Below are positions 1-64,000 of a stretch of 64,000 nucleotides of DNA, piece by piece (position 1 is the first letter of the stretch; every line of letters starts with the position of its first letter). The stretch spans positions 16,769 to 80,768 of the forward strand of contig MFDF01000006.1 in NCBI GenBank assembly GCA_001776785.1. Direction: 5' to 3'. A model generated the notes under the pieces. It did not search any database and was not told the DNA's origin. It worked only from the letters and a program-made list of their open reading frames with translations. This DNA is from Candidatus Daviesbacteria bacterium RIFCSPHIGHO2_12_FULL_37_16 (GTDB lineage: Bacteria > Patescibacteriota > Microgenomatia > Daviesbacterales > UBA10151). Made by a program: the position numbers and the translations under genes.

Positions 1-1
1 A

Positions 2-481
2 GATCCAAAAAAAGATATTGATGGATTAACTTCAAAAAGACTAGTACCTCCTGCTGCTGCAAAGGCTTCTATGCAGATTCTACTTGATGAAGGAGTTGAA
101 GTTAAGGGTAAAAATGCAGTAGTGTTGGGAGCAAGTGAACTGGTTGGAAAACCAATGGGAAGATTACTTGAGGAATATGGGGCCAAAGTTATAGTGTGCA
201 ATAGTAAAACAGAAGACTTGGTTGAAAAAACTAGAAAGGCAGATATTATAGTAAGTGCCGTAGGAAAACCCGGGATATTAACAGGAGATATGGTTTCAAA
301 AGGAGTTGTGGTTGTGGATATTGGAGCAGAAAAAGTTGGAGATAAGGTTGTAGGAGATGCAGATTTTGAAAGTGTTTCTAAAAAAGCTTCTAGGATTACT
401 CCAGTCCCTGGAGGAGTTGGTCCCATGACAATTATTGCACTTATGGAAAATGTATTAGAGCTTGTAGAGAAATACAAATAG
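2..481 (+). CDS. folD: Bifunctional methylenetetrahydrofolate dehydrogenase/cyclohydrolase FolD, 5'-truncated by the window edge
   Basis: Open frame runs from base 2 with no stop. DPKKDIDG and GKNAVVLGxSxLVGKPM...GKPG motifs are typical of FolD. C-terminal part only. Confidence 0.75.
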   Translation, partial: DPKKDIDGLTSKRLVPPAAAKASMQILLDEGVEVKGKNAVVLGASELVGKPMGRLLEEYGAKVIVCNSKTEDLVEKTRKADIIVSAVGKPGILTGDMVSKGVVVVDIGAEKVGDKVVGDADFESVSKKASRITPVPGGVGPMTIIALMENVLELVEKYK

Positions 482-485
482 ATTA

Positions 486-3302
486 ATGGTTGTAAGAATC
501 GAGGTTACCTCAAAGGTATTAGACACCAGGGCCAGGGTACTAAAAGAAAGATTAGATTCTTTTGGTTTTAAAAATATTTTGGATATTTCAATTGCTGATG
601 TTTATACAATTGAAAAAGATTTTTCAAAAAAACAGCTGAAAGAGATTGGACAACTTTTAACAAATCCCGTATCGCAAAAATTTAACATTAATACAGACTC
701 TGCACTGCCCAATTTTAGCTGGGCAGTAGAAATAGGATTTTTACCCGGAGTTACTGACAATGTGGCAAATACTACAAAAGAAATAATTGAAGATTTTTTT
801 AAGGATAAACTTAGAGATGGTGATAGAGTATATACCTCAAGACTTATATTTATAAACGGGAAGATATCAAAACTAGAGATAATTCAAATTACAGAGAGTT
901 TATTTAATCCTTTAATCCAAAGAGTTTCAATAAAAAAAAGAGATCAGTTTATTAAAGATAGCGGGATGGATCAAGTTGTCCCTGAGGTTAAATTAAACCA
1001 TGAAGTTAAAGTCTGTGAAGTTAATTTGAATATCACAGATGAGGATCTAATTAAAATTGGTAAAAGTGGGATTGAAAATGAGGATGGAACAAGAAGGGGA
1101 CCACTGGCGCTGGATCTGCAATATATGAAAACCATCCAAGGGTATTTTAAGAAACTTAAAAGAAATCCTAAAGATATAGAAATTGAATCTTTAGCCCAAA
1201 CTTGGTCTGAGCATTGTAAGCATACAATTTTTGCAGATCCAATTGATGATATTAAAGATGGTTTGTATAAAACATTTATTAAGGGAGCAACTGAGAAGAT
1301 TAGAAAAAAGTTAGGAAAAAAAGATTTTTGTGTTTCTGTATTTACTGATAACTCTGGTGCAATTGAATTTGATAAGGATTTTCTAATTACCCATAAGGTT
1401 GAAACCCACAATAGTCCCTCTGCTTTGGACCCATTTGGCGGGGCTATAACCGGGATTGGTGGGGTTAATAGGGACACAATTGGGTTTGGACTGGGAGCAA
1501 AACCTGTTGCTAATGTTTATGGATTTTGTTTTGCAGACCCCTCTGACACGTCTTCCCTTTTCAAGGACTCTAAATTAACACAAAAAATGCTTTCACCCAG
1601 AAGAATCTTGGATGGGGTAATTGCAGGGATTAATGCCGGAGGCAACCAGTCTGGAATTCCAACTCCCCAGGGGTTTTTATATTTTGATAAAAGCTATAAG
1701 GGTAAGCCATTGGTTTTTTGCGGGACTTTGGGGATTATTCCAAAAAAAGCTGGGAAAAGAATTTCTCATTTAAAAAAAGCAGAAAATGGAGACTACATAG
1801 TTATGGTGGGAGGAAGAGTTGGACTTGATGGGATTCATGGAGCAACTTTCTCTTCAGAGGCATTGTCTTCAGGTTCTCCTGCATCAGCTGTCCAGATTGG
1901 TGACCCAATTACCCAAAAGAAATTTTCTAATGCAATAGTTAAAGAGGCAAGGGATCTAAATTTATATAACTCCATTACTGATAATGGGGCTGGTGGACTT
2001 TCTTGTTCTGTTTCAGAAATGGCCAAAGAATCTAATGGATGTGAGGTAAATTTGGAGAAAGTACCTTTAAAATATCCAGGTCTTGACCCCTGGCAGATTT
2101 GGATTTCTGAATCTCAGGAAAGAATGACACTTTCAGTCCCTAAGAAAAATTTAGAAAGGTTTTTAGATTTAATGAAAAAAAGAGGGGTGGAGGCAACTGT
2201 AATTGGAAAGTTTACTAATTCAGGAAAATGTCAGGTCAGATTTAAAAATAAACTGAAAGTGGATTTGGATTTAGAATTTTTACATAATGGTTTGCCAAAA
2301 AGAAATCTGAAGACTAAAAAACCTAAACTTTTAAAAAAGAAGCTCGTTGTTAACAACTTAAATTATTCAAGCTTTGAATTTGTTTCAAATCAATATGACC
2401 ATGAAGTACAAGGATCATCTGTCTTAAAACCTTTGCAGGGAAGAGGCAGGGTTAATGCAGATGCATCAATTATTAAACCAATATTTAATTCAAATAAAGG
2501 AGTAGCAATATCCCAGGCTTTATATCCTGAACTTACTGATATTAATCCATATTTAATGGCTTCCTACTGCATTGATGAGGCAGTCAGGAATTTAGTTGTT
2601 GTAGGGGCAAATCCGCAAAAGATTGCACTTTTAGATAATTTTTGCTGGTGCAGCTCAAATGACCCTGAGAGGCTGTGGCAGTTAAAGGAGTCTTTAAAAG
2701 GGTGTTTTGATTTGGCAACTTTTTACAATACGCCTTTTATTTCTGGAAAAGATAGTATGTTTAATGATTTTAATGGATTTAATGAAAAAGGCAGGCCAGT
2801 TAAAATTTCAGTCCTCCCTACCCTTTTAATTTCATCTATAGGAATAGTTGAGGATATAGAAAAAGCTGTATCAATTGATCCAAAATTTTCTGGTGATTTA
2901 ATTTATTTACTGGGGGAACATCCCAAAGAATTACTTCCTAAAGTTAATCCCAAAATAAATCAAAGAATTTATCAAATATATCATCAGGCAGCAGATAACG
3001 GGTTGATCTCATCTGGAATAAGCATTACAAGAGGTGGATTAAAGGAAGCATTAATTAAAATGTTTCTTTCAGGAAATTTAGGATTGGAATTAAATGATAA
3101 TAATACTTTGAATAATTTATCTTCTGGAAGAATTATTGTAACAATTAATCCTGATTTAAAAATACAATTTGAAAAGTTATTTAAAGGTTTGCCATTTAAA
3201 CAGATAGGAACCATCCAAGGAGATAAATTATCAATAAAGGGACAAGAAACAAATCTAAAATCTGCAGAAAAATTATATAAAGATAGTTTTAGAAGTTTTT
3301 AA
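486..3302 (+). CDS. purL: Phosphoribosylformylglycinamidine synthase II (PurL) with an N-terminal PurS-like extension
   Basis: 938 aa with AIR-synthase-related/PurL domain blocks (e.g. GGVNRDTIGFG, GDPxTQKK). The ATG follows the folD stop directly. The ~200-aa N-terminal extension is PurS/FGAM-N-like. Confidence 0.85.
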   Translation: MVVRIEVTSKVLDTRARVLKERLDSFGFKNILDISIADVYTIEKDFSKKQLKEIGQLLTNPVSQKFNINTDSALPNFSWAVEIGFLPGVTDNVANTTKEIIEDFFKDKLRDGDRVYTSRLIFINGKISKLEIIQITESLFNPLIQRVSIKKRDQFIKDSGMDQVVPEVKLNHEVKVCEVNLNITDEDLIKIGKSGIENEDGTRRGPLALDLQYMKTIQGYFKKLKRNPKDIEIESLAQTWSEHCKHTIFADPIDDIKDGLYKTFIKGATEKIRKKLGKKDFCVSVFTDNSGAIEFDKDFLITHKVETHNSPSALDPFGGAITGIGGVNRDTIGFGLGAKPVANVYGFCFADPSDTSSLFKDSKLTQKMLSPRRILDGVIAGINAGGNQSGIPTPQGFLYFDKSYKGKPLVFCGTLGIIPKKAGKRISHLKKAENGDYIVMVGGRVGLDGIHGATFSSEALSSGSPASAVQIGDPITQKKFSNAIVKEARDLNLYNSITDNGAGGLSCSVSEMAKESNGCEVNLEKVPLKYPGLDPWQIWISESQERMTLSVPKKNLERFLDLMKKRGVEATVIGKFTNSGKCQVRFKNKLKVDLDLEFLHNGLPKRNLKTKKPKLLKKKLVVNNLNYSSFEFVSNQYDHEVQGSSVLKPLQGRGRVNADASIIKPIFNSNKGVAISQALYPELTDINPYLMASYCIDEAVRNLVVVGANPQKIALLDNFCWCSSNDPERLWQLKESLKGCFDLATFYNTPFISGKDSMFNDFNGFNEKGRPVKISVLPTLLISSIGIVEDIEKAVSIDPKFSGDLIYLLGEHPKELLPKVNPKINQRIYQIYHQAADNGLISSGISITRGGLKEALIKMFLSGNLGLELNDNNTLNNLSSGRIIVTINPDLKIQFEKLFKGLPFKQIGTIQGDKLSIKGQETNLKSAEKLYKDSFRSF

Positions 3303-3304
3303 AA

Positions 3305-4108
3305 ATGAGTAAGCCAAAGGTTCTAGTATTTTCAGGATATGGATTAAATTGCGAGGAGGAAACAAAGTTTGCATTTGATGAAGCTGGAGGTAAAGCTGAG
3401 ATTGTTCATATTAATGATTTAATAGATGGCTCAAAAAAATTAGAGCAGTTTCAGGTGTTAGCTTTTCCCGGGGGATTTTCCTATGGGGATGATACAGGTT
3501 CTGGGAATGCCTATGCTAATAAATTAAGAAATCATTTATGGGAAAAAATAGATAAGTTTATAAAAGGGGATAAATTAGTTATTGGGATCTGTAATGGTTT
3601 TCAAATTATAGTTAATTTAGGATTACTGCCCGCACTTGGTAAGAATTATGGGGATAGACAAGTGGCACTTTTACATAATGATAATGCCCGCTATACTGTC
3701 AGATGGGTGGATTTAAAAGTTGAAGAGTGTAGTTCTCCATGGGTAAAAAATCTTCCTGATTTTTTTGCACCTATTGCCCATGGAGAAGGAAAGTTTTATG
3801 CAAGTGATAAGGTTTTAAAAAAATTGAATGAAAATAAACAAGTAGTTTTCCGCTATACTTTGAGGGAGATTTGTGAGTTGCAGAATCTAGACCCAAATCC
3901 AAATGGGTCTTTAGAGGATATTGCAGGGATTACAGATGAATCAGGAAAGATCTTAGGGTTAATGCCCCATCCTGAGAGAGCTATGTTTTTTACCCAATTC
4001 CCCCACTGGACATATTTAAAGGAAAAATTTAAAAGAGAGGGAAAACCAATTCCAAAATTTGGACCAGGATTGCAAATTTTTAAAAATGCAGTGAATTATT
4101 TTAAATAA
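3305..4108 (+). CDS. purQ: Phosphoribosylformylglycinamidine synthase glutaminase subunit PurQ
   Basis: Class I glutamine amidotransferase with GICNGFQ catalytic Cys and MPHPER motifs. Immediately downstream of purL. Confidence 0.85.
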   Translation: MSKPKVLVFSGYGLNCEEETKFAFDEAGGKAEIVHINDLIDGSKKLEQFQVLAFPGGFSYGDDTGSGNAYANKLRNHLWEKIDKFIKGDKLVIGICNGFQIIVNLGLLPALGKNYGDRQVALLHNDNARYTVRWVDLKVEECSSPWVKNLPDFFAPIAHGEGKFYASDKVLKKLNENKQVVFRYTLREICELQNLDPNPNGSLEDIAGITDESGKILGLMPHPERAMFFTQFPHWTYLKEKFKREGKPIPKFGPGLQIFKNAVNYFK

Positions 4109-5058
4109 TGGAAAGGTATTTATTAGCTTTTGATTTTGATAATACAATTGCCCAAACATTTGTTCCAAGTCCAAACAACCTTGGAGTTTTAGAAGTGCAT
4201 GATTATGTGGTTAAAGATATTTTTGGAGAAAAAGGTTTGACAATTTATAAAAATAAACTGCAAGGATTACAGAATAGAGCACCTTTGGAACTTGTGCATC
4301 AACTATTGACACAAGAATGCAGTGAAACTTTAAAAGATTGCGCCTTAGAGTTTCTCAGAACAAAAGCTGAGAGTCTAAATGGACAGGTCCCAAAAGATAA
4401 AGGTATTCCCTTAGATCTTAACCTTAGGCCTTTAGATCAGGTTTTAACAGAGCTATTTGTTCGAACTAAATTATTATATCTTCTTTCTGAAGTTGGCCAA
4501 AAATTTCCGGATAGTAGGATATGGCCACAGCCGACTAACGGATTTTTAGAATTCTGGGAAACTGTCACAACGATTAATAGCCAAAGCGATTTTAGGATTG
4601 ATACAGCTATTATTTCTTCGGGACATGAAAATTTTATCAGAAAAACTTTTTCTGTTTGGGGAATTGATTGCCCGAATATTTTAGTAACTGATGATGATAT
4701 ACGGGCAAAGAAATATCCTCAGCAGCTAAATAGAAGAGTTAAACCTGGTGTATTTCCATTTGCTCTTGCACACCATGAGTGGTTAAGAATGCAAGCGCTT
4801 ACAGATTGCCACTTTGATATTAATTATGCTTCTGCAATAAGAGACAGAATAGTTTACTTTGGAGATGATCCACAAAAAGATGGGATGTTAGCAGAAAATT
4901 CTGGAGTAAGTTATGGTCAGTTTGGTAGTTTAGCATGGCAGCACCTTTATAATAATCAGTTTGCCTTTGATGATTGGTGCGATCCAGCGTATGCTCTTAA
5001 ATCGCACCAAACCTATCTTCAAGTAGGAATGCCTATTGCCGAAGCTTTTATTTATTAA
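4108..5058 (+). CDS. Hypothetical protein with HAD-like DxDxT motif (possible phosphatase/nucleotidase)
   Basis: N-terminal FDFDNT motif only. Sits in the purine operon. Confidence 0.3.
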   Translation: MERYLLAFDFDNTIAQTFVPSPNNLGVLEVHDYVVKDIFGEKGLTIYKNKLQGLQNRAPLELVHQLLTQECSETLKDCALEFLRTKAESLNGQVPKDKGIPLDLNLRPLDQVLTELFVRTKLLYLLSEVGQKFPDSRIWPQPTNGFLEFWETVTTINSQSDFRIDTAIISSGHENFIRKTFSVWGIDCPNILVTDDDIRAKKYPQQLNRRVKPGVFPFALAHHEWLRMQALTDCHFDINYASAIRDRIVYFGDDPQKDGMLAENSGVSYGQFGSLAWQHLYNNQFAFDDWCDPAYALKSHQTYLQVGMPIAEAFIY

Positions 5059-5061
5059 ATA

Positions 5062-5586
5062 ATGAATAACTGGTATGTAATTACTGGCGGACCAAGTTCC
5101 GGCAAGACAACACTAATTAAATTATTGGGGGGCAAAGGTTACAGAGTTATCCATGAACAAGCGCGTGAATTAATTGATCAAGAATTATATAAGGGTAAAA
5201 CATTAGGACAAATTAGAAGAGACGAGGGTAAATTTCAAAAAAAAGTTCTGGAGATGAAGATTACTTTAGAAAAAAAACTTTCCAAAGAAGAGTTAATATT
5301 CTTTGACAGAGGGATTCCTGATACTTTAGCATACTGCTGGTTTCATAAGATTCCTGTTGATAAATTGTTAAAAAAAGCCCTAAAAAAATCTAGTTATAAA
5401 AAAGTATTTTTGTTGGAACTAATAAAATATTATGAGGATTATGCAAGAAATGAGAGTGCTGAAGAATCTAGAGAAATAGAAAAATTACTAGAAAAAACTT
5501 ACCGAGGACTTAATATGTCAGTGATAAAAGTTCCAGAGGGAACTATAAAAGAAAGGGTTAAATTCATACTTAAAAATATAAATTAA
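5062..5586 (+). CDS. P-loop NTPase (predicted nucleotide/nucleoside kinase-like ATPase)
   Basis: Walker A GGPSSGKTT within 15 residues of the N-terminus, in a small 174-aa protein. Confidence 0.4.
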   Translation: MNNWYVITGGPSSGKTTLIKLLGGKGYRVIHEQARELIDQELYKGKTLGQIRRDEGKFQKKVLEMKITLEKKLSKEELIFFDRGIPDTLAYCWFHKIPVDKLLKKALKKSSYKKVFLLELIKYYEDYARNESAEESREIEKLLEKTYRGLNMSVIKVPEGTIKERVKFILKNIN

Positions 5587-6857
5587 ATTATAATTAAATC
5601 TTCTCTTCCTTCACCAATCCCAATTAAGCTTATTCTGGTATCAGTTATCTGGGATATTCTATTGCAGTAAAATTGTGCCTCTAATGGTAAATCTTTAAAT
5701 TTTCTAACCCAAGATATATCCTCCATCTTAAACTTAGAAATGTTGCAGGGGATACATTTTTCCAGGGCATCATTATCATTTGCTGGAAATATATCTGTTT
5801 GTTCACCATCAAGCTGATATCCATAATTGATTTGGGCTTTCCCAAATTCTGACAGTGTATCAAGCCTTGTTAGAGCAATATCAGTGTAACCATTTAACTG
5901 ACTGGAGTATAAAGCTGCAACACCGTCAAACCAGCCAACTCTTCTTGGTCTATTAGTTGTTGCTCCATATTCATGACCCAGCTCTCTAAGCCTATCTCCT
6001 TCTTCACCTTTTAACTCTGTTGGAAAACCGCCGTTTCCAACTCTTGAATCATATGCTTTGAATACACCAATTGCCTGAGTTAGTGCAGATGGCGGAATTC
6101 CTGCACCCTGCAGTAATCCTCCAATTGTTGTTGAGGAAGAAGTTACATATGGCAGTGTTCCATAATCTTTGTCCAAAAGTGTGCCCTGTGCTCCTTCAAT
6201 TACTATTTTTGAATCATGGCTTAAATATTTATTTATTAAAGCTTGAGAATCTGTAATATATTCTTCTAATTCAAGAAACCATTGCCCCCTTAAATCTTCA
6301 TAATAATCTGTATGCAACTGGGGATTATCTGCACCCGGATAAGAATCTCGCTTTCTTTTAAGGAGAGGTTTAAGTTTTCCCATGAATGTATCCAAGTCAT
6401 TAATATCAGCAACTGATAACCCATCCCTGCTTGTTCTGTCTGTGTATGCAGGACCAATCCCTCTGTTTGTTGTTCCAATTCCTCCATTTTCTCTTTGTCC
6501 TTCTCTTAATTTATCTTCAATGATATGCACTGGAAGGACAAGAGCAGCACGGTTGCTTATTCTAATATTTGAGACATCAACACCTTTTTCTTGCAGATCA
6601 GCTATTTCATTAATAAAACTAACTGGATTGAAAACAGTTCCTGTGCCAATAATATTTAAACAATCTGGATTAAAAATACCTGAAGGGACTTGATGAAGAA
6701 CAAATTTTCCAGTCCCATTTTTTATTGTATGGCCTGCGTTATCACCGCCTTGTGCCCTGATAACTACATCTGCGGATTGTGCAAAATGATCAACAATTTT
6801 TCCTTTACCCTCGTCTCCCCATTTACCTCCATTTACTGCAATTACTTCTGCGCTCAT
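5583..6857 (-). CDS. purA: Adenylosuccinate synthetase
   Basis: N-terminus VNGGKWGDEGKGKIVD and GGDNAGHT are canonical PurA motifs. Confidence 0.9.
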   Translation of the reverse strand: MSAEVIAVNGGKWGDEGKGKIVDHFAQSADVVIRAQGGDNAGHTIKNGTGKFVLHQVPSGIFNPDCLNIIGTGTVFNPVSFINEIADLQEKGVDVSNIRISNRAALVLPVHIIEDKLREGQRENGGIGTTNRGIGPAYTDRTSRDGLSVADINDLDTFMGKLKPLLKRKRDSYPGADNPQLHTDYYEDLRGQWFLELEEYITDSQALINKYLSHDSKIVIEGAQGTLLDKDYGTLPYVTSSSTTIGGLLQGAGIPPSALTQAIGVFKAYDSRVGNGGFPTELKGEEGDRLRELGHEYGATTNRPRRVGWFDGVAALYSSQLNGYTDIALTRLDTLSEFGKAQINYGYQLDGEQTDIFPANDNDALEKCIPCNISKFKMEDISWVRKFKDLPLEAQFYCNRISQITDTRISLIGIGEGREDLIII

Positions 6858-6952
6858 ATTTTAAAACCTTAAGAAGTTTACCAATCTAAAAAATTATTTT
6901 CAAGTTATTGAAACTATGGACAAATATTTAAGTTTAAGTTATATAATAATGA

Positions 6953-7966
6953 ATGTTAAATGGCAAATTAACGATAGTTACTCTGGGATCACATTCTGCA
7001 CTACAAATTCTTAAAGGGGCAAAAGATGAAGGTTTTAAAACTTTAGTTGTAACAACAACTGAGAAAGCCCATTTTTATAAAAGATTTAAATTTATTGATG
7101 AAATTTTATCAATACCTGAATATTCAGATTTTGAAAGTATTGAAAAAAAATTAAGAAACAAAAATTGCATACTTGTTCCCCATGGATCTTTTGTTGCCCA
7201 CTTAGGGCTTGAGATAAATAAGAGAATGTCTTTGCCATATTTTGGGAATAAATCAGTATTGGACTTTGAAGCACATAGGGAAAAACAAAGACAGTGGTTG
7301 AAAAATGCAGATATTAATGTCCCGGCCCAATTTGAAGATGTTGAAAATATTTCTTATCCTGTAATTGTTAAATCTTATGGAGCTGCCGGTGGCAAGGGTT
7401 ATTTTTATGCTAAATCAAAAAATGATTTTAAGAAAAAAATGGGAAACTTTAAAGCCAAACATTATGTTATCCAGGAGTATGTAATTGGAGTAACTTTATA
7501 TATACATTATTTTTATTCTCCATTGACCAGTGAGCTTGAGATATTAAGCATGGACAGAAGATATGAAACAAATGTTGATTCTTTGGGCAGGATTCCCCTG
7601 AGAGGGCAGGTTGGTCTTAAAATTGAACCAAGCTATGTAGTTGTGGGAAACAGCCCGCTAATTTTGAGAGAGTCTTTATTGCATGAAGCTTACGATATGG
7701 GTGAGCGGATTATCAAAGCATCAAAAGAGCTGATTGATAAAAGAGGTCTTTGGGGACCATTTTGTTTAGAGACTGTCATAACAGAGGATTCTGAATTTTT
7801 TGCAATGGAGATATCCTGTAGGATTGTTGCAGGGACTAATTTATTTATTGAAGGGTCCCCATATTCCTGGCTTACATATGATGAACCTATGAGTACTGGC
7901 AGAAGAATTGCCAGAGAGATAAAAATTGCAAAAAAGAAGAATAAATTGTCTCAGGTTTTAAATTGA
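6953..7966 (+). CDS. purP: PurP-like ATP-grasp enzyme (5-formaminoimidazole-4-carboxamide ribonucleotide synthetase family), paralog 1
   Basis: N-terminus IVTLGSHSALQILKGAKDEGF matches the archaeal PurP/ATP-grasp (DUF1297) family. Confidence 0.65.
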   Translation: MLNGKLTIVTLGSHSALQILKGAKDEGFKTLVVTTTEKAHFYKRFKFIDEILSIPEYSDFESIEKKLRNKNCILVPHGSFVAHLGLEINKRMSLPYFGNKSVLDFEAHREKQRQWLKNADINVPAQFEDVENISYPVIVKSYGAAGGKGYFYAKSKNDFKKKMGNFKAKHYVIQEYVIGVTLYIHYFYSPLTSELEILSMDRRYETNVDSLGRIPLRGQVGLKIEPSYVVVGNSPLILRESLLHEAYDMGERIIKASKELIDKRGLWGPFCLETVITEDSEFFAMEISCRIVAGTNLFIEGSPYSWLTYDEPMSTGRRIAREIKIAKKKNKLSQVLN

Positions 7967-9051
7967 TGAATTATACAGTTGCAACAATTGGATCGCATAG
8001 TGCACTTGATATATGCAGAGGGGCCAAAGATGAAGGGTTTGAAACTTTAGTTGTGGCCCAAAAAGGTAGAGAAAAAACTTATGCAAAATATTATAAAACA
8101 CATGCTAATTTGGGATGTATTGATGAGGTAGTAGTATTAAATAAGTTTTCTGATATTTTATACAAAGAGATTCAAGAGAAGTTAAAAAAAAGTAATTCAA
8201 TTTTTATTCCAAACAGGTCTTTTGAGGTTTATCTGGATTTTGATTACTCCTCAATTGAAAAAAAGTTTAATATTCCAATTTTTGGGAATAAGTTTTTATT
8301 AAAAATTGAAGAAAGGTCTGCTAAACCAAACCAATATGATCTTTTGGATAAGGCAAAAATAAGAACCCCTAAAAGATTTAAAGATCCTAAAAAAATTGAC
8401 AGGCTTTGTATAGTTAAAGTTTTAGAAAGCATCAGAGGATTTGAGAGGGCCTTTTTTTTAATAGATAGTTATAAAGATTATCAAAACCAAGTTGAGCAAA
8501 GGTTAAAAAATAAAGTTTTTACCAGTGTGCAGTTAAAAAATGCTGTCATTGAAGAATTTATTACAGGGGTACAAGTTAATTTTAACTTTTTTTATTCACC
8601 TATTGATAAAAGATTAGAGCTTTTGGGAACTGACACAAGAAGACAAACAAACTTAGATGGAATACTTAGAATTCCTGTAGATCATCAACTGAAGATTATA
8701 GAAAAATTAGATGTTAAATATGAAGAGGCAGGACATATTGCAGTGACAGTTTTAGAATCTATGCTTGAGCAGATTTTTGAGATAGGTGAAAGATTTGTAA
8801 AGACCAGTCAAAAACTTTATCCCCCTGGGGTTATTGGACCATTTGCACTGCAAGCTGCAATACTTCCAGGACCTCCAAAAAAAGAAATTGTGGTTTTTGA
8901 TGTTTCCCCAAGAATGCCTGGCAGTCCCGGGATCTCTGCCACCCCCTACTCTGGTTATTTATATGGTGAACCAATTTCTGTTGGTAAAAGGATAGCAATG
9001 GAAATAAAAAGAGCAATTGAAATAGATAGATTAAAGGAGATTATAACTTAA
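7963..9051 (+). CDS. purP: PurP-like ATP-grasp enzyme, paralog 2 (start overlaps the paralog 1 stop)
   Basis: VATIGSHSALDICRGAKDEGFETLVV gives the same family signature. The ATGA overlap implies translational coupling. Confidence 0.65.
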   Translation: MMNYTVATIGSHSALDICRGAKDEGFETLVVAQKGREKTYAKYYKTHANLGCIDEVVVLNKFSDILYKEIQEKLKKSNSIFIPNRSFEVYLDFDYSSIEKKFNIPIFGNKFLLKIEERSAKPNQYDLLDKAKIRTPKRFKDPKKIDRLCIVKVLESIRGFERAFFLIDSYKDYQNQVEQRLKNKVFTSVQLKNAVIEEFITGVQVNFNFFYSPIDKRLELLGTDTRRQTNLDGILRIPVDHQLKIIEKLDVKYEEAGHIAVTVLESMLEQIFEIGERFVKTSQKLYPPGVIGPFALQAAILPGPPKKEIVVFDVSPRMPGSPGISATPYSGYLYGEPISVGKRIAMEIKRAIEIDRLKEIIT

Positions 9052-9054
9052 CCA

Positions 9055-9106
9055 TGTCATTCTGAGTGAAACGAAGAATATATCCTTCACATAGTTCGGG
9101 ATGACA
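9055..9106. repeat. Palindromic repeat element, copy A (TGTCATTC...GGGATGACA termini), in the purP2-purB intergenic region
   Basis: Terminal inverted motifs TGTCAT / ATGACA. Belongs with the copies at 17682, 31306, 57318 and 60495. Confidence 0.5.
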
Positions 9107-9120
9107 AGAAACACAATATT

Positions 9121-10509
9121 ATGAATGATTTTAAAACTTACCAATCCCCTTTTTCCTGGAGATATGGATCAAAAGAGATGAGAGAAATTTTTAGTGATGA
9201 AAATAAGTTTTTAACCTGGAGAAAGATTTGGGTTTCTTTGGCAAAAGCCCAATATGAGGCGGGATTAATTACAAAACAAGAACTTAATGATTTGGAAAAG
9301 AATCAAAAAAATTTAGATATTGAAAGAATATTAGAAATAGAAAAAGAAACCAATCATGATGTAGTTTCAGCAATTAGAGAATTTGCAGAAAAAGCAAAAA
9401 TTGGTGGTAAAAAAATTCATCTTGGTGCAACCAGCCAGGATATTGGTGACAATGCAGAGATTTTAAGAGACAAACAAGCTCTAGAGCTGGTAAGAGAGAA
9501 ATTAGTTCAGGTGATCAAAATATTTGGAGAAAAAATAGAAAAATACTCAGAACTTTCATGTATGGGCTATACCCACCTTCAGCCTGCAGAACCAACAACT
9601 TTAGGATACAGGTTTGCTTTTTATGCCCAGGATCTTTTGATAGATTTAGATTTCTTGGATTACATTTGCAAAACAATCAAAGGTAAGGGTTTAAAAGGGG
9701 CAGTTGGGACAGGAGCAAGTTATACAAGCTTACTTTATGGCAAAAAAACTTCAGCTGACCAATTAGAAAAAAGATTTTTAGCACTTTTAGATTTAGAGGC
9801 AGTAGAAATATCCAGTCAGGTTTATCCCAGAAAATTTGATTATTTAATTTTGACAGTTTTAAATTCTATCTCCTCGTCTCTTGCAAAGTTTGCTTTTGAT
9901 TTAAGAATTATGCAGTCCCCTGGGTTTGGGGAATGGCAGGAACCATTTTCTAAAAACCAGGTAGGGTCTTCTGCTATGCCGTTTAAGAAAAACCCATTAA
10001 ACTCAGAAAAGATTTGTTCCCTGGCAAGATATATTAATAATTTACCTCCAGTATTAGCAGAAAATGCCTCCAATTCCCTACTTGAGAGGACCTTAGATGA
10101 TTCTGCCAATAAGAGAGTTATTTTACCTGAGGCTTTTTTAGTTGCAGATGAAATATTAAAAACTTCCCAAAAAATAATTTTAGGAATATTAATAAATGAA
10201 AAAAAGATTAAATCTAATTTAGATCTTTATGCCCCATTTTCTGCTGTTGAATCAGTAATTATAGAAGCTGTAAAAAAAGGAGCTGACAGACAAGAGGTAC
10301 ATGAACACTTAAGAGAGCTTTCTATGAAATCATGGGGGAGGATACAAGATGGAGAAATTAATCCAATGATAGAAATGCTATTAAAGGATGCATATTTACT
10401 GAGGTACTTAAAATCAAGTGAGATTGAAAATTTACTTGATGTAAGAGGACACATTGGAGATGCACCTAAAAGAGCATTAAGGCTTGTTAAAATAATAAGA
10501 AAGTTGTAA
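9121..10509 (+). CDS. purB: Adenylosuccinate lyase
   Basis: Lyase_1/fumarase-fold motifs (GSSAMPFKKNP). Length and N-terminus are typical of PurB. Confidence 0.85.
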   Translation: MNDFKTYQSPFSWRYGSKEMREIFSDENKFLTWRKIWVSLAKAQYEAGLITKQELNDLEKNQKNLDIERILEIEKETNHDVVSAIREFAEKAKIGGKKIHLGATSQDIGDNAEILRDKQALELVREKLVQVIKIFGEKIEKYSELSCMGYTHLQPAEPTTLGYRFAFYAQDLLIDLDFLDYICKTIKGKGLKGAVGTGASYTSLLYGKKTSADQLEKRFLALLDLEAVEISSQVYPRKFDYLILTVLNSISSSLAKFAFDLRIMQSPGFGEWQEPFSKNQVGSSAMPFKKNPLNSEKICSLARYINNLPPVLAENASNSLLERTLDDSANKRVILPEAFLVADEILKTSQKIILGILINEKKIKSNLDLYAPFSAVESVIIEAVKKGADRQEVHEHLRELSMKSWGRIQDGEINPMIEMLLKDAYLLRYLKSSEIENLLDVRGHIGDAPKRALRLVKIIRKL

Positions 10510-10518
10510 AAAATCTTA

Positions 10519-11052
10519 ATGAGTAAAAGTTTAGTTGGGATAATAATGGGGTCTGATTCTGATTTACCTGTTATGGCAGATGCTTGTAAGGTTTTAGAAG
10601 AGTTTAACATTCCATTTGAAATAAAAGTTCTATCAGCGCATAGGGCACCTGATTTAGTTACAGAATATGCAAAAGGTGCAAATTTAAAAGGGCTAAAGGT
10701 AATTATTGCAGCAGCTGGAGGGGCTGCCCATCTGGCAGGGGTTGCTGCAGCCCACTGCCCTTTGCCAGTAATTGGTGTTCCAATTAAGGGGAAAACTTTG
10801 GATGGGCTTGATTCACTGCTTTCTATTGTCCAAATGCCACCCGGAATTCCAGTTGCGACAGTTTCTATAGATGGAGCAAGAAATGCAGGAATTTTAGCTA
10901 TTGAAATATTAGCAGTTAGTGATAAAAGTTTAATTAAAAAGTTATTAGAATTTAAAAAGAATTTAAAAGAACAAATAATTTTAAAAAATGATAAATTAAA
11001 AAAAATAGGCTATAAGAAATTCCTGGAAGAAAAAGAAAAGGCCAATGGTTAG
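10519..11052 (+). CDS. purE: N5-carboxyaminoimidazole ribonucleotide mutase (AIR carboxylase catalytic subunit)
   Basis: VGIIMGSDSDLPVM...SAHR motifs. Confidence 0.85.
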   Translation: MSKSLVGIIMGSDSDLPVMADACKVLEEFNIPFEIKVLSAHRAPDLVTEYAKGANLKGLKVIIAAAGGAAHLAGVAAAHCPLPVIGVPIKGKTLDGLDSLLSIVQMPPGIPVATVSIDGARNAGILAIEILAVSDKSLIKKLLEFKKNLKEQIILKNDKLKKIGYKKFLEEKEKANG

Positions 11053-12028
11053 TAAAAATAAAATTTTAAAAGCTATCCCTAATATTTTAAAAACAGTTAA
11101 TATCCCAAACCTGGGAGAAAAACACCAGGGTAAAGTAAGGGATTATTATGTATTGGCTGATGAGCAAAGCTCGCGCTTGCGCACTAAAAGAATAATTATT
11201 ACAACAGACAGGCAGTCTGCTTTTGATCGGGTTTTAGGACATATCCCCTATAAAGGAGCTGTCTTAAATTTATTGTCTGCTTTTTGGTTTGATAAGACAA
11301 AAGATATTATAGATAACCACTGGGTCTGCAACCTCTATTATAATGTAATAGTTGTCAAAAATTGTCAGATCATCCCAATTGAAATGGTCGTCAGAGGCTA
11401 TATTACAGGAGTTACAGATACTTCCATCTGGGGATCTTATGAAAAAGGTGAGCGGGTTATTTATGGAATTAAATTTCCTGACGGGCTTAAGAAAAACCAG
11501 AAACTCCCCTCCCCTGTTATTACTCCAACTACAAAAGCAGAGAGCGGCCATGATGAAAGATTAACAGAAAAAGAAATTTTAGAAAAAAAGATAGTTTCAA
11601 AAAAACTTTGGACACAAATGAAAAAAGCTGCAGTGGAGCTTTTTGAAAGAGGCAGTAAAATTTGTGACAGGGCTGGAATAATACTTGCAGATACTAAATA
11701 TGAGTTTGGACTTTTCAATGGAAAACTAATGCTTATTGATGAAGTCCATACACCTGATTCTTCAAGATTTTGGGTTAAGAAAAGTTACAAAGACAGGTTA
11801 AAAAAAGGATTAGAGCCTGAAAGTTATGATAAAGAAATTTTAAGGATCTGGTTTAAAGAAAAAGGATATAGTGGGGAGGGAAAACCTCCAAAAATGCCTG
11901 ATGATTTTTTAGTTAAAATGAGCCAAAGGTACATTGGGATCTATGAAAAAATTACAGGGAAGAAATTTAAAACATTTGATTACCCAATAGAAAAAAGGAT
12001 CAGAGATAGTTTAAAAAAAATTGGATGA
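11045..12028 (+). CDS. purC: SAICAR synthetase
   Basis: GKVRDxY...TDRxSAFD motifs of the long-form PurC. Confidence 0.8.
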   Translation: MVSKNKILKAIPNILKTVNIPNLGEKHQGKVRDYYVLADEQSSRLRTKRIIITTDRQSAFDRVLGHIPYKGAVLNLLSAFWFDKTKDIIDNHWVCNLYYNVIVVKNCQIIPIEMVVRGYITGVTDTSIWGSYEKGERVIYGIKFPDGLKKNQKLPSPVITPTTKAESGHDERLTEKEILEKKIVSKKLWTQMKKAAVELFERGSKICDRAGIILADTKYEFGLFNGKLMLIDEVHTPDSSRFWVKKSYKDRLKKGLEPESYDKEILRIWFKEKGYSGEGKPPKMPDDFLVKMSQRYIGIYEKITGKKFKTFDYPIEKRIRDSLKKIG

Positions 12029-13185
12029 AGAAATTACACTATGAACAGTCTGGGGATAACTATAAATTAAAAGATCCTTATAAACTGATTGCACTTGCTG
12101 CTACCAGAAAAACCAGAAAAAATTTAAAGAGATTTTCTAAATATGGGATTGAGGTATTGGACCAGGATAATAGTAGAGGTGAGAGTGCATATAGAATTAA
12201 ATTTGCATCTAAAAAACCAGTAGATTTTGAATTTGCCCATGTTGAAGAATCTATTGGGACAAAAAATATGATTGCAGATGAACTTCAAAAAATTTATAGA
12301 GAAAGTTTTTATTTTTCCATTGGGATTGATAATGTAGCAACTATTGTTAATGACCTTTCAACCTGCGGGGCATTCCCTTTAAGTTTTATGCTTCACATTG
12401 GGGCCTTTCCAAATGAGTGGTATTTAGAACAGGAAAAGATTAAAGCATTAATGGATGGGACTGCATATGCATGTAATTTAGCAGGATGTGCTTGGGGTGG
12501 TGGTGAATCAGGGACTGACAGGGATATTATCTATCCAGGAAGGTCACTTTTATCAGGATCTGCAACAGGGATTATTATTCCCTCCTCTAAAGTTTTATCT
12601 GAGGAAAAATTAAAAGATGGCGACAGAATAATTGTTTTTGAAAGCAGCGGAGTCCATACAAATGGAATAACGCTTTTAAGAAAAGAGCTTTTAAAAAGAT
12701 TGCCTAAAGGGTACAAAACAAAACTTTCAGATGGAACAGGTTATGGAGAAGCTTTACTGACTCCTTCTATCATTTATTCAAAACTTGTTGAGGATCTAAT
12801 TGTTAATACAGAGGTTCATTATGCAGTCCACATAACTGGCCATGGATGGAGAAAATTAATGAGATCTAAAAGGAATTTTTCATATATTGTAGATTTTGTT
12901 CCAAAACCCCAGCCAGTCTTTGAATTTATTCAAAGACATACAAACTCTTCTGATAAAGATATGTATGAAACATATAATATGGGTGCAGGCTTTGCGGTTT
13001 TTGTGCCCCCATCTCAAGTGCAAAAAGTTTTGCAAATTTTCAAGAAGAATGAACAAGTTCTTTCTCGCTTCGCTCGAAATAAAATTAAAGCCTGGGATGC
13101 AGGTTTTATAAAAAAGGGTGAAAGAAAAGTTGTTATAAATCCATTGAGATTAGAGTTTTTAGGCGAAGAGCTTATTCTGCGCTAG
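12025..13185 (+). CDS. purM: Phosphoribosylformylglycinamidine cyclo-ligase (AIR synthetase)
   Basis: PurM blocks are present: IGIDNVA..VNDL, GGGESG, SSGVHTNG, HITGHG, YNMGAGF. Confidence 0.7.
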   Translation: MKKLHYEQSGDNYKLKDPYKLIALAATRKTRKNLKRFSKYGIEVLDQDNSRGESAYRIKFASKKPVDFEFAHVEESIGTKNMIADELQKIYRESFYFSIGIDNVATIVNDLSTCGAFPLSFMLHIGAFPNEWYLEQEKIKALMDGTAYACNLAGCAWGGGESGTDRDIIYPGRSLLSGSATGIIIPSSKVLSEEKLKDGDRIIVFESSGVHTNGITLLRKELLKRLPKGYKTKLSDGTGYGEALLTPSIIYSKLVEDLIVNTEVHYAVHITGHGWRKLMRSKRNFSYIVDFVPKPQPVFEFIQRHTNSSDKDMYETYNMGAGFAVFVPPSQVQKVLQIFKKNEQVLSRFARNKIKAWDAGFIKKGERKVVINPLRLEFLGEELILR

Positions 13186-13299
13186 ATTTTTCCAGTATTG
13201 ATGGGTAAAGTCTGGGAGTTAGTGAAAGAAGTGCAGTTATTATAAAAGTCCAGAAACAATTGTTAGTTTGATGGAAAACAGTCTAAAACTTTTAAAACT

Positions 13300-14505
13300 T
13301 CAGGCTGCATAACTTTTATCTTTTGGAGTAACGTAAGGATAAAATCTGGTGGTAAGGGCAAATACCGCTGTGATAACAAAAAGCATTGGGAAAGGCATCC
13401 CAAACCAAAAAAGAATTCCTAAGGGTATTAAGAAAATAACCCTTCCTAAAGATGCTGCTACTTCTCTTTGAGTAATTATTGACATAACATCTTCATGTCT
13501 AGCCCGTTCATAGACTATGGTATCTAAGGTTATAAACTGACCCTGGTTGGTAACTGAAGTTACTATTGAACTTAAGAAAACATGCATGGGGGTTGTAACA
13601 AAGCTTCTAGTCAGGCCAGATATAGCATCAAGGGATGAGATAATTTTTATTATCTTTTTTGGTCCAAATCTGTCAATAATATAGCCTGTTAATAAAGTAG
13701 ATATGGTCGCAAATAATGCAATTAATGATCCCATAAAACCAATACCAATTATTCCTGACACCAAAGTAATGGCAAAAATAGGCCAGAAAATTTCTGAAGT
13801 TAGCTGATCAGCGGTTTGTCCAGTTAAGGCAAGGTAACTTTTGGCTTCTTTTTTTGGAGAAAGTGCTAATGCAGTTTTCCAAATACTTATAGACATCCTA
13901 TCTTCTTGTTTGGGAAGATATTTAAGCGGGATTATGGCAATAAAGACTAAAACTATCATGGCAAGAAATAGTACGTTATAACCATAGTAGCTAATGAGCA
14001 GCCCTCCAAAAGCGGGTGCCCCAACCAGAGCAATTGCAGAGAGTGATGAAGAGATAGCAACTTCCTCACCCTGTTTCTTGTCATCTGTTAACTCTACAAA
14101 AAAGATATGATAGGCCATCCAATAGAACCCTAGTTCAATACCCCCCAGTATTGATGCGATGATTAAAAAGATCATGTCAAATTGGGCAAGGTTTAAAGTT
14201 ATTAAAAATAGAATTAAAAAAATATTTCCCCAAAAAACTGAAAATCTTAATCCCTTTTTGGAAATAATCCAGATGGCCAAAGGGATTGCTACTGCTTGAA
14301 CTAGGTGAAGGAGAGCGATGACTAGGGCAGTTGTAGAGAGAGATTGGTTTGCACTCAATCCTTGCTTGAGTAAAATTTGATAGACATATATACCACTAAA
14401 GATCTGAAAGATTCCCACAGTAAAGAATCTAATTAGGGAATGTAAGTAAAATGCCCCCAGGTATCTAAATTGCTTAATGTGAAGGATGGATTTGAACACT
14501 ATCAA
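13300..14505 (-). CDS. Polytopic membrane transporter (MFS-like)
   Basis: About 12 hydrophobic segments in 401 aa. No specific motif recognised. Confidence 0.4.
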   Translation of the reverse strand: MIVFKSILHIKQFRYLGAFYLHSLIRFFTVGIFQIFSGIYVYQILLKQGLSANQSLSTTALVIALLHLVQAVAIPLAIWIISKKGLRFSVFWGNIFLILFLITLNLAQFDMIFLIIASILGGIELGFYWMAYHIFFVELTDDKKQGEEVAISSSLSAIALVGAPAFGGLLISYYGYNVLFLAMIVLVFIAIIPLKYLPKQEDRMSISIWKTALALSPKKEAKSYLALTGQTADQLTSEIFWPIFAITLVSGIIGIGFMGSLIALFATISTLLTGYIIDRFGPKKIIKIISSLDAISGLTRSFVTTPMHVFLSSIVTSVTNQGQFITLDTIVYERARHEDVMSIITQREVAASLGRVIFLIPLGILFWFGMPFPMLFVITAVFALTTRFYPYVTPKDKSYAA

Positions 14506-14522
14506 TTAGGATAGCATAAATA

Positions 14523-15128
14523 TCATTCCATGGTCTGCTCTGGACCATGGTCCCTGTGGGCATCTATGAATTTTTCAATCCTGGCTTTATCAAAATCATT
14601 AAACTTATCTATATACCTCCAGGATGTTAGGGCAATTTTAGAATCAAGCTGGGGTCTTGGGACTAAAATTAATTTTCTTTTGCCTTTGCCATCATAGATT
14701 GAAGTTAGATTTTTTACTAACTCATTGCATTCATCTGATGTGAAGTCACTGGTTAACATTGCTGATTGAGTTGAGTCTTCTGTATTAGTTTTTTTCTCAA
14801 GTGGACCCAAAGGGGATGAGGATTTTCCAAAAGCACAGTTGTAAGAAATGATGACATAGCCATGTTCTAATGAGTGGATTAAATGCCCGTCATCCTGGGG
14901 CCTATCATACACTCCAGCCCTTACCCATTCCTCATAGTGGTTTCCAGAAGTTGGCGGGTTTGAATTATATTCAACTACAGTCCCAATTGGGACATGGGTC
15001 CTGCCTAAATCCTCAAGCTGGGTACCTGGTTTTGGTTTAGTTTCATTAAAGATAAAAAAACCTAAACCAATAAGCATTAAAACAACTGCTCCAATAATTA
15101 TTTTCTTTTCCATAGTTAGGTTATTCAT
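14523..15128 (-). CDS. Membrane-anchored hypothetical protein (DUF3105-like conserved His/Glu block)
   Basis: N-terminal TM segment. PTSGNHY...HSLEHGYV block. Confidence 0.3.
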   Translation of the reverse strand: MNNLTMEKKIIIGAVVLMLIGLGFFIFNETKPKPGTQLEDLGRTHVPIGTVVEYNSNPPTSGNHYEEWVRAGVYDRPQDDGHLIHSLEHGYVIISYNCAFGKSSSPLGPLEKKTNTEDSTQSAMLTSDFTSDECNELVKNLTSIYDGKGKRKLILVPRPQLDSKIALTSWRYIDKFNDFDKARIEKFIDAHRDHGPEQTME

Positions 15129-15733
15129 TACTGCTGATTATACTGGTTTTGGGCTTTTTCTACACCTTTTTCTAAAATTGTTTCCAGTGCTTTAACCCCT
15201 TTTTTAATTAAAGCTTTTGCTTTTGATTTTTCATTTGGCAAAAAATCTTCTGTAACAAAGTGCTCTGCATTAAATGCTCTATGCTTGTGTTCCCCTGATT
15301 GGGATTTTAAATTTCCAATTCCAAGCCTTACCCTGACAAAATTTTCACTGCCCAGGTGGGTTATTATAGACTCTATACCATGATGTCCTGCATCTGAACC
15401 CCCTACCCTGATTTTTAAATGTCCTAAAACAATATCCAACTCATCATGGATAATAATAATATCTTCTGGTTTTATTTTGTAAAATTTTGCTAATGTGGCA
15501 ACGCAAAGGCCTGACTGGTTCATAAAAGTTTGGGGACGAGCAAGAATAATTGTTAATTGTTTATTGTTAATTGTTAATTGAGTCTTTATCACTTCTGCTT
15601 TAAATTTATTATCTAGGACCCACTCCCCAAGTTCTTTTTTTCTTTTAAACTCATCCAAAACATCAAAGCCTAAATTATGCCTGGTGTTAAGATATTTTTC
15701 CCCTGGGTTTCCAAGACCTACAACTAATTTCAT
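15128..15733 (-). CDS. pth: Peptidyl-tRNA hydrolase
   Basis: MKLVVGLGNPG...RHNLGF canonical bacterial Pth N-terminus. Contains an internal TTAATTG 7-mer tandem run at ~15541-15585 (coding). Confidence 0.9.
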   Translation of the reverse strand: MKLVVGLGNPGEKYLNTRHNLGFDVLDEFKRKKELGEWVLDNKFKAEVIKTQLTINNKQLTIILARPQTFMNQSGLCVATLAKFYKIKPEDIIIIHDELDIVLGHLKIRVGGSDAGHHGIESIITHLGSENFVRVRLGIGNLKSQSGEHKHRAFNAEHFVTEDFLPNEKSKAKALIKKGVKALETILEKGVEKAQNQYNQQ

Positions 15734-15749
15734 AATAAGTTATTAGAGC

Positions 15750-16136
15750 TTAGTTATCTGAGCTCAGTTTATTTAATCTATAATTTTTTGTTTGCTTTAT
15801 CAAGCCACTTAACATTTTACTAACTTCTTCAATTAAGGAAATTGCTTCATTTAATTGAACTTTATCCATATACTTTTGATCCAAACAAATGTACAAATGG
15901 CTTCTTATTTCTAGTAAAGATCCACGCGCTGTTCTATAAAATTGCATGCTTTCTTGTGAATGATACCTACCAAAACCTTCGGCTATATTGGCACTAACTG
16001 AAACACTAGCCCTTCTTAGTTGACTGGTTAGATTACTTCTTTCACTTGCAGGAAACTTAGAAGTTATCATATAAATCTTTTGATTTAACAATCTAGATTT
16101 CTGCCAAACAATTAAGTCCTCAAAACTTTTTATCAT
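15750..16136 (-). CDS. Four-helix-bundle protein (TIGR02436-like)
   Basis: DLIVWQKS...FPxxE...SQLRRASVSVSANIAEG signature. Confidence 0.7.
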   Translation of the reverse strand: MIKSFEDLIVWQKSRLLNQKIYMITSKFPASERSNLTSQLRRASVSVSANIAEGFGRYHSQESMQFYRTARGSLLEIRSHLYICLDQKYMDKVQLNEAISLIEEVSKMLSGLIKQTKNYRLNKLSSDN

Positions 16137-16167
16137 AACTGACCTCTGAGCTCTATGCTCTTTATAG

Positions 16168-17433
16168 CTAGAATAATCCCATCTGCTCCTCCTCTTTTAA
16201 TTTATCCTCATTTTCATCCCAGATTTTAACTACTCCATAAGTATTATCAAAACCTGGTTTTATAGTTAGTTTTCCTTTCCTAATCCTTTTAACGCCTTCT
16301 GCAATTTTTACTCCTGCATATTTTTCAATTTGTTCAAGTGGAGTTTTAGTTAAGATTTTTAATTCTGTATCTAGTGTTGTAACCAGTCTTTCATATTCAT
16401 TTTTGACTTTTTGGGAGGAGACTGTAGAATTTAGAGCTTCTGCAATTATTTCCTCCAGCTGAACCAGCATTCTGAATCCAGGCTTATCAGGAAATGCTTT
16501 TGATTTAATTACTCCATTTTCATTTGAAATTTGTAATTTGTCATTTGAAATTCCTGCAAGGTCCTCTACTCTTTGCATTACTCCAACTGTTAATTTTCTT
16601 TTACATTTGGGACAAATTACTCCTTTTTCTTTAAGCTCCTCTGGTCCATAAACTACTCCACAATTTCTGTGACCTGAGTAGTGGTATTTTCCCTCTTCCG
16701 GGAAAAATTCTATGGTACCAATGATTTTTCTTTGTTTAACTGACTTAGATAAACCCTCAAATGAACATTCCCCTCCAATTATTGTGGCTTCCCGTCCAAG
16801 CCTTGGCAGGGAGTGGGCATCTGAAAAAGAAAGTATGGCCTTTTCATCTAAGTCTTTTACTCTCCAATTCATGGCAGGTTCAGAAGATAAACCTGTTTCT
16901 ATGCCATAAATTTTGTCAGAAAAATCTCCAAAGCAGTCTGCAAATTTGTCATAGCCTGACTGCGACCCAAATAGAGAAAACCAGGGGGTCCAGATATGGG
17001 CAGGTATTATTAGGGCTTCTGGCTCTACAGAAAAAACTATTTCACACAAAGCTTTAGTGCTCATTCCCATAATTGGCCTGCCATCTGAAACCAGGTTGAT
17101 GCCTTTTTTTGTTAAGACTTCTGATAATTTTGCTGCAGAATCTAAGTTTGGCAGGAAAATTAAAATGTGGATCCTTCTAACTCTTCCTGCCTCTGAATAA
17201 ATACAGGCAACCTCTGTTGTGGGGATAAAAGTTATGCCATTAACCTGATATTTGCCATCAACCAATTTTAAATCTTTTTTTAATTCTGCCTGCCAAAGTG
17301 GGTGAAGACAATCCCCTGTTCCCATTAGACTTATACCTTTATATTTTGCCCATTTAGCTAGATTGGGGATGTTTAGTGCTGATGAACAGGCCCTGGAGAA
17401 TCTGGAGTGGATGTGTAAGTCTGCTACATAAGC
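16168..17433 (-). CDS. PHP-domain nuclease, endonuclease Q-like, with C-terminal zinc ribbon
   Basis: ADLHIHSRFSRA PHP motif and CPKCKRK Zn finger. The track ORF extends to 17616, but the MAYVADLHIHS start at 17433 avoids overlap with tatD. Confidence 0.5.
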   Translation of the reverse strand, partial: AYVADLHIHSRFSRACSSALNIPNLAKWAKYKGISLMGTGDCLHPLWQAELKKDLKLVDGKYQVNGITFIPTTEVACIYSEAGRVRRIHILIFLPNLDSAAKLSEVLTKKGINLVSDGRPIMGMSTKALCEIVFSVEPEALIIPAHIWTPWFSLFGSQSGYDKFADCFGDFSDKIYGIETGLSSEPAMNWRVKDLDEKAILSFSDAHSLPRLGREATIIGGECSFEGLSKSVKQRKIIGTIEFFPEEGKYHYSGHRNCGVVYGPEELKEKGVICPKCKRKLTVGVMQRVEDLAGISNDKLQISNENGVIKSKAFPDKPGFRMLVQLEEIIAEALNSTVSSQKVKNEYERLVTTLDTELKILTKTPLEQIEKYAGVKIAEGVKRIRKGKLTIKPGFDNTYGVVKIWDENEDKLKEEEQMGLF

Positions 17434-17440
17434 CATAGAT

Positions 17441-18325
17441 TTGATTATTGTACAATATGTGCCAATGCTATTTGATACCCATTCACATATCCAGTTTAAA
17501 TCTTTTGATAAAAACAGAAAAAACGTTATTGAGAGGGCAAAAAAAGCTGGGGTTAAGAAAATTATTGCTATAGGGACTGATTTAGAATCTTCTAAAAAAG
17601 CAGCAGAAATTTCCATAGAATATCCTGAAGTTTTTGCATCTGTTGGAATCCATCCCCACCATGTATTTAGCTACCTTTCTCGTCATTCCGAATTTATTTC
17701 GGAATCTTATAAAGAGATCCTGAAACAAGTTCAGGATGACGGGGTTGGTGTTCAGGATGACATTAGACATTTAGAAGACTTATTTAGCAACCCTAAAGTT
17801 GTAGCTGTTGGGGAAACAGGAATGGATAAATACCAATATAAAATTACCAAGTACTCCAATTATTCAGTATCCAAACAATTTATCAAATTACAAAAGGAAA
17901 TATTTAAAATGCAGATTAAGCTGGCAATTATGTATAAAAAAGCTTTAATAATCCACAACAGAGAAGCAGTTGAGGAAACTTTAGAAGTTTTAAAAGAAAG
18001 TTGGGATAAAAAATTAGAAGGAAGAACAGTTTTCCATTATTGTGAACCAGACAAAAGAGTTTTAGATTTTGCAAAATCCCACAAAATTTATATTGGAGTT
18101 GATGGGGATGTTTTAACTGATAAAATAAAACAGGAATTTGTTAAAATAATCCCTCTGGATTTGTTAGTTTTAGAAACAGACTCCCCTTTTCTAAACTCTG
18201 AACCTGCAAAAATAAAAACAATTTTAGAATTTATTTCTAAACTTTTAAAAATTCAACCTAAAGGATTTGAAAAAATATTATTCAATAATAGTTCTTATTT
18301 ATTCAATAACTACTTGCTTAAATAA
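17441..18325 (+). CDS. tatD: TatD-family metal-dependent DNase (with an in-frame repeat-element insertion)
   Basis: FDTHSHIQF, GIHPHH, GETGMD motifs. The likely true start is MLFDTHSH at 17465. A ~30-aa insertion is encoded by palindromic element B. Confidence 0.75.
   Translation: MIIVQYVPMLFDTHSHIQFKSFDKNRKNVIERAKKAGVKKIIAIGTDLESSKKAAEISIEYPEVFASVGIHPHHVFSYLSRHSEFISESYKEILKQVQDDGVGVQDDIRHLEDLFSNPKVVAVGETGMDKYQYKITKYSNYSVSKQFIKLQKEIFKMQIKLAIMYKKALIIHNREAVEETLEVLKESWDKKLEGRTVFHYCEPDKRVLDFAKSHKIYIGVDGDVLTDKIKQEFVKIIPLDLLVLETDSPFLNSEPAKIKTILEFISKLLKIQPKGFEKILFNNSSYLFNNYLLK
17682..17763. repeat. Palindromic repeat element, copy B, in-frame inside tatD
   Basis: GTCATTCCGAATTTATTTCGGAATC hairpin, CCTGAACAAGTTCAGG hairpin, and two CAGGATGAC ends. 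Encodes RHSEFISESYKEILKQVQDDGVGVQDD. Confidence 0.55.
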
Positions 18326-18342
18326 AAGCTAAGTGATATTTT

Positions 18343-19053
18343 TTGCAAATGCCTCAAACTACCGAAAGAATTAAATTACCTGAACCATATAATTCAAAGG
18401 TTGGCCAGGTTATTGAAGAGATAGAGGATATTAATTCGAGACGAGCTTGGTTTATTCCTAGAACACTTGATGAAAGCGAATACTATCTTTCACAGATCAT
18501 GCCTTTTTTTGCTGAATTAAAAGAATCCTTCCAACCTTTTGTTTTCAATGATCAATCCTTAAGACAATCCTGGCATTTTGCCAGGGATAGTGCATACGAG
18601 CTTGCTGAGGAATATCATAGAAAATTATGGTGGGATGAGGCCTGGAAAAGGACTAATGATGCTTCACTAGTGTCATTGAAGAGGGCTGCAGCGAATGCTA
18701 TTTCCGGAGATAATAGAAGATCCGCTGAACTAACCCATACTTATAATAATTTGATAAAAAACACCGGTGTAATTTTGGGAAGGATTGCTGCTTGGGAAGT
18801 TGTTTCTGATTTGCCTGAACTTGAAGGCTTGCAAAATCCAGACAGGGTTTTGCTTGAATTTTATAAACGAGGGCTTGTATTTATAGATCTTAGGTATTTT
18901 AATGACAAACAGGTTCCTGTAGCCCATCAAATAGTAAGACCTTCTGCTGATAGTCCTGAGAGATATTTAGTCTGTCTTATAGATAACCAGACCAAAATTA
19001 AATTCAAGCATGGATTAAATAGGGTCTGCAAGGATGCTGTTGAAATAAATTAA
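18343..19053 (+). CDS. Hypothetical protein
   Basis: 236-aa ORF with no recognisable motif. Confidence 0.3.
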   Translation: MQMPQTTERIKLPEPYNSKVGQVIEEIEDINSRRAWFIPRTLDESEYYLSQIMPFFAELKESFQPFVFNDQSLRQSWHFARDSAYELAEEYHRKLWWDEAWKRTNDASLVSLKRAAANAISGDNRRSAELTHTYNNLIKNTGVILGRIAAWEVVSDLPELEGLQNPDRVLLEFYKRGLVFIDLRYFNDKQVPVAHQIVRPSADSPERYLVCLIDNQTKIKFKHGLNRVCKDAVEIN

Positions 19054-19056
19054 CAA

Positions 19057-20784
19057 TTATTTCTTAAACTGCAACTTATACATCTCTTTTAATTCTTTGA
19101 CTGTTGTAGCGTCCTCAGCTTGTTTATCTTTTTCCCTAAATTTAACAAGCCTTGGGAAGCGCAGGGCATAGCCCACACCAGTTTCATCTTTGCCTGCAGT
19201 GTGGGTTGGGGACCTTGTGATTTCATCTGCTAAAATTTCTATAACTATTTCTGGGGCAATCCAGACAGATGGGGTCATAATAGAATTTATCCTGGCAGGC
19301 TTTTTATTAACTTTAATTTTGTCTGCCCGCTTGTGAATCTCCCTCCATTCTTCATCTGTTAAACCTGTGCCAATTTTTGAAACAGTTACAAATTCATCTT
19401 TATCTTTATCATAAACTCCAACTAAAAGTGCGCCTGCACCAAATTCTGCCCTTTTTCCTCTGCCAAAGATATAACCTAAAATTACACAGTCCACTGTGTC
19501 TTTTAATTCACCTGCAGAATGCCTTTTTTGTTTGACCCAGTTAAAATTTCTGGCACCTGCTTCATATTTTGAATCAGGCCTTTTAACTATTAAACCCTCT
19601 AAACCTTCTGAGATAGCTTCATCAAAAAGAGCCTGGATCCTTTCCGGCTTATCTGTAATTTCCCCGGGTTCTGCAATTAAAACTTCATTGCCATCAATAA
19701 CTTTTTCCAAAACTTTTATCCTTTCTGAAACCGGCTCATCCATTAAGGAACTACCATTTAAAAACATTACATCAAAGACCATGGCTTTTAAGGGCAGCCT
19801 TTTAACAGCTTCTTCTATGCCATGCTTTCTTCTTCTTTGGGTTGTTTCCTGGAATGGCAGGAATTCTTCTGACTGCGGGTTAAAGGCTAAGGCTTCTGAG
19901 TCTAAAATTGCAGTCTTGGCTTTAACCTGACTAATAACCCCTTTAATAATATCTGGAAACATTGGGGTGGTTTCTTCTAAATTTCTGGAAAAGAGTCTGA
20001 TATTATCCCCATCTTTGTGGATCTGGACCCTAAAGCCATCAAACTTTTTCTGGACATGGGCTGAGCCATCAAACTTTTTTATAATAGCTTCTGCATTAGG
20101 CAGCCTTTCAGCAAGCTGCGACCTAATAGGCCTGCCTACTGTAACATCTAATTTTTCTACACCCTTTAAACCATCTTTCCAAAGGGTTTGGCCAATTAAC
20201 CCCAAGTCTGAAACTTTGTTGTATGCCCCCTCTAAAAGTTTTCTTTTGGACTTATCCCCAAGTTTTGTGAGGGCAAAGGCATCCAAAATTGTTGGGTCCC
20301 CTATTCCTAACCTTGAGGTACCAAGTGGGACTCTGACTAAATGTTTTGCCTCAATTCCCGATGACTTTTCCAGTAAATTAGTTAGGGCAGATATTTTATT
20401 TTCTACTGTTCCATCACCTGAAAATTTGGCAATTTTTAAAAGGGAGTCAAAAATTTCTTTGATAGATTGGTCTTTACTCTTTTTATTGCCAGCCAGGTCT
20501 GCTGCAACACTCCCTAAGTCCCCTACTTTGCCATACATTTTAGTAATATCTTCTAAAGGTTTCCCATAAACCCTGGACATGGCTTTGGCAACAGATTTTT
20601 CTGCCATACCAATCTCTATTGGCTCATAAAAAGGTGCTACTCTGCCCTGGAGAAGATAGGAGATTATAGGAATTTCTTCTGCACCTGCTTTTTTAAAAAG
20701 TTTTGAGAGAATATCAATTAGGGAAAGCCTAGAGGAAGTACTCTCCAGTTTTTCAAAATATTCAGATAATTGTTTAAAAGTCAT
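19057..20784 (-). CDS. lig: ATP-dependent DNA ligase (archaeal/eukaryotic Lig-type)
   Basis: KFDGFRVQIHKDG adenylation motif with an N-terminal DNA-binding domain. 575 aa. Confidence 0.85.
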   Translation of the reverse strand: MTFKQLSEYFEKLESTSSRLSLIDILSKLFKKAGAEEIPIISYLLQGRVAPFYEPIEIGMAEKSVAKAMSRVYGKPLEDITKMYGKVGDLGSVAADLAGNKKSKDQSIKEIFDSLLKIAKFSGDGTVENKISALTNLLEKSSGIEAKHLVRVPLGTSRLGIGDPTILDAFALTKLGDKSKRKLLEGAYNKVSDLGLIGQTLWKDGLKGVEKLDVTVGRPIRSQLAERLPNAEAIIKKFDGSAHVQKKFDGFRVQIHKDGDNIRLFSRNLEETTPMFPDIIKGVISQVKAKTAILDSEALAFNPQSEEFLPFQETTQRRRKHGIEEAVKRLPLKAMVFDVMFLNGSSLMDEPVSERIKVLEKVIDGNEVLIAEPGEITDKPERIQALFDEAISEGLEGLIVKRPDSKYEAGARNFNWVKQKRHSAGELKDTVDCVILGYIFGRGKRAEFGAGALLVGVYDKDKDEFVTVSKIGTGLTDEEWREIHKRADKIKVNKKPARINSIMTPSVWIAPEIVIEILADEITRSPTHTAGKDETGVGYALRFPRLVKFREKDKQAEDATTVKELKEMYKLQFKK

Positions 20785-20863
20785 ATTGGAATTGTAACTA
20801 AAGTTTATTTTTTAAACAATTCTTACTTACAAATTATGAAAAAAATGTATAATCTTATTTAAG

Positions 20864-21502
20864 ATGACAGAGATTGCAGAAGTTGCTATTTTAGAACCAA
20901 AGGAATTGGAGGTGACACCCAAACAGCTTGCTGCGCTAATTCTTGATACATTAGAGATTGATAGTAGTGAAAAAGCTAAACAAATCGAAGCCTTAACTGA
21001 GGGTTTGGATCCTGAGAATGATTTTGACTCTGAAATCATAAACTCTGCAAAGAGAATGGTTGGTTCAATAGATAAAACAGTAGCGTTAGGAAGAGATGCT
21101 TTGGCTGGTAAACCAATCCCTATAGTTGAAAGAAGTGCTGAGAGAAGCTTTATATACTTAGGTGATGAACTGGGACCTGAGCCATCAGAACATCAAAAAA
21201 TAACAGAGTATACATTTGATCCCAATAAATCTACTGATAATGCTCATTTAGTAGATTTGCTATGTAGAACTTTAGAAAATAGTGTCAGACAGGATGCTTC
21301 ACCTATATTTGGTTACTCACAATTGTTAGAAAGAACTGCTGAGTCTGATGCGGTTAAAGATAAGTATGCTACTTTAGCAAGTCAGTCCATGAGTTTAAGC
21401 CAGGATACTCTGGCTTTTGAAAGAATGAGAGATGCTTCATTTGCTGGGAACCAGATTAATGTTGCTGCCCGAGGATCTGTACAGATTTTATCTCTTTCTT
21501 AA
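20864..21502 (+). CDS. Hypothetical acidic protein
   Basis: 212-aa ORF rich in D/E. Convergent with fic. Confidence 0.3.
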   Translation: MTEIAEVAILEPKELEVTPKQLAALILDTLEIDSSEKAKQIEALTEGLDPENDFDSEIINSAKRMVGSIDKTVALGRDALAGKPIPIVERSAERSFIYLGDELGPEPSEHQKITEYTFDPNKSTDNAHLVDLLCRTLENSVRQDASPIFGYSQLLERTAESDAVKDKYATLASQSMSLSQDTLAFERMRDASFAGNQINVAARGSVQILSLS

Positions 21503-21508
21503 AATTCC

Positions 21509-22597
21509 CTATCTTAAAACATAGGTTGCTTTTTTGGTACCGCCTGTTTTTCTGACTAAACCTTTTTGCTTCAGAAATTTTATCTCTCTTAAAACTGTGT
21601 CATCTGAAAAATCCGGGAATATTTTTCTAAAATCTTTATTTTGCATACTTCCATGCCTATGAAGATATTCCATAATTAACATCTGTCTTTCATTTAACTG
21701 GACTTGTCCTCCAAGTTTATTTTTAACATGGGTATCTGCAGAGATCCGCTGGACTCTTTCTTTAACCTTATTTAACTCAACTGCCACCCCTTTTACAAAA
21801 TATTCAAGCCAGGGAGTTAAGTCCCGCTCATGGGTATCCAAAACTAACTGATTAGAAACTGCCTGTAAGGTTAAATAATAATCCATTGGGTTTTCATCAA
21901 AATATTCTTCCAGTGAAAAAAACTTTCTGATGTCATAGTTATCCAAAAACATAATTAAGGTTGCCAGGGCCCTGGCAGTCCTGCCATTGCCGTCAACAAA
22001 AGGGTGGACCCTTGATATTTCATAGTGGATTATTCCAGCTTTTATAACAGGGTGCATATCTGCTGCCTCCTGCGAATTGATCCAGTCAATTAAATCCTCG
22101 ACTAAGTATGGAACTTCTGCTGCAGGCGGAGGAGTGTAGGAGATTTGTCCAGTAGCAGTATTTTTTATAACTACCTGTCTTAACCTAAACTGCCCAACTG
22201 CATCAGAAGGCAAAATTTTATCGGTTGCTACCCTGTGAATTTCTAACATGGTTTCTAAAGTTAGTTCATAAGACTTAGCTGAACTTAGCTGCTGGGCAAC
22301 ATTATCTAAAAACTTTAATACATTTCTTAAATTAATAACTTCCTGGACATCCCTGTCCCTGGCAAAAATGTCTTTGCCGTCTAAAACATCTTTAACTTCT
22401 TCTTCTGTTAACCTGTTTCCCTCAAGGTGGGTGCCGTGGTGGACTGTCCGCTCAAGCGCTTCTTTTCTAAACTTTGCTTCCCAGGCAGGAATAAGCGGGG
22501 CATTCATAACTATTTCCCTGGATGCATCTATCATCCCAATGTTTTTAAGTATTAAATTAGAAATCGTGTATTTAGGTACAAACATATTAAAAATCAA
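21509..22597 (-). CDS. fic: Fic/DOC family protein with C-terminal winged-helix
   Basis: HPFVDGNGRTARAL matches the canonical Fic motif HPFxxGNGRxxR. Confidence 0.8.
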   Translation of the reverse strand: MIFNMFVPKYTISNLILKNIGMIDASREIVMNAPLIPAWEAKFRKEALERTVHHGTHLEGNRLTEEEVKDVLDGKDIFARDRDVQEVINLRNVLKFLDNVAQQLSSAKSYELTLETMLEIHRVATDKILPSDAVGQFRLRQVVIKNTATGQISYTPPPAAEVPYLVEDLIDWINSQEAADMHPVIKAGIIHYEISRVHPFVDGNGRTARALATLIMFLDNYDIRKFFSLEEYFDENPMDYYLTLQAVSNQLVLDTHERDLTPWLEYFVKGVAVELNKVKERVQRISADTHVKNKLGGQVQLNERQMLIMEYLHRHGSMQNKDFRKIFPDFSDDTVLREIKFLKQKGLVRKTGGTKKATYVLR

Positions 22598-22679
22598 ATA
22601 TTAAATAGCAAATATACAAATCAAAGATTAAATATTTTTTATCTTTAATATGTATTTATGATTTTTTATTTTTAATATT

Positions 22680-23375
22680 TCATTTATCATTTTTTCCAAG
22701 TCTTAATAAAAGCATAAGTCCTGCTGCCAGACCAATCAGTAAAAATGAAAACCTTTTGAAGATATCCAAAAAGACTTCACCCAGAGAATAAACCAGTATC
22801 CCCCAAAATGATGTCCAGACAAAAGTAGCTAAAATTGCAATTGTCAAAAATATTTTCCAGTTAAAGTTTATAGTACCTGCAGTTAGTGATAAAAAAGATC
22901 CTAAATTTGAATGAATAAATCCTAAAATTAATCCCCTTTTGCCAAACTTTCTTAAATTAGATTTTGCCAGAGTTAAAAAATCTGAATAACCCATCTTTTT
23001 AATTACATCTGAAAATCCAAAATAACCCAAAATATAATCCAAGCAATAACCTGAGAATGCTCCCAGTCCTGCTACTAAGATTACCAGTGGAAGCTCAGTT
23101 TGACCAGTGCGGGCAAAGACGGCACCAAGTGCCATAGCAACCTGTCCAGGGACAAAAAGGTTAACTAAAACTAAACTTTCTAAAAAAGCTGCCACAAAGA
23201 TAATTTCATAACCATATTTATGATAAAGTGAGGCAAAAGAATTAATGATCTCTGCTCCGCTTGGGATTATTCCCCTGACTATAAATAAAAATCCAATGTA
23301 GGCAATAACCAAGACCAGGGGGAAGAATAAGTCACTTTTAAAAATTGTCTGGATGTATTTTAAATATTGAGACAT
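22680..23375 (-). CDS. DedA/VTT-domain membrane protein
   Basis: FLESLVLVNLFVPGQ block and TM topology typical of the DedA family. Confidence 0.5.
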   Translation of the reverse strand: MSQYLKYIQTIFKSDLFFPLVLVIAYIGFLFIVRGIIPSGAEIINSFASLYHKYGYEIIFVAAFLESLVLVNLFVPGQVAMALGAVFARTGQTELPLVILVAGLGAFSGYCLDYILGYFGFSDVIKKMGYSDFLTLAKSNLRKFGKRGLILGFIHSNLGSFLSLTAGTINFNWKIFLTIAILATFVWTSFWGILVYSLGEVFLDIFKRFSFLLIGLAAGLMLLLRLGKNDK

Positions 23376-23442
23376 AAGCTAGATTATTGCATATTTACCG
23401 CAAAAAATCATCAATTGCAAAATTTATGCTACAATTTTAAGC

Positions 23443-23727
23443 ATGGCACGGATAATAAAACAAAAGGAAAAGAACCAGGAAAAGAGGTTTCATACAGAGC
23501 TTTTGGAACAGCTTTTGACTTTGGCAACTTCAGGGTTTGGGCTAGTGGCAGCATTGGCCTGGAATGAAACTATACAGGGATTTGTAAAAGAGTTTATTGA
23601 ACCAAGAATCCCAGGCTCTGGGCTTTTATCTAAATTAATTTATGCACTTTTAGTGACGCTTTTGGCAGTTTTGATTACTTATCAGCTTTCAAGGTTATCT
23701 GCCCGTTTTCAACAGTCAAAACATTAG
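23443..23727 (+). CDS. Small membrane protein (hypothetical)
   Basis: 94 aa with two hydrophobic helices. Overlaps the recF 3' end on the opposite strand. Confidence 0.25.
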   Translation: MARIIKQKEKNQEKRFHTELLEQLLTLATSGFGLVAALAWNETIQGFVKEFIEPRIPGSGLLSKLIYALLVTLLAVLITYQLSRLSARFQQSKH

Positions 23728-24736
23728 CCATACCAAAAGTTTTTTTTAAATAATTATCCCATTCAACAGTAGTTATTATAGTCTGCTGCAGTTTTGAAAG
23801 GTCTGCAACATGTTTTCTATGGGAGTCATCAAGTTCTGAAAAGATATCATCAAGCAAAAGAACTGGCCTATCTTTTAAAACTTGTTCCACATAATTTAAC
23901 TGAGTTAATTTTAAATCCAAAACTGCAGTCCTTTGTTCCCCTCTTGAGCCAAATTTTGAGAGGTCTTTTTCTTCCAGGAAAAAAGTAAAGTCATCGCGGT
24001 GAGGACCAATTAAGGAGCTTGCTGCAAAAATTTCTTTTTGCTGGTATTCTTTTAGTCTTTCCAAACTAACAAGATTTGGTTTATATTCAAACCTAAAATC
24101 TCCAAACTTTCTTTCAGAGGAATTTAAGAATTCAAAAAATGATCTTCTTTTTTCTATTAAAATATTTCCCAGTAAAATTTGCTGGTCTGTCCAAAATAAA
24201 AGTTCATCAATTTTACTAAAACCTTCCTGAATCCTTTTTAATAGCCTGTTTTTATTTATTACTACTCCTTCATAATTTGAAAGGGCTTTTTTATAAGAGC
24301 GATCAATTTGGGAAAGGACCTGGTCAATGTGGGACCTTCTTAAGGAGGGTGAGCCTTTAACTAAATTTATATCTTCAGGGCTAAACTCTATAACTACTAA
24401 ATTGCTTGAATAGTCAAAAACCCTTCTTGGGATACCATTTACTTTAACTCTTTTTTTTACTCCTAAGTCTGACTGGTTAAGCTGCATGGCAACCTCAAGG
24501 GTAGTACCATCCTTTAAAACACCTTCTACTCTTAAAAAATCTTCACCTTCTAAAATTAATTCCTGATCTTGTGTTGACCTGTTTGACTTAGAGGAGGCCA
24601 GAAAGTAGATGCTTTCCAAAAAATTAGTTTTACCCTGGGCGTTATCCCCTTTTAAAATAGTGATGGGAGTTTTAAAATTAAAATCAAGTTTTTTGTAATT
24701 TCTAAAATTTGTTAGTTTAATTTGTTTTAAAAACAT
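23675..24736 (-). CDS. recF: DNA replication and repair protein RecF
   Basis: MFLKQIKLTNFRNY...GDNAQGKTN Walker A. Start chosen at MFLKQ (the track ORF extends to 24772). Confidence 0.85.
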   Translation of the reverse strand: MFLKQIKLTNFRNYKKLDFNFKTPITILKGDNAQGKTNFLESIYFLASSKSNRSTQDQELILEGEDFLRVEGVLKDGTTLEVAMQLNQSDLGVKKRVKVNGIPRRVFDYSSNLVVIEFSPEDINLVKGSPSLRRSHIDQVLSQIDRSYKKALSNYEGVVINKNRLLKRIQEGFSKIDELLFWTDQQILLGNILIEKRRSFFEFLNSSERKFGDFRFEYKPNLVSLERLKEYQQKEIFAASSLIGPHRDDFTFFLEEKDLSKFGSRGEQRTAVLDLKLTQLNYVEQVLKDRPVLLLDDIFSELDDSHRKHVADLSKLQQTIITTVEWDNYLKKTFGMANVLTVENGQITLKADK

Positions 24737-25119
24737 GAAGTTGATGTTAGTTGGTTTTTTGATATCTTGCAATAAGTTTATATCAGTATTAATATATTTT
24801 TTTGATGCCAGAGTCTCCTAAGTTTATCCCTTTCAAAGATTTAGAAATGCGTCCCAGAATAGTTCAGCTGAATCAGGACGCAAATGGTCACCAATCTCCC
24901 GAATTAAGGATGCCCGATGGATTTGTACAAGATGGTTTTATGGATATGAGACCAAGGGTTTTAACACGCAGGTTAGAGTTGGCAGCTGCTGCAGAAGTAA
25001 GTTCCTCTTCCTCCTAGTTTTATTTTAATAATTTTTAATGTAAGAACTAGTCTTAATGTTTCTACTTCTGGAAACTCTAGTAATGGAAAAAACCTCCTTT
25101 TATAAGAAGATTATACAAT

Positions 25120-25440
25120 TTAGTTCCTAGGGAATTTGATTAAAGTTGGAGCATTTACCCAACTCATGATTAATTTAGCGCCTTGCATAAGTGGAGAAAA
25201 TGGGGCAAGCAATTTTTGCCTAAGAGGTGCTACTGCAATTGCTGTATCTGGAATTGCCCGGCCATCCATTAATGCCTGATATACTGGTATCACCTGATCT
25301 GGTTCAACATCAGTAAACACTGCACCTCCTGCTTCAGGGTGCTCGAACTCTTCAATCATTTGTTCTGGCAGAATTACTGGATCTACAACTATTGTAAGGT
25401 TGCCTGGAGTTTTTTCGATAATTTCAAGATGATGAGACAT
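25120..25440 (-). CDS. Hypothetical protein
   Basis: 106-aa ORF. Confidence 0.3.
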   Translation of the reverse strand: MSHHLEIIEKTPGNLTIVVDPVILPEQMIEEFEHPEAGGAVFTDVEPDQVIPVYQALMDGRAIPDTAIAVAPLRQKLLAPFSPLMQGAKLIMSWVNAPTLIKFPRN

Positions 25441-25449
25441 ATATTCAGT

Positions 25450-26649
25450 TTAGTCCTGTTTGAGATTTTTTTCAATCAAGTCTTTAATCTCTTTTTTAAA
25501 CTTTTCTTTGGAGAATCTTTCTGCATTTTTTTTGAGATCTTCTGATTTATACTTTTTATAGTCAAAGGTTTCTAAAACTTTTATTAGAGAATCTACATCT
25601 GCTTTATCAAAAAACTCACCAGTTTTGCCTTCAATGATAGATTCTAAGTATCCCCCAGCTTTTACAGCTATAACTGGAGTTCCTGCACTTTGGGCCTCTA
25701 CTGAGGTAATACCAAAATCTTCATCTTCAGATGCAACTATTAAAGCTTTACCATTTGCATAAATTTCCGGTAGATCCCCATCACTTATTTCTCCCAAAAA
25801 TTCTACACTTTTTCCAGCAAGTTTTTTTAACCTTTCTAGCTCAGGGCCTGAACCTGCAACTTTTAGAGGTAAGTTTAACTTTACCGCAGCTTCTACAATA
25901 ATTTCTGTCCCCTTCCCTCTAACAAGTCTACCCAGGGAAAGAAAATAATTTTTTCCTTTTTCCTTTTTACTTTGTACTTGTTCCAGCTGAACTGGCGGAT
26001 AAATCACAGTGGAGTCTCTTCTATCAGCGAGCTGTAAGCGAGCTGAGAAGCTCTGCTTATAAAACTTTTTTATATCTACAGGCGGGTATATTACTATAGC
26101 ATCTCTCCTATAGAATTTCTTTATTCGCTCCCTTACATTTTTTGAGTTGGCAACTAAAATATCAGGGCGCTGGGAAGTTTCAAAATCATAAATTCTTAAA
26201 AAGTGGTTTGCTATCTCCCCAGCAATCCTGGTCCACCAATGTTTTTTATAATTAAAAGAGGTTGTGTATCCATACAAATACCTGGGTGGGGTGTGAATGT
26301 AGCTTATGTGAAGAGCTTCTGGTTTTGTAATAACAGCTTTTGAAAAATATGTATTACAGGAGGAAATTACTAAGTCATAATCTTTTAGATCAAAACTTTC
26401 AAAGATTGAGGGTGCAAAAATCCTAAAAGGTGAAATTAATTTTCTACCAAATGGAAAATTTTGCAACCAGGAAGTTTTTATATCCCATTTTTTAACTCTA
26501 CCAGAGTGAGGACCCAATCCATTTAAATCCAAAAAGGCTGTAAAAATTGGAGCCTCTGGATACATTTCATGCAGAGCTTCCAAGACCCTCTCTGCACCAC
26601 CAAACTCTATTAAATAATCATGAACTAATGCTACTTTTAAATTTTGCAT
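25450..26649 (-). CDS. Glycosyltransferase family 4 (GT-B, group 1)
   Basis: N-terminal VHDYLxEFGGAERV and C-terminal EDFGITSVEAQSAGTPVIA motifs. Confidence 0.7.
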   Translation of the reverse strand: MQNLKVALVHDYLIEFGGAERVLEALHEMYPEAPIFTAFLDLNGLGPHSGRVKKWDIKTSWLQNFPFGRKLISPFRIFAPSIFESFDLKDYDLVISSCNTYFSKAVITKPEALHISYIHTPPRYLYGYTTSFNYKKHWWTRIAGEIANHFLRIYDFETSQRPDILVANSKNVRERIKKFYRRDAIVIYPPVDIKKFYKQSFSARLQLADRRDSTVIYPPVQLEQVQSKKEKGKNYFLSLGRLVRGKGTEIIVEAAVKLNLPLKVAGSGPELERLKKLAGKSVEFLGEISDGDLPEIYANGKALIVASEDEDFGITSVEAQSAGTPVIAVKAGGYLESIIEGKTGEFFDKADVDSLIKVLETFDYKKYKSEDLKKNAERFSKEKFKKEIKDLIEKNLKQD

Positions 26650-26676
26650 GAATAAATTGTAGCAGAATATAGAATA

Positions 26677-27684
26677 TTAAGGAGAAAGTAGGTCTATGAT
26701 TTGAGAAAGAAGTGATTGCTCTTCCTGCACAAGGTTTCCTGTTTGGGCTGAAACTATTGCAGTTATTTGGGTCTGAATTGGGATAAAACCAAGTAAGTTT
26801 TGATTTTTTACTCCTTTAATAGTGTAAACTGGCAAACCATTTAGTTCACCCAAAGTTATTGCATCCTGTACAGATGCAAGGGATGCTGACTGGGTGGCAG
26901 GAAGCTGTGAGATAACATTTGCTGCAAGCATATTTTTAACTGCCTGGTCAGGGAGGACTGTTAAAATTTTAACCCCTGCAGAGGTTGAGGCAATTAACTG
27001 GTTGGTGGCAAGGTCTATAGACAGAGGGAAGCTGCTTAAGGCCCCAAAGTTACCCCTGGCTATTGATAGTTTACCACCTGCTGTTGAAACTTTAATATCA
27101 TCTTTGTCTAACCTGTCAACAATTTTAAATATCTCTTCATCCTCAACCTCTTCCCCATCCTCTGTTTCCGCTTTTATTATTACCCTGCCATCTTTTAATT
27201 CATACCTTACTTTTATCCCGCCTGAATATATATCTATCCTTGACCTGCCATCATCTTCTACTTTAGTTTTAATTTTTTCTCCATCTGAAAATTCAAATTC
27301 TGATTCTGATTTATTTCCCTCTCTTTGGATTTTTATATTAGGGGTTTGGGATGGTTTGGGGGATTTTATAGAAGTAGGGTTCTCATTTTGATCATCATCT
27401 TCATCTTCATCCTCATCCTCATCTTTTGGTTCTGGAGTTTTAGCAGGTTCAGCAGTTTTGAAAGAGTCTGATGAGCTGCCTCTTGACCCGCTGCCTGAAT
27501 TAGAATCATCTCCGTCTTCACCTCCTTTGGCAAGAAGCACTCCTTTAACAGCACCTGTAGCAGAATCATATTCCCTGGAAATTTTTAACTGGGAGGCAAT
27601 AAAAAGAAATATAATTAAAACTATGGTAAAAATAGATAATAAAACTACAACCTGGGCAAAGCCTTTTTGGGAATTAATGGGCAT
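26677..27684 (-). CDS. Secreted/membrane-anchored acidic repeat protein (hypothetical)
   Basis: N-terminal TM segment and a DEDEDEDEDDD acidic tract. Confidence 0.35.
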   Translation of the reverse strand: MPINSQKGFAQVVVLLSIFTIVLIIFLFIASQLKISREYDSATGAVKGVLLAKGGEDGDDSNSGSGSRGSSSDSFKTAEPAKTPEPKDEDEDEDEDDDQNENPTSIKSPKPSQTPNIKIQREGNKSESEFEFSDGEKIKTKVEDDGRSRIDIYSGGIKVRYELKDGRVIIKAETEDGEEVEDEEIFKIVDRLDKDDIKVSTAGGKLSIARGNFGALSSFPLSIDLATNQLIASTSAGVKILTVLPDQAVKNMLAANVISQLPATQSASLASVQDAITLGELNGLPVYTIKGVKNQNLLGFIPIQTQITAIVSAQTGNLVQEEQSLLSQIIDLLSP

Positions 27685-27720
27685 TTAATAATTTTAATGA
27701 AAAATTTTAAGTAATGTCAA

Positions 27721-28533
27721 CTAAATTTCTTTTAACACATCTATTAATTGATCAAATGAGAGTATTGTAGTTTTGGACTCTGGGGCTGAGCCACTCCCAC
27801 AAATTACCATGTGGTGGGATTGGTGCAGAAACCAGGAAGCATCAGGATCTAATTTTTTTAAAGCTTCATAGATTGGTCCTAAGTCTATTTCGTTGGGGGT
27901 AAAATATTGGACTGAATTGTATTTTGGGTCTAACATTAGAAAAATATCTGCCCCACCCATTTGTTTGCAAAAAGCCCTGGTGATAAATTCTGATTTTACT
28001 GCCACTGCTTTACCAAATTTAGATTCAAACTCAACCCTTCCCTCCCAATCCTTTCGGGCCATTTTTTTATTTTTAATTACTTCAAATAACCTGTCCAAAA
28101 CTTCTTCTCCAAGTTTTAATGATTTTAAAGAAGAATCCTGGTCAGTTGCAGGAGGCCTTAAAATTGACTGCAGCGAATATTCAGAAAAATCAGAAGTTGG
28201 AGCTTTGCCTGTGTCTATTAAATTATTCCACTCAACCAGTTCTTCCAGTGCAGCAATCTCAGTTTCATCTTTAACTAAATTTTTTTCTAAAACTTCATTC
28301 CAGACTAAAGAACCTGCAGACTGGCCTACTTTTTTCTCAGTGTGTTCATCAAATTTTCCCCCTCCTGTACCAAAATAAATTTTGTCCTCTGACTGGTCAG
28401 AAGCAGCATCCCTTGAGGCAGAGATAAATTCTACTTTTGCATCTTTAAAGTCAGGATTAAACTTTTTAAAAAGCCAGATGGCAAAAATGTCATCCAGATG
28501 AGGATTAGTGTGAGTTATTAGTATTTTTTCCAT
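27721..28533 (-). CDS. Hypothetical protein (possible metal-dependent hydrolase; HTNPHLDD motif)
   Basis: ILITHTNPHLDDIFA N-terminal motif. Family not resolved. Confidence 0.25.
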   Translation of the reverse strand: MEKILITHTNPHLDDIFAIWLFKKFNPDFKDAKVEFISASRDAASDQSEDKIYFGTGGGKFDEHTEKKVGQSAGSLVWNEVLEKNLVKDETEIAALEELVEWNNLIDTGKAPTSDFSEYSLQSILRPPATDQDSSLKSLKLGEEVLDRLFEVIKNKKMARKDWEGRVEFESKFGKAVAVKSEFITRAFCKQMGGADIFLMLDPKYNSVQYFTPNEIDLGPIYEALKKLDPDASWFLHQSHHMVICGSGSAPESKTTILSFDQLIDVLKEI

Positions 28534-29041
28534 TTGTATTATTAATTTTTCTTTCTCTTATATGATGAAGTACATCTAAAGTTACAGCAGTCACTGTTAC
28601 AGTTGTTCCTGCAACAACAGCTGTCACTTCTGCAGCTTTTATTATCTCTTTTTTGTGTTTTTTAATCCATTCTTTTGGTCTTTTCCACCACCTGACCACC
28701 TGACCTTCTGGACCTAATGAGCATGCTTCAGCACCATCTACAACGTATTTTTCATCTTCATCATCAATAAGTGTTGGGATAAGAGCATGGTCATTATCAA
28801 TCATTTCATCTAAAGTTTTTTTAACCCCAGCAAGATTGGATCCACTATGATTTATCCTTCTTTCACCTGGCATAAATTCTATATTGGCTGGAAAATCTCC
28901 ATATTCATTTGGTTCTACTTCTGCAATTGCCATATTATTTACTATATTATACTAAAACTATAGGTTAAAATCAAATTTAAAAGAATTGAAAATTATATTA
29001 CAGGAGTATTTAAAATAAAACAATACTGGTAAAATAATCTA

Positions 29042-29965
29042 GTGAAAATTTTCAAAAAAATTTTATTTGCTCCCCTATTTTTAATATTTTTAGCTTTTAG
29101 TTTATATCAGTCCTTGGGGCAATTTAATATAGATAGTGCATTAAGTTTTAATTTAATGCCTTTAATTTATCTTTGTATTTATTTAATACTGGCAAGCTTT
29201 TTTTATGTTTTATTTGTAATTTTTTCAAATGATTTAAAATATGCATCTCCATTTATAATTTTAGCTTCAATTATTACTATATTTCTATTTGATTTAAACT
29301 TAGCAGTAGTTTTAGGGTTTGGGGTTTTAGTAGTTTTCTTTGCAGGGTATTACCAGCTAACTCATAAATTAAAGACTTATATTACTTTCTCCCCTACTAT
29401 ACTTTTAATCCCATCAATAAAGCTTATTACTACATTATTAATATTAGTTTTATCTTTTGGATATTACCTTTCTATAAATAAAATTATAAAAGAAAAAGGA
29501 TTTGAGATCCCTGATGGTTTAATAGACACCACACTTAAATTTACAATGCCTTCCAGTAATTTAGATTTAGTTAAGGGTGATAAATATTTAGCCCAGATTA
29601 CCCAGGAGCAGATAGATTTTTTAAAGTCTAATCCCCAGCTTCTAGAGCAGCAGGGACTGGACCCATCCATTTTAGATAATTTATCAGTTTCTACCCCTGC
29701 CCCAAAAGCTACAAAAGTTCCTACAATTTCTAATGACTTGACCAAAAAATTAATAAAAGACCAATTTAATAAGATGCTTGAGCCTTATAAAGATTTTATT
29801 GCACCATTTTTGGCAATTTTATTTTTTATAACTTTACAATCTCTTTCCTCTCTTTTATCACTACTTTTATATCCTTTAGTTTCTTTACTTTTTTATATTT
29901 TAGAAAAGAGTGGGTTTATAAAGTTTGAGAAAGAAATGAGGGAAGTTAAAAAAATGGTGGTTTAG
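29042..29965 (+). CDS. Polytopic membrane protein (hypothetical)
   Basis: Several hydrophobic helices. No motif recognised. Confidence 0.35.
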   Translation: MKIFKKILFAPLFLIFLAFSLYQSLGQFNIDSALSFNLMPLIYLCIYLILASFFYVLFVIFSNDLKYASPFIILASIITIFLFDLNLAVVLGFGVLVVFFAGYYQLTHKLKTYITFSPTILLIPSIKLITTLLILVLSFGYYLSINKIIKEKGFEIPDGLIDTTLKFTMPSSNLDLVKGDKYLAQITQEQIDFLKSNPQLLEQQGLDPSILDNLSVSTPAPKATKVPTISNDLTKKLIKDQFNKMLEPYKDFIAPFLAILFFITLQSLSSLLSLLLYPLVSLLFYILEKSGFIKFEKEMREVKKMVV

Positions 29966-32292
29966 ATTTTTAAGGGAGTCATTTCACCCCAGTTTGAGCC
30001 TGATTTTAGGTCAACTACTACTGGAATATCAAGTTTTAGGGCGTTTTCCATCTTCTCTTTTATTAATTTGGCAGTTTTTTCTAAATTTTTAGGGTTACAT
30101 TCAAAGAGAAGCTCATCATGAACCTGGAGAATGAGTCTACAGCTATCAGACCGCTCACTTTGTTCGCTGTCAGTCTTCAGATTTTTTTTATCTGATGACT
30201 GACGACTGACGACTGATAGCTCTCTCCCAATCTCTACCATGGCTTTTTTGATCATGTCTGCGCTAGTTCCCTGGATTGGGTGGTTGATGGCAGCCCGCTC
30301 CCCAAAAGATTTGAGCATCCTGTTGCCAGCCTGGAGTTCCGGGATATACCTTCTTCTGCCAGATAGAGTTTCTACAAACCCCATTTTATAACCAAACTCT
30401 AAAACACTGGCCATCCAGTTTCTAACTTTGGGGAATTGGGCAAAGTATTCTTCTATATAAAGCTTGGCTGTAGCATAGTCCACCTTTAGTTGCTGAGAGA
30501 GAGCCCTTGGGCCCTGTCCATAAAGGGTGGCAAAGTTCATGGTTTTTCCTACCATCCTCTGCTGTCTGGTAATCTGGTCTAAAGGGACATTAAAGATTTT
30601 TGAGGCTGTGATGGCATGGATATCCAAGCCTTCTTTAAAAGCTTTTTCTAAATTTTTATCCCCACTAAGGTGGGCTAAGATCCTTAGTTCAATTTGGGAA
30701 TAGTCAGCACCCAATAAAACTTTACCTTTAGGGGCAATGAGTACTCCAAGCGCTTTGCGCTTGTCCTCCTCTTGACCTTCGGCAATAAAAGCTTTTCTGA
30801 TTTCCCCACCCATTTCTCCTTTAACAGGAATATTTTGCAGGTTTGGGTTAGTTGAAGAGAGTCTGCCAGTAGCTGCTCCTTCTACATTAAAGGTTGAGTG
30901 GACCCGGGCGTCTATACCTACTGATTTGGGGAGGGCATCAATGTAGGTTGAGACCAGTTTAAAAAGAGTCCTGTATTCTAATAAAAGAGGGATTGAAGGG
31001 TGGGCTGAGGAGAGCTCATTTAAAGTTTGTTCATCTGTACTTCTTCCAGTTTTCGTTTTTCTGATCACAGGCAGATGGAGTTCATCAAATAAGACCTCTG
31101 AAAGCTGTTTTGGACTGTTAAGATTGAACTCATGTCCTATAAATGAGTAAATTTGTTTCTCTAAACCTAATAATCTGGCTTTTAAGTCTTTTCCTAATCT
31201 TTCTAAAAACTTAAGATCTATTAGTACCCCAGCTTCTGTCATCTTCTTTAGGACTGGTTCCACAGCCTGGTCTAAATCAGTAGTGTGCTGGTTTTGTATC
31301 CCCCTGTCATTGCGAGGAGTCCCGACTTCAGTCGTGGACGACGCGGCAATCTCTAAATCCAAACTAGATTGCTTCGCTGCGCTCGCAATGACGTTTGAAG
31401 AGCCTTTTAATGGATCAGATCCTGAGCCAGTGAGCCTTGTAATTAGGCTTTTAAATTCAAGCTCTTCAAAGACAGAAATAACCTTACCTTTATCATAGTC
31501 ATGGACTTTGCAGGCTGATAAATCAAGCTTAATAGGTGCTTTTAAATCTAATGTTGCTAGTTTTTTACTCAAAACTGCAGATTCAGCTCCCTCTGATAAT
31601 AATTTCTGCATTCTTTCTGGTAGAGTCTTTAGATTTTTAGGAATGTAGATTTTTTCCATTGAACCAAACTGGTTTATAAGTTTGGTGGCAGAAACTTCTC
31701 CAATGCCTGCTACTCCAGGGATGTTGTCTGATTGGTCCCCTGCTAAAGCTTTATAATCAATAATTTGTTTGGGTTCAAAGTTAAACCTGGCAAAGAATTC
31801 ATCCCTGCCATAAAGGCCAACATCTGTTAAAGTTTTTCTGGGCATTAAAATTTTTATTCTCTTGTCTATAATTTGCATAATGTCCCTGTCTCCTGTTAAA
31901 ACAATTACTTCCAGCTTTTTATCTTTTTCTACTGCCTGGCGGGCAAGGGTGCCTATTAAATCATCTGCTTCATAGCCATCTACTCCAAATTCAGGGATAT
32001 TTAAAGCATTAATTACCTGGTGGACCCTGTCATACTGGCTGTGAAGGCTGTCATCTGTTGGGCCCCTGGTAGCTTTATATTGAGTGTAAGCAGCATGCCT
32101 GAAGGTTGGAGCAGCTTTGTCCCAGGCTATAGCCATAAAGTCAGGAGTGAGATCATCCCAGCATTTTAAAAGCATATTTGTTAAACCTAAAACTGCATTA
32201 ATTAACTCACCTTTTGAGGTGGTTAAAGGAGGGGTGGCATGATAAGCTCTGTGGAGCAGTGCATTTCCATCTACAAGAACTAACCTTTTCAT
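29962..32292 (-). CDS. polA: DNA polymerase I (5'-nuclease + polymerase domains, compact Taq-like length) carrying two in-frame repeat-derived insertions
   Basis: N-terminal LVDGNALLHRAYHA (5'-3' exonuclease). Motif A DYSQIELR, motif B RxxAKxxNFGxxYG and motif C QVHDE are present. Insertions at ~30150-30225 and 31306-31392 coincide with repeat DNA. Confidence 0.9.
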   Translation of the reverse strand: MKRLVLVDGNALLHRAYHATPPLTTSKGELINAVLGLTNMLLKCWDDLTPDFMAIAWDKAAPTFRHAAYTQYKATRGPTDDSLHSQYDRVHQVINALNIPEFGVDGYEADDLIGTLARQAVEKDKKLEVIVLTGDRDIMQIIDKRIKILMPRKTLTDVGLYGRDEFFARFNFEPKQIIDYKALAGDQSDNIPGVAGIGEVSATKLINQFGSMEKIYIPKNLKTLPERMQKLLSEGAESAVLSKKLATLDLKAPIKLDLSACKVHDYDKGKVISVFEELEFKSLITRLTGSGSDPLKGSSNVIASAAKQSSLDLEIAASSTTEVGTPRNDRGIQNQHTTDLDQAVEPVLKKMTEAGVLIDLKFLERLGKDLKARLLGLEKQIYSFIGHEFNLNSPKQLSEVLFDELHLPVIRKTKTGRSTDEQTLNELSSAHPSIPLLLEYRTLFKLVSTYIDALPKSVGIDARVHSTFNVEGAATGRLSSTNPNLQNIPVKGEMGGEIRKAFIAEGQEEDKRKALGVLIAPKGKVLLGADYSQIELRILAHLSGDKNLEKAFKEGLDIHAITASKIFNVPLDQITRQQRMVGKTMNFATLYGQGPRALSQQLKVDYATAKLYIEEYFAQFPKVRNWMASVLEFGYKMGFVETLSGRRRYIPELQAGNRMLKSFGERAAINHPIQGTSADMIKKAMVEIGRELSVVSRQSSDKKNLKTDSEQSERSDSCRLILQVHDELLFECNPKNLEKTAKLIKEKMENALKLDIPVVVDLKSGSNWGEMTPLKI
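31306..31392. repeat. Palindromic repeat element, copy D, with perfect 11-bp terminal inverted repeat GTCATTGCGAG/CTCGCAATGAC, in-frame inside polA
   Basis: TIRs read directly from the sequence. The segment translates in frame as VIASAAKQSSLDLEIAASSTTEVGTPRND between the 5'-nuclease and polymerase domains. Confidence 0.6.
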
Positions 32293-32316
32293 GAAGTGAT
32301 TTTAACAGATTTTGAA

Positions 32317-32895
32317 CTAAAAAAGCGGGATGTTTCTGAATCTTGGATCATTTCTGGTTTTTCTTCTTGAGAGCGGACCTGAGACTTTTAGGGGGACTTC
32401 TAATTCATCACTGCCTACTCCATGGACATTGAATGGCCTTGGTCCAACCATTACCTTGATTGCCTGGTCTGGATAAATATTAATCCTGCATGCATCTAAG
32501 AAAGCTCTATCTAATTCTTTCCAGGCAGGAGACCAGCCATATCTCCATGACTCTAAATCTTGTAATCTAGTGGAGCCTATTCTTTCAAGATCAGGCTGGA
32601 TAACCCTTATTTGATCCCATCCAAATTTCCATCTGCCTTCCATAGCAATACCACTTAGAAACCTTAATCTGCCCCTTAATAACTTAAATGCCTTTGGATT
32701 CCCTTCAAAACGGGTGCCTATATAATCTTGCGGATAATCCATTCTATACCACTCCCAGCCATGAGATTTTGTTTCACCAATCCAGCCATAATTCCAAAGT
32801 TCTAATGCATTGCGCAAAGCACTGTCAAAGGGGTTGGTGGGATTTGGTCCATATTCCCAGTAGTGTTTGAATTGTTCTGCTCTTTCTAGTGACAT
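32317..32895 (-). CDS. Hypothetical Trp-rich protein
   Basis: 192-aa ORF with many W/Y/R residues. No known motif. Confidence 0.3.
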   Translation of the reverse strand: MSLERAEQFKHYWEYGPNPTNPFDSALRNALELWNYGWIGETKSHGWEWYRMDYPQDYIGTRFEGNPKAFKLLRGRLRFLSGIAMEGRWKFGWDQIRVIQPDLERIGSTRLQDLESWRYGWSPAWKELDRAFLDACRINIYPDQAIKVMVGPRPFNVHGVGSDELEVPLKVSGPLSRRKTRNDPRFRNIPLF

Positions 32896-32907
32896 AAAAG
32901 GAGAGTA

Positions 32908-33651
32908 TTACTGCAAAGTCTTGAAAATTCCAAATGGATATTCTACAGGATTTCCTTTATAACCATACCTGGTGATGTGATACATAGACCTTAACATCTT
33001 TATTGCATAATTTCTTCTGCCCTCTAAAACATACCTTCTGACTGAGGTATACATCTTCGAGCTTTTTAAATAGATAAACTTGCCCCCTACTTTGGCAATT
33101 TTCTGAATAATTTCTGAATCCTCACCTAGATAGATATCCTCTGCATATCCTCCAACTTTTAGGAATATATCCCTTCTTATATACTGATTCATGCCATTAG
33201 CCATGGGCCAGAAGGGTTTGATCAGGGCAAAAACAGAGTTCATTCCATAAAAAAAGATCTTATCTTTCCATAAATCAGAGAGTGGATAATTAAAAGCTGC
33301 TGCAGAGTCAGGCTTTTTTTTATAAATTTCCTCCATATATTTTTCCAGGGTATTAGGAGAAAGCATAAGCATGTCTGCATCCATAAATAAAAGGTGGTTT
33401 GAGATTGTGGATTTTGCCCCAATATTTCTTTGTTTGGCTGCAGTTGACCTTTTAACTTTTAAAATTTTAATCTGGCTTAGATAAAACTTTCTTTTTTCTA
33501 TTTCTTCTATAGTGGCGTCAGAGGAGTTTGCATCAACCACACAGATTTCTTTTGGGTGGACAGATTGGAAATATATAGAGTCCAAAAGTCTGCCTATAAA
33601 CTTTTCCTCATTGAGGGTGGGTATTACTATTGCAAGGTCAATTGTTTTCAT
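32908..33651 (-). CDS. Glycosyltransferase family 2
   Basis: IVIPTLNEE...VVDANSSDAT...DAD GT-A motifs. Confidence 0.65.
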   Translation of the reverse strand: MKTIDLAIVIPTLNEEKFIGRLLDSIYFQSVHPKEICVVDANSSDATIEEIEKRKFYLSQIKILKVKRSTAAKQRNIGAKSTISNHLLFMDADMLMLSPNTLEKYMEEIYKKKPDSAAAFNYPLSDLWKDKIFFYGMNSVFALIKPFWPMANGMNQYIRRDIFLKVGGYAEDIYLGEDSEIIQKIAKVGGKFIYLKSSKMYTSVRRYVLEGRRNYAIKMLRSMYHITRYGYKGNPVEYPFGIFKTLQ

Positions 33652-33684
33652 AAACTGACTGGACAGTGTTACAATTTTATCACA

Positions 33685-34761
33685 ATGCGCAAAATTTTAG
33701 TCTTTTATTCAAAAACAGGCTCAGGACACTTAAGGGCTGCCCAGGCTTTAAAAGAGGAGATTGAGGCTAATCCGCCAGCTGGCGTAAGTATAGAGGTGGT
33801 CTTACAAGAGGGTTTGGGCAAAGCCAGGATGGGGGTAAAAACTGACCCAAGTTTTGCTTATGCTTTATTTTCTTCTAAGCTCCAGGGGTTTTATAACTTT
33901 ATCTATGTAGTTACCAACAACAAACTTGGGGTAAAACTTTTAAGGCTTTTTATAAGAGGGGTTTGGGGGAAGAATTTAAGACAGATTATAGATTCTGAAA
34001 AACCAGATTTGATAATTACAACCCACCATCATATATCCCCCCAAACTGTTGGGAGGAGCAAACACAAGGCCCCATTTATAAATATAGTGACAGATTTAGG
34101 GTATCCTCACATTATCTGGTTTGATAAAAATTTAGACAAAATTATCACTCCAACTGAAGTTATAAGCAAATATGCTCAGGCTTTAACAAAAGGCCAAAGT
34201 AATAAAATTGTGCATATTGATTACCCACTTAAAAACCACTTTAAAACTATTAAAAAAGAGGGGTTTTCTAATACTTTATTAGTTTTAGGGGGAGGGTTAG
34301 GGAGTGGAAATATTAAAAAGCAGGTTGAAGTGCTTTTGGATAATTTTCCCAGCAAAAAGATAGTAGTAGTTTGCGGGGAGAATAAAAAATTATTTAAAGA
34401 ACTGGATTCCCGCTTATCGGCTGGGAATGACAATTTAGAAGTACATGGGTATGTTGACCACTTAATGGAGCTTTATCAGGAGGCAGATATTATTTTAACC
34501 AAAGCAGGGCCAGGGACAATAGTTGAGTGTGCTGTTTTAAAAAAACCTCTAATAATTACTTCGTGGATTGGGATGCAGGAGAAGGATAATGTGGATTTTG
34601 TGGTAGATAACCACTTAGGAGTTTATGTACCTGATCCAAGAAAACTTCCAGGGGCAATAAACAGGGTTTATGCCAGTTATGATAAATACACCCAGGGTAA
34701 TTCCCTATTTTCAGATGGGACTAAAAAAATAGTTGAGTATATATTAAAAGGATATAGTTAA
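33685..34761 (+). CDS. GT28-family glycosyltransferase (MGDG synthase / UgtP / MurG-like)
   Basis: ILVFYSKTGSGHLRAAQAL N-terminal G-loop and C-terminal GAGTIVEC. Start moved to MRKILVFY (33685) to avoid overlap with the GT2 gene. Confidence 0.55.
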   Translation: MRKILVFYSKTGSGHLRAAQALKEEIEANPPAGVSIEVVLQEGLGKARMGVKTDPSFAYALFSSKLQGFYNFIYVVTNNKLGVKLLRLFIRGVWGKNLRQIIDSEKPDLIITTHHHISPQTVGRSKHKAPFINIVTDLGYPHIIWFDKNLDKIITPTEVISKYAQALTKGQSNKIVHIDYPLKNHFKTIKKEGFSNTLLVLGGGLGSGNIKKQVEVLLDNFPSKKIVVVCGENKKLFKELDSRLSAGNDNLEVHGYVDHLMELYQEADIILTKAGPGTIVECAVLKKPLIITSWIGMQEKDNVDFVVDNHLGVYVPDPRKLPGAINRVYASYDKYTQGNSLFSDGTKKIVEYILKGYS

Positions 34762-34875
34762 GGGAATTTCTCCACTCCAGTCGAAGAGAATGAATTCTTT
34801 TTTGTTCGAGCGCAGCCGAGAACTACAAAATGTACTTCTCGACTCACTTCGTTCGCTCGAAGAGGAAGTGAGAGG

Positions 34876-35082
34876 TTAAGCTTTTAACTCAGACTGTTTA
34901 ACTATTTCTGAATAGACTCCATTATTTTTAAGTAACTGGGAGTGGGTGCCTTTTTCTACCAGCCTGCCCCTTTCCATGACTATAATCTGGTTTGCCCGCT
35001 GGACTGTTGAGAGCCTGTGGGCAATGACTATTTTAGTAATTGAGCGCTGCTTTGAGATATCCTCCAGGGCTTTTTGAATCAA
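34876..35082 (-). pseudogene. C-terminal remnant of an ABC exporter ATP-binding/permease protein
   Basis: The 68-aa ORF IAHRLSTVQRANQIIVMERGRLVEKGTHSQLL...GVY matches only the last ~70 residues of MsbA-type ABC ATPases (H-loop onward). No Walker A or TM domain lies upstream. Confidence 0.5.
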
Positions 35083-35083
35083 G

Positions 35084-37027
35084 CTATGCTAGTATTGGGG
35101 TTTGGGTGGATCTTGGGACTGAGCCTCTTTTTTTACCCACAATACTCTCAAATTCATCTGTATCTAAGGTTTCTATATCTAAAAGAGCTTTGGCAACTTT
35201 ATCTAAGTTGTGCCTGTTTTTCTTTAAGATAACTTTAGCCTGGGCATAACCTGTGTCTATTATTTTTTTAACCTCTGCATCTATTTTTGACTGCATAGAT
35301 TCTGAAATATCAGTACCCTCTTCCCCTCCCCTGTACATGCCAAACATTGAGCGGGGCTTAATATTTATCGGACCTATGGATGACATCCCATATTCCATGA
35401 CCATATCCCTGGCAATTGAGGTTGCAACTTCTAAATCATTGGCTGCGCCTGTTGAAACATCTGTAAAGACCAGCTCTTCTGCAGCCCTTCCACCTAAGGC
35501 TGTAGAGATCTGTTCAAGTAACCTTGATTTTGTTTCATTTGACCTATCCTCTGTTGGAGGAAACATAGTGTGGCCCCCAGACATTCCCCTGGAGACTATG
35601 GTGATCCTGTGGACCGGGTCTACATTTGGCAGGTTGTGGCCAACTATAGCATGACCTGCTTCATGGTAGGCTGCTAAGGACCTATCCCTTTCAGACTGCA
35701 TCCTTTTTCTTTGGGGACCTAGTTTTACTTTGGTTGCAGCTTCTTCCAAGTCTTTATTATCAATTTCTTTTTTAGCCTCCCTGGCAGCTAGAATTGCAGC
35801 CTCATTTAACATGTTAGCCAAATCTGCTCCAGAAAACCCTACAGTTCTTCTGGCTATTCTTTCTACATCTACATCTTTAGTAAAGGGTTTTCCCTTCATA
35901 TGAAGTCCAATTATGGCTTTTCTTTCAAATAGGTCGGGCATGCCAATAACTACCCTCCTGTCAAACCTTCCTGGCCTAACCAGTGCTGGGTCTAATAAAT
36001 CTGGCCTGTTGGTTGCACCAATGACTATGACTGATTCATTTGGGGCAAACCCATCCATCTCTACTAAAATCTGGTTTAAGGTCTGTTCCCTTTCATCATG
36101 GCCTCCTGAGAAGCCCTGGCCCCTCATCCTGCCAATAGATTCAATCTCATCAATAAAAATTATTGAGGGGGCATTTTTTTTAGCAGTTGCAAACATATCC
36201 CTGACCCTGGCTGCACCCACTCCAACTAACATTTCCATAAATTCTGAGCCTGCAATAGAGAAAAATGGGACACCTGCCTCACCTGCAACACTTCTTGAAA
36301 GCAGGGTTTTTCCAGTTCCCGGAGGCCCTACTAAAAGCACGCCTTTAGGGGTCCTGGCTCCAATCTCTTTATATTTTCCGGGGTTTTTCAAAAAATCAAC
36401 AACCTCAGAAAGCTCCTGCTTGGCTTCATCTACACCTGCCACATCTGTAAATTTAACCTGAGGGGCATCTTTAGAATAAAGCTTTGCCCTTGACTGGCCA
36501 AAAGAGAATATTCCCTGGCCTGCATCTTTGGCCTGCCTGAAGATAAAGAAAAAGAGGATGACCATAACTAAAACCGGGAGTAGGGTTCCAAGCAAAGCAA
36601 ACCAGCCCTGCTGCCAGGACATATCTTTTATTTCTATATTGACTGTTTTTGGGTCAACATCTGAGTTTTTTAAAACCTGATAGATAGATTCCCCTGGTTC
36701 TTTTCTGGTGGAGGCTACTTTGCCATCTTTATAATTTACACTGACTTTATCTCCTTCTAAATCCAGTTTTTGGACTTTTTGGTCTTTTACATCCTGGACA
36801 GCCTGAGAGAGAGGGATCTGATCACCAGTTTTTGTGCCACCAGAAAGTCCTGCAAAAAAGACCAGGGCTGCCAGGGTAATAAGTACATAGACTGCAATTC
36901 CCCTTAAAAAACCTATAAATTTATTTGGGGCCCCATTTTTGCCTTTTTGGGATGAAAATGGGTTTTTTGCTTTTATTGGGAGCTTGAATTTAGCATTTGA
37001 GTTTGCCATCTGCCAAATATACCACAA
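35084..37027 (-). CDS. ftsH: ATP-dependent zinc metalloprotease FtsH
   Basis: N-terminal TM segments, AAA module (GPPGTGKT, DEID), and HEAGHA zinc motif. Confidence 0.9.
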   Translation of the reverse strand: MWYIWQMANSNAKFKLPIKAKNPFSSQKGKNGAPNKFIGFLRGIAVYVLITLAALVFFAGLSGGTKTGDQIPLSQAVQDVKDQKVQKLDLEGDKVSVNYKDGKVASTRKEPGESIYQVLKNSDVDPKTVNIEIKDMSWQQGWFALLGTLLPVLVMVILFFFIFRQAKDAGQGIFSFGQSRAKLYSKDAPQVKFTDVAGVDEAKQELSEVVDFLKNPGKYKEIGARTPKGVLLVGPPGTGKTLLSRSVAGEAGVPFFSIAGSEFMEMLVGVGAARVRDMFATAKKNAPSIIFIDEIESIGRMRGQGFSGGHDEREQTLNQILVEMDGFAPNESVIVIGATNRPDLLDPALVRPGRFDRRVVIGMPDLFERKAIIGLHMKGKPFTKDVDVERIARRTVGFSGADLANMLNEAAILAAREAKKEIDNKDLEEAATKVKLGPQRKRMQSERDRSLAAYHEAGHAIVGHNLPNVDPVHRITIVSRGMSGGHTMFPPTEDRSNETKSRLLEQISTALGGRAAEELVFTDVSTGAANDLEVATSIARDMVMEYGMSSIGPINIKPRSMFGMYRGGEEGTDISESMQSKIDAEVKKIIDTGYAQAKVILKKNRHNLDKVAKALLDIETLDTDEFESIVGKKRGSVPRSTQTPILA

Positions 37028-37046
37028 ACTGAGCCTAAAAGCTAGA

Positions 37047-37649
37047 CTAATAAAGAGTAGGGGGCCTTAAATATTCTCTTAAAGGTCCGGCATTAGAACA
37101 GTCCCTTAATCTCTTCATACCATCAATTGTAATTTGCCGTGCACGCGTTGCTGAAGTTCCTAAAACTTCCAAGCCAACTTCTTCATAAGTTCTTAACATT
37201 CCATCAGCAAGTCCAAATCTGAATATTATTGCATCTACAGCCCTTGGATGTAGCACTGTCAAACCCCACCTTGCATCTTCTGCTTTATCTTGTTTTACTA
37301 AACAGGGATCTATTGTTGTACATTTAAGAAAGACTGTTACCAGATCCTGCTGTAATTGTCTAAACCTGTTATTATCCAGTTTTTCTACTCTTTCGTTAAA
37401 AGTTTCCTCTAAGAGATCCCTATAGCAAGGTTTAATTACATCAATTTCATCATCTTCAATGTCCATTAATCCCTGGACGCGGGCCTTAAATGAAGCTAAA
37501 TAGACATCTAGTTCTGTCCTTAAATCTTTAACTCTGTAAATCTGGGACGAGGTTTTAATTTCTGCACCTGGAATGTTCCTTGCAGTTTCCAGTAGCTGCT
37601 CCTGAGAACCTTCAGGAACCCATATTCTTAAATTAATTTCAGGACTCAT
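37047..37649 (-). CDS. Hypothetical protein with C-terminal sigma-70 region-4-like HTH
   Basis: C-terminal LRTYEEVGLEVLGTSATRARQITIDGMKRLR resembles the sigma70 region 4 helix-turn-helix. Lies immediately upstream of ftsH. Confidence 0.35.
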   Translation of the reverse strand: MSPEINLRIWVPEGSQEQLLETARNIPGAEIKTSSQIYRVKDLRTELDVYLASFKARVQGLMDIEDDEIDVIKPCYRDLLEETFNERVEKLDNNRFRQLQQDLVTVFLKCTTIDPCLVKQDKAEDARWGLTVLHPRAVDAIIFRFGLADGMLRTYEEVGLEVLGTSATRARQITIDGMKRLRDCSNAGPLREYLRPPTLY

Positions 37650-37686
37650 AGTATTGAATTATTACCTTTGCTGATAAAAAAGTCAA

Positions 37687-38022
37687 TTATCTAATTTTAG
37701 AACCATTGGGGACTTTTTTGGAGGGTTTGAGTATGACAGGTTTGTCTTCACCCACTGCCAGAAGCATGCCCTGAGACTGCAATCCCATCATTAACCTTGG
37801 TTCTAAGTTTGTGACATAGACAAATTGTTTTCCAACCAAAGAGTCAGGTTTATACCATTTTTTAATTCCTGAAAGGATCTGGCGCTTTTCATCCCCAAAA
37901 TCCACAATCTGTTTAATCAATTTATCTGAACCTTCTACTTCTTCAGCTTCTAAAACAGTCCCAACTCTCATTTCCAGTTTTACAAAATCATCAATTGTGG
38001 CCATGTCTTTTGTATTCTCCAT
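37687..38022 (-). CDS. tRNA-binding domain protein (CsaA/Trbp111/EMAP-like)
   Basis: IDDFVKLEMRVGTVLEAEEV...LVGKQFVYVTNLEP...QGMLLA matches the tRNA-binding OB-fold family. Confidence 0.6.
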   Translation of the reverse strand: MENTKDMATIDDFVKLEMRVGTVLEAEEVEGSDKLIKQIVDFGDEKRQILSGIKKWYKPDSLVGKQFVYVTNLEPRLMMGLQSQGMLLAVGEDKPVILKPSKKVPNGSKIR

Positions 38023-38500
38023 AATATTTTGGATTTAGTAGTTCGTCAATTGGATAGCTTCTGCCTCCATCTAGACAAGCTTCTTGAACATAATAGTTCA
38101 TTTCTCTGTTTTTATCTGGAGAGAGCATTGACCCTAAAAATCCAAATTCCACCATTGCATCTTCTGCCTCATGAATAATCAATCCTACTGCCAGACCATG
38201 AACATATTCAACAGTGATTACTCCTCCCTTTTTCCAGCTGTAAACCTTTTTTAGCTTTTTATCATATTCATTGTATGTAGGAAAATTCAAAGCTATTTGG
38301 TCTGTTCTGGGAAAAAGTTTTGTTTCTACAACATGATGTTCTTCAAAAGTTATATCACTATAGTTAATTTCTACATAAGGACCTCTATACCTTAAACTGT
38401 TTTTACCTTCTTCAATGCTGCCCATAAAGAGTTCTACAGTTATAATTTCATATTGATTTCCTTGAGAATTTGATCGCTGAACAGGTTCTTCTTCCTTCAT
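37991..38500 (-). CDS. Hypothetical protein
   Basis: 169-aa ORF. Confidence 0.3.
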   Translation of the reverse strand: MKEEEPVQRSNSQGNQYEIITVELFMGSIEEGKNSLRYRGPYVEINYSDITFEEHHVVETKLFPRTDQIALNFPTYNEYDKKLKKVYSWKKGGVITVEYVHGLAVGLIIHEAEDAMVEFGFLGSMLSPDKNREMNYYVQEACLDGGRSYPIDELLNPKYYGEYKRHGHN

Positions 38501-38534
38501 AGATGTGAGATTATAGGCTTTTTAAAAAAGAACT

Positions 38535-39533
38535 TCAATCAAAGTAATTTAGCTTCATGGCTTTTTTAACTTCTGTCAAAGTTTTTTTGGCCTCAATCCT
38601 GGCTTTTTGAGTACCTTCTTTGAGGATCTTTTCTACCAGTTCTGGATCTTCTTCATACTTTTTCCTTCTTTCCCTGATAGGTTCTAAAAAGGTATTTAAA
38701 ACTTCAACTAGGAATTTTTTAACCTCCACATCCCCTACAGTACCTTCTTTATATCTCTCTTTGTAACTTGTAACTTGTGACTGGTGACTTGAATCTGAGA
38801 ATGCATCTAGATAAGTAAATACTGGATTGCCCTCAACATTTCCCGGGACTGTGGGGCTTGTTCTATTTGGGTCTGTGTACATTCCCATAACCTTTTTCTC
38901 AACAACTTCTTTAGAGTCTGTCAGGTAGATTGCATTGCCTGTGGATTTACCCATTTTACCTGCACCATCTGTGCCTGGAAGAGTAGGAACTTCACCTATC
39001 AGGGGCTCTGGAATAGGAAAAACTTCTCCATAGAGGTTGTTAAACTTAATAGCTATGTCCCTGGCAAACTCTACATGGGCTTTTTGGTCTTTACCCACAG
39101 GAACCAGGTGAGCTCTGGGGGTAAGGATATCTGCAGCCATGAGTACGGGGTAATAATATAGTCCTACTGTGTCCTGATTACCCTGGTCTAGTTTTTCTTT
39201 TAGAGCAGGCTGGCGCTGTATAACTGCCCTGGGAGTGAGAGTGGAGAGATAGTAAGCAATCTCAGTAGTTTCTGGCAGGCCTGACTGGAGACAGAAAGTG
39301 ACTTTGTCTGGATCCAAACCCACAGAAAGATACCCAAGCATTAAGCCTTTTATATTTTCTTTTAAAACATCAGTCCTGTCAAAATGGGTGGTCAGGGCAT
39401 GCAGATCTGCAATCAGGATAAAGGTTTCATACTCATCCTGAAGCTTAACCCTGTTTTGCAAAGAACCCACATAATTTCCAAGATGAAAACTATCTGAGGT
39501 TGGTCTGTCTCCTGTTAAAATTCTTTTTTTCAT
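38535..39533 (-). CDS. trpS: Tryptophanyl-tRNA synthetase
   Basis: HLGNYVG (HIGH-class) and KMGKS motifs. Internal 7-mer tandem run GTAACTT/GTGACTT at ~38758-38790. Confidence 0.85.
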   Translation of the reverse strand: MKKRILTGDRPTSDSFHLGNYVGSLQNRVKLQDEYETFILIADLHALTTHFDRTDVLKENIKGLMLGYLSVGLDPDKVTFCLQSGLPETTEIAYYLSTLTPRAVIQRQPALKEKLDQGNQDTVGLYYYPVLMAADILTPRAHLVPVGKDQKAHVEFARDIAIKFNNLYGEVFPIPEPLIGEVPTLPGTDGAGKMGKSTGNAIYLTDSKEVVEKKVMGMYTDPNRTSPTVPGNVEGNPVFTYLDAFSDSSHQSQVTSYKERYKEGTVGDVEVKKFLVEVLNTFLEPIRERRKKYEEDPELVEKILKEGTQKARIEAKKTLTEVKKAMKLNYFD

Positions 39534-39802
39534 AAATTCCTTTTTAGTTTATCACAACTTCTGTTTTACTTGGGGCCAATCCTGACCCCAAGTTTACCAG
39601 CCTCCCATTCCATATGGGTAGAAGATAATCTGTTTTGGGAAAAACCTTTCACAACCCCTGCCTTCAATAAACCCATCTAGCCTATTTCCCTTTTGGTCTA
39701 TCTGTCCAGCCTCAATACAGACTTTTTTATCTTCCTGCATTTGCCTATCAGTATCAACCATAAGCTTAAGCCCAAAACTTGTTGTCAGAATTGCTAAACC
39801 TG

Positions 39803-40582
39803 CTATGGCAATGTCTGTCTTTGAGATTTGTAATCGTTCCATTTGTCATCACCACCTCTCAGAAGTGAAGTTAAACTTACTTTTTTAGCCATTAAACAAA
39901 GAATGTTTGGATAACTTTTTTCTCTGGGAAGAATTGGGTAGAAATCTTTTTGGGAATATTTATTATTTTTGCCTTTTGAACTTAAGAGGAAACCTTTTTT
40001 AACCAGTTTAAAGGCAGAGATTTCTTTTGATAGTTTTTCATTTTTACTTTCCCTTAGTAAAACATCAAACACTACAAAATATTCCTTATTTTGATCCTCA
40101 ACATAATTTTTAAGATAGTCCTCAATGAATTTTTTAACTTCTTTTTTTGTACTCTCTGATTTTCCTCCAACTTCAAGAGAAATTCCTAAATCCACATGAT
40201 CAATTAAAGACTTTCCTGAGGCAATGCTATTTTGCATGTAAACCACTTTTTTTGTATTAAGTTTATTGATTAAAGTTAGGTGGTTGGGAGTTAGTTTGGT
40301 TGTAATAATAAAAAGTTCTGAAGGGTCAGTTGCTGTATGAAAATCTAGCACAGCCTCATATTTTTTAAGCTGTTTTAATAACTTTGAAGCTAATTTTTCC
40401 TCTTTTGTACCTTTAGGATTGCCTGGGAATGCGCGGTTTAAGTCACTTTCTATAAACCTGACATTATTATCAAAGGCTTCCTTATTTGCTATTAATAATT
40501 TGAATTTTTTAAAATATTTGTTTATAACTTTGTAGGGGGCTTTTTCTCCACCGTGCTGACAAACAACAAAAATTGTATTCAT
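39803..40582 (-). CDS. Succinylglutamate desuccinylase/aspartoacylase (AstE/AspA) family zinc hydrolase
   Basis: QHGGE...DLNRAFP...DFHTA motifs. Confidence 0.45.
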   Translation of the reverse strand: MNTIFVVCQHGGEKAPYKVINKYFKKFKLLIANKEAFDNNVRFIESDLNRAFPGNPKGTKEEKLASKLLKQLKKYEAVLDFHTATDPSELFIITTKLTPNHLTLINKLNTKKVVYMQNSIASGKSLIDHVDLGISLEVGGKSESTKKEVKKFIEDYLKNYVEDQNKEYFVVFDVLLRESKNEKLSKEISAFKLVKKGFLLSSKGKNNKYSQKDFYPILPREKSYPNILCLMAKKVSLTSLLRGGDDKWNDYKSQRQTLP

Positions 40583-41250
40583 AATAACCTCCTATAGCCT
40601 ACTAAAAGCATTGCATCTCCAGCACTATAATCTAAAATATCTGTAAAATTAGTTACTCTAGGGTTTGAGCTTCTTCTACGCTCACCTTGTGCAATCATAG
40701 GACTGCCAAAGTAGCCTGGAAGGACTAATCTTTTTTCATCAATTTCAGTTTCTGGAGTGATTAAACCTATATTCTGAAGCAAAGTAATTTGTTTACTTCC
40801 TGCAACCTCATCCATTGCAATAACTCTGGAGCAGGTATTAGCCATGATTTCAACAACCCTGTCATTTTGAGTCCTAACTGCAACTGTTTCCGCTTGATTT
40901 TGATCCAAGTAGTGGTTAACAATTTTTTCAATTACCCTGGAAGGGGCCTGGGGTTTTTTGACTATTCCTGCAATATAGATAACCCCTTCTGCTGGATAAT
41001 TTTTTAATGCTGCAAAACCTGTTGGTAGAGTGTCATTAACAGTCATATATAAATCCGCTCCTCTTATATGACTTGCTACATCCTCACTAAACTCAGGCGT
41101 TAAAGATCTTTGAAATGCGCAAGCTGCTACCTCTGATAATTGAGGCTCTAATAATTTCTTTGAGTCACCAGGTAAAGCATCAAAATTATTGGTCTTATAA
41201 ACCTGTGAACCTGCATATTCAAAACAATATTCTAACCCTTTTATATTCAT
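40579..41250 (-). CDS. Hypothetical protein (possibly acetyltransferase-like)
   Basis: 223-aa ORF. Preceded within 10 nt by an intrinsic terminator hairpin (see leader feature). Confidence 0.3.
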   Translation of the reverse strand: MNIKGLEYCFEYAGSQVYKTNNFDALPGDSKKLLEPQLSEVAACAFQRSLTPEFSEDVASHIRGADLYMTVNDTLPTGFAALKNYPAEGVIYIAGIVKKPQAPSRVIEKIVNHYLDQNQAETVAVRTQNDRVVEIMANTCSRVIAMDEVAGSKQITLLQNIGLITPETEIDEKRLVLPGYFGSPMIAQGERRRSSNPRVTNFTDILDYSAGDAMLLVGYRRLL

Positions 41251-41262
41251 CTTTTTAGGACT

Positions 41263-41309
41263 AAAAAAGCCCTTGCTTGCTCACTAAAAACTAATGAACA
41301 AACAAGGGC
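41263..41309 (-). terminator. Rho-independent terminator/attenuator hairpin immediately upstream of the 40579-41250 gene
   Basis: On the minus strand: GCCCTTGTTTG...CAAGCAAGGGC stem followed by TTTTTTAG. Confidence 0.55.
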
Positions 41310-41350
41310 CTTCTTTAGGCGGTGCCACCTTGTGTTTGATAATTTTCCAA

Positions 41351-41375
41351 ATAAAAAGCGACTTGTAAGTCGCTA
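41351..41375 (-). terminator. Rho-independent terminator ending a ~185-nt promoter-driven transcript
   Basis: On the minus strand: AGCGACTTACAAGTCGCT hairpin followed by TTTTTATTT. Confidence 0.55.
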
Positions 41376-41537
41376 AAGTTTAGGAAAAGTATCCTCTTCC
41401 AGTACTCTAGCTTTTGGCTGACATACTGCTGTCTTATGATAACGGAAGACTTCCGGATTAGACATTCCTTCGAATTCTCTCAGGATAGCCTAATCAGCTC
41501 AGGGATCCCAATCAATCCCTTCAACGCCTTTTTAATA
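41376..41537 (-). ncRNA. Candidate small RNA / regulatory leader (identity unknown)
   Basis: Lies between a consensus sigma70 promoter and an intrinsic terminator. No ORF in the track. Internal hairpins (e.g. TCCGGAAGTCTTCCG). GC higher than the surrounding intergenic DNA. Confidence 0.3.
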
Positions 41538-41543
41538 TTAAAT

Positions 41544-41572
41544 TGTAAAACTAATTATACTTAACTGTTTAC
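41544..41572 (-). promoter_or_regulatory. Sigma70-type promoter, TTGACT-17 nt-TATAAT on the minus strand
   Basis: Perfect -10 TATAAT (revcomp of 41544-41549) and -35 TTGACT (revcomp of 41567-41572) with a 17-nt spacer. Confidence 0.55.
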
Positions 41573-41587
41573 TATAAGTCAAATCAA

Positions 41588-41866
41588 TTATTCTGCATTA
41601 ATATCAATTAATCTTTCATTAACTGGTGGAAATACTTCAACTATTGGCCTGTTATCTATATGGCCTCTCCTTGAGATATTTAATAGATCTTCGGTCACAA
41701 CTTCTTTGGTGTCATGCTCTTTCATTAAAACATCTGTTCCCATTATTCCTAAAACAGTTAGGGTCCTGTCTATCCCACCAGCTCCTCTGGCAATAAAGGT
41801 TTGCCCTCTTTCAATAGGGTTAATCATAAATCCATTTGATCCTAGTTCTTTTCTGTCTATACTCAT
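41588..41866 (-). CDS. Hypothetical small protein (possible gene fragment)
   Basis: 92-aa ORF. The VLGIMGTDVLME segment weakly resembles HisG-type motifs. Not reliable. Confidence 0.2.
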   Translation of the reverse strand: MSIDRKELGSNGFMINPIERGQTFIARGAGGIDRTLTVLGIMGTDVLMKEHDTKEVVTEDLLNISRRGHIDNRPIVEVFPPVNERLIDINAE

Positions 41867-42058
41867 ATTTTTAAAACATAAAAAAAGCCACCTATCTGAG
41901 GTGGCTTTGTGGGTTTATTTAATTTGGATGACCCTTATTCTTTTGGGGCCTCCAACCCACAAAGCCTCACCCAATTGTGCATTGGGTATTGGCATTTAAT
42001 AATATTTCTAAAAAGTTTTATAGACATGTTTATGTAATATACATTACAAAAACTTAGC

Positions 42059-42730
42059 TTACTTGTCAAGGGTGTTTAAATATTGGGCACAGAGGCCTGG
42101 AGTGCGGGCAATGATAAAAACTGCATTGGAAAGTTTCGGATCCCAACCAAGGGTACAGAGTACAACTGCTATAGCTGCATCTATATTTAAAGGCAGTTTC
42201 TTGCCTTTTTGAGCTTCCATTTCCTTCTCCAGATCCCTGGCAATATTTATAAATTTATTATCCATATTAAACTCAGACATTTTCTCAAAAATTAATTTGG
42301 TCCTTGGGTCTTCATCTTTGTAGATCCTGTGGCCCAAGCCTGGCATACGCTTATCATCTTTCAAATACTCATCAACTAAATTGTTAATTGGTAATTGTTC
42401 ATTGTTAATTGAATAGAGAATTTCCATGCAGGGTTCGATTGCTCCACCATGGGAAGAGTTTATTTGCAAAATTCCTGCTGCAACTGATTCTGAGATATTT
42501 TTTCCATCAAGAGAAGCCTGGATTGTGGCTACTGCTGAGGGTGTTTCTGCCCCATGATCTATAGATAAATTTAAGATAAGTTCAAAGATTTTAAGTTCAT
42601 TCTCAGAAGGAGTTTTTTCTGAGAGCATTTCAAAGATTAATTGAGCAAAAGAAGATTTTTGGGAGACCAAAAGGTGGTCTTTATCCCCAAAATATGACTT
42701 GAGCTCTTTGTGCTTAACAGTTTTAGCCAT
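42059..42730 (-). CDS. Citrate synthase-like domain protein (citryl-CoA lyase-like)
   Basis: HGGAIE and GLGHRIYKDEDPR correspond to the citrate synthase catalytic His blocks. At 223 aa it is too short for a full citrate synthase, like the Ccl/AclA C-terminal domain. Confidence 0.5.
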   Translation of the reverse strand: MAKTVKHKELKSYFGDKDHLLVSQKSSFAQLIFEMLSEKTPSENELKIFELILNLSIDHGAETPSAVATIQASLDGKNISESVAAGILQINSSHGGAIEPCMEILYSINNEQLPINNLVDEYLKDDKRMPGLGHRIYKDEDPRTKLIFEKMSEFNMDNKFINIARDLEKEMEAQKGKKLPLNIDAAIAVVLCTLGWDPKLSNAVFIIARTPGLCAQYLNTLDK

Positions 42731-42782
42731 GTTTTATGAATTTTCAATTTTTAATTTTAAATTTGAATTCAAATTGTAAATT

Positions 42783-43688
42783 TCAAATTTTAAATTGTAA
42801 AGCCTTTTTTAGTAATCCTGCTATTTGGTCAAAATCTTCAACAACTAGAACACCACTCTCCTTAAGAACCATTCTCTTGTGGTCTGGTTTACCTCTTTCC
42901 CCTTCAATTATTGCACCTGCATGGCCAAATTGCACCTCTGAAGGTAAAGTCATTGTGAACTCACCTGCAATAAATGCTACTATAGGTTTTTTAATCTTTC
43001 CAGCTTTGACCATTTCTGCTACTCTTTCTTCATAAGTTCCACCCAGTTCTCCAAAAATAACAGAAGCTTGAGTATTAGGATCATCTTCAACTGCCATTAA
43101 AAAATCTGCAAAATCTGTGCCTGCAATCCTGTCCCCACCTATTCCTAAAGCATATGAAACACCCAAACCATTATTTCTTAAGTGAAGACCAATTTCACTG
43201 CTCATGCCTCCTGATTTTGAGATAATACAGATATTACCTTCCTTAAAAACCCTGTCAGGGTCTGCCCCACCTATTGAGCCTATTTTTAGTTTTTTTGCAG
43301 GATTTATCAGGCCCACAGAAGAAGGTCCAATAATATTTGCTCCCTTTTCTTGTGCCAGAGCATAAATATATGCAGAATCAGAAGTAGGCACTTTTTCTGT
43401 GAATATCAGCAAAAATTTGATTCCAGCCTCTAAGGCTTCCACAGCTGCAGCTTTTACAAACAGTGGTGGCACATATATTACAGTTGCATCAATCTCACCA
43501 AATTTCTCTGACAATTCTTTTACAGAATTAAAAACAGGCACACCTAAAACATCAGTGCCTCCTTTACCTGGGGTTACTCCTCCAACTACTTTTGTGCCAT
43601 AGCTTAACATGGTTTCCAAAGCCTTTGAGCCCTCTGAACCAGTGATACCTTGGCCAATTAATTTAGGATTATCAGGTAAAATTAACAT
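42783..43688 (-). CDS. Succinyl-CoA synthetase alpha-like / citryl-CoA synthetase small subunit-like (CoA-binding, phosphohistidine)
   Basis: GITGSEG...GTKVVGGVTPGKGG...GHAGAI phospho-His loop. Confidence 0.7.
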   Translation of the reverse strand: MLILPDNPKLIGQGITGSEGSKALETMLSYGTKVVGGVTPGKGGTDVLGVPVFNSVKELSEKFGEIDATVIYVPPLFVKAAAVEALEAGIKFLLIFTEKVPTSDSAYIYALAQEKGANIIGPSSVGLINPAKKLKIGSIGGADPDRVFKEGNICIISKSGGMSSEIGLHLRNNGLGVSYALGIGGDRIAGTDFADFLMAVEDDPNTQASVIFGELGGTYEERVAEMVKAGKIKKPIVAFIAGEFTMTLPSEVQFGHAGAIIEGERGKPDHKRMVLKESGVLVVEDFDQIAGLLKKALQFKI

Positions 43689-43769
43689 CGTATAAAGTTT
43701 ATCGGTTTCGATGCCCGTTTGGTTTAGGGGTTACGTTTAACGTCCAACTCCCTTACGATACTGGCTTCG

Positions 43770-44924
43770 TTACCCATTTCCTCCTAACTTTTCAGCATAT
43801 TCTTTGGCAAGCTTAACAATTATCTCTGCTGAGGCTGGAATTGAGGTGTCCTCACCATATAAATGCAGATCAAATTCTTTAACTTTTTTAAGCATTTCAA
43901 AAGCTTCATCATCCCTTGGTCCTGCCCTTCTTATGACTATTGGATATTTGGGATTAGGTTCAATTTTTTTCAGGGCATCAATTATGCCAGATAAAGTTTC
44001 ATAGATATCTGTAAAGTTAGCCAGGGCCCCTACTATCCAGAGACCATTTAAATTGGGTTTGTCTAAAACTATTTTAGTTAACTTCTCCACTTTTTCCCTT
44101 GGTGGGTTGCCTGAATATTCTGTAAAGTTTGCAGGCTTGCCACCTGCATTTAAAAGTGCATCCATGGCTGTGATTGAGGCTCCTCCTCCTGAGGCTAAAA
44201 TTGCAATGTCCCCATCAAAGTCAAAGTAAGTTGAGCCTGCAACACCCCTGTAGTCATTTTCATCAATTTTTTTAGCTTCTATCTCATTTTTAGTTGGAGT
44301 GTAGCCTGCAACAGAGCGGGGGGGGTAATCCTTCCAGGCTTCATGCCTGCCAATGGCAGTATCATCTAATTTTATTTTTGCATCCAAAGCTATCCAGCCA
44401 TCTTTGGTTTTTACAAGGGGATTAATTTCTAATAAAAGCATGTCTTGTTCAAAGAAGAGCTTGACCAGCTTATTTACTATTTCAGTTATATCATTTGGGT
44501 GTGCGACCGCACACTTTAGTGATAATGGGTCCACTGGATAAACTTGCACTTCCTTTTCTTCTATTCCTGTTCCCCCAGCTTCTGAGAAGGTTAAAATAGG
44601 AGATCTTGAATCTGTGTCATAGGATAAAGAGAGGTAATATTCTTTCTCAATCTCTACCTTTTCTTCTACCAAAACCTTTTCCACCTTTTCCTTATTAATT
44701 ATTTTTCCCAACAAATTTGAAATTTGAAATTTGAAATTTGAAATTTCGTCGCAGACGACTATTCCTCCAGCATCTGCCCTTTTGCCTGAGAGGACCTGAG
44801 CTTTAAGGACAACAGGATACTGCAGAGCTCTGAGCTCAGAGCTCTGATTGAATAGTTGGGAGGCTGGGACTTTGATGCCTGCATCAGCTAAAAGCTTTTT
44901 TCCTTCAAATTCAAAGAGGATCAT
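43770..44924 (-). CDS. Succinyl-CoA synthetase beta-like / citryl-CoA synthetase large subunit-like (ATP-grasp)
   Basis: N-terminal ATP-grasp and C-terminal GDIAILASGGGASITAMDALLNAGGKPANF ligase-CoA domain. Confidence 0.7.
   Translation of the reverse strand: MILFEFEGKKLLADAGIKVPASQLFNQSSELRALQYPVVLKAQVLSGKRADAGGIVVCDEISNFKFQISNLLGKIINKEKVEKVLVEEKVEIEKEYYLSLSYDTDSRSPILTFSEAGGTGIEEKEVQVYPVDPLSLKCAVAHPNDITEIVNKLVKLFFEQDMLLLEINPLVKTKDGWIALDAKIKLDDTAIGRHEAWKDYPPRSVAGYTPTKNEIEAKKIDENDYRGVAGSTYFDFDGDIAILASGGGASITAMDALLNAGGKPANFTEYSGNPPREKVEKLTKIVLDKPNLNGLWIVGALANFTDIYETLSGIIDALKKIEPNPKYPIVIRRAGPRDDEAFEMLKKVKEFDLHLYGEDTSIPASAEIIVKLAKEYAEKLGGNG
44713..44747. repeat. Perfect heptanucleotide tandem repeat (AAATTTG)x5 inside the sucC-like CDS
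   Basis: Read directly. 35 bp, not a multiple of 3. The same AAATTTG/AAATTTC motif recurs in the AT-rich 42731-42782 intergenic region. Confidence 0.6.
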
Positions 44925-45040
44925 TTCTTTATGAGTTTATATTTTCTTTCCTAAAATTGCAAAGCAATTTTGAAAGGAGGAACAGATGCAAACTGGAACA
45001 ATTCAGAAATTGTGGAAGTTGAAATCTTGTTCCGACGCAG

Positions 45041-45115
45041 TAGCAGGGGTGAGATTCGAACTCGACGATCTCGGCGTTATGAGTGCCGCGCTTTAACCAA
45101 CTAAGCTACCCTGCC
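45041..45115 (-). tRNA. tRNA with CAT anticodon (elongator Met or Ile2-lysidine type)
   Basis: Minus strand: acceptor GGCAGGG/CCCTGCT, D-arm GCTT-AGTTGGTTA-AAGC, anticodon loop CTCATAA, T-loop TTCGAAT. The T-stem pairs poorly as I read it, so a scan is needed. Confidence 0.55.
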
Positions 45116-45199
45116 ACGGAATGAATTTTAACAGAAACTTGCTCATCAGACAAACTTAATTGCAATCAAACAATTAAAAGATATATACTCATTTTTATT

Positions 45200-45478
45200 A
45201 TGAATGACATACAAAAAATGCTAAGAGCTATAATTAATGGACAAAGTGCCTTTAGACAGGAAGTATTAAGTAGGATTAATAACCTTGACCTAAAGATAGA
45301 TAAATTAGGCGAGAGATTAGAAGGAAAGATTGATAGTATAGAAGCTAAATTGACTAAACGATTAGACATAATTGGCAAGCAACTTGCCTACTTAGAAGAT
45401 GATGCTCCAACCAGAGAGGAATTTAATAATTTAGAAAAAAGGGTAGGTAAGATTGAGTCAAAAACCACTCAAGTCTAG
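45200..45478 (+). CDS. Small coiled-coil protein (hypothetical)
   Basis: 92 aa with heptad-like L/I spacing. Confidence 0.3.
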   Translation: MNDIQKMLRAIINGQSAFRQEVLSRINNLDLKIDKLGERLEGKIDSIEAKLTKRLDIIGKQLAYLEDDAPTREEFNNLEKRVGKIESKTTQV

Positions 45479-45657
45479 CTTACTACTAAACTTTTCTTTC
45501 GTTTTCCTTACCTAAATTTAGTTTTTATCTTATTTAAAATCTTCATAATTAAGATAATCAGGTTTGGGGGTAGGAAACTAAATTGCTGAGTTGGAAGAGA
45601 TAGGAGAGTTCACTAGTGTGATTTATTAAACTTTCCAAAACTACCCGGCCCTACCCT

Positions 45658-46341
45658 TCATCTGATTTTTTTTATACTTAATTTAACAAACCCTAAAATT
45701 ATCAGGTCAATAATTAAAGGCAGGCTTAAAAAAAGGTTGGCTTTTTTTAAGACCTCTACCATAGTTTGACCCCAGCCTGAAGATAAAATTGTATTAAAAT
45801 CCAAAAGTCCAACATAATAAAAAGCTATTAAAATTGCAAAAAGGATGGCAAAGACCATTAAAGTCCCTTCCATGTCTTTTTTGGAAGAAAACATAGTATT
45901 TGAGACTATAAAAATTAAATAAAACATCAAAGCCCAAACCCAGATAGATATTCCAGAAGAATTAGTAATATACCAGGAGATGCCAATTATTAAGCTTAAA
46001 CCTACTAATACAGGTGCTACTCCAATGATTGTCCTTCTTAAGGGGTCAGTTTTTTGAATTTGGGCACTACCCAGCTTTACCCCATCTTCCCTTATTTCAG
46101 GCATGAACTCAATATCAGATGACTCAACAAGCATCATGCCTGCTACTATGACATGGGCCAGCTCATGAATAATTGTTCCAGGCAAAAATAAAAAGGCTAA
46201 AAGACCAATTGTTTTTTTGTGGGAGTGGGTTAAAAAATAAAAAAGTGTCCCTAAAGATTTTAATAAAAGTTTGGAGACAAAATATATTAAAAAAAGCAGG
46301 ATAAAAAAGAGAGTTATCTGGATTGGGGTAGAATCCAACAT
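45658..46341 (-). CDS. Polytopic membrane protein with HExxH motif (putative membrane metalloprotease)
   Basis: TIIHELAHVIVAGMM lies within a TM-rich 227-aa protein. Confidence 0.35.
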   Translation of the reverse strand: MLDSTPIQITLFFILLFLIYFVSKLLLKSLGTLFYFLTHSHKKTIGLLAFLFLPGTIIHELAHVIVAGMMLVESSDIEFMPEIREDGVKLGSAQIQKTDPLRRTIIGVAPVLVGLSLIIGISWYITNSSGISIWVWALMFYLIFIVSNTMFSSKKDMEGTLMVFAILFAILIAFYYVGLLDFNTILSSGWGQTMVEVLKKANLFLSLPLIIDLIILGFVKLSIKKIR

Positions 46342-46370
46342 GAACTTAAGTATATAAGGCTAAAATCTAA

Positions 46371-46399
46371 TTGACAACTTATTATTAATAGCTGATACT
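46371..46399 (+). promoter_or_regulatory. Sigma70-like promoter (TTGACA-17 nt-GATACT) with strong SD GGAGG upstream of the small acidic protein/giant protein operon
   Basis: TTGACA at 46371-46376, GATACT at 46394-46399, AAGGAGGTGA at 46419-46428, ATG at 46436. Confidence 0.4.
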
Positions 46400-46435
46400 G
46401 AATTTAACCTATATTTTTAAGGAGGTGATTTTTAT

Positions 46436-46825
46436 ATGGATAATACTCAACAAATCTTACAGATACCTCCTGATGTAAGATCATTTCTTGAAGGATTATT
46501 AACTGATGCCGGGATGACAAGCTTAGATGATGAAATGCGCGAAGAGATGTTAAAAGAGCTCTACGGGCGGCTTGATAATCACTTAAGTGCAACTATTATT
46601 GATAACCTGCCTCCTGAGAATTTAGATGAATTTATTAAATTAAATGAGGATGGAAAAACCAAAGAAGAGATTGAAAGTTACCTTAAAGAGAAGATGCCTA
46701 ATGCCCAGGAGGTATTAGCAAAGGCATTTATAGAATTTAGAGATCTTTATTTGGGAAATGTAACTGTTGCCAGGAATGCTCCCCCATCAGAGAGTCAACC
46801 TAGTGAGGGAGGCCAGACAAACTAA
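46436..46825 (+). CDS. Small acidic protein, 7 bp upstream of the giant ORF (possible chaperone/partner)
   Basis: 129 aa rich in D/E. Consensus RBS. Intergenic gap of 6 nt to the giant gene. Confidence 0.5.
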   Translation: MDNTQQILQIPPDVRSFLEGLLTDAGMTSLDDEMREEMLKELYGRLDNHLSATIIDNLPPENLDEFIKLNEDGKTKEEIESYLKEKMPNAQEVLAKAFIEFRDLYLGNVTVARNAPPSESQPSEGGQTN

Positions 46826-46831
46826 AATAAA

Positions 46832-49800
46832 ATGGAGGGATCTGCCGAAGTTAGTTCTTCACCACCGCCTGCTGCAGAAACAGGGACAAGGCCTGAAGCT
46901 CGGGTAAAGGATACCCGCGAGCAAGTCTTAAATGCCTTTAACGGGGCATTAGACATTCTTGAAAATACTCCGGAAGATAAATTAACTACTCACGAAAGGG
47001 CTGGTAAAAAATTAATAAAGGAGGTCAAAGCTAAAACTTTAGACCAGGATAAGACTACATTTAGGAATAGGTTCAAAGATGCAGCTGGAAATGAATATTC
47101 ACAGATGGAGTCTGTGCCTGTAGATGACCTGATTGATTTTTTGACTGAAAGGATAAAAAGCAATGATCTATCTGAGCAACAATTACAGGATTATAGAGAT
47201 AAAAGAGCTGTGCTTATTAGAAACAGCAAGCCCTATTATAGACTGGGCAGAGGCAACCCATTAAGGCTTGATGCCCGAGTTGACCAGGAATTAAAAAGAT
47301 TAGAAGAGGCAGGATTAACAACTGGTGATGGTGCAGTAGATAAGGAAGCAGCTGGAGCAAGCCTAACCAAGAGGCGCGAGCTCATTTTGCCAAGGGTTGA
47401 CAGAGGAACTGAGCCACCCCCTGTAGAACCTCCACCACCTATAACTGAACCTCCTGAACAACCACCTATAGAACCACCCCCTCCTGTGGAACCACCACAA
47501 CCACCTCCTACTGCAGGTGAAGTTATGAGAGAGCTTTTAGTTGCTAATGGAACTTTGCAGGTTGGAAGAAGGGCAGCTGAGACAGCAGAGGTGCAGCTTA
47601 GAAATGAACTTAGAAGAGGCCAATGGTATGAATTTTGGCATTGGCCAAGAAAAATAGGAATGAGGGTTGCAGAACAATTTCATAGACAAAATTATATTGA
47701 GAGAGCAAGAGCAGCTATGCTTGAGCACAATAATACACTTGGGGATTTTGATGTTGTCCATAATGTTGCAAGAAATGCTCAGGCAAATATTGATCAGGAG
47801 AGAGCAGAAGGTAAGGCTAAAGTTGCCCAAATAAAATCTGGTGATCTGATTGCTGGTCAAAATGTAGTTGAAGCTACAGGTGAGCTTAAAAACATGATGA
47901 TAAATGATATTTTAAGGCCAGTTGTTGAAGGAAGGGTGACTGAGCAGGGCCAGATTCAGCAGGCTTTAAGGGATTTTGTCCAAAATCACCAAGGAGACCT
48001 GCAGGTCCAGGCTGTTTTTGGCAGGGATGCAACCCAATATGGAAGACTAGCTGAATATTTTGCATCAGATTTAACAGAGACAGCTGAACTTGTCAGATCT
48101 GACATTGAAGCTCACAGGTATGCTATAGACCAGCTTAGTCAGGTAGTAAAGATAAATTTGGCAAATACTTCATGGGCAGCAGAAAGCCAGGCTAACTTTA
48201 ATGCAGTAGATAGGGCTGTAGCCTGGGCAGAATCCCATCAACTGCGCGGCTGGCTTCTAAACCCAGCCACTATTGGAGCTGTGGCCTCTTTGGCTTCATT
48301 TGGAATAAGCAGAGCATTGGGAGCTGGGTCTGCTGCTGCAAATATTATTGCACCAGGAGCAGGAATGATTGCTGGTGCAGCAGTTGCAGGAGTAAGGAGA
48401 AGTTATGACTTAAAGGTGGACCGGGCTGCTGATCAGGTTGAGGAAACATATAATGGACAAGTTCCAGCTCAGGGAGCACCAAGAAGGGAGGCTTTAAGAG
48501 AATTTAGATACAATACAGCTTCAGTTAGAGATTTAATTAATGGAGGTGGGGATGAGCTTTTAGGCGGGGGCAGAAGATTGAGCATGGATCAGCTTTTAAC
48601 TCAGGATCTGTCAGATGGGCAAAATGATAACAGAGAAGCTGTTGTCAGAAGAATTTCTGAGATTAAATCCAGGCTTGATTTTTCTGCAACTGAACATGTG
48701 GATTTAGTGACTTTTGAAGCCAGAGGAAAGGTTGAACAAGGCAGAATGCAGCTTGTCCAGGAGCGGGCAAGGGCAAGGATTGCATTAAGAAATGCCGGGA
48801 TGCTTGATGATGAAATTTTAACTTTAGAGACCAGGTTGACAGGAGAGTGGAATGAGAGGTTTACCCAAAATAGAGAGCAGCAGGATCACAGATTCCAGCT
48901 TTACAGATTAAGGAATGCCGGGGGGGCTGCTTTGTTTGGTGCAGCTGTTGGACTGGCTGGAGGGTTGGCAATTCAGCAGGGAGAGGCCTGGATTGGCAGG
49001 GCTGTGCCAGGGTTGTCTGAGGCTCCAGTTGTGGGGGCACTTTTTGGAAAAGGCCAAACCAGGATTGAGGCAGCTTTTGGCATAGCAGGGCCTACTTCTC
49101 CTGAGAGGTTTAATGTGTTTGGAGTTGATTTAAATGAGGCTTTTGATAAGCCTAAAAACTTTGTGATGAAAAACCCTAACACTGGTGAGGAGTTTTGGAT
49201 GGCAATCCACCCTGAGGATATCAATAAAACAAGGGAGATAACTTTTCTGGATACTAATGGGAATAAGCTTGATGGGCCCGCCATGTGGCTTGAAAAGAGT
49301 GATGATGGCAAGGTGAGTATTATTGGGGCTGGGGACACAAATTTGATGCCTAAGCAAGTCCAGGAGCTGGTTGGGGGCTGGGACAAGAATACTACTGAAA
49401 CCCACAACTTGAGAAGCTATATGAAGTTTTTAACTAAGGGTGGAGTTGAGAATACCTCTGATGAGGTAGTCGAATATGGGAATTTTAGTTTGAACTCACA
49501 TGATGTGCATGAATCAATTTTATTAAATGATGAGGGCAAACCATATGATGTGTGGGCACAGGAGGCTGGGAGGCTAAAGCCAGATGGAACTCCTGAGGTT
49601 GGGAAGATGTCTGTGACCTTACTCCCTACCAAAACCCAATTTCATGGATTTTTAAGGGAGGATGGGTCATTTGATGTTGATCCTAAATATTTTGTAGATG
49701 GAAATTATAGAGGTAATGCAGATATAAACCCCACTGATTATCAGGATATGCTTGATAATTTAAAGGCTGAGGGTTGGGGTGTAGATACTGGAGGGGTAAA

Positions 49801-52156
49801 TGGGGACCATATAAGCGCACCTGAAACATTTGAATATACCCCACCAGAAGTGGAAATAAATGAAGCTCCAATAATTCCAATACCATTTGCCCCAAGACAC
49901 CCACTGGAACCATTAATAATTCCCCGCCCGCCGGAAAACCCATACTACCTTTTTGGTTATGAAATTTTTAGGATGCCTGATGGTTCAATTGGAACTCTTT
50001 CAGATTTTATGCGCATAAGATCAGATGAAGCTAGAAATAGAGTCCCAACAAGAGAAGGTGAGTCTGAAGGTGAGCATGCGCTGGCAACAATCAGAGATGC
50101 TTTTGACAATGCAGACAGGGTTTATATTGACCTTTCTGGAGCAATTGGAGATGCTATTATAACTTCAGCTTACATTGATGGAATAAGAAAGCTTAATGAG
50201 TCTGAAGGAAAAGATAGAAAAATAACTTTAATTGCGACTCCTTTAATAGAATCTCTGCTTAGACCTACAGCAGATAAGTATGGTTATGAACTAATAGAAG
50301 CTCCAAGAGGCGAAGGGTTTGATAAGGCCAAGTCTTTGATTGATGAGCGGGATGAACAAAATCCACTGGTTTTGGATTTTGAACACTATACAGGAATGCC
50401 TGAGATAGATACCTTGCCTAAAAATGGTCTCGTGATAAAGGATCTTTTTGCATCCTCAGTTGTGATGTATGACCAGCAAAGATCTGGTAATAATAGGTTT
50501 ACAGCTTTCTTTTCAGATCTCTTAAGTATTCCTGCGGATCAAAGGGTTGATGTTGCACCAAGAATTGAGCTTCCTGAAAATAGTGAGGAGATTTACCAAA
50601 GTTTGGTGGAAAGATTTAGAATTGATAAAAATAAGCCACAAATCACCATAATTTTAGAGTCCAGCCACAAAATGAAAAAGTATTCTTTGGATAATTGGAG
50701 GGATGTAATGGATAGACTTTCAAGGGATATTCCTAATGCAGAATTAAATATTATCTATAATCCAAGAAGTCCGGAATATGATCCTAATAGATTAAGAGAG
50801 ATATTTAATGGAATCCCCAGGTCTAGATTTGTTGGTGGAGATTTGGATGAAATGGCAGTACTTCTTTCTAAACAGCAGCTGGTAGTCTCTAACGATACTG
50901 GATTAGCTCATGTGGCTGCAACTCTAGAGGGTGGTCCAAGGGTACTAACTCTTCATGTACCAGTCTTTCCACCTAATGCATGGGTTACTAATTCTAACAG
51001 ACATGTTGGGCTTCTTCCAAGGAATGAGAGTTTAACAAATGATTTTAATTCTGAGGAAAGTGATGAGTCTAAGAAGTGGATAAATAAGATAACACCAGAA
51101 GAAGTTGTCAGAAGGGCAGTTATGATATACCAAAATAATCTTACATCTCCCCCTTCTGTGGAAGAAACAACAGACCCTGTAACTCCACCACCTGCACCTA
51201 GAGTTAGATTGGCTACTCCTACTCCAGAAGAGGAAGATATATCACCTTCCAGGTTAGAACAGTTGAGAAATAATGTTAGTGATTTGCGGGCTAGGGCTGC
51301 AGCTGCATCAGGGCCTGCAAGAAGAGGTTTAGTTGAAAGGTTGAATAGAGCTGAGGAAGCATTAAGTAATGTTCTTAGAAGAAGAGATGAAACAGTTTCA
51401 TCACCTGCCACTGTGCCTGTTCCTCCAACACCTACTCCACCAGAGGCTGCACCAGTCCCTCCTGCACCTGATTTACCATCTCCAGCTTTTAGAAGAACAG
51501 AGGCTACAATTCCTGTGCCACCACCTGCACCAAGAGTTAGAGTTGCACCTGCTCCTGCTCCCACTCTTACTCCTACCAGGGTAGAGACTGCTCCAATTCC
51601 AACACCAGAAACTCCTCCCCCACCACCAGCACCAAGAGTTAGAGTTGCTCCTACAACTACTGTTGAGGCTACAAGTGAAGCATTTGATACAGAAGCGCCT
51701 ATAAGTTCAGGTAATTTATTAGAATCAGTCAATGAAAAACTTACCAACTCTTCTTCAAATCTTGAAACTGTTTTGAGTACTCCATCTGCTTTGACTGAAT
51801 TTTTGAAAACCTTAGAGTTTAATTTCGGAGCTAAATTTAAAGATGCCCAAACTAGTATTTCCGGGCGTCAGATAATAATTAACAATGGAGTAATTGAAGT
51901 GCCTGGAGGTGAAGCTAAATTTAATGGAATACTTGCAATTGATCCACAGGGTAAATTAACTCTTTTGGGAGAACCTAAGATTGATTTACCATTTCATTTA
52001 GGACTTCTTAGAGGGAAAGTTAATGATGCGTTGAAAAATCTAGATCAATCAGTCAGGAGTCAAATAAACAAAAGAATTGATCAAAGCTGGGAAGTGTCAG
52101 GATTTAATATTGACAGTGGGAATTTAGCTGTAGACTTTAGAAGACAAACTACTTAA
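46832..52156 (+). CDS. Giant (1774 aa) multidomain proline-rich protein with an embedded GT9-like (heptosyltransferase-fold) glycosyltransferase domain
   Basis: Single uninterrupted ORF. PPVEPPPPITEPPEQPP linker. Gly/Ala-rich hydrophobic segments at ~aa 520-575 and ~730-750. GT9 signature SGAIGDAIITS...LVVSNDTGLAHVAATLEGGPRVLTLH. Three PPAPRVR(V/L)A repeats. GC visibly higher than the neighbouring DNA. Confidence 0.7.
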   Translation: MEGSAEVSSSPPPAAETGTRPEARVKDTREQVLNAFNGALDILENTPEDKLTTHERAGKKLIKEVKAKTLDQDKTTFRNRFKDAAGNEYSQMESVPVDDLIDFLTERIKSNDLSEQQLQDYRDKRAVLIRNSKPYYRLGRGNPLRLDARVDQELKRLEEAGLTTGDGAVDKEAAGASLTKRRELILPRVDRGTEPPPVEPPPPITEPPEQPPIEPPPPVEPPQPPPTAGEVMRELLVANGTLQVGRRAAETAEVQLRNELRRGQWYEFWHWPRKIGMRVAEQFHRQNYIERARAAMLEHNNTLGDFDVVHNVARNAQANIDQERAEGKAKVAQIKSGDLIAGQNVVEATGELKNMMINDILRPVVEGRVTEQGQIQQALRDFVQNHQGDLQVQAVFGRDATQYGRLAEYFASDLTETAELVRSDIEAHRYAIDQLSQVVKINLANTSWAAESQANFNAVDRAVAWAESHQLRGWLLNPATIGAVASLASFGISRALGAGSAAANIIAPGAGMIAGAAVAGVRRSYDLKVDRAADQVEETYNGQVPAQGAPRREALREFRYNTASVRDLINGGGDELLGGGRRLSMDQLLTQDLSDGQNDNREAVVRRISEIKSRLDFSATEHVDLVTFEARGKVEQGRMQLVQERARARIALRNAGMLDDEILTLETRLTGEWNERFTQNREQQDHRFQLYRLRNAGGAALFGAAVGLAGGLAIQQGEAWIGRAVPGLSEAPVVGALFGKGQTRIEAAFGIAGPTSPERFNVFGVDLNEAFDKPKNFVMKNPNTGEEFWMAIHPEDINKTREITFLDTNGNKLDGPAMWLEKSDDGKVSIIGAGDTNLMPKQVQELVGGWDKNTTETHNLRSYMKFLTKGGVENTSDEVVEYGNFSLNSHDVHESILLNDEGKPYDVWAQEAGRLKPDGTPEVGKMSVTLLPTKTQFHGFLREDGSFDVDPKYFVDGNYRGNADINPTDYQDMLDNLKAEGWGVDTGGVNGDHISAPETFEYTPPEVEINEAPIIPIPFAPRHPLEPLIIPRPPENPYYLFGYEIFRMPDGSIGTLSDFMRIRSDEARNRVPTREGESEGEHALATIRDAFDNADRVYIDLSGAIGDAIITSAYIDGIRKLNESEGKDRKITLIATPLIESLLRPTADKYGYELIEAPRGEGFDKAKSLIDERDEQNPLVLDFEHYTGMPEIDTLPKNGLVIKDLFASSVVMYDQQRSGNNRFTAFFSDLLSIPADQRVDVAPRIELPENSEEIYQSLVERFRIDKNKPQITIILESSHKMKKYSLDNWRDVMDRLSRDIPNAELNIIYNPRSPEYDPNRLREIFNGIPRSRFVGGDLDEMAVLLSKQQLVVSNDTGLAHVAATLEGGPRVLTLHVPVFPPNAWVTNSNRHVGLLPRNESLTNDFNSEESDESKKWINKITPEEVVRRAVMIYQNNLTSPPSVEETTDPVTPPPAPRVRLATPTPEEEDISPSRLEQLRNNVSDLRARAAAASGPARRGLVERLNRAEEALSNVLRRRDETVSSPATVPVPPTPTPPEAAPVPPAPDLPSPAFRRTEATIPVPPPAPRVRVAPAPAPTLTPTRVETAPIPTPETPPPPPAPRVRVAPTTTVEATSEAFDTEAPISSGNLLESVNEKLTNSSSNLETVLSTPSALTEFLKTLEFNFGAKFKDAQTSISGRQIIINNGVIEVPGGEAKFNGILAIDPQGKLTLLGEPKIDLPFHLGLLRGKVNDALKNLDQSVRSQINKRIDQSWEVSGFNIDSGNLAVDFRRQTT

Positions 52157-52213
52157 ATGGAAGGGTTGGATGCTTCTTTTGAACATGATCCCAAGTTAGT
52201 TTCAGGTTTTAAT

Positions 52214-52474
52214 TTAGGATCTTGGGCCTGGGTTTGACCAATCATGGAATCTTTCAGCACCCCTGGCAACATGGTATGCCCCATCAGAAATACCTTTTCT
52301 TACCTGGTAACTTACTTCTTCTATTGCTTCCCCTGTTTTATTAACTAGTCCGAATTTATATTCTAAAACTGCACCTGTTCCAACAAGCAATAAAGCTCCT
52401 GCTAGACCTGTTCTGACAATATTTTCTCTTATGCCTGAAACTCTTTCTCTCATAATTGTTATGGGATAATACAA
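52214..52474 (-). CDS. Small hypothetical membrane protein
   Basis: 86-aa ORF with one hydrophobic helix. Confidence 0.25.
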   Translation of the reverse strand: MYYPITIMRERVSGIRENIVRTGLAGALLLVGTGAVLEYKFGLVNKTGEAIEEVSYQVRKGISDGAYHVARGAERFHDWSNPGPRS

Positions 52475-52480
52475 TATGTC

Positions 52481-52729
52481 TTATAGTTTGTCAAGAAGCC
52501 TCAATTTCTCTTCCCTGCTCCAGGATTTTATCTCTATTTCCCTTTTTAGAGCTTCTGATTTAGTTTTAAAAATTTCTTTATAAATAATTTTTAAGGGCTT
52601 GTGGGATCTGGTGTAGCTGCCGCCTTTTCCATTTTGGTGGCTTAAAAACCTTTTTTCTAAGTTATTAGTTGAGCCTGTATAGAGTGAATTATCTCTGCAA
52701 AGAAGTATATATACAAACCACATTACCAA
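52481..52729 (-). CDS. GIY-YIG domain protein (UPF0213-like small nuclease)
   Basis: FVYILLCRDNSLYTGSTNNLEKR contains the GIY...YIG-type motif. Confidence 0.6.
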   Translation of the reverse strand: MVMWFVYILLCRDNSLYTGSTNNLEKRFLSHQNGKGGSYTRSHKPLKIIYKEIFKTKSEALKREIEIKSWSREEKLRLLDKL

Positions 52730-52737
52730 TAATTCTA

Positions 52738-53031
52738 TCAGTCAGTGTCTTCAAAGCCACCATGGTTTCTAATGGCATCCTGGGTTTTTTTGAGGTTTGA
52801 GAGGGCTTTTTCTTTACCATAAGTTAAGTTAGTCTGAACCATTTTTTTATAGTAAGTTTTCCACTCTTTAGAAGTAATTTTGTTAGTTATATCTATTGAA
52901 CTACCTTCTAAAAGTCCATCCTTCCAGCAAAGAATTTTTACCACTAATTTGTGCCAAAGCTCCCTTTTTTCAAATTTTTCCAGGTAGGCAGCTTTAATAT
53001 TTGGATGATTTGATATACTTGGTACTCTCAA
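52738..53031 (-). CDS. Hypothetical protein
   Basis: 97-aa ORF. Confidence 0.25.
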   Translation of the reverse strand: MRVPSISNHPNIKAAYLEKFEKRELWHKLVVKILCWKDGLLEGSSIDITNKITSKEWKTYYKKMVQTNLTYGKEKALSNLKKTQDAIRNHGGFEDTD

Positions 53032-53041
53032 AAAATTAAAT

Positions 53042-53398
53042 TTACCTTCTGTGGCTGCCTCTTAAGAAGCTGCCTCCACCACCTCTTTTAGAGTTGTCTC
53101 TTCCAGAATAAGAATTGTTGTTTCTGTTTTGGTTGTAGCCTCCTCTATTATCTTCTCTTGGTCTGGCAACTGAAACTCCAATTTTTCTGCCTTCAAGTCC
53201 AAAGCCATCAAGTTCTTTGATAGCAGTTTGGGCTTCAGTGTCATTTGGCATTTCTACAAAAGCAAAACCTTTTGACTGGTTTGTGTATTTATCCATGATA
53301 ATTTGGGCTGAAGAAACTGTTCCATACTTTTCAAATAATTCTTTTAATTTTTCATTTGTTAAAGAGAAAGGAATACCTCCAATAAATAATTTAGTCAT
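53042..53398 (-). CDS. RRM-domain RNA-binding protein with Gly/Arg-rich tail
   Basis: RNP-2 LFIGGIP and RNP-1 KGFAFVEM, with a C-terminal RGG/G-rich tail. Confidence 0.75.
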   Translation of the reverse strand: MTKLFIGGIPFSLTNEKLKELFEKYGTVSSAQIIMDKYTNQSKGFAFVEMPNDTEAQTAIKELDGFGLEGRKIGVSVARPREDNRGGYNQNRNNNSYSGRDNSKRGGGGSFLRGSHRR

Positions 53399-53499
53399 AA
53401 ATTTTCACCACCTTTTTTTTGGATTTAAACTTTTAATGGAAGTGTTTAGGGTCAAATATTTAAACTGCAAACATTAAATGAGTTTAAAGAGTATAACAG

Positions 53500-53522
53500 C
53501 TATGGGGTGGGAATACAAGGAA
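53500..53522. repeat. 23-bp direct repeat CTATGGGGTGGGAATACAAGGAA (copy 1), 6 nt from the stop of the 53529-54134 ORF
   Basis: Identical 23-mer recurs at 54174-54196. Confidence 0.6.
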
Positions 53523-53528
53523 AGCGAG

Positions 53529-54134
53529 TTAGTTAGGGATTATCAGTTTTGGTTTATCCTGTAATCTTGTAATAGGCTGGTCAGCCATAGGGCAACGTAA
53601 ATATTGATCCATGCAGTCCCATTCAGATGCTGTACAAAGACCTAATCTATAACCTTCAGGAAGCATAAGTAATGGAGCATCCCCTTCTCTAACTTCAACT
53701 AAGGGTTTGCGTGCTCTTTGCGCATAAACATTTTCAGATCTTAAACCTACAACAAAATGATGTTCTTCTATTTGAGTCACAAACATAACTAACCATGGTT
53801 TAGCTTGACCATCAAATTCAGGAAGAGAATTTGGATGATAACTTACAGCTAGAAGTTCATGCGTGGCTGGAATTTTAGCTAATTCTCTTTCTACATCTTC
53901 TTTGTAGATTTGCATCCTTCCTTCACTCTTGTCCACAATTGCCATATCTTTTGGTGTATATTCAAACTCAGCTCCAAATGCTTGTAATATATTTAAAGCA
54001 GTGTTTATTGGTCCTGGTAGGTTTGCAAGCCACTCACGTCTGGTATTAATTTTATCTAAGGCTGCTTCCTTTTCTTCTGCCGCTTCTCTAAAATATCCAT
54101 ATGCGCCTCTTAAATCTGGGTTTATATCTAACAT
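53529..54134 (-). CDS. Hypothetical protein, a GC-richer single-gene unit flanked by 23-bp direct repeats
   Basis: 201-aa ORF. Composition differs from the flanking DNA. Confidence 0.4.
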   Translation of the reverse strand: MLDINPDLRGAYGYFREAAEEKEAALDKINTRREWLANLPGPINTALNILQAFGAEFEYTPKDMAIVDKSEGRMQIYKEDVERELAKIPATHELLAVSYHPNSLPEFDGQAKPWLVMFVTQIEEHHFVVGLRSENVYAQRARKPLVEVREGDAPLLMLPEGYRLGLCTASEWDCMDQYLRCPMADQPITRLQDKPKLIIPN

Positions 54135-54173
54135 ATTAGGGAAATTATACTTAAATTTTACTAAAAGTCAAAC

Positions 54174-54196
54174 TATGGGGTGGGAATACAAGGAAG
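54174..54196. repeat. 23-bp direct repeat CTATGGGGTGGGAATACAAGGAA (copy 2)
   Basis: Identical to 53500-53522. Confidence 0.6.
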
Positions 54197-54322
54197 TGGA
54201 CAGAAGAGATGTAGATATGGGAGATAAAATTATTAAGAGGAAGATCGAGGAAAAATAATATCCAGAAGAGGGTGTCTACGTTGTGGACTTTAAAAAATAC
54301 AGCTTTGAGTGTATAATACAGG

Positions 54323-54396
54323 CGCGGGGTAGAGCAGTGGTAGCTCGGGAGGCTCATAATCTCCAGGTCAGTGGTTCGAATCCACTCCCCGCAACA
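54323..54396 (+). tRNA. Initiator tRNA-fMet (CAT anticodon, C1·A72 mismatch)
   Basis: Acceptor CGCGGGG/CCCCGCA, identical to the E. coli tRNA-fMet acceptor. D-arm GAGC-AGTGGTA-GCTC, loop CTCATAA, T-arm AGTGG-TTCGAAT-CCACT. Confidence 0.75.
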
Positions 54397-54402
54397 GATT
54401 TG

Positions 54403-54430
54403 AAAATCCGTCCAAAGGATGGATTTTTCA
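54403..54430 (+). terminator. Hairpin/terminator after tRNA-fMet
   Basis: AAAATCCGTCC-AAAG-GGATGGATTTT stem-loop followed by TC. Confidence 0.4.
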
Positions 54431-54505
54431 AAGCTAGTTGTTGGAGACGGGATCGAGAATCGGATCTTTGATCCGGTTCGACAATTTCTTTAGAAATTGG
54501 GACAT

Positions 54506-54522
54506 ATCCACTCCCCGCAACA
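54506..54522. repeat. 17-bp direct duplicate of the tRNA-fMet 3' end (ATCCACTCCCCGCAACA); att-site-like remnant
   Basis: Identical to 54380-54396, about 110 bp downstream. Confidence 0.55.
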
Positions 54523-54544
54523 CAACTTCCTGCTCTTCTAATCC

Positions 54545-55288
54545 ATGGCTGAAAGAAGAAGACCTACACCTGAAGAAACCTCTAGGTCAATACTTGCTTT
54601 AAAAATTCATGCTGCTAATTTATCTGATGCTAAGGGTGTTGATTTTGGGAAAGTATTAGAAAATGGAGATAATCTTCAAATCCGATTAGATTATCTTAAT
54701 AATGAGTCCAGAAGAAGTATCCCAGATCCCCTATTAAGGTTTGCAAAAAGAGTGTATGGAAGGGAAGTTCTAATTAGAAATATTACCTTGTGGTGGGTAA
54801 ATCAGATTAAAGGAGAGGTGGCAGAGGAAAATTTATACAGCAATGTTATTGAAATTTTAGTCAGGCCTCCTGGAAGTACATCAGGTCTGGAAAATCAGCA
54901 CATGGCTATTGTTGACCAAAAAAATGAATTGCTTACTGATAACCTACTTTGGTTGAGGCTAGAAGAAAACCGTGCAAGCTGGTCGGTTAACTACAATCTA
55001 GCGAAAGAGATATATAGTACAGAAGATCATGTTTTAACACCCCAAAGAAAAGAAGGTAATCTTGTTCCAAGAATTATAGATTCGCTATCAGCTATATTAT
55101 CTTCAGTCAAAGAGGACAGGTTGGGAAAATTTAGCCCTCAAGATCTTTTAAGACCTTCAAGACAACTTGGTATACAAACAGCTGCAGTATTTTTAGATAA
55201 ATATTTACCACAGTTGCCTTCACCTGTAAAACAGCCTGTCTGGGGAGTTTTTGTAATTGACAGAGATTCAAATTTGCTGACTATCTAA
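54545..55288 (+). CDS. Hypothetical protein
   Basis: 247-aa ORF. Confidence 0.35.
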   Translation: MAERRRPTPEETSRSILALKIHAANLSDAKGVDFGKVLENGDNLQIRLDYLNNESRRSIPDPLLRFAKRVYGREVLIRNITLWWVNQIKGEVAEENLYSNVIEILVRPPGSTSGLENQHMAIVDQKNELLTDNLLWLRLEENRASWSVNYNLAKEIYSTEDHVLTPQRKEGNLVPRIIDSLSAILSSVKEDRLGKFSPQDLLRPSRQLGIQTAAVFLDKYLPQLPSPVKQPVWGVFVIDRDSNLLTI

Positions 55289-55634
55289 AAAATAGCTTTA
55301 ACCACCCTTGCCAGTTTGGGAGTTTGGGCTCCTCTACCTTTTTTTGGGCATTGATTAAGTTATTTATTAAATCCTCCTGAATAATAACTACAGTCTCATT
55401 TGGTCTCCCTAAATTTAGGTTATTTCTGGCTATTTGTTCTATAAATTCGAAGCTTTTGGTGTTTTCCAGTTTTTGCTTTAATGCTCTATTCTCAGCCTGG
55501 AGTGAATTTACCTCATCTGTGGCAGTATCCAACCTTGACCCAGCCTCAAGGGCATCTTTAATTTGGCGCACCAAGCCTATCAAAATTACTATTGAGATTA
55601 TAAAAATAACCAGCAAACTTACAGTTTTTGACAT
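55281..55634 (-). CDS. Septum-formation initiator-like (FtsB/DivIC-like) membrane coiled-coil protein
   Basis: N-terminal TM then coiled coil (LQAENRALKQKLENTK). Confidence 0.45.
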   Translation of the reverse strand: MSKTVSLLVIFIISIVILIGLVRQIKDALEAGSRLDTATDEVNSLQAENRALKQKLENTKSFEFIEQIARNNLNLGRPNETVVIIQEDLINNLINAQKKVEEPKLPNWQGWLKLFFR

Positions 55635-55723
55635 GGATTTTAGTAATTTATCTTTTTTTTGTGCTTATTTTTATGCTTCGAGGCTATTTCCTCATTGACA
55701 TTTGTAGGGTTTAGATATATATT

Positions 55724-56605
55724 ATGGGACATAATATGATTAGTTTAAAAGATGCCCACCAGCAATTTATTGGCCATTTAAAGGGTAGAGGCAGAGCTTC
55801 TGCTACTATCTTAGCCTATGGCAAAGATATTGAGCAACTGGTTTCACACCTTCAATCCTTAGGAAAAGAGGATGCAAATGCTGTAGAAACAACTGACTTA
55901 CAGATTTTTATGGACAAGCTCTCAAAAGAGGCTTATACAGCTAAATCCATTTCAAGAAAGACTAATTCTACCAAAACTTTTTTTAAATTCTTAAAATCTT
56001 CAGGCATAATTGAAGATGATCCAGCCAGAGGCTTAGAACACCCTAAATTTGAGAATAAACCACCAAGAATTTTATCTGAGCTTGAATATAGGGCTTTAAG
56101 GGATGTTGCAAGATCAGATTTAAGGATGTTTGCCATTATTGAGCTCTTTTTACAGACTGGAATCAGGATTGGAGAGCTGGCAAAGATTACAGTTGATGAT
56201 GTGACTTTGGAGGGACCTACATCCGTGCTTCATATTAAACAGGCAGAAGGGGCTGTGGAGAGGACAATCCCTTTAAATAAACCTGCTGTAGAGGCTTTAA
56301 AGAGGTATTTAGAAGTAAGACCACAAACTCAAAACAAAACTTTATTTGTGACAAAAACTGGAAAACCACTTTTAATAAGGAATATCAGGACTGCAATTGA
56401 CAGATATTTTAGATTAGCAGGGATCTCAGGAGCAAAGGTGAATGATTTAAGACATACCTGGATTGCACATCACCTTAAATCTGGTACTTCCCTACTCCTT
56501 ATATCCAAATTAGCAGGACACAAAAGAGTTTCTACAACTGAAAGATATTTACAATTTATTACTGGGGTAACAAATGAAGGCAAAGTTCAACTAGAAGAAC
56601 TTTAA
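55724..56605 (+). CDS. xerC: Tyrosine recombinase (XerC/XerD/integrase family)
   Basis: N-terminal SAM-like domain. Catalytic R (LRHT), HxxR-like GHKRV and RY (TTERY) near the C-terminus. Confidence 0.8.
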   Translation: MGHNMISLKDAHQQFIGHLKGRGRASATILAYGKDIEQLVSHLQSLGKEDANAVETTDLQIFMDKLSKEAYTAKSISRKTNSTKTFFKFLKSSGIIEDDPARGLEHPKFENKPPRILSELEYRALRDVARSDLRMFAIIELFLQTGIRIGELAKITVDDVTLEGPTSVLHIKQAEGAVERTIPLNKPAVEALKRYLEVRPQTQNKTLFVTKTGKPLLIRNIRTAIDRYFRLAGISGAKVNDLRHTWIAHHLKSGTSLLLISKLAGHKRVSTTERYLQFITGVTNEGKVQLEEL

Positions 56606-56616
56606 AGAGATTCTGA

Positions 56617-57006
56617 ATGTTCTCCCCGGAAAGTTTAGTTAAATGGTATTTTACTCCTAAACCTTTTGAAAAAGATGGTAAAGTTTATGAACAACTTGGC
56701 ATCAAACACCTTGAGAAACTAGTAGTTATGATTGGTACTCACTTCAACTCTACGCACTACTTTCTAAAAGACTTCTCAATTTCTTCACTCACTCACTATG
56801 AAATGAATACTCGATTTTTTGAATCTACCCATTTAAAAGGATTTGGAGCTTTAGTGGTAGCGGCGGTGATTGTTAGTCCCTTAACTCGAGAAGGAGCAGC
56901 TATTGCTATTGCTGGAGCAGGAATGAACTTAGCGTTGGTAGCTTTACAACGATATAACAGAAGTCGAATTTACTCAATTTACGATAGAAAGGGTCTTGAT
57001 CACTAA
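56617..57006 (+). CDS. Hypothetical protein
   Basis: 129-aa ORF with a hydrophobic C-terminal half. Confidence 0.3.
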   Translation: MFSPESLVKWYFTPKPFEKDGKVYEQLGIKHLEKLVVMIGTHFNSTHYFLKDFSISSLTHYEMNTRFFESTHLKGFGALVVAAVIVSPLTREGAAIAIAGAGMNLALVALQRYNRSRIYSIYDRKGLDH

Positions 57007-57076
57007 TCTATCGGCTGGTGCGCGGACTATACACCCAATTCCCGTTTCACTCGAATTGCAGGATTTGAATTTAGTG

Positions 57077-57101
57077 TGGAGCAGCCTGGACTCGAACCAG
57101 G
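57077..57101 (-). other. Orphan tRNA 3' fragment (T-arm CCTGG-TTCGAGT-CCAGG plus acceptor strand CTGCTCCA) without a 5' half
   Basis: Read on the minus strand. No complementary GGAGCAG within several hundred bp. Its sequence differs from the adjacent intact tRNA. Confidence 0.45.
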
Positions 57102-57111
57102 AACTAATATG

Positions 57112-57182
57112 TAGGCCCGGAAGGAATCGAACCTTCGTCATGACTGTATAAGAATCAGGCATTACCATTATGCAACGGGCCT
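57112..57182 (-). tRNA. tRNA with TAT anticodon (putative tRNA-Ile UAU)
   Basis: Minus strand: acceptor AGGCCCG/CGGGCCT, D-arm GCAT-AATGGTA-ATGC, anticodon stem TGATT/AGTCA with loop CTTATAC, T-arm GAAGG-TTCGATT-CCTTC. Confidence 0.55.
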
Positions 57183-57317
57183 ATCGCGCTAATTGTACCA
57201 AAAAAGTCCACTTTTTTCTCCCTAAGAGTCTGAAATTGCCTTTATAGATAAGTATCAAAATAGTACACCCTAAGGGTGAATTAGCTAGGACACCTAGCCT
57301 TTATATGATTTGTATAG

Positions 57318-57372
57318 ATTCCCGATCCCGTCTTCGCTGCGCTTCGGCAGGGCAAGCAAGTCGGGAATGACA
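57318..57372. repeat. Palindromic repeat element, copy E (…TTCCCGATCCC…CTTCGCTGCGCT…CGGGAATGACA)
   Basis: Shares the 12-mer CTTCGCTGCGCT with copy D and the GAATGACA terminus with the others. Confidence 0.45.
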
Positions 57373-57382
57373 GAGGGTGCGG

Positions 57383-59743
57383 TTATAGTCTGGCGCGGTT
57401 GGAGATTTCGGCTTCTACCATAGTTCTATCCCTGCCATAGGTTAACCTGGAGAGTTCTTTAATTGCCCTTCCTACATCAGGCCTTAACATAGCTTTCCAG
57501 GCTTTCATATCCTTAATAGTTGAAACAGAAAAAGGCGGGACAGGCTCACCTGCAACCTGAGTTTTCATATATACATGAAAGGCTTCAATATTGACTAAAT
57601 CTTTTTCATCAAAGATTGGTTGGAATTCATGCTGCAGGAAGCTAGCATCTGTTACTCCAACCCTAAAGGCTACAACTGACCCTACATTTCCAAAAACTGC
57701 ATTTTTTAAATCTTCCCCTATCTGGCCAATAAACTGATTGGCTACTGTTAAATTTAACCTGTATTTTCTGGCCTCAGATAAAATCTCTGCAAAGGTGTCT
57801 GTGGCGAAATTTTGAAACTCATCAACATAAAGATAAAAATCCCTTCTCTGGTCTACAGGCATATCTGCCCTGGACATGGCAGCAGCCAGTAGTTTTGGCA
57901 CCAAGACTAATCCCAGGAAGTTTGAGTATTCCTCCCCTATCCTTCCTTTAGAGAGGTTAACAATTAAGATCTTTCCTTCATCCATGACTTTTCTTAAGTT
58001 AAATGAAGACTCTGACTGGCCAATAATATTTCTCATCATGATGTTGGTGACAAAGCGGCCAAATTTGGAAACATTGTAGTCTAAGATCTCTGATTTGTGG
58101 AAGTCTGCAGTCTGGGCAATCTGGTCAGTCCAATACCTTCTGACAACAGGGTCACCAACATAGGGCAATAACTCTTTGACAAACTCAGGGTCTGTTAAGA
58201 CTCTAACAACCTCTAAAAATGTTCCGCCGGGACGGGACATAACAGTAAGCATGGCGTTTCTGACATTGTGTTCAAAGCGGGGGCCAATGATACCTGTTTT
58301 ATTTGGATCATAAAGTTTGTACATAAGTCCTATAATTGAGGCCACCACAAAGTGCTTTTGTTCTTCTGAGGTAGCTTCAAGCATGTTCACACCCATAGGC
58401 CTGTCTGTATCTGATGGGTCAAAGTAGATAACATCCTGGGCCCTATTGGGCGGGATAAGCTCCAACATCTCCTCTGCTGCATCACCGTGGGGATCAATAA
58501 AACATAAACCCTTGCCTGCATGGATGTCCTGGATCATTAAGGTTTTTAAAAGCTCTGATTTTCCTGTACCAGTCCTTCCGATAATATACATGTGCCTTCT
58601 TCTGTCATCCTCTGAAATATAGACAGGCCGTTCAACTCCCCTAAAGACAGATTTTCCTATATATAACCCAGAAGTTGGGATCTTTTCAGGAGCAGGTGCA
58701 GACTTGGCTGGCAGCCAGGTGATGTGAGGGGTTTCAATGGCTTTTGATGGAAAATGAAAAACAGAGGCTATCTCATCTGATGTTAAAACTGGCAATCTGT
58801 CAAAGCGTGGTAAGTATCTGTAAATAAAGTCTTTAATAAAACCTTTTTCAGAGCGAGTTTTCATGCCTGAGAAACCATTGTAAGGGCCATTAAACTGCTC
58901 AAATGAGGCCTTAATATTAGACAAATGTGCCCTGGCTGCTTCTTTTGAGGTAGAAGAGGTGACAATCCTGATAACTGCATTAAAGCCTGATTTTTGGATT
59001 TTTCCTTCAACTGCTTCAATTTGTTTTTGGTCGGGGGGGGCTTTAGGTTTTTCTCCATCTCCAGGGTCCCTTTCTTTTTTTATAAACTTTTTACCAGGCT
59101 CTTTCCACTTTCCATCTGCCGGGGCAATGATCATTTGGACTACTGCTCCCTCCCCTGGCTGCATTTTGGCTAAAGCTGATGTTAAACCGGAGAGGGGATC
59201 TGTTGGCAGGTCTTTATAAGTTTTTATTGGGAAGTAATTATTAGCTCTAAGCCCCAGCATGGTGTAGGCTACCTCACCTGTTTCTGAAAAGATGTTATAT
59301 TCAGGGACTTCTTTTATTGAGGCATCAGGGTAGGCTCCATTAATCTGCTTTTCTACCAGATCCTGGAATTTTTTATGACAGGAGACATAAAATCTGATGG
59401 ATTCAGGCAAGGCTACAATTTCAAAGGTGATGTGGGGCTGGGGCCTCAAAAAATCAAGCCAACTAATAAACCCGCCTGAGGTTTTAATAGAGTAAAGGGC
59501 GCTCATTAATTGTTCTGCTGCGTCTATTTTTATCTCATTTCCCCTGGGGATTGTGACCTGGAGGAGGACAAAACCTAATGAGTATTGTTCCCTGTCCCTA
59601 TATTTATACCAGCCTATGATGTGAGGCAAAAAATAATAGATTAGGCCTGCAATGGATAAAATGGCAGTAATAATACCTCCTGCTATTAGAAGCAGGCTGA
59701 AAAAATTAAAATTTTGTGGGGTTTGGGCAAGTTGAGCTTCCAA
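57383..59743 (-). CDS. VirD4/TraG/TraD-like coupling-protein ATPase (T4SS DNA-transfer family, FtsK/HerA superfamily)
   Basis: N-terminal TM helix. Walker A GRTGTGKS, then FIDPHGD, and Walker B LYVDEFQNF. Confidence 0.5.
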   Translation of the reverse strand: MEAQLAQTPQNFNFFSLLLIAGGIITAILSIAGLIYYFLPHIIGWYKYRDREQYSLGFVLLQVTIPRGNEIKIDAAEQLMSALYSIKTSGGFISWLDFLRPQPHITFEIVALPESIRFYVSCHKKFQDLVEKQINGAYPDASIKEVPEYNIFSETGEVAYTMLGLRANNYFPIKTYKDLPTDPLSGLTSALAKMQPGEGAVVQMIIAPADGKWKEPGKKFIKKERDPGDGEKPKAPPDQKQIEAVEGKIQKSGFNAVIRIVTSSTSKEAARAHLSNIKASFEQFNGPYNGFSGMKTRSEKGFIKDFIYRYLPRFDRLPVLTSDEIASVFHFPSKAIETPHITWLPAKSAPAPEKIPTSGLYIGKSVFRGVERPVYISEDDRRRHMYIIGRTGTGKSELLKTLMIQDIHAGKGLCFIDPHGDAAEEMLELIPPNRAQDVIYFDPSDTDRPMGVNMLEATSEEQKHFVVASIIGLMYKLYDPNKTGIIGPRFEHNVRNAMLTVMSRPGGTFLEVVRVLTDPEFVKELLPYVGDPVVRRYWTDQIAQTADFHKSEILDYNVSKFGRFVTNIMMRNIIGQSESSFNLRKVMDEGKILIVNLSKGRIGEEYSNFLGLVLVPKLLAAAMSRADMPVDQRRDFYLYVDEFQNFATDTFAEILSEARKYRLNLTVANQFIGQIGEDLKNAVFGNVGSVVAFRVGVTDASFLQHEFQPIFDEKDLVNIEAFHVYMKTQVAGEPVPPFSVSTIKDMKAWKAMLRPDVGRAIKELSRLTYGRDRTMVEAEISNRARL

Positions 59744-59794
59744 GTTAATTGTCCTTTAGAAGTATTTTACAGTTGCTTTAATCTTAAAGCAATG

Positions 59795-60199
59795 TTAAGC
59801 GGCTTTTTTAGTACTGGTTACTTGTACCTGGCCCTGGATTCCCTGGGCTTTCATTTTTTTATTCATAGCTTCAATTTTTTCATTTAGGGCACTACCTGAT
59901 TTTCCAAAACCTATTTTAGAAACCCAATCCCTCTCAAGCTTTTCCAATACTGGGACATTATCCATAAGTCTGACAGTTTTGTATGGGTCAGGGACCTCAG
60001 GGATTTTTAAATCTGCATTTTTTAAATCATCCGGGGAGATAACTATCTGGTCCGGGAGAGGGTCATTTAAGTCATGTTTTGGGGATTGAACTGCTGAGGA
60101 TAAGGCAGGCTCCAGCGTTGCATCAGCAACATTCTGGGCAATATTTTCTTGGTGGGCTTTTTTCCAAGCATCAAGTTCAATTATTTTTTCTTCGGGCAT
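59795..60199 (-). CDS. Hypothetical protein
   Basis: 134-aa ORF. Confidence 0.3.
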   Translation of the reverse strand: MPEEKIIELDAWKKAHQENIAQNVADATLEPALSSAVQSPKHDLNDPLPDQIVISPDDLKNADLKIPEVPDPYKTVRLMDNVPVLEKLERDWVSKIGFGKSGSALNEKIEAMNKKMKAQGIQGQVQVTSTKKAA

Positions 60200-60209
60200 T
60201 AAATTTATC

Positions 60210-60488
60210 TTACCAGAAAATTAAAACTTTGCCCAATATTTTTGATCTGTCTACTTCACCAAAGTCTTTTGAGTCTAGAGTATTATCCCCTTCCACTTTA
60301 TATTTTTCACTTTCCACTTTAATAATTCTTTTAATAATAAATTTTTTATCTGATTTAAAAATAATTAAGTCATTTACTTTTGGTGGAGAAAAAAGGTAAG
60401 GCAAGAAACTGGCTATGACAAACTGACCAGGGTTTAGGGTGGGAACCATAGAGTGGCCTGAGACTTCAAATTTAGATAGCAATATCAT
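60210..60488 (-). CDS. sodX: NiSOD maturation peptidase SodX (S26/S24 signal-peptidase-like)
   Basis: GHSMVPTL catalytic Ser motif. Immediately downstream of sodN. Confidence 0.6.
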   Translation of the reverse strand: MILLSKFEVSGHSMVPTLNPGQFVIASFLPYLFSPPKVNDLIIFKSDKKFIIKRIIKVESEKYKVEGDNTLDSKDFGEVDRSKILGKVLIFW

Positions 60489-60494
60489 ATAAGC

Positions 60495-60555
60495 TTGTCA
60501 TTCCCGCGGAAGCGGGAATCCAGAACGCTGGATCCCCGATCATGTCGGGGATGAC
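60495..60555. repeat. Palindromic repeat element, copy C, between sodN and sodX
   Basis: TGTCATTCCCGCGGAAGCGGGAATCC ... ATCCCCGATCATGTCGGGGATGACA contains three nested hairpins and terminal TGTCAT/ATGACA. Confidence 0.55.
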
Positions 60556-60563
60556 ACTTTGTG

Positions 60564-61061
60564 TCATTTGTGAGAGACAATTTCACCTTCTGTTGGGTAG
60601 AGTGATGGAATTCTAACTGGTTCTAAATTTTTAGTCTGAAAAAAGATCTCTGCAATTTTTTGGGTGTTTTCTAAAAGCTCATTTGCTGCATCCAAATTAA
60701 TTTCCTGTTTAGTTTTTGAGGCTAATTTCATTGTTTTCCAGACTAAATCATGTAAATCTGGGAATTTTTCTAAGTGCTCTTCCTTAAAATAATCAGACCA
60801 TAAAACCTGGAGTTCTCTTTTTAATATTTCTGCATGGTCTTCTTTGACTTTGGTAAGCCTTGAAAGCTGATGAGTGTACTTTTTCTCAGACTGTTCACTA
60901 TCATCCTCCTCATTTAAATCCTGAATCATAGAAGTCATCCTGATTACAGTGTGAGATGCTGTCTGCATGTTGTGTGGGTCATAGATTCCACAGGGGATGT
61001 CACAGTGAGCATAAACTGGTTGTGATGGAAGAATTGAGAATAATGAATGAAGGATATTCAT
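60564..61061 (-). CDS. sodN: Nickel superoxide dismutase precursor
   Basis: Propeptide followed by the HCDIPCGIYDP nickel-hook motif. Confidence 0.8.
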   Translation of the reverse strand: MNILHSLFSILPSQPVYAHCDIPCGIYDPHNMQTASHTVIRMTSMIQDLNEEDDSEQSEKKYTHQLSRLTKVKEDHAEILKRELQVLWSDYFKEEHLEKFPDLHDLVWKTMKLASKTKQEINLDAANELLENTQKIAEIFFQTKNLEPVRIPSLYPTEGEIVSHK

Positions 61062-61160
61062 TACAAAAATCTTAGCACTTTTTGGTAAAAAGAAAAGATA
61101 TAAAAGAGTAAGAAAAATTATTGATTTGAATACTATAAGTTACTGTGATATAATTTAAAC

Positions 61161-61457
61161 ATGTCTAATAAGGAAAATCCATTTGAAAACTTTGTAGAAA
61201 GATGGCCAATGCCTGAGTCTATGCATTCTGAAGAATTTCATGACTGGATAAAAGGCTTAGACCCTGAAGATCAGAAAAAAGTTTCAGGTCATCTTAGTAA
61301 TTTTATGAGAAGAAGCTTAGATGGAATGAGTTTGGAGCAGGTTATTGGAAAAGATCCTATAACAGAGGCTCCTGATGCCTATCAAAACGCCTTTCCCTCA
61401 ACTGATATTCCAGATATTTTTAAAAGTGCTTTTGAAAAAGGTTCTGATTCGAAATAA
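61161..61457 (+). CDS. Hypothetical protein
   Basis: 98-aa ORF. Confidence 0.3.
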   Translation: MSNKENPFENFVERWPMPESMHSEEFHDWIKGLDPEDQKKVSGHLSNFMRRSLDGMSLEQVIGKDPITEAPDAYQNAFPSTDIPDIFKSAFEKGSDSK

Positions 61458-61486
61458 GTTTTATTTTAGCTTTTCTAAATAGTCTC

Positions 61487-61777
61487 TTAAGGCTGTTTTT
61501 GAGTGGTTTTATTTAATTTTTCTTTAATCCACATTCTTGCCAAAGTTGTAGGACCAATCCCAAGATGTGATGCCTTTTTACGAAGCTGCTGAATATCATC
61601 AGATTCAAACCTTATAGTTAGAGTATCCATCTTGGCTGCATGATGGATACCAACTTTGATATCCTTTCCAAAAACATCAACCGCATCATGGGTATCCCAA
61701 AAATTGGCCTCCTCCTCTAAGGTTTTGAAAGGCTTAGTTGGCTTTATTGTTCCTTTTTTAGCAAATGTTACTTTCAT
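61487..61777 (-). CDS. brnA: BrnA-like antitoxin (ribbon-helix-helix)
   Basis: EEEANFWDTHD motif. Overlaps the upstream toxin gene by 4 nt. Confidence 0.55.
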   Translation of the reverse strand: MKVTFAKKGTIKPTKPFKTLEEEANFWDTHDAVDVFGKDIKVGIHHAAKMDTLTIRFESDDIQQLRKKASHLGIGPTTLARMWIKEKLNKTTQKQP

Positions 61778-62067
61778 TTTTTATCCTCTTTTTCAAACTT
61801 ATTCTGATATAATAATTTCTCTTTTTTCTTAGCAGACCTTGCAGTTACTAATCCATATCTATGTAATCCAACTCTTTGACCTATTATAACAGTAATCAAT
61901 CTCTGGTTTAATGTTTTACCAGTAAGTAGTATCCTATCAGATTTTCCCCTAGCTGTAATATAATCACCAAATACTATTTCTAAAACTTCATCAATCGTAA
62001 CTTTATGCTTGGCTATGTGCTCTGGTCTATCTTCTTCAATAACTAGTTCCTCAATAATTAGATCCAT
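61774..62067 (-). CDS. brnT: BrnT-like toxin (DUF497 ribonuclease)
   Basis: About 97 aa with an HIAKHKVTIDEVLEIVF block. Toxin-first gene order is typical of brnTA. Confidence 0.55.
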   Translation of the reverse strand: MDLIIEELVIEEDRPEHIAKHKVTIDEVLEIVFGDYITARGKSDRILLTGKTLNQRLITVIIGQRVGLHRYGLVTARSAKKKEKLLYQNKFEKEDKK

Positions 62068-62103
62068 AATTATTGTAACACGTTGTCTTACAAAATGTAT
62101 ATA

Positions 62104-63033
62104 CTATTTTAAATTTTCTAGGTAGTCTTCTACTTCCAGGGCGGCTTTGGTGCCTGCACCTGCGGCTGTGACACCTTGGCGGTATTTGTGGTCTGAGACA
62201 TCCCCTGCTACAAAGACTCCATCTACTGAGGTGTAGATTTCATCTGTTACTAAAATATAACCTTTTTCATCCAGATCTATCTGGCCTTTTAGAAAACCTG
62301 TATTTGGTTTGTGGCCAATGGCGACAAAAACCCCATCAATGGGCATTTGGGAGATTTCACCAGTTTGAGTATCTTTTAATTTAACTCCTGTAACTTTTTG
62401 ATCTCCCAGGATCTCTTCTATAACTGTATTAAATTTAAATTCCACATTTTCTTTGGATTTAACCAGCTCTTCTAAAGCAGCCTGGGCGCGCAAGCTGTCA
62501 CGGCGGTGCACGACAGTCACTTTATTTGCAAGCTTAGATAAATGCTGGGCTTCCCTCATGGCTGTATCCCCTCCTCCAACTACTATTAAATTTTTGCCTT
62601 TAAAGAAAAAGCCATCACAAACTGCACATGCAGATACCCCCTTGCCAATAAATTTTTGCTCAGACTCCAGACCCAACCATTGTGCTGATGCACCTGTGGC
62701 TATTATAATGCTTTCAGCTTTTAGACTACTGCTTTCAGTATTAACCACGAATGGTTTTTGAGAAAAGTCCACAGATACAACGTCTTCTTCAATAAATCTG
62801 GTATCAAACCTACTAGCCTGCTTTCTGATTTTTTGCATCAACTCTGGCCCCTGGATGCCTTCAGGAAATCCTGGAAAGTCATCCACGTCTGTTGTCAGCA
62901 TTAATTGACCGCCAGCTGCCCTGCCTGAAATTACCAGGGGATTTGCCCCTCCGCGGGCTGCATAAATGGCTGCAGTTAAACCTGCAGGACCAGAACCAAT
63001 AATAATAAGCCTTTCAACTTTGGGATTTTCCAT
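62104..63033 (-). CDS. trxB: Thioredoxin-disulfide reductase
   Basis: IIGSGPAG FAD motif, CAVC redox-active disulfide, and NAD(P)-binding GGGDTA. Confidence 0.9.
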   Translation of the reverse strand: MENPKVERLIIIGSGPAGLTAAIYAARGGANPLVISGRAAGGQLMLTTDVDDFPGFPEGIQGPELMQKIRKQASRFDTRFIEEDVVSVDFSQKPFVVNTESSSLKAESIIIATGASAQWLGLESEQKFIGKGVSACAVCDGFFFKGKNLIVVGGGDTAMREAQHLSKLANKVTVVHRRDSLRAQAALEELVKSKENVEFKFNTVIEEILGDQKVTGVKLKDTQTGEISQMPIDGVFVAIGHKPNTGFLKGQIDLDEKGYILVTDEIYTSVDGVFVAGDVSDHKYRQGVTAAGAGTKAALEVEDYLENLK

Positions 63034-63180
63034 GGATATTATTCTAACATGGGGAAAAGTTCTTTAACATTACTAAAAGTACCACGGGGTTTTAAGGTAT
63101 CACGAGTATCACGGGGACATAAGTCCTTTTTATCTTACCCGTGGTACCTGTGGTACCCGTACCTCCCGTGATACCCTTCC

Positions 63181-63423
63181 TTACCTTGCTGTAGCTGCAG
63201 GTGTTGCAGTTTTAGTCCCTGATTTAGTTGCTTCTTTGGGGCTAGCTGAAGCAGAAGCAGTAGGTGTAGGGCTAAGTATTGGTGAAGGTGATATTGTTAC
63301 TTGTGGAGTTGGGCTTGGTGAGGCTTCTGTGGTAGCTTGGTACCTTCCCCTAAGCCAGACTAAGTAGGCTGCCAAAAGCACAATGATCAAAATGATTACT
63401 ACTATAGTTACATTTCTACTCAA
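63181..63423 (-). CDS. Small membrane protein with Ser/Thr/Pro-rich tail (hypothetical)
   Basis: 80 aa with an N-terminal TM helix. Confidence 0.3.
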   Translation of the reverse strand: MSRNVTIVVIILIIVLLAAYLVWLRGRYQATTEASPSPTPQVTISPSPILSPTPTASASASPKEATKSGTKTATPAATAR

Positions 63424-63751
63424 AAGTTAAATCACCCCAATCCTTGGCAGTTTGGATTTAGTATATTGACCTAGATTTATTTTGACAAGTACTTAAAATT
63501 TGTAATTTGAATTACTGACAAAAATCAAATTCAGTTATAGATTAAATACAGCGTGGGAGGAAAGGTTTATTTCAGTTTCAAGACTTATTTAATTTTTATT
63601 ATACTTTCTTTTTTTCACCCCAATAAATTTTCTAAAAAAGCTGCAAAGTTATCTAAAAATAAACGAAGCTTTTCTGCGAATAAATTAGGTATCCTGTATT
63701 TTTTTATTAATATCCAGTTCGGGTTACTGCTTTTTGGATTAATCAAAGTTT

Positions 63752-64000
63752 ATGCTTCCAAAAATTCAGATATTTTTTCTCCATCTTTAGTTTTTTTCCC
63801 AACTATGTCTGAAATAATTTTTATTACTCCACTTATTGGGTTTGGATTTATTTCTTTTATAATTTTTTTACATCTGATTGCAAAATTTGTAGGAGGGGTT
63901 GGAAGTTTAAAATCTACACTTCTATCCAGCGCCTGGATGAGTGCCCCACTGATATTTATTTGGGTGCCTTATATCCAGGCAGCTGCAATTATACTTCAAA
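63752..64000 (+). CDS. Membrane protein, 3'-truncated by the window edge (hypothetical)
   Basis: Open frame from the ATG at 63752 to the window end. Hydrophobic. Not in the ORF track because no stop lies within the window. Confidence 0.3.

Follow-up and report, generated by a model that had tools for sequence, protein, structure and literature searches.

Results

Gene content of the locus

The DNA analysed here, a 64-kb stretch referred to as the window, contains a purine biosynthetic operon in which the ORF list places two adjacent genes on the same strand, purP-A and purP-B (Table 1). Profile matches agree with an earlier sequence-only reading on the presence of purL, purQ, purA, purB, purE, purC, and purM, and on a PurS-like fusion at the N-terminus of PurL, which scores 25.5 bits against the PurS model (Pfam cutoff 22.2). 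The flanking genes (Pth, Pol I, FtsH, and RecF) are bacterial, as that reading had supposed of the host, and the host is a bacterium of the Microgenomates/CPR.

Table 1. Purine operon genes and inserted ORFs, with coordinates in the window
Feature	Position	Strand	Basis and remarks
folD, 3' part (methylene-THF dehydrogenase/cyclohydrolase)	1..481	+	PF02882 4e-50, profile 24-158; cut by left edge
purL with PurS-like N-terminal domain, 938 aa	486..3302	+	AIRS, AIRS_C, FGAR-AT linker; TIGR01736 2.3e-137
purQ (FGAM synthase glutaminase subunit)	3305..4108	+	PF13507 9.8e-78; TIGR01737 above cutoff
HAD-like protein, 316 aa	4108..5058	+	DFDNT near N-terminus, GDD near C-terminus
AAA_28 / NadR-like small kinase, 174 aa	5062..5586	+	PF13521 5.9e-39
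purA (adenylosuccinate synthetase)	5583..6857	-	PF00709 1.1e-140; NF002223 above cutoff; divergent from purP-A
purP-A, PurP cluster Ib / PurP II type ATP-grasp	6953..7966	+	337 aa; PF06849 + PF06973
purP-B, PurP cluster II / PurP III type ATP-grasp	7966..9051	+	361 aa; PF06849 + PF06973
purB (adenylosuccinate lyase)	9121..10509	+	TIGR00928 1.4e-118, above cutoff
purE (class-I-like N5-CAIR mutase)	10519..11052	+	TIGR01162 207 bits, cutoff 149.6; without adjoining purK
purC (SAICAR synthetase)	11045..12028	+	PF01259 9.9e-67
purM-like AIR synthetase, divergent	12025..13185	+	AIRS 38.9 bits, AIRS_C 51 bits

Because the window begins inside folD, the absence of purF, purN, and purD from the cluster, which the sequence-only reading had noted, is an artefact of the edge. 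On contigs whose 938-aa PurL is identical to that of the window, the genes purF (467 aa), purN (200 aa), purD (430 aa), and a full-length folD (273 aa; contigs L007/L008) follow one another directly upstream. FolD had been placed at the start of the operon and actually lies in its middle, after purF-purN-purD. The full operon reads purF-purN-purD-folD-purSL-purQ-[HAD-like]-[AAA_28]-purA(-)-purP-A-purP-B-purB-purE-purC-purM. The HAD-like ORF, for which no Pfam or NCBIfam match was found, is a lineage-specific insert with homologs at the same position in three related loci (L015, L039, and L091); it is always accompanied by the AAA_28 gene, and the two are co-located in the same three loci. The operon position of the purM-like gene is conserved in relatives.

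Profile and homology searches of the 64-kb window found no homolog of purH, purK, or purO, which upholds the earlier statement that the operon of this lineage has no purH. All de novo purine steps apart from those of purH and purK are otherwise encoded in this one operon, in which purP-A and purP-B are the only candidates for steps 9 and 10. Predicted promoter and terminator sites from purA to purM were no commoner than in shuffled sequence, and an Rfam scan revealed no riboswitch (e.g., ZTP) in the window. The same scan returned three tRNAs only.

Assignment of purP-A and purP-B

The Pfam families PF06849 (DUF1246) and PF06973 (DUF1297) span both ORFs end to end, at 1e-39 to 1e-68. The two domains occur in order and well above their gathering cutoffs of 25 and 23.8 bits, with scores of 135.6 and 230.3 bits in purP-A and 146.5 and 219.1 bits in purP-B. 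The best PDB match of purP-A is 2R84 (PF1517; 3.9e-107, residues 5-336), and purP-B matches 2R7K over residues 4-361 (5.3e-73). These profiles and the full-length matches to solved structures confirm the family proposed in the sequence-only reading. Against the NCBIfam equivalogs for formate--phosphoribosylaminoimidazolecarboxamide ligase (NF009778-NF009783), the best scores fall under the cutoffs, at 400 bits for purP-A (cutoff 580) and 292 bits for purP-B (cutoff 556).

PurT and PurK have the ATP-grasp fold and carry out acyl-phosphate chemistry on a purine-pathway amine, and a better fit to either family had been named as one outcome that would speak against the proposal. Neither shows a meaningful sequence match to the two proteins. 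PurK models give purP-A only 18-20 bits, against cutoffs of 318-375; an NCBIfam profile search found no match of purP-B to PurK or PurT models; and matches of both ORFs to other ATP-grasp families were marginal.

Read from ATG 7966, purP-B is 361 aa long and identical to a database protein (P0121); read from TTG 7963, it has 362 aa. ATG 7966 is most likely the start, which gives a 1-nt overlap with purP-A in the sequence TGATG. The reported overlap of the two ORFs therefore exists, but it is shorter than the 4 nt obtained with the TTG start.

Sequence comparison almost certainly matches the two bacterial genes, purP-A with PurP II (cluster Ib) and purP-B with PurP III (cluster II), to a gene pair known from Archaea; this specific correspondence was missed when the ORFs were treated as general paralogs. 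The pair was previously described in Archaea alone and here lies inside a bacterial purine operon. The picture of a mosaic bacterial/archaeal pathway stands. In a survey published in 2019, PurP occurred among 1,403 complete genomes in Archaea only (PMC6486802), and the protein has hitherto counted as a signature of Archaea. Our literature search found no publication tying PurP to CPR/Patescibacteria, where the II/III pair is present in many Microgenomates.

Distribution among relatives

Pattern matching in GTDB species genomes gave 415 B-type stretches, and the locus counts that follow use the best 80 of these. Their records bear Microgenomates-type names, among them Daviesbacteria, Roizmanbacteria, and Levybacteria, or generic/placeholder MAG labels. 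Both purP genes lie in the pur operon at 76 of the 80 loci, and the other four are cut by contig ends. At 13 of the 76 loci with both, either purH or purA intervenes between the two genes or one gene is inverted with respect to the other. In many species purA adjoins or separates the two purP genes, and at one locus (L056) purA-purP-A-purP-B stand on their own. Mean pairwise identity over the best 80 of 415 loci is 68.5% for the B-types and 65.5% for the A-types; purP-B is constrained at least as strongly as purP-A.

Several other genes recur in this context. Most of the related operons among the best 80 contain purN, and four (L016, L032, L085, and L086) have no purN between purF and purD. 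A purK gene adjoins the pair in relatives, and Levybacteria operons hold purK, purH, and purN together with both PurPs. A HAD-like or histidine phosphatase gene is a recurrent neighbour of the pair. At an archaeal locus (L090, with PolB, Pus10, and SRP54), a III-type protein ∼53-54% identical to purP-B has guaA and a gene of the I/II type as neighbours.

Within Archaea, the PurP II and PurP III types always co-occur and are often adjacent (PMC6486802, PMC3261824), and Korarchaeum has kept only the adjacent PurP pair and purB (PMC3261824). A single PurP I is always found with PurO (25/25 taxa), whereas of the 61 archaeal taxa with II and III, 37 are without a known IMP cyclohydrolase and only 10 also have a bifunctional purH (PMC6486802). 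Spontaneous cyclisation of FAICAR does not occur in the assays, and no crenarchaeal cyclohydrolase is known so far (PMC6797443). With the pair spread over a large bacterial radiation and its active sites invariant, selection appears to act, in two domains of life, on the two genes jointly and not on each singly, and the bacterial copies provide a second, independent phyletic data set on PurP II/III function.

Active-site residues

Residues 27, 94, 258, 266, 310, and 314 are given in M. jannaschii numbering. The diagnostic motifs of the PurP clusters and the residue roles follow those passages of Brown et al. 2011 (PMC3261824) that relay the structural work. As described there, the formyl contacts His27 and Arg314 are 100% conserved across archaeal PurPs, Asn258 contacts the AICAR carboxamide, and Ser94 and Ser266 contact the AICAR 5'-phosphate.

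purP-A retains all residues reported as AICAR, formyl, and ATP contacts in the M. jannaschii enzyme, with an AGGKG P-loop, His27, Ser94, Asn258, Ser266, and Arg314. Since these contacts are kept, formate-dependent AICAR formylation by purP-A, as the sequence-only reading had suggested, is plausible. Compared with the cluster Ia/Ib P-loop, (K/R)GG(K/R)G at positions 161-165, purP-A is unchanged in loop length and in the core GG-K-G but begins with Ala; every CPR A-type has Ala or Ser there. The nearest solved relative of purP-A is PF1517 (PurP II; PDB 2R84-2R87), which is 53.5% identical and similar in length and motifs. It differs in the first P-loop residue, where the CPR A-types do not have its Lys/Arg, and in its hyperthermophilic source, the bacterial protein being from a low-GC environmental MAG lineage.

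purP-B keeps His27, Ser94, Ser266, and Arg314 and has His at 258 and Asp at 310. The counterpart of the P-loop, LESIRGFERAFF, is two residues longer and is without the glycine motif; its residues E159, R162, R164, F166, and F167 vary little or not at all among B-type relatives. The ATP-grasp Lys, the EE adenine contacts, and the acidic metal ligand are retained. The longer glycine-free loop and the His in place of Asn258 are shared with PF0421 and its relatives (PurP III), from which purP-B differs in its bacterial host and in that about half of its B-type relatives share an operon with an intact purH.

Asn258 is found in purP-A and in 76/76 A-type relatives and is absent from purP-B, and His258 is found in purP-B and in 80/80 B-type relatives. 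His27 and Arg314 are present in both ORFs and invariant in the 76 A-type and 80 B-type relatives. The 66 full-length family representatives fall into two classes only, one with PHGSF / GG(K/R)G / GN / FE.S.R and the other with PNRSF / xERAFF with two extra residues / GH / FD.S.R. The key residues of both proteins are invariant regardless of whether purH is in the operon.

Both proteins have the two-domain PF06849 + PF06973 ATP-grasp architecture of MJ0136 from M. jannaschii (PurP I / Ia; PDB 2R7K-2R7N). purP-A is 46% identical to it and shares the P-loop type, Asn258, His27, Ser94, Ser266, and Arg314; purP-B is 40% identical and shares His27, Ser94, Ser266, and Arg314. MJ0136, however, is single-copy and always found with PurO, whereas the bacterium studied here has a pair of paralogs and lacks purO in the window. 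An active FAICAR synthetase has been demonstrated for MJ0136 only (PMC6486802). P. furiosus PurP II (PF1517) and PurP III (PF0421) had no FAICAR-synthetase activity in vitro (PMC6486802, PMC3261824), and PF1517 binds ATP and AICAR (PMC6486802).

Coexistence with purH

PurH has an unrelated fold, is folate-dependent, and catalyses the steps proposed below for the pair. Among the best 80 of 415 loci, an intact bifunctional purH lies in the same operon as the pair at 38; the closed Roizmanbacteria genome CP066689.1 likewise has a full-length purH next to the two PurP genes. In these operons each PurH domain retains its catalytic motifs, so on paper the pair is redundant in such species. Intact purH in roughly half of the related operons weakens the idea that the PurPs have replaced it; in the window's lineage purH is absent from the operon. 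This frequent coexistence is a new constraint for which functional models must account. Eighteen related operons covered from purF to purB are also without purH, and we found no other recurrent unassigned gene specific to the purH-less operons. Because purH takes three different operon positions, a purH elsewhere in the window's genome is quite possible. The best 120 matches listed for a Daviesbacteria PurH query all came from loci already known to carry purH.

Discussion

Proposed function of the pair

Taken together, the residues and the gene context suggest that the pair probably converts AICAR/FAICAR to IMP. The fuller reading that we tentatively prefer is that of a horizontally acquired, folate-independent AICAR-to-IMP module, in which purP-A formylates and purP-B either serves as its obligate partner or carries out ring closure. 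Horizontal transfer from Archaea would have brought both genes together into an ancestor of the window's lineage. In purP-A, ATP would activate formate by way of formyl-phosphate, the intermediate put forward for the M. jannaschii PurP, and FAICAR would result from formylation of AICAR at its 5-amino group. purP-B may bind the same nucleotide, given that Ser94 and Ser266, which contact the phosphate, and His27 and Arg314, which contact the formyl group, are kept; with its glycine-rich phosphate loop replaced and the carboxamide contact Asn258 changed to an invariant His, it could close the ring from FAICAR to IMP through an action of His258 on the carboxamide nitrogen. In species that have an intact purH, the pair might form a formate-driven parallel branch, by analogy with PurT beside PurN in E. 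coli; in those without purH, the pair would be the sole AICAR-to-IMP route.

That purP-B specifically is the cyclising enzyme is doubtful. The retained ATP-grasp Lys, EE residues, and metal ligand count against such a role, since a simple cyclohydrolase would need none of them. Slightly more doubtful still is the broadest form of the proposal, according to which PurP III is a third kind of IMP cyclohydrolase, derived from an ATP-grasp FAICAR synthetase, and moved as a module with PurP II from Archaea to the Microgenomates ancestor, where it was kept, sometimes beside PurH. The bacterial data also bear on ring closure in Crenarchaeota and Pyrococci, which lack PurH2 and PurO.

Alternative functions

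The two proteins could instead make up one hetero-oligomeric formate/ATP FAICAR synthetase, for example a hexamer of an A trimer and a B trimer, with purP-B co-catalytic or structural and the ring closed by PurH or another cyclohydrolase encoded elsewhere. We regard this as rather unlikely, although it has several observations in its favour: the strict co-occurrence of II and III in Archaea, now extended to bacteria; the tight coupling of the genes through the TGATG overlap; the intact PurH in about half of the related operons; and the inactivity of each P. furiosus protein when assayed singly. From this inactivity and the weak trimer-trimer interface of the PF1517 hexamer, Cruz et al. 2019 proposed heterohexamers (PMC6486802). 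Against it, the A-B distance matrices correlate at r = 0.77, weak mirror-tree evidence that lies within the 0.70-0.84 of A or B with PurB or PurD, whereas the known PurL-PurQ complex used as a control gives r = 0.94. The genes are also apart or inverted at the 13 loci counted above, the 37 archaeal taxa that have the pair are without a known cyclohydrolase, and the invariant substitutions lining the active site of purP-B resemble an altered catalytic site and not a decayed one.

Other readings take one or both proteins away from steps 9 and 10. Like PurT, PurP is an ATP-grasp enzyme, and formyl phosphate is the presumed intermediate of both. The sequence-only reading had raised a PurT-like role at the GAR step for the second paralog, on the premise that purN was absent. 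With purP-A as the AICAR enzyme, both formylations would then be folate-independent. The Levybacteria-type operons, which hold PurN, PurH, and two PurPs, show the pattern expected of two back-ups, and the four operons without purN between purF and purD point the same way. The premise fails, however, in the window's own operon, where purN sits directly upstream and makes such a role unnecessary; purN is likewise present in most related operons. PurT models give no detectable match, purP-B keeps the AICAR phosphate and formyl contacts, and IMP cyclisation in the purH-less operons would be left unexplained. Archaea with II and III generally have purN or purT, and the absence of both in seven archaea does not track with PurP III (PMC3261824). 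A PurT-like purP-B is thus very improbable.

A pair acting outside steps 9 and 10 altogether, in PurK-like AIR carboxylation or in salvage or detoxification of other imidazole/ZMP-related nucleotides, with PurH as the true enzyme of these steps in every genome, is improbable but less so. [quoted passage not shown] The PurK-like variant is unlikely because purK coexists with the pair in Levybacteria, where it occurs together with purP-B, and in most Crenarchaeota. The reading as a whole is difficult to reconcile with the full agreement of purP-A with the active M. jannaschii enzyme in its AICAR, formyl, and ATP contacts, with the binding of ATP and AICAR by PF1517, and with the lack of any other candidate for steps 9 and 10 in the 18 operons of full coverage and in 37 archaeal taxa.

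The bacterial proteins also offer a practical route to these questions. The host lineage is known from groundwater and similar MAGs and is presumably not thermophilic, and its PurPs should suit complementation of an E. coli purH strain better than the hyperthermophilic proteins for which assays were negative. Among the other genes of these operons, the HAD-like ORF at 4108-5058 was considered as the missing cyclohydrolase and is an unlikely one, with phosphatase-type motifs and an occurrence in few lineages. The extra genes that recur in the operons, as called from N-terminal sequences, are guaA-like, prs-like, and HAD-like.

The tandem PurP genes

Two adjacent PurP-family ORFs in the purine operon had been proposed by a sequence-only reading, and this proposal was borne out. 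ORF A and ORF B (purP-A and purP-B) are arranged head to tail, match both PurP HMMs (the check suggested in that reading) over their full length, and each align full length with all three solved PurP-family structures. The closest structure is P. furiosus PF1517 for ORF A (2R84, 3.9e-107) and M. jannaschii PurP for ORF B (2R7K, 5.3e-73); non-PurP ATP-grasp families scored only ∼20 bits. The two ORFs share 36% identity. ORF B most likely begins at ATG 7966; its product is then identical to database protein P0121, and it shares a one-base TGATG overlap with the ORF A stop codon rather than the 4-nt start/stop overlap described earlier.

Archaeal PurPs fall into four groups (Brown et al. 2011, PMC3261824; Cruz et al. 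2019, PMC6486802). Group I (cluster Ia, e.g., MJ0136) holds the sole enzyme with demonstrated activity, activity was not detected for group II (cluster Ib, e.g., PF1517) or group III (cluster II, e.g., PF0421), and group IV (e.g., TK0431) is uncharacterised (PMC3261824, PMC6486802). Groups II and III invariably co-occur (61 archaeal taxa), and their genes are often adjacent (PMC6486802, PMC3261824). Cluster I is marked by a (K/R)GG(K/R)G P-loop and Asn258 (M. jannaschii numbering), cluster II by His258 and a loop that is two residues longer and lacks glycines, and the formyl contacts His27 and Arg314 are universal among archaeal PurPs (PMC3261824). ORF A carries an AGGKG P-loop, with Ala in place of the first Lys/Arg, and Asn258, ORF B carries LESIRGFERAFF (loop two residues longer) and His258, and both keep His27, Ser94, Ser266, and Arg314. 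Across the whole family, 66 full-length representatives (50% identity clusters) split cleanly into the same two classes, with class-correlated substitutions (PHGSF versus PNRSF and FE.S.R versus FD.S.R). With these motifs and this division into classes, the tandem is identified as the PurP II/III pair of Archaea, here carried by a bacterium.

That the host is bacterial follows from the gene set of the window, which includes bacterial peptidyl-tRNA hydrolase, Pol I, FtsH, and RecF, and from the best source-named homologs of both ORFs, which are labelled Daviesbacteria, Roizmanbacteria, or other Patescibacteria. PurP has been described as archaea-only (PMC6486802), and no link of PurP to CPR bacteria was found in the searchable literature. 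Database entries label A-type proteins "formate--phosphoribosylaminoimidazolecarboxamide ligase" and B-type proteins "DUF1297 domain-containing protein". The kind of system is not new; what is new is the presence of this known archaeal gene pair in bacteria. The pair offers a second, independent data set and non-hyperthermophile proteins with which to test a step of purine biosynthesis.

Features of the window
Feature	Position	Strand	Description
purL	486-3302		938 aa; ∼200-residue N-terminal extension opening with PurS-like domain; purQ separate
HAD-like ORF	4108-5058	+	316 aa; HAD-type motifs DFDNT near N-terminus and GDD near C-terminus; no Pfam or NCBIfam match
AAA_28/NadR-like small kinase	5062-5586	+	directly after HAD-like ORF
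ORF A (purP-A)	6953-7966	+	337 aa; PF06849 + PF06973, full length
ORF B (purP-B)	7963/7966-9051	+	361 aa from ATG 7966; PF06849 + PF06973, full length
purE	10519-11052		scores as class-I N5-CAIR mutase; TIGR01162, 207 bits
MJ0043_C-related protein	16168-17616	-	counterpart on contig L006 bears MJ0043_C
ATP-dependent DNA ligase	19057-20784	-	DNA_ligase_A_N/M/C
Three adjacent genes	42059-44924	-	ATP-grasp_2 + Citrate_bind; CoA_binding + CoA ligase; citrate synthase C-terminal
tRNA-Met(CAT)	45040-45115		
1774-aa ORF	46832-52156	+	sole recognisable domain: glycosyltransferase family 9
tRNA-Met(CAT)	54323-54395		
Tyrosine recombinase	55724-56605		
tRNA-Ile	57111-57182	-	anticodon TAT (UAU)
HerA/FtsK-like ATPase	57383-59743		

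Operon content and distribution

The left edge of the window falls within folD, and contigs with an identical PurL and an identical ORF B reach further left. These contigs reveal the full operon purF-purN-purD-folD-purS/L-purQ-HAD-like ORF-AAA_28-purA(-)-purP-A-purP-B-purB-purE-purC-purM. The sequence-only reading, correct on the ORFs and their family, had thus been misled at the window edge: the lack of purF, purN, and purD is an artefact, and folD does not begin the operon. Its absence of purH held, and neither purH, purO, nor purK was found in the operon or across the whole 64-kb window. GAR formylation is covered by folate-dependent PurN, with FolD alongside. The interpretation given in the sequence-only reading stands only in part: PurP family membership is supported, and a PurT-like role for ORF B at the GAR step is unlikely given purN. 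A PurK-like role is likewise unlikely.

The predicted PurS-PurL fusion with a separate purQ was confirmed, an arrangement intermediate between the small three-subunit and large single-chain forms of FGAM synthase. In the related locus L001, PurL has 771 aa, and a separate 217-aa ORF without a recorded Pfam match comes before it. The purE gene lacks a purK partner; in Levybacteria and some other relatives, purK lies directly upstream of purE. The HAD-like/AAA_28 insert between purQ and purA is also present upstream of purP-A in two related loci (L015 and L039) and in L091, a closed Roizmanbacteria genome. Levybacteria differ in having a histidine-phosphatase gene, which lies between purH and purP-B; a phosphatase thus recurs beside the pair.

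When GTDB species genomes were scanned, 415 stretches proved to encode B-type relatives, and reference proteins were mapped onto the best 80. These records are named Davies-, Roizman-, Levy-, Woese-, Curtiss-, or Gottesmanbacteria or carry generic or placeholder MAG labels. Many with this clearly Microgenomates-type operon (among L011-L089) bear the title "uncultured Gammaproteobacteria bacterium", and one bears "Candidatus Limnocylindrales"; these appear to be placeholders or erroneous taxonomic assignments. Both purP genes are present in 76/80 loci, the others being cut by contig ends, and are directly adjacent in 63 of the 76; otherwise purH (8 loci) or purA (4) intervenes or the pair is inverted (1). 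His27, Ser94, Ser266, and Arg314 are invariant in A and B relatives across the 80 loci, as are Asn258 (A) and His258 (B), and the B-specific R93, E159, R162, R164, R229, Q230, H258, L264, D310, and S318-P319-G320 show little or no variation. B is also slightly more conserved than A (mean pairwise identity 68.5% versus 65.5%); ORF B is therefore not a decaying copy.

Relation to purH and the IMP node

Full-length purH shares the operon with the PurP pair in 38 of the best 80 loci (plus one cut copy), and the operon of a closed Roizmanbacteria genome (CP066689.1) has it too. At least 18 loci fully covered from purF to purB lack the gene in the operon, and no other unknown gene recurs as a mark of purH-less operons. 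In all 38, both PurH domains retain intact catalytic motifs in an alignment with human ATIC, the numbering being provisional. The gene occupies three alternative positions (between the purP genes, after purP-B, or between purF and purL) in otherwise collinear Microgenomates operons (L011-L088, L001, and L091), and Levybacteria-type and Daviesbacteria-type PurH are only ∼40% identical. Together, the positions, absences, and low identity suggest repeated gain, loss, or relocation of purH around a stable PurP pair.

PurA consumes IMP. Its gene is the divergent neighbour of purP-A both in Daviesbacteria-type operons and in the window itself, and four species have it between the two purP genes. In one Patescibacteria MAG (L056, 7492-11077), purA-purP-A-purP-B stands alone in bacterial surroundings that include DnaE, and no further pur gene lies within 10 kb. 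The situation resembles that in Korarchaeum, where only the PurP pair and purB are left (PMC3261824). A representative ∼53-54% identical to ORF B lies in a clearly archaeal locus (L090; PolB, Pus10, SRP54) beside a I/II-type gene, where guaA follows the pair, as is also noted for A. fulgidus (Brown et al. 2011, PMC3261824).

Proposed function

With family membership, subtype, operon context, and conservation of the pair established, we infer with moderate confidence that the pair would turn AICAR into IMP folate-independently. In the first step, purP-A would formylate AICAR with formate and ATP, the natural assignment for ORF A because all contacts made by the active M. jannaschii enzyme are present in it. 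In the second, purP-B would bind FAICAR and act on the carboxamide, leading to ring closure. Relative to the M. jannaschii enzyme, ORF B retains the contacts to phosphate and formyl, has His at the carboxamide contact, and has a rebuilt phosphate loop, a pattern that fits a ring-closing enzyme. Phyletic data from Archaea agree with this: PurP I is accompanied by PurO in 25/25 taxa and a known cyclohydrolase is missing in 37/61 taxa with PurP II and III (PMC6486802), and FAICAR did not cyclise spontaneously under assay conditions (PMC6797443). ORF B as the IMP-forming cyclase is a tentative and somewhat doubtful assignment, against which its retained nucleotide-binding residues count; with ATP-grasp Lys156, Glu199/Glu200, and the acidic metal ligand kept, it probably still binds a nucleotide.

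Conversion of AICAR to IMP by the pair is itself countered by the negative in vitro results for archaeal PurP II and III proteins and by the intact PurH often encoded alongside. The main alternative is that PurP II and III form a hetero-oligomeric FAICAR synthetase (Cruz et al. 2019, PMC6486802). In a mirror-tree test, the A-B correlation (r = 0.77) showed no excess over background (0.44-0.84), compared with 0.94 for the PurL-PurQ control, a result that argues weakly against an obligate complex.

Other features of the window

The three genes with citrate- and CoA-related domains look like a set for ATP-citrate lyase or for citryl-CoA synthetase/lyase, which is unexpected for a reduced CPR genome. 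The DNA ligase and the MJ0043_C-related protein are further archaeal/eukaryotic-type genes. The UAU anticodon of the tRNA-Ile is a rare means of decoding AUA. The region of the 1774-aa ORF is the GC maximum of the window (0.40-0.45 versus ∼0.35 elsewhere).

Follow-up and report, generated by a model that had tools for sequence, protein, structure and literature searches.

Hairpin repeats of probable NTS/SRM type in frame within polA and tatD of a Patescibacteria bacterium

Introduction

Hairpin repeats named NTS, or "Ssn-related motif" (SRM), were described in Neisseria in 2025 (Chenal et al., Nat Commun, PMC11893778). In Neisseria and Wolbachia, their units are bound and cut as single-stranded DNA (ssDNA) by small GIY-YIG nucleases, Ssn (PMC11893778). 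The published NTS consensus is CGTCATTCCCGCGMAVGCGGGAATCYRG, with the head HGTCWY, and in N. meningitidis 2% of the units lie in ORFs (PMC11893778). Patescibacteria are not mentioned in the main text of that paper (PMC11893778). Another repeat of Neisseria, dRS3, is defined without directional flanks and is a phage integration target (PMC11893778). Rickettsia palindromic elements (RPEs; Ogata et al. 2000, 2002) are about 150 bp long and lie in frame in unrelated housekeeping genes of a small, host-dependent genome, where they are tolerated as surface peptides (review PMC10969869).

Here we analysed a stretch of 64,000 nucleotides (the window) from a groundwater bacterium of Candidatus Daviesbacteria (CPR/Patescibacteria), which carries hairpin repeats in frame within essential genes, such as those of DNA polymerase I and TatD.

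The repeat unit and its statistical support

Our analysis showed that the window contains a family of dispersed hairpin repeats, beyond chance. The unit consists of a (T/C)GTC head, an 8-bp stem beginning with AT, a loop of 4–5 nt and a C(C/T)A tail. The AT start of the stem is constant, while its inner part is variable yet self-complementary; some units have a longer, structured loop instead of the short one. The usual arrangement is an inverted doublet of about 60 nt that normally pairs two different stems, an ATT.. unit with an ATC.. unit. The unit also occurs singly, at 34400 and 57317 in the window and in L098 and L090 among the other loci.

In the window, an exact stem of 8 bp or more comes straight after GTCAT six times, whereas 200 shuffles had 0.24 such cases on average and never more than 3. 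The pattern GTCATYC-N20-50-GRATGAC had three matches (0.00 in 100 shuffles), and a broader rule (GTCAT[CGT][CG][CT], a stem of 5 bp or longer and a following C) had nine (0.18 in shuffles). A covariance model, R1, was trained on 31 units from other genomes, with the window sequence left out. It detected five units in the window with E values from 1.7e-9 to 5.4e-5, at 60494–60525 (+), 17679–17711 (+), 60526–60558 (−), 17711–17743 (−) and 34400–34434 (−), the last of which is new. The shuffle enrichments and these independent matches agree with the claim of an earlier sequence-only reading that the copies align beyond chance, and the sequences it reported were present at the positions given. It had also claimed shared inverted termini in at least five copies. 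These were found in the copies labelled A, B and E by the pattern and in the polA copy (C) by its 11-bp terminal inverted repeat, but not in copy D, which has no left GTCAT terminus.

In 1.13 Mb, comprising the window and related loci, 55 units were detected, of which 52 remained after a filter on stem G+C. Nearly all 55 have the 8-bp stem, the 4–5-nt loop and the C(C/T)A tail, features not demanded by the rule that detected them. A covariation count of the stems was circular, since the stems had been chosen for perfect pairing. A second subtype, with the loop GAGYG..CGAAG, is common and includes copy A and the polA copy. In the same 1.13 Mb, 21 of the 52 units (40%) lie within intact frames of at least 120 aa, and their hosts include glycosyltransferases, Mur ligases and TatD. 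The density in the window is low, about 8 units per 64 kb, so recent proliferation is not supported.

Copies within genes

Copy B (17679–17763) is a doublet inside tatD (+), with units at 17679–17711 (+, stem ATTCCGAA) and 17711–17743 (−, stem ATCCTGAA), followed by a further 21 nt that duplicate part of the right arm (17744–17763). The GTCATYC pattern matches it at 17682–17740, R1 gave E = 4.2e-8 and 1.9e-7, and its ssDNA fold has z = −3.5. This copy had been described as an in-frame multiple of three, but 17682–17763 measures 82 nt, with a 59-nt doublet and the partial duplication. It encodes about residues 72–100 of TatD, SRHSEFISESYKEILKQVQDDGVGVQDDI, which map to 17678–17764. The AlphaFold model of TatD has a mean pLDDT of 91.4, with values of 61–71 over residues 71–100 and above 90 elsewhere.

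The corresponding loop measures 34–36 aa in ordinary TatD and 39–89 aa in Microgenomates-type TatD. Across orthologues, the doublets start 9, 10, 19, 21 or 28 nt past the HPHH codons and their stems differ, and one single unit starts 108 nt past these codons. Because offsets and stems differ among orthologues, the TatD insertions appear to be independent. Judging from these alignments, the same loops seem to have been struck repeatedly and independently in different Microgenomates lineages.

Copy C (31300–31395) is a doublet inside polA, a gene on the minus strand. Its units lie at 31306–31351 (+, stem ATTGC, long loop) and 31367–31392 (−, subtype GTCATTGCGAGCGCAGCGAAGCAATC), and its perfect 11-bp inverted termini, GTCATTGCGAG/CTCGCAATGAC, were located at 31306 and 31382 as reported. 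It folds with −25 kcal/mol (z = −5.1), and R1 is marginal only (E = 3.1). Another CPR genome carries, at position 6388 of L031, a unit almost identical to the right arm. Copy C encodes PolA residues 300–331, NVIASAAKQSSLDLEIAASSTTEVGTPRNDRG, which map to 31300–31395. These residues fall in the linker between the 5′-nuclease and polymerase domains, as had been proposed, where pLDDT is below 50 at 288–338; the AlphaFold model has two further segments below 50, at 467–516 and 696–715.

Both extra peptide segments overlap exactly with the repeat DNA. The sequence-only reading would have been contradicted by the same segments in PolA and TatD orthologues; we found them missing there, or replaced by hairpins of another subtype and nucleotide offset. 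Segments in the orthologues include VIPANAGIQ..LDPRLRGDD, VILNEAQRNEGS and CHSGLDPESIAWILKQVQDD. The nearest other PolA proteins are 74–77% identical, and five further contigs are of the same strain. The reading of the in-frame inserts as tolerated loop peptides is thus supported, and the structural models predict that the inserted residues are accommodated as floppy extra loops.

A second palindrome in polA, at 30142–30216, has 14-nt arms around an A7 loop and the heptamer CTGACGA repeated 3.6 times. It encodes PolA residues 693–717, SVVSRQSSDKKNLKTDSEQSERSDS, just before motif C, and a near-identical peptide is patchy among orthologues (P0003, P0009, P0041 and P0099). The region had been listed, as 30150–30225, as a related fragment. 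The palindrome is real (z = −5.2), but its membership in the family is not established, as R1 gave no match and no copy was found in the other loci searched.

The new single unit at 34400–34434 (−), GTCATTCCCAGCCGATAAGCGGGAATCCAG, lies within an MGDG-synthase-like glycosyltransferase gene (33685–34761, +) and encodes ELDSRLSAGNDN. R1 gave E = 5.4e-5 and the fold has z = −2.5. In the alignment, it takes the place of a variable loop and lengthens the protein by only 3 residues net, so this unit is not a clean insertion. Close by, at 34785–34870, another fragment had been assigned to the family. The ABC-transporter remnant next to it is real, but the fold of the fragment itself is no more stable than in shuffles (z = −1.3), and R1 does not match it.

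Intergenic copies

Copy E (60494–60558) is a canonical inverted doublet with units at 60494–60525 (+) and 60526–60558 (−), for which R1 gave E = 1.7e-9 and 4.4e-8. Its left unit is TGTCATTCCCGCGGAAGCGGGAATCCAG, and the GTCATYC pattern matches at 60497–60555. As ssDNA, it folds into three hairpins closed by TGTC/GACA (−20.9 kcal/mol, z = −5.5). It ends 7 nt past the stop codon of a Ni-superoxide dismutase gene (60564–61061, −).

Copy D (57317–57372) had been taken as a palindrome with two ends, but it is one minus-strand unit with an 8-bp stem, ATTCCCGA/TCGGGAAT, and a 35-nt structured loop. R1, built for short loops, gives no match on it, and its fold has z = −2.25. It lies 10 nt past the stop codon of a HerA-like ATPase gene (57383–59743, −) and upstream of tRNA-Ile (57111–57182, −). 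The 12-mer CTTCGCTGCGCT was said to be shared by copies D and E, but its two occurrences are in the polA copy (31372) and copy D (57332).

Copy A (9055–9106) is a degenerate doublet whose left unit, GTCATTCTGAGTGAAACGAAGAAT, belongs to the GAGYG..CGAAG subtype; similar units occur in loci L010 and L031. The GTCATYC pattern matches at 9056–9105. R1 is marginal (E = 3.1 and 4.4), with both arms at the expected places, and the fold is weak (z = −1.4). The copy begins 4 nt past the stop codon of the second purP-like gene (7963–9051, +).

Relation to NTS/SRM hairpins

The window repeats are probably copies of the NTS/SRM hairpin class, tolerated in protein loops as passengers. The left unit of copy E equals the Neisseria NTS consensus except for one loop base. 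Both systems have a (C/T)GTCAT head, a stem of 8 bp (ATTCCCGC/GCGGGAAT, or a version with compensating changes), a 4-nt loop and a CYRG tail. Their units are directional, often form inverted pairs, and occur in many phyla with enrichment in symbionts. BLAST searches with the unit found N. gonorrhoeae (at least 40 places), Legionella, Azospirillum, Sphingopyxis and Manganitrophus; those with the polA arm found Novosphingobium (at least 40 places), Methylosinus and Aulosira. The exact pattern was present on at least 120 IMG/VR contigs, six of which carry GIY-YIG genes directly flanked by units.

There are also differences. Of the window units, only the right unit of copy E fits the published SRM pattern. 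The NTS-ssn-NTS arrangement is absent here, the copy number is far lower, the GAGYG..CGAAG loop subtype is common, and about 40% of the units lie in intact ORFs, against 2% in N. meningitidis. The core of dRS3, ATTCCC-N8-GGGAAT, was found within the left unit of copy E and the unit at 34400, but a role in phage integration is not evident for the window units.

The elements had been thought not previously noted for this kind of genome. In the literature searched, we found no paper on such elements in CPR coding genes, but the class itself was already known as NTS/SRM.

Candidate partner nuclease

The only candidate in the window for a partner that recognises the hairpins is a gene for a small single-domain GIY-YIG nuclease of 80–82 aa (52481–52729, −; Pfam GIY-YIG E = 3e-22). 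It shares a further trait with the NTS/SRM systems, as it is homologous to the unit-flanked Ssn-type proteins, scoring 58 bits against their HMM. Its best solved relatives are UPF0213 proteins, 10 residues separate its two conserved tyrosines, the UPF0213-type spacing, and it is 70–83% identical across Microgenomates. The C-terminal extension KKWxRAWKL..NPxWxDL that the unit-flanked proteins have is missing from it, and in a small tree it fell outside their clade. No units flank GIY-YIG homologues in 38 CPR-type loci (among 80 fetched), no GIY-YIG genes were found in 80 TatD loci, unit-rich ones included, and the window has no Ssn-type (cd10448-like) gene. This UPF0213-like protein is therefore a possible but rather doubtful partner of the units.

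Proposed origin and tolerance

We propose that the units spread via ssDNA hairpins, with the responsible activity acting in trans. With little spare DNA in the genome, only harmless copies would survive, and these would be the ones 4–10 nt past stop codons (A, D and E) or in permissive surface loops (tatD, polA and the glycosyltransferase). Copies in genes would be read through in frame. The GTCAT end of the unit can be read in all three frames without a stop, and the ATGAC end in two (..QDD or ..GMT); the third frame there contains TGA. The encoded peptides would then be passengers and not designed linkers.

Alternative explanations

The repeats could instead be true RPE homologues, or a conventional MITE with its transposase elsewhere. 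We consider this unlikely, although it is the best of the alternatives. Like RPEs (PMC10969869), the copies are palindromic, sit in frame at surface loops of unrelated housekeeping genes and belong to a small host-dependent genome, and the doublets have inverted termini as in MITEs. Moreover, Rickettsia is among the genomes with >300 SRMs (PMC11893778), and RPEs and SRMs may thus overlap. However, the elements measure 52–89 nt against about 150 bp for RPEs (PMC10969869), and the repeating entity is a 30-nt hairpin unit, also found singly, and not a fixed long element. No target-site duplication was evident at the copies, a Pfam scan of about 38 window ORFs found no transposase, and the inserted peptides had no match among NCBIfam models even at E up to 10. 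The host lineage also differs, and here one loop is struck independently by different subtypes in sister lineages. The RPE parallel drawn by the sequence-only reading therefore stands for behaviour, with in-frame insertion and tolerated extra loop peptides of low pLDDT, but the repeats are probably not sequence members of RPE families and are better filed under SRM/NTS; by this analogy, the likeness would be one of behaviour and not of established homology.

Host-selected structural signals, such as mRNA 3′-end stabilisers or terminators and flexible protein linkers, are a somewhat less probable explanation than mobile RPE-like DNA. All three intergenic copies lie 4–10 nt past a stop codon, the folds are stable, and the protein inserts fall in linkers and loops, all of which would suit such signals. 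But no T-run follows the hairpins of A, D and E, and different phyla share the same unit, with its non-pairing GTC head and its C(C/T)A tail. In addition, DNA palindromy is kept whatever the frame, so that one unit gives VIP.., xHS.. or xSF.. peptides, and orthologues fare well without inserts. Established copies may nevertheless have a secondary role in RNA stability.

REP elements are extragenic by definition and have the head GT[AG]G. REP/REPIN-type elements moved by a RAYT, a domesticated IS200/IS605-type tyrosine transposase, are a very improbable source of the window repeats. As in REPINs and BIMEs, hairpin units with a conserved 5′ head, presumably recognised as ssDNA hairpins, form inverted doublets mostly just past genes, and Chenal et al. 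drew this parallel themselves (PMC11893778). However, the head here is (T/C)GTCAT, the Pfam scan of window ORFs revealed neither a RAYT nor a Y1-transposase domain, and translated intragenic copies are frequent, at 40% of the units.

Finally, a similarity due to chance, or to the base composition of G+C-richer patches within an A+T-rich genome, would fit the poor folds of copy A and 34785–34870 and the result of a loose hairpin rule with one mismatch allowed (6 matches, 3.1 expected), but it is virtually precluded by the exact-stem and pattern tests (6 against 0.24, 3 against 0.00 and 9 against 0.18) and by the E values of R1, trained elsewhere (down to 1.7e-9), which rule it out for copies B, C, D and E and the unit at 34400.

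Hairpin units of the repeat family

The dispersed palindromic repeat family is real and was correctly spotted by the sequence-only reading. All five copies claimed there were found at their positions, namely A (9055-9106), B (17679-17763, in tatD), C (31300-31395, in polA), D (57317-57372), and E (60494-60558). The copies could be aligned beyond chance, the pattern GTCATYC-N20-50-GRATGAC giving three matches (A, B, and E) against 0.00 in 100 shuffles. Direct reading of the copies revealed that the repeating entity is smaller than a copy. It consists of GTC, a stem starting with AT, a short loop, and the complementary stem ending in AT, followed by C. Such a unit is about 30 nt long, and two units in inverted orientation make a doublet of about 60 nt. 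The window has six places where GTCAT leads into a perfectly paired stem of 8 bp or more; 200 dinucleotide shuffles averaged 0.24 such places, with 3 at most. When the rule was widened (GTCAT[CGT][CG][CT], a stem of at least 5 bp, and C), nine matches were obtained against 0.18 expected, among them the paired arms of copies B, C, and E, the lone unit of D, and one further unit, newly found, at 34405-34431. This shuffle enrichment covers the 64-kb window. Exact-stem rules were used in place of a rule tolerating one mismatch, which was unspecific (6 matches against 3.1 expected). A generic repeat finder run over the whole window returned A+T-rich noise alone and missed the family, and Rfam at the gathering threshold identified three tRNAs in the window and nothing else.

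Units from outside the window were drawn from two sets of 80 loci each, one centred on GIY-YIG homologues and the other on TatD homologues. Together with those of the window they amounted to 55 units in 1.13 Mb, nearly all of which had exactly 8 paired bases, a loop of 4-5 nt, and a C(C/T)A tail, although the detection rule demanded none of these. We then built a covariance model, R1, on an alignment of 31 non-window units, in which GTCAT was invariant and the T before it at least 90% conserved; the head is present in all window units. Run over the window without filters, R1 matched both arms of E (60494-60525, plus strand, E = 1.7e-9; 60526-60558, minus strand, E = 4.4e-8), both arms of B (17679-17711, plus strand, E = 4.2e-8; 17711-17743, minus strand, E = 1.9e-7), and the unit in a glycosyltransferase gene (34400-34434, minus strand, E = 5.4e-5). 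Marginal matches (E = 3-4) fell exactly at both arms of copy A and at one arm of the polA copy. The number of pairs in the alignment is circular, because the units had been chosen for perfect stems, and hence is not evidence.

Copy A and the polA copy represent a second subtype with the loop GAGYG..CGAAG, whose pattern gave 2 matches against 0.00 expected. The same subtype was found in four fetched loci of the Candidate Phyla Radiation (CPR; L010, L031, L034, and L146) and in one Clostridia locus. It was sought by pattern and not by covariance model, because MAFFT misregistered its stems. Folded as single-stranded DNA, copy E formed three hairpins with a TGTC/GACA closure (z = -5.5); the values were -5.1 for C, -3.5 for B, -2.5 for the unit at 34400, -2.25 for D, and -1.4 for A.

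Several details of the sequence-only reading needed revision. Copy D, taken as a two-ended element, consists of one unit on the minus strand, whose loop measures 35 nt. The 12-mer CTTCGCTGCGCT, assigned to D and E, is instead located in the polA copy (31372) and in D (57332). The stretch 17682-17763, thought to be a multiple of three, has 82 nt and comprises a 59-nt doublet plus a partially duplicated right arm. Two further stretches had been listed as related fragments. At 30150-30225 there is indeed a palindrome (30142-30216, z = -5.2, with a heptamer repeated 3.6 times), but nothing was found that links it to the family: R1 gave no match there, and a search for further copies of it gave none. 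The fragment at 34785-34870 (z = -1.3) is unsupported, while the ABC-transporter gene remnant beside it is real: it lies at 34877-35085 on the minus strand, between the glycosyltransferase and ftsH genes, and encodes about 70 C-terminal residues of the ATPase without the N-terminal part.

In nearly every doublet listed (the window, L034, L092, L098, L103, L104, L121, L123, L127, L190, and L226), the paired units had unlike stems, typically ATT.. with ATC... With unlike stems, a long cross-hairpin would bear strand-specific mismatches, and these may confer polarity on the doublet.

Copies inside genes

The in-gene copies coincide with extra peptide segments, as had been claimed: 31300-31395 encodes PolA residues 300-331 and 17678-17764 encodes TatD residues 72-100; the predicted extra peptides include VIASAAKQSSLDLEIAASSTTEVGTPR and EILKQVQDDGVGVQDDIR. 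In an alignment of 20 PolA sequences, the linker between the 5'-nuclease and polymerase domains varied from 4 residues (P0082) to about 50. Other subtypes of the hairpin class were found in this linker in several orthologues, with the inserts VIPANAGIQ..LDPRLRGDD (P0090), SFSRKRES..GNDD (P0006), and VILNEAQRNEGS (P0086).

The TatD loop after the HPHH motif has 34-36 residues in ordinary TatD, whereas it has 39-89 in Microgenomates-type proteins. GTCAT...ATGAC doublets were present in the loop DNA of six genomes (the window, L086, L089, L092, L119, and L126), and single or tandem units in others. The doublets started 9, 10, 19, 21, or 28 nt past the HPHH codons and the single unit of L098 at 108 nt, and the stems were unlike one another (ATTCCGAA, ATGCCGAA, ATCCCGAA, ATCCCCGT, ATTCTGG, and others). 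Since both offsets and stems differ, these are independent insertions into a permissive loop and not one inherited segment. Orthologous PolA and TatD proteins did not carry the same segments; they had none, or had other subtypes at other nucleotide offsets.

The placing of the extra residues at protein loops was borne out by AlphaFold models, in which pLDDT is low at the inserts and the remaining fold is confident. The TatD model had a mean pLDDT of 91.4, with values of 61-71 only at residues 71-100. In PolA, values below 50 were found at, among other stretches, 288-338, 467-516, and 696-715, and all three extra segments fall there. The unit in the glycosyltransferase gene is placed otherwise: it stands in for a loop that is variable, and the protein gains 3 residues net.

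Other features of these proteins were also observed. PolA residues 505-518 (30739-30780) form a 14-16-residue segment, EGQEEDKRKALGVL, found in this strain only among the 20 orthologues; its DNA holds the hairpin CAAGCGC-AAA-GCGCTTG, and it lies in a low-confidence stretch of the model. The peptide of 30142-30216 (SVVSRQSSDK.NLK.DSEQSERS), located before motif C, is near-identical in a patchy set of orthologues (P0003, P0009, P0041, and P0099) that are 66-77% identical overall, and the remaining orthologues differ at that site. In the product of polA (29962-32292), the 5'-nuclease and polymerase domains are a mere 90 or so residues apart, which leaves no recognisable 3'-5' exonuclease domain. 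Two orthologues of 1153 aa each (P0057 and P0118) contain intein and LAGLIDADG domains. P0002 (707 aa, 99% identical) was considered as an empty-site allele and rejected: every insert is retained, and what it lacks is an unrelated internal piece, residues ~156-220, flanked by KILMPRKTL and KIYIPKNLKTL, which resemble each other. The gap represents a deletion allele or, alternatively, an assembly artefact. Unrelated in-frame low-complexity or palindromic inserts, such as QNSKLKTQNYNLKLKI and ENRKLKVEKNLTSIFYHQHLSSI, were seen in the Microgenomates TatD loop among loci L087-L134.

Placement and read-through

Among the 52 strict units containing G+C, 21 (40%) lay 60 nt or deeper within unbroken frames of 120 aa or more, and frames of this kind hold 83% of the bases. 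This indicates that the units are rarer in genes than under random placement. They are nevertheless intragenic far more often than the hairpin repeats (NTS) of N. meningitidis, for which the proportion is 2% (Chenal et al.). Gene hosts included GT1 and GT2 glycosyltransferases and Mur ligases. The intergenic copies A, D, and E were 4, 10, and 7 nt downstream of stop codons, respectively. All three frames are open across GTCATTCC and two of three across GGATGAC (Q-D-D or G-M-T, both observed in proteins; the third has TGA), which makes read-through easy.

Classification of the family

The NTS of Neisseria, CGTCATTCCCGCGMAVGCGGGAATCYRG, have been generalised to Ssn-related motifs (SRM) with the head HGTCWY, and the hairpin is bound by SsnA, a small GIY-YIG nuclease, which cleaves immediately upstream of it on single-stranded DNA only (Chenal et al. 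2025, PMC11893778). All window units have such a directional 5' head right before the hairpin. The stem of 8 bp, loop of 4-5 nt, and C(C/T)A tail of nearly all of the 55 units compare with the stem of about 8 bp, short loop, and C-Y-R-G type tail of NTS/SRM, and the excess over dinucleotide-preserving shuffles was likewise found here in the 64-kb window. Only one base of the loop separates the left arm of copy E from the NTS consensus. The literal published SRM pattern matched in the window at 60528-60556 (minus strand) alone, against 0.1 expected, and the left arm of E misses it by one position; the pattern proved too rigid here. BLAST with the window units gave matches in Neisseria, Legionella, Azospirillum, Sphingopyxis, Manganitrophus, Novosphingobium, Methylosinus, and a cyanobacterium, and the exact unit pattern was present in at least 120 IMG/VR contigs. 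The published motifs and these cross-phylum matches mean that the element class is already known, and the family is best classified as NTS/SRM-type hairpin doublets.

The likeness to Rickettsia palindromic elements (RPE) proposed by the sequence-only reading was correct as to behaviour. Palindromic elements that sit in frame have already been described in Rickettsia (review PMC10969869), and the fold-compatible in-frame insertion of RPE into ORFs is matched here in the PolA, TatD, and glycosyltransferase alignments. Membership in an RPE family by sequence found no support. The elements are 52-89 nt long whereas RPE have about 150 bp (PMC10969869), and the inserted peptides had no match in an NCBIfam search with E up to 10. 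No literature linking RPE to GIY-YIG proteins was found. Derivation from an insertion sequence, as in MITEs, would agree with the inverted termini; no direct repeats flank copies A, D, and E, and no transposase domain was found in the approximately 38 window ORFs scanned. REP/REPIN hairpins are headed by GT[AG]G and not GTCAT, and none of those ORFs has the Y1-transposase domain of RAYT.

As NTS/SRM-type doublets, the elements are notable for recurrent, frequent in-frame residence in essential CPR genes without a linked ssn gene. The hairpin class itself is published (PMC11893778). Our literature searches for palindromic elements in CPR coding genes found no paper, and the main text of PMC11893778 makes no mention of the elements in CPR or in frame in CPR essential genes.

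The GIY-YIG protein of the window

The ssn genes are mostly flanked by the motifs, which are enriched in symbionts, Rickettsia and Wolbachia among them (PMC11893778). A GIY-YIG gene of the Ssn type (cd10448), typically motif-flanked, was not found within the window. The sole small GIY-YIG ORF (52481-52729, minus strand) encodes a protein 70-83% identical across Microgenomates, whose nearest solved relatives are UPF0213 proteins. No units flank this gene or its homologues in 38 CPR-type loci (of 80 fetched). No NTS-ssn-NTS arrangement was found in the 80 loci, with the exception of the Clostridia locus L077, whose units lie 0.7-4.6 kb away, and the homologues on plasmids of Legionella, Sphingomonas, and Acidiphilium were unflanked. 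No GIY-YIG gene was found in the 80 TatD loci. In an N. gonorrhoeae record examined for Neisseria SsnA, the sole detectable homologue has no NTS or dRS3 within 2.5 kb and is therefore the YhbQ-type paralogue.

Six GIY-YIG genes directly flanked by units were identified in IMG/VR loci and taken as reference. An HMM from four of the unit-flanked proteins scored the window protein at 58 bits, indicating that they are clearly homologous. A C-terminal extension and a GIY-YIG tyrosine spacing of 11 (as SsnA Y6/Y17) are common to the unit-flanked proteins; in the window protein the spacing is 10 and the extension is lacking. It groups with UPF0213-like proteins of CPR and Firmicutes, outside the clade of the six.

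In L077 (3278-6937; Candidatus Faecousia faecigallinarum, 58% G+C), about 16 TGTCATTGCGA...GGCAATCCG units lie 0.7-4.6 kb from a GIY-YIG gene whose product is 50% identical to the window protein and has the N-terminus MWFVYILLCRD in common with it. This keeps alive the idea of a UPF0213-type partner. It is an improbable proposal that such a protein services the Microgenomates hairpins in trans, and that the repeated hits on the same loops would be targeted insertion or replacement of resident hairpins and not mere tolerance. If so, the widespread, uncharacterised UPF0213/YhbQ proteins would gain a biochemical function as hairpin-specific single-strand DNA nucleases, and CPR bacteria, which live by foreign DNA uptake, would police recombination with an Ssn-like system. 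The testable question raised is which enzyme recognises the hairpins without a flanked ssn gene.

Implications for CPR genomes

The placement in NTS/SRM extends this newly described class to CPR, and links it with a puzzle that is 25 years old, the palindromic "selfish DNA" translated within Rickettsia genes, an outcome shared by two very different reduced, host-dependent lineages. It accounts for a good part of the odd and non-conserved stretches of peptide in CPR proteins (VIPA.AGIQ, LRGND, ILKQVQDD, VIASE.KQS, and alike), which inflate proteins and spawn spurious "hypothetical proteins" in metagenome annotation. The covariance model offers a practical mask for CPR marker-gene alignment and phylogeny, for example with polA, and the PolA and TatD loops are identified as tolerant of 20-30 added residues.

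Genomic setting and other repeats

The window has about 36% G+C and is densely coding, with a purine-biosynthesis cluster, ATP-citrate-lyase-like genes, FtsH, PolA, TatD, a XerC/D-like recombinase, and three tRNAs. Its TatD is identical to that named from Candidatus Daviesbacteria bacterium GW2011_GWB1_36_5. Its polA is also present on same-strain groundwater-metagenome contigs, and the PolA relatives are Daviesbacteria/Microgenomates proteins.

Tandem purP-like (DUF1246/DUF1297) paralogues at 6953-7966 and 7963-9051 have 78%-identical stretches in common, and a free-standing gene for a 23S rRNA intervening-sequence protein was found at 15750-16136. A tRNA-Ile with the anticodon UAU is encoded at 57111-57182 (minus strand); reading of AUA by such a tRNA is uncommon in bacteria. 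Nested palindromes with 10-bp stems and 9-nt repeats (GTACCACGGGG, GTATCACGGGG, and TACCCGTGG) occupy 63079-63174, directly upstream of a thioredoxin-reductase-like gene (62104-63033, minus strand). Our analysis also showed heptanucleotide tandem repeats of 4-9 copies (TAATTGT, ATTTGAA, TTTTTCC, TTGTAAC, AATTGTT, AATTTTA, and AAATTTG) at 15547-15580, 16522-16552, 25950-25984, 38761-38791, 42379-42411, 42739-42801, and 44713-44746. They are mostly within ORFs, for example in peptidyl-tRNA hydrolase and ATP-citrate-lyase-like genes, and appear to be a second type of repeat inserted in frame.

Follow-up and report, generated by a model that had tools for sequence, protein, structure and literature searches.

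The window is the whole 64,000-nt stretch of a Candidatus Daviesbacteria contig that was analysed. It contains a presumed operon behind a gene-free region of 337 nt (41251-41587); the operon and all leader elements described below lie on the minus strand. A first-pass annotation had called the region ORF-free, and only mechanical ORFs of 30 aa and 42 aa are located within it.

The first gene (40579..41250) encodes a 223-aa protein with a GNAT fold. A Pfam search assigned no family to the protein. Its AlphaFold model has a pLDDT of 95 and a pTM of 0.90, and the top Foldseek PDB matches listed were mostly GNAT acetyltransferases (E 2.5e-5, probability 1.0). The protein family was found only in Microgenomates-type contigs. 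The second gene (39803..40582) overlaps the first by 4 nt and codes for a 259-aa AstE/AspA-like protein of the succinylglutamate desuccinylase/aspartoacylase family (PF24827, E 1.9e-16). The same gene pair is present in the related loci L007, L012, L013, L014, L017, L018 and L020 and, according to gene tables only, in the contigs P0001 and P0005. The gene table of P0005 has a gap of 590 nt upstream of the pair. The last gene of the presumed operon is trpS (38535..39533), encoding a tryptophanyl-tRNA synthetase of 332 aa (PF00579, E 8.3e-66). It begins 269 nt past the AstE-like gene, and because of this distance its co-transcription with the preceding genes is assumed. A terminator scan identified no minus-strand terminator-like site between 41250 and 38535, and L012, L013 and L015 have trpS behind the same genes as well. 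In other relatives, a gene of the Trp_repressor family or a tRNA-Trp gene precedes the same operon, an independent link to tryptophan. The uncharacterised pair of GNAT-fold and AstE/AspA-like genes is tied to tryptophan/tRNA-Trp metabolism by three independent genomic linkages. No Trp_repressor gene adjoins the operon of the window. An upstream 92-aa ORF was considered as a Trp repressor and discarded: it has no Pfam match and only two homologues.

A probable tryptophan T-box in the leader of the presumed operon

The gene-free region very probably encodes a T-box riboswitch specific for tRNA-Trp, which would act by transcription attenuation and form the operon leader (41547..41251). An Rfam scan of 551 nt with an E-value cutoff aligned the complete T-box model RF00230 (positions 1-219) with 41533..41301 at 43.3 bits (E 2.7e-8), under half of the curated gathering score of 93. 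The second-best match had an E-value of 0.005, and the next few were plant and animal miRNA models that fit merely the terminator hairpin. Both scans of the whole window, at gathering thresholds and by E-value, lacked the T-box; the former reported three tRNAs only. Standard annotation misses this pared-down T-box from an uncultured groundwater (CPR) bacterium. The case shows that riboswitches in CPR genomes escape curated Rfam thresholds together with speed filters.

The leader is strongly structured, with a fold z-score of -7.7 and none of 200 shuffles equally good. A T-box structure was built by hand and its pairing checked by script. All its helices pair properly apart from a single C.U mismatch in Stem III. 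Using the motif definitions of PMC7583486, the K-turn G.A/A.G pairs, the F-box CCGUUA, the purine string AAGAG-Stem III-AA and the bulge UGGCACC are all present. Specifier and bulge match tRNA-Trp. The region had been described as GC-enriched; this applies mildly to the structured core (0.41), whereas the 337-nt region as a whole (0.368) equals the window average.

A sigma-70-type promoter is located at 41554..41582, with TTGACT at 41582..41577, a 17-nt spacer and TATAAT at 41559..41554. It matches the consensus in 11 of 12 positions, and transcription probably starts near 41547. The first-pass annotation had recognised this promoter but placed it at 41544-41572, an error of 10 nt. The promoter alone is not significant: the window contains 6 sites that match at 11 or 12 positions, compared to 3.4 +/- 1.6 in shuffles. 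Promoter-like sequences occur at the same position, directly upstream of the structured RNA, in L015, L016, L019 and L020.

A covariance model made from the window sequence alone detected counterparts over their full length in L020 (E 4.8e-7) and L019 (E 5.5e-6), in both cases upstream of the homologous gene. In leaders of related Microgenomates, Stem I and the terminator both carry compensatory changes, and UGG is invariant. The comparative set is small, with 5-6 leaders, some truncated. L015 and L017 have kept the decoding module and have no UGGN bulge. [quoted passage not shown] Rfam, searched by E-value, yielded no match for L007 and L015-L017. Searches by regular expression and covariance model revealed no T-box upstream of the 223-aa homologues in L001-L006, L008, L010-L014, L018 and L021, and most of the loci lacking a T-box carry a Trp_repressor-family or tRNA-Trp gene instead.

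The decoding module

Stem I (41497..41527) is defined by an Rfam alignment with high posterior probability, the pairing check and covariation in five leaders. It starts with the C-stem pairs G41527-C41497 and C41526-G41498, followed by a 3-nt bulge GUU and the tandem K-turn pairs G41522.A41499 and A41521.G41500. A helix of 6-7 bp (41520..41514 with 41507..41501) carries the apical loop GAUUGG. Since Stem I is reduced to this hairpin, the elbow-binding platform of AG bulge and distal loop (IDTM) is missing: in the Rfam alignment, 6 nt replace 72 model positions. Short Stems I without IDTM are also present in L015, L017, L019 and L020. Across the five leaders, 7 of 8 Stem I pairs show compensatory changes and 92% of the cells are paired, a score reached by none of 500 shuffles. 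The G.A positions of the K-turn are invariant in the five leaders, and the stems flanking them covary.

The specifier is the tryptophan codon UGG (41510..41508), followed by the purine G41507. Without exception, the five aligned leaders carry UGG in the Stem I loop, with a purine directly after it. The loop GGUUGGAA is identical in L016 and L007. The amino acid of the specifier agrees with the trpS gene of the operon.

Stem II (41456..41495) is formed by GAUUAGGC/GUCUAAUC and UCCU/AGGA, with a purine-rich apical part G-AGAGA-A-UUCGA, as supported by the Rfam alignment, the MFE fold and the pairing check. A loop-E/S-turn signature was not identified in Stem II, and the corresponding stems of the relatives are too different for a covariation test. 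This stem contains AGAGA and was also considered as the true Stem I. Against this, K-turn, invariant UGG loop and F-box spacing all place Stem I at 41527..41497. The putative Stem IIA/B domain covers 41431..41455. The Stem IIA hairpin CGGAA-GUC-UUCCG (41455..41443) passed the pairing check, and the F-box CCGUUA (41445..41440) aligns with the Rfam consensus at posterior probability '*'. Complementarity of GUCU (41450..41447) with AGAC (41434..41431) suggests a possible IIB pseudoknot of 4 bp; L020 has an analogue in GUCC/GGAU.

Expression platform and Stem III

The antiterminator (41302..41333) is supported by the Rfam alignment and the pairing check and has a free energy of -9.1 kcal/mol. Its helix A1 is ACAAGG/CCUUGU, its helix A2 is GCCU/AGGC with the loop AAAGA, and the 7-nt bulge UGGCACC (41327..41321) lies between both helices, in agreement with the motif 5'-UGGNACC-3'. 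The bulge is UGGCACC, UGGUACC or UGGUAAC in L007, L016, L019 and L020. The window itself has no tRNA-Trp gene. In two related Microgenomates contigs (L006, L011), the tRNA-Trp(CCA) genes have the discriminator base G73, and thus a 3' end GCCA is complementary to the UGGC of the bulge. A conserved G.U wobble at the base of A2 acts as a steric sensor of the aminoacyl group (PMC7583486). In the window, the A2 pair beside the bulge is G41320-C41308 and not G.U. The pair is likewise G-C in L007, L019 and L020, and C-G in L016.

The intrinsic terminator (41263..41310) is a hairpin of 19-20 bp (41310..41292 with 41286..41268, loop GUUUU) with a U6 run at 41268..41263 and a free energy of -32.8 kcal/mol. 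The run ends 12 nt ahead of the ATG at 41250. The first-pass annotation had already reported this second terminator close to the start codon. Across six leaders, 99.2% of the cells are paired and 9 of 21 pairs have compensatory changes; none of 500 shuffles reached the covariation score and slid controls collapse. Terminator and antiterminator overlap by 10 nt. The 3' arms of A2 and A1 (41311..41302) form part of the terminator's 5' arm (41310..41292) and the two folds, at -32.8 versus -9.1 kcal/mol, are therefore mutually exclusive. The ribosome-binding region is outside the competing helix; in L020, AAAGGAG is located 3' of the U-run. With a 19-bp hairpin and U6 and the ribosome-binding region outside, the element is therefore a transcription terminator. 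The leader with a terminator/antiterminator switch that had been suggested for the gene at 40579-41250 was correct in kind: it is a T-box, whose expression platform is the second terminator. The proposed searches in Rfam and in related genomes and for mutually exclusive pairings yielded, respectively, the T-box match below threshold, conservation with covariation and the 10-nt overlap.

In analogy to established T-box biology, the leader would bind a tRNA, sense its charging state and terminate transcription in response. Transcription would begin at the TTGACT-17-TATAAT promoter, and the nascent RNA would fold into the decoding module, in which the K-turn and the short Stem I are followed by Stem II and the F-box-bearing Stem IIA/B. 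The specifier UGG at the tip of Stem I could pair with the CCA anticodon of tRNA-Trp. The 3' end GCCA of a bound, uncharged tRNA would pair with the UGGC of the 7-nt bulge. With the bulge paired to the tRNA, the 19-bp terminator (about -33 kcal/mol) could not form, and readthrough by the polymerase would enable transcription of the GNAT-fold gene, the AstE/AspA-like gene and trpS. With tRNA-Trp charged or absent, the terminator would form and transcription would end in the U6 run, with 12 nt left to the ATG.

Stem III lies between the decoding module and the antiterminator. Rfam locates it at 41338..41398, with a 37-nt insertion. The outer helix GAUACUUUUCC/GGAAAAUUAUC (41393..41383 with 41348..41338) is flanked by AAGAG (41398..41394) and AA (41337..41336), in agreement with the purine string 5'-RRRxG ... 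AA-3'. L020 has AAAGG-[Stem III]-AA as a counterpart, and the window-derived model aligned a homologous composite stem in L019. Within this helix lies an apical hairpin AGCGACU-UACA-AGUCGCU (41374..41357), followed by UUUUAUUU, together covering 41349..41374. The scan reported it as a terminator-like site of -8.7 kcal/mol, with a U-run of U4-A-U3 down to 41349. This is the first terminator of the first-pass annotation; the hairpin exists, but it is probably not the end of a separate small RNA. It is nested in the outer helix at the position of Stem III, and the composite fold has -18.0 kcal/mol. An alternative hairpin at 41417..41378 is isoenergetic with Stem III (-18.4 kcal/mol). L015, L016, L017 and L019 have GC-rich hairpins with U5-7 at the equivalent position; L020 and L007 have none.

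Hairpin and U-run within Stem III are most likely a structural part of this stem; they may also serve as a polymerase pause site or a leaky terminator. As a terminator-like hairpin with a U-run upstream of the discriminator, they could cause a premature stop ahead of the T-box decision. This opens a possible, though doubtful, extension of the T-box reading rather than a replacement: an attenuator with two checkpoints, in which the hairpin 41374..41357 and its U-run are a real terminator or strong pause acting before the discriminator. Many transcripts would then end as an RNA of ~195 nt, and only complexes passing this checkpoint would reach the T-box decision. Passage would perhaps be aided by a tRNA on the decoding module or through competition by the hairpin 41417..41378, which overlaps 3 nt of the 5' arm of the apical hairpin and matches the composite Stem III in energy. 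The hairpin passes the terminator-like scan, and of the 7 leaders in which this region can be seen, 5 have the element: L016 and L019 have a GC-rich hairpin with U5-U7 at the same place upstream of a full discriminator, and in L015 and L017 it is the sole terminator. Transcriptional T-boxes without the elbow platform would, as PMC7583486 argues, be short of time for tRNA binding, which a pause would supply. However, the stem is merely 7 bp long (-8.7 kcal/mol) and its U-run is interrupted. Stem III of L020 is short and ordinary, without a U-run, and L007 lacks any Stem III. The outer helix and the flanking purines suit an ordinary Stem III role.

The low Rfam score raises the question of a decayed, non-functional T-box relic, with operon control located elsewhere, for example in a Trp-repressor-family protein as in relatives. 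The missing G.U sensor pair would fit, as would the many relatives that have a Trp_repressor-family gene instead. In L015 and L017 the decoding module persists without the UGGN bulge, and the leader family can thus lose parts. A relic is nevertheless very improbable for the window. The core elements checked are intact, save the platform and the G.U pair, which are missing lineage-wide. Stem I and the terminator have compensatory changes, and UGG and UGGN are invariant, across proteins that are only 40-55% identical, which argues for purifying selection on the RNA. A constitutive 19-bp terminator ahead of the essential trpS would be harmful without antitermination, and the operon has no adjoining Trp_repressor gene.

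The first-pass annotation had also considered an independent RNA of 6S or SRP size that ends at the first terminator. A small RNA gene of this or another kind, starting at the promoter and ending at the first terminator, is highly improbable; the second hairpin would then be a mere terminator or insulator ahead of the next gene. Such a gene would account for a promoter, a strongly structured sequence and a hairpin with a U-run ~195 nt on. But no sRNA, 6S or SRP family matched at gathering thresholds or at E <= 10 beyond weak chance matches, and both parts of the region align end to end with the T-box model. The supposed separate transcript of 185 nt consists of the tRNA-decoding module and Stem III of the same T-box. 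T-box bulge and antiterminator come only after the first hairpin and share sequence with the second terminator, and L020 and L007 lack the first hairpin, yet keep everything else.

Leader-peptide (ribosome-mediated) attenuation or a small protein gene in the 337 nt is the least credible explanation: a 30-aa ATG ORF (41465..41373), the sole ORF on this strand, lies on the coding strand of the leader, but it has no Trp codon and therefore could not report the tryptophan supply, it extends across Stem IIA and the linker into the 5' arm of Stem III, and the conservation of the region is RNA-like, with paired compensatory changes, and not codon-like.

Comparison with known T-boxes

T-boxes are a textbook case of an RNA that senses another RNA. 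In current models, co-transcriptional leaders need the platform of a long Stem I for quick tRNA capture, and a G.U pair is used to reject charged tRNA. The leader of the window is a natural test of which T-box parts are truly indispensable.

Class I transcriptional T-boxes of Firmicutes (RF00230; e.g., tyrS or trpS-type leaders of Bacillus subtilis) have the same order of elements. The K-turn is followed by the Stem I specifier with its purine, Stem II, the IIA/B domain with the F-box CCGUUA and a purine-flanked Stem III. Further 3', both place the UGGNACC bulge between A1 and A2, and in both an intrinsic terminator and the antiterminator compete. Control of an aminoacyl-tRNA synthetase gene that matches the specifier is also shared. 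Unlike in Class I, Stem I of the window is a hairpin of 6-7 bp that holds the specifier in its apical loop, the A2 pair adjacent to the bulge is G-C and not G.U, and Stem III is composite, carrying a hairpin and a U-run. The host is a CPR bacterium (Microgenomates-type), the score is 43 bits against a threshold of 93, and the first regulated genes encode GNAT-fold and AstE/AspA-like proteins. The distal platform of Class I, made up of the AG bulge AGAGA and the distal loop UGxRA (IDTM), stacks on the tRNA elbow; the window leader lacks it. This platform is generally required by transcriptional T-boxes (PMC7583486).

Class II translational T-boxes of Actinobacteria (ileS of Mycobacterium tuberculosis and Nocardia farcinica) resemble the window leader in their short or 'ultrashort' Stem I. 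[quoted passage not shown] In Class II systems, the Stem II and IIA/B domain is required for tRNA binding (PMC7583486, PMC11297988). In Class II leaders, a sequestrator helix masks the Shine-Dalgarno sequence, whereas the window has a 19-bp hairpin with U6 at this point and sequesters no ribosome-binding region. Amino acid (tryptophan, not isoleucine) and phylum also differ from ileS. The leader of the window is an unusual variant, in which a platform-less short Stem I, typical of translational T-boxes, is joined to a transcription terminator.

In the literature searched, no T-box was described in CPR, Patescibacteria or Microgenomates. If a conservative reading is correct, the leader simply belongs, as a divergent member, to a very well understood family, and its mechanism calls for no new biology. 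A bolder and rather unlikely proposal is that the Microgenomates (CPR) carry a distinct lineage of transcriptional T-boxes without elbow platform and G.U sensor, two features considered generally indispensable for co-transcriptional T-boxes. The loss would be compensated by the Stem III hairpin and U-tract, acting as a pause or first terminator that gives a slow-binding Stem I/Stem II time for the capture of tRNA-Trp. The leaders of L015 and L017, which have the module and the first terminator but no NCCA-binding bulge, would then be tRNA-binding attenuators that do not read the acceptor end.

A further comparison concerns the glyQS T-boxes, which have no Stem II domain. [quoted passage not shown]

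The tRNA-Trp T-box leader

The region 41251-41587 lies between a 92-aa ORF (41866..41588) and a 223-aa ORF (41250..40579), each encoded on the minus strand. The first-pass annotation described this region as ORF-free, and a mechanical search yielded only two short ORFs of 30 and 42 aa. What that annotation observed here is confirmed. The leader folds far more stably than shuffled sequence (z = -7.7). GC enrichment was slight (core 0.41, overall 0.368). The promoter TTGACT-17-TATAAT exists, at 41582..41554, shifted by 10 nt from its first assignment. It counts by position alone, because equally good matches are not rare in the AT-rich window (6 observed versus 3.4 +/- 1.6 in shuffles). Both terminator-like sites were recovered: a 7-bp hairpin (41374..41357) followed by U4-A-U3, and a 19-20-bp hairpin (41310..41268) with U6, ending 12 nt 5' of the ATG.

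The leader is, with high confidence, a tRNA-Trp T-box riboswitch. A permissive Rfam scan of 41150-41700 gave one clear match, to RF00230 (T-box leader): minus-strand positions 41533..41301 align with model positions 1-219 at 43.3 bits and E 2.7e-8, a score well under the gathering score of 93. The curated-threshold scan of the window reported three tRNAs only and no T-box, and speed filters removed the match when all 64 kb were scanned permissively, so this T-box would escape routine annotation. The proposed Rfam check thus found the family, below its threshold.

The structure was rebuilt by hand and each pair was checked by script. Motif definitions (K-turn, specifier followed by a purine, F-box, 5'-RRRxG-Stem III-AA-3', UGGN bulge and G.U sensor) were taken from PMC7583486. 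From 5' to 3' on the minus strand, a K-turn is formed by G41527-C41497, C41526-G41498, a GUU bulge, G41522.A41499 and A41521.G41500. Stem I has 6-7 bp and the apical loop GAUUGG, in which the specifier UGG (41510..41508) is followed by G. Stem II (41495..41456) precedes the Stem IIA hairpin with the F-box CCGUUA (41455..41440), where a 4-bp IIB pairing is possible. The linker ends in AAGAG 5' of a composite Stem III (41393..41338), which is followed by AA, so that the outer helix is flanked by the expected purines. Helices A1 (ACAAGG/CCUUGU) and A2 (GCCU/AGGC) enclose the 7-nt T-box bulge UGGCACC (41327..41321). The 3' arms of A2 and A1 also serve in the 5' arm of the terminator, and the earlier reading of a leader with a terminator/antiterminator switch is right. 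Computed energies were about -9 kcal/mol for the antiterminator and about -33 kcal/mol for the terminator. Such a gap is usual in T-boxes, and it is for tRNA binding to overcome it. The mechanism is almost certainly the known T-box one.

Downstream of the leader are the 223-aa gene (40579..41250), an AstE/AspA-like gene (39803..40582) overlapping it by 4 nt and, 269 nt further without a terminator-like site between, trpS. With UGGC in the bulge, the expected tRNA 3' end is GCCA. No tRNA-Trp gene lies in the window; two related loci (L006, L011) have a tRNA-Trp(CCA) gene with discriminator G73 directly 5' of the 223-aa homologue. Specifier, bulge and the regulated synthetase all indicate tRNA-Trp.

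Related leaders and covariation

Homologues of the 223-aa protein are few, only 19 among 5.8 billion clusters. The four genome matches all belong to Microgenomates-group CPR (Levyibacteriota, Roizmanbacteria, Amesbacteria). Among the loci with homologues (L001-L021), L012 and L013 repeat the order 223-aa gene, AstE-like gene, trpS. L015 has the 223-aa gene and trpS without the AstE-like gene, and in L017 a cut, unassigned ORF comes after the pair. Three kinds of element precede the operon. The window, L007 (5' cut), L009 (5' cut, terminator only), L016, L019 and L020 have a T-box-type leader. In L001, L002/L005, L012, L013/L014 and L018 a small gene of the Trp_repressor family stands there, separated by a short spacer, and L006 and L011 have a tRNA-Trp gene. 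A covariance model made solely from the window's sequence matched L020 (24.7 bits, E 4.8e-7) and L019 (21.2 bits, E 5.5e-6) end to end at the expected position. It had no match in loci with a Trp_repressor-family or tRNA-Trp gene upstream.

Compensatory changes were found in both Stem I and the terminator. Across six leaders, the 21 terminator pairs were paired in 99.2% of cells and 9 of them had changed on both sides; the covariation score was reached by 0 of 500 shuffles, and sliding one arm lowered pairing to 30-55%. For Stem I and the K-turn in five leaders, 7 of 8 pairs were compensatory, 92% of cells were paired and again 0 of 500 shuffles reached the score. This is a small set of leaders, and the shuffles take no account of relatedness; even so, the proteins adjoining these leaders are only 40-55% identical, and the slid-register controls fail too. 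In the five leaders neither the two G.A pairs nor the UGG of the loop ever varies, and a purine always follows UGG. Helix A2 changes from GCCU/AGGC to CCUUC/GAAGG in L016.

Further elements were seen in the relatives. In L016 (nt 2098-2165), Stem I has a 61-nt insertion with two hairpins directly 3' of its specifier region UUGGAACG, which makes the apical loop a multi-helix junction; helix A2 of this leader carries an insertion of about 50 nt. L015, L016, L017, L019 and L020 share a hairpin between F-box and Stem III with a covarying stem (ACGAG/CUCGU, ACUUG/CAAGU, AUGCG/CGCAU, AACCAA/UUGGUU) and the conserved internal motif UGUCG...CGGAG. The leader of the window shows no obvious counterpart of this hairpin.

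Departures from canonical T-boxes

Stem I lacks the distal platform: in the Rfam alignment a 6-nt loop replaces 72 model positions, and it is the apical loop that carries the specifier. This is the layout of translational T-boxes, mostly of Actinobacteria, whereas transcriptional T-boxes 'generally require' a long Stem I with the distal platform (IDTM), which hastens tRNA capture ahead of polymerase arrival at the terminator (PMC7583486). PMC11297988 and the TBDB paper agree on Stem I length. Unlike in translational T-boxes, the competing helix of the leader is a plain intrinsic terminator, with the ribosome-binding region outside it. In canonical T-boxes, the A2 pair adjoining the bulge is a G.U wobble that clashes with the aminoacyl group; here the window, L007, L019 and L020 have G-C at this position and L016 has C-G. 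The leader is a short-Stem-I transcriptional T-box lineage of CPR bacteria beneath the Rfam detection threshold. The missing platform, the missing G.U sensor and an extra hairpin with a U-run are features worth testing by a T-box specialist.

The apical part of Stem II (41466-41485) has the loop G-AGAGA-A-UUCGA. One of the two T-loops in the Stem I platform has the consensus AGAGA; the pentamer UUCGA is a T-loop of the tRNA type. As an idea only, this loop could substitute for the missing elbow-binding platform.

The extra hairpin, the first terminator-like site, forms the GC-rich tip of the outer helix of the composite Stem III and is followed by the U-run. We read it as a structural part of Stem III. 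The window-derived model aligns hairpin and U-run with an equivalent in L019, and L016 has one too; in L020 Stem III is short and ordinary, and L007 lacks one. An alternative hairpin (41417..41378, -18.4 kcal/mol), overlapping the apical hairpin by 3 nt, competes with the composite Stem III (-18.0 kcal/mol). The site may also act as a first checkpoint at which polymerase pauses or partly stops, an addition to the T-box reading and no competitor to it. A pause would fit the missing platform by giving extra time for tRNA binding.

L015 (nt ~315-470) and L017 (nt ~170-315) have the K-turn, UGG-loop Stem I, Stem II, IIA hairpin and F-box of T-box leaders. Their sole terminator is a hairpin with U6-7 after this decoding module, and they contain no UGGNACC bulge, UGG being absent from the whole sequence 3' of the F-box. 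Two readings are offered for them: T-boxes in decay, or attenuators that bind tRNA without reading its acceptor end. For the window's leader, a leader peptide, a dead relic and the independent small RNA of the first-pass annotation are contradicted by the data.

Regulated genes and neighbouring features

The 223-aa protein has no Pfam family. Its structure was predicted with high confidence (pLDDT 95), and the top solved folds listed for this model are mostly GNAT acyltransferases. Some GNAT-fold enzymes use aminoacyl-tRNA as a substrate. The partner protein belongs to the AstE/AspA family. In L001-L021, the GNAT-fold protein is nearly always paired with the AstE/AspA-like protein and trpS. 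A threefold tie of the pair to tryptophan across genomes, by UGG T-box, Trp-repressor gene and tRNA-Trp gene, is a lead and not a result.

A conserved 26-aa small ORF (..EAL..GQGLVW..) occurs in L007 (nt 117-200), L015 (nt ~477-557), L017 (nt 316-396) and L019 (nt ~350-430). Its start comes directly behind the U-run of the terminator, and it runs, in a different frame, into the beginning of the GNAT-fold gene; the window's matching codons (MNIKGLEY..) are joined in frame to that gene. A recurrent frameshift or an upstream ORF coupled in translation could explain this. The gap before trpS (39534-39802) has 269 nt versus 4-22 nt in relatives. Associated with it are an 82-aa ORF (39842..39594), whose product has one hydrophobic segment, and, just 5' of the trpS ribosome-binding site, the GC-rich hairpin CUUGGGG...CCCCAAG, which lacks a U-run.

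The 92-aa ORF 5' of the promoter (41588-41866) is 100% identical to 'hypothetical protein ACD_30C00081G0008 [uncultured bacterium]' (NCBI, ACD aquifer data) and is an orphan with only one other homologue, at 64% identity. By this identity the window belongs to the ACD metagenome data of the Rifle aquifer. Upstream of it on the minus strand lies a second ORF-free, strongly structured region (41870-42058, z = -5.4). Rfam gave terminator matches only and no family for this region. A long hairpin GGCUUUGUGGG...CCCACAAAGCC overlaps with its 3' arm the 5' arm of a strong terminator at 41908..41884 (AAAGCCACCU-cagau-AGGUGGCUUU with U8). This putative alternative pairing looks like a riboswitch-style arrangement. 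A tRNA-Ile with anticodon UAU is encoded in the window (57111-57182) and in L006; in that locus (9162-9472) ARAGORN also left two adjacent tRNA-like genes unassigned ('tRNA-???', 2-base anticodon call).
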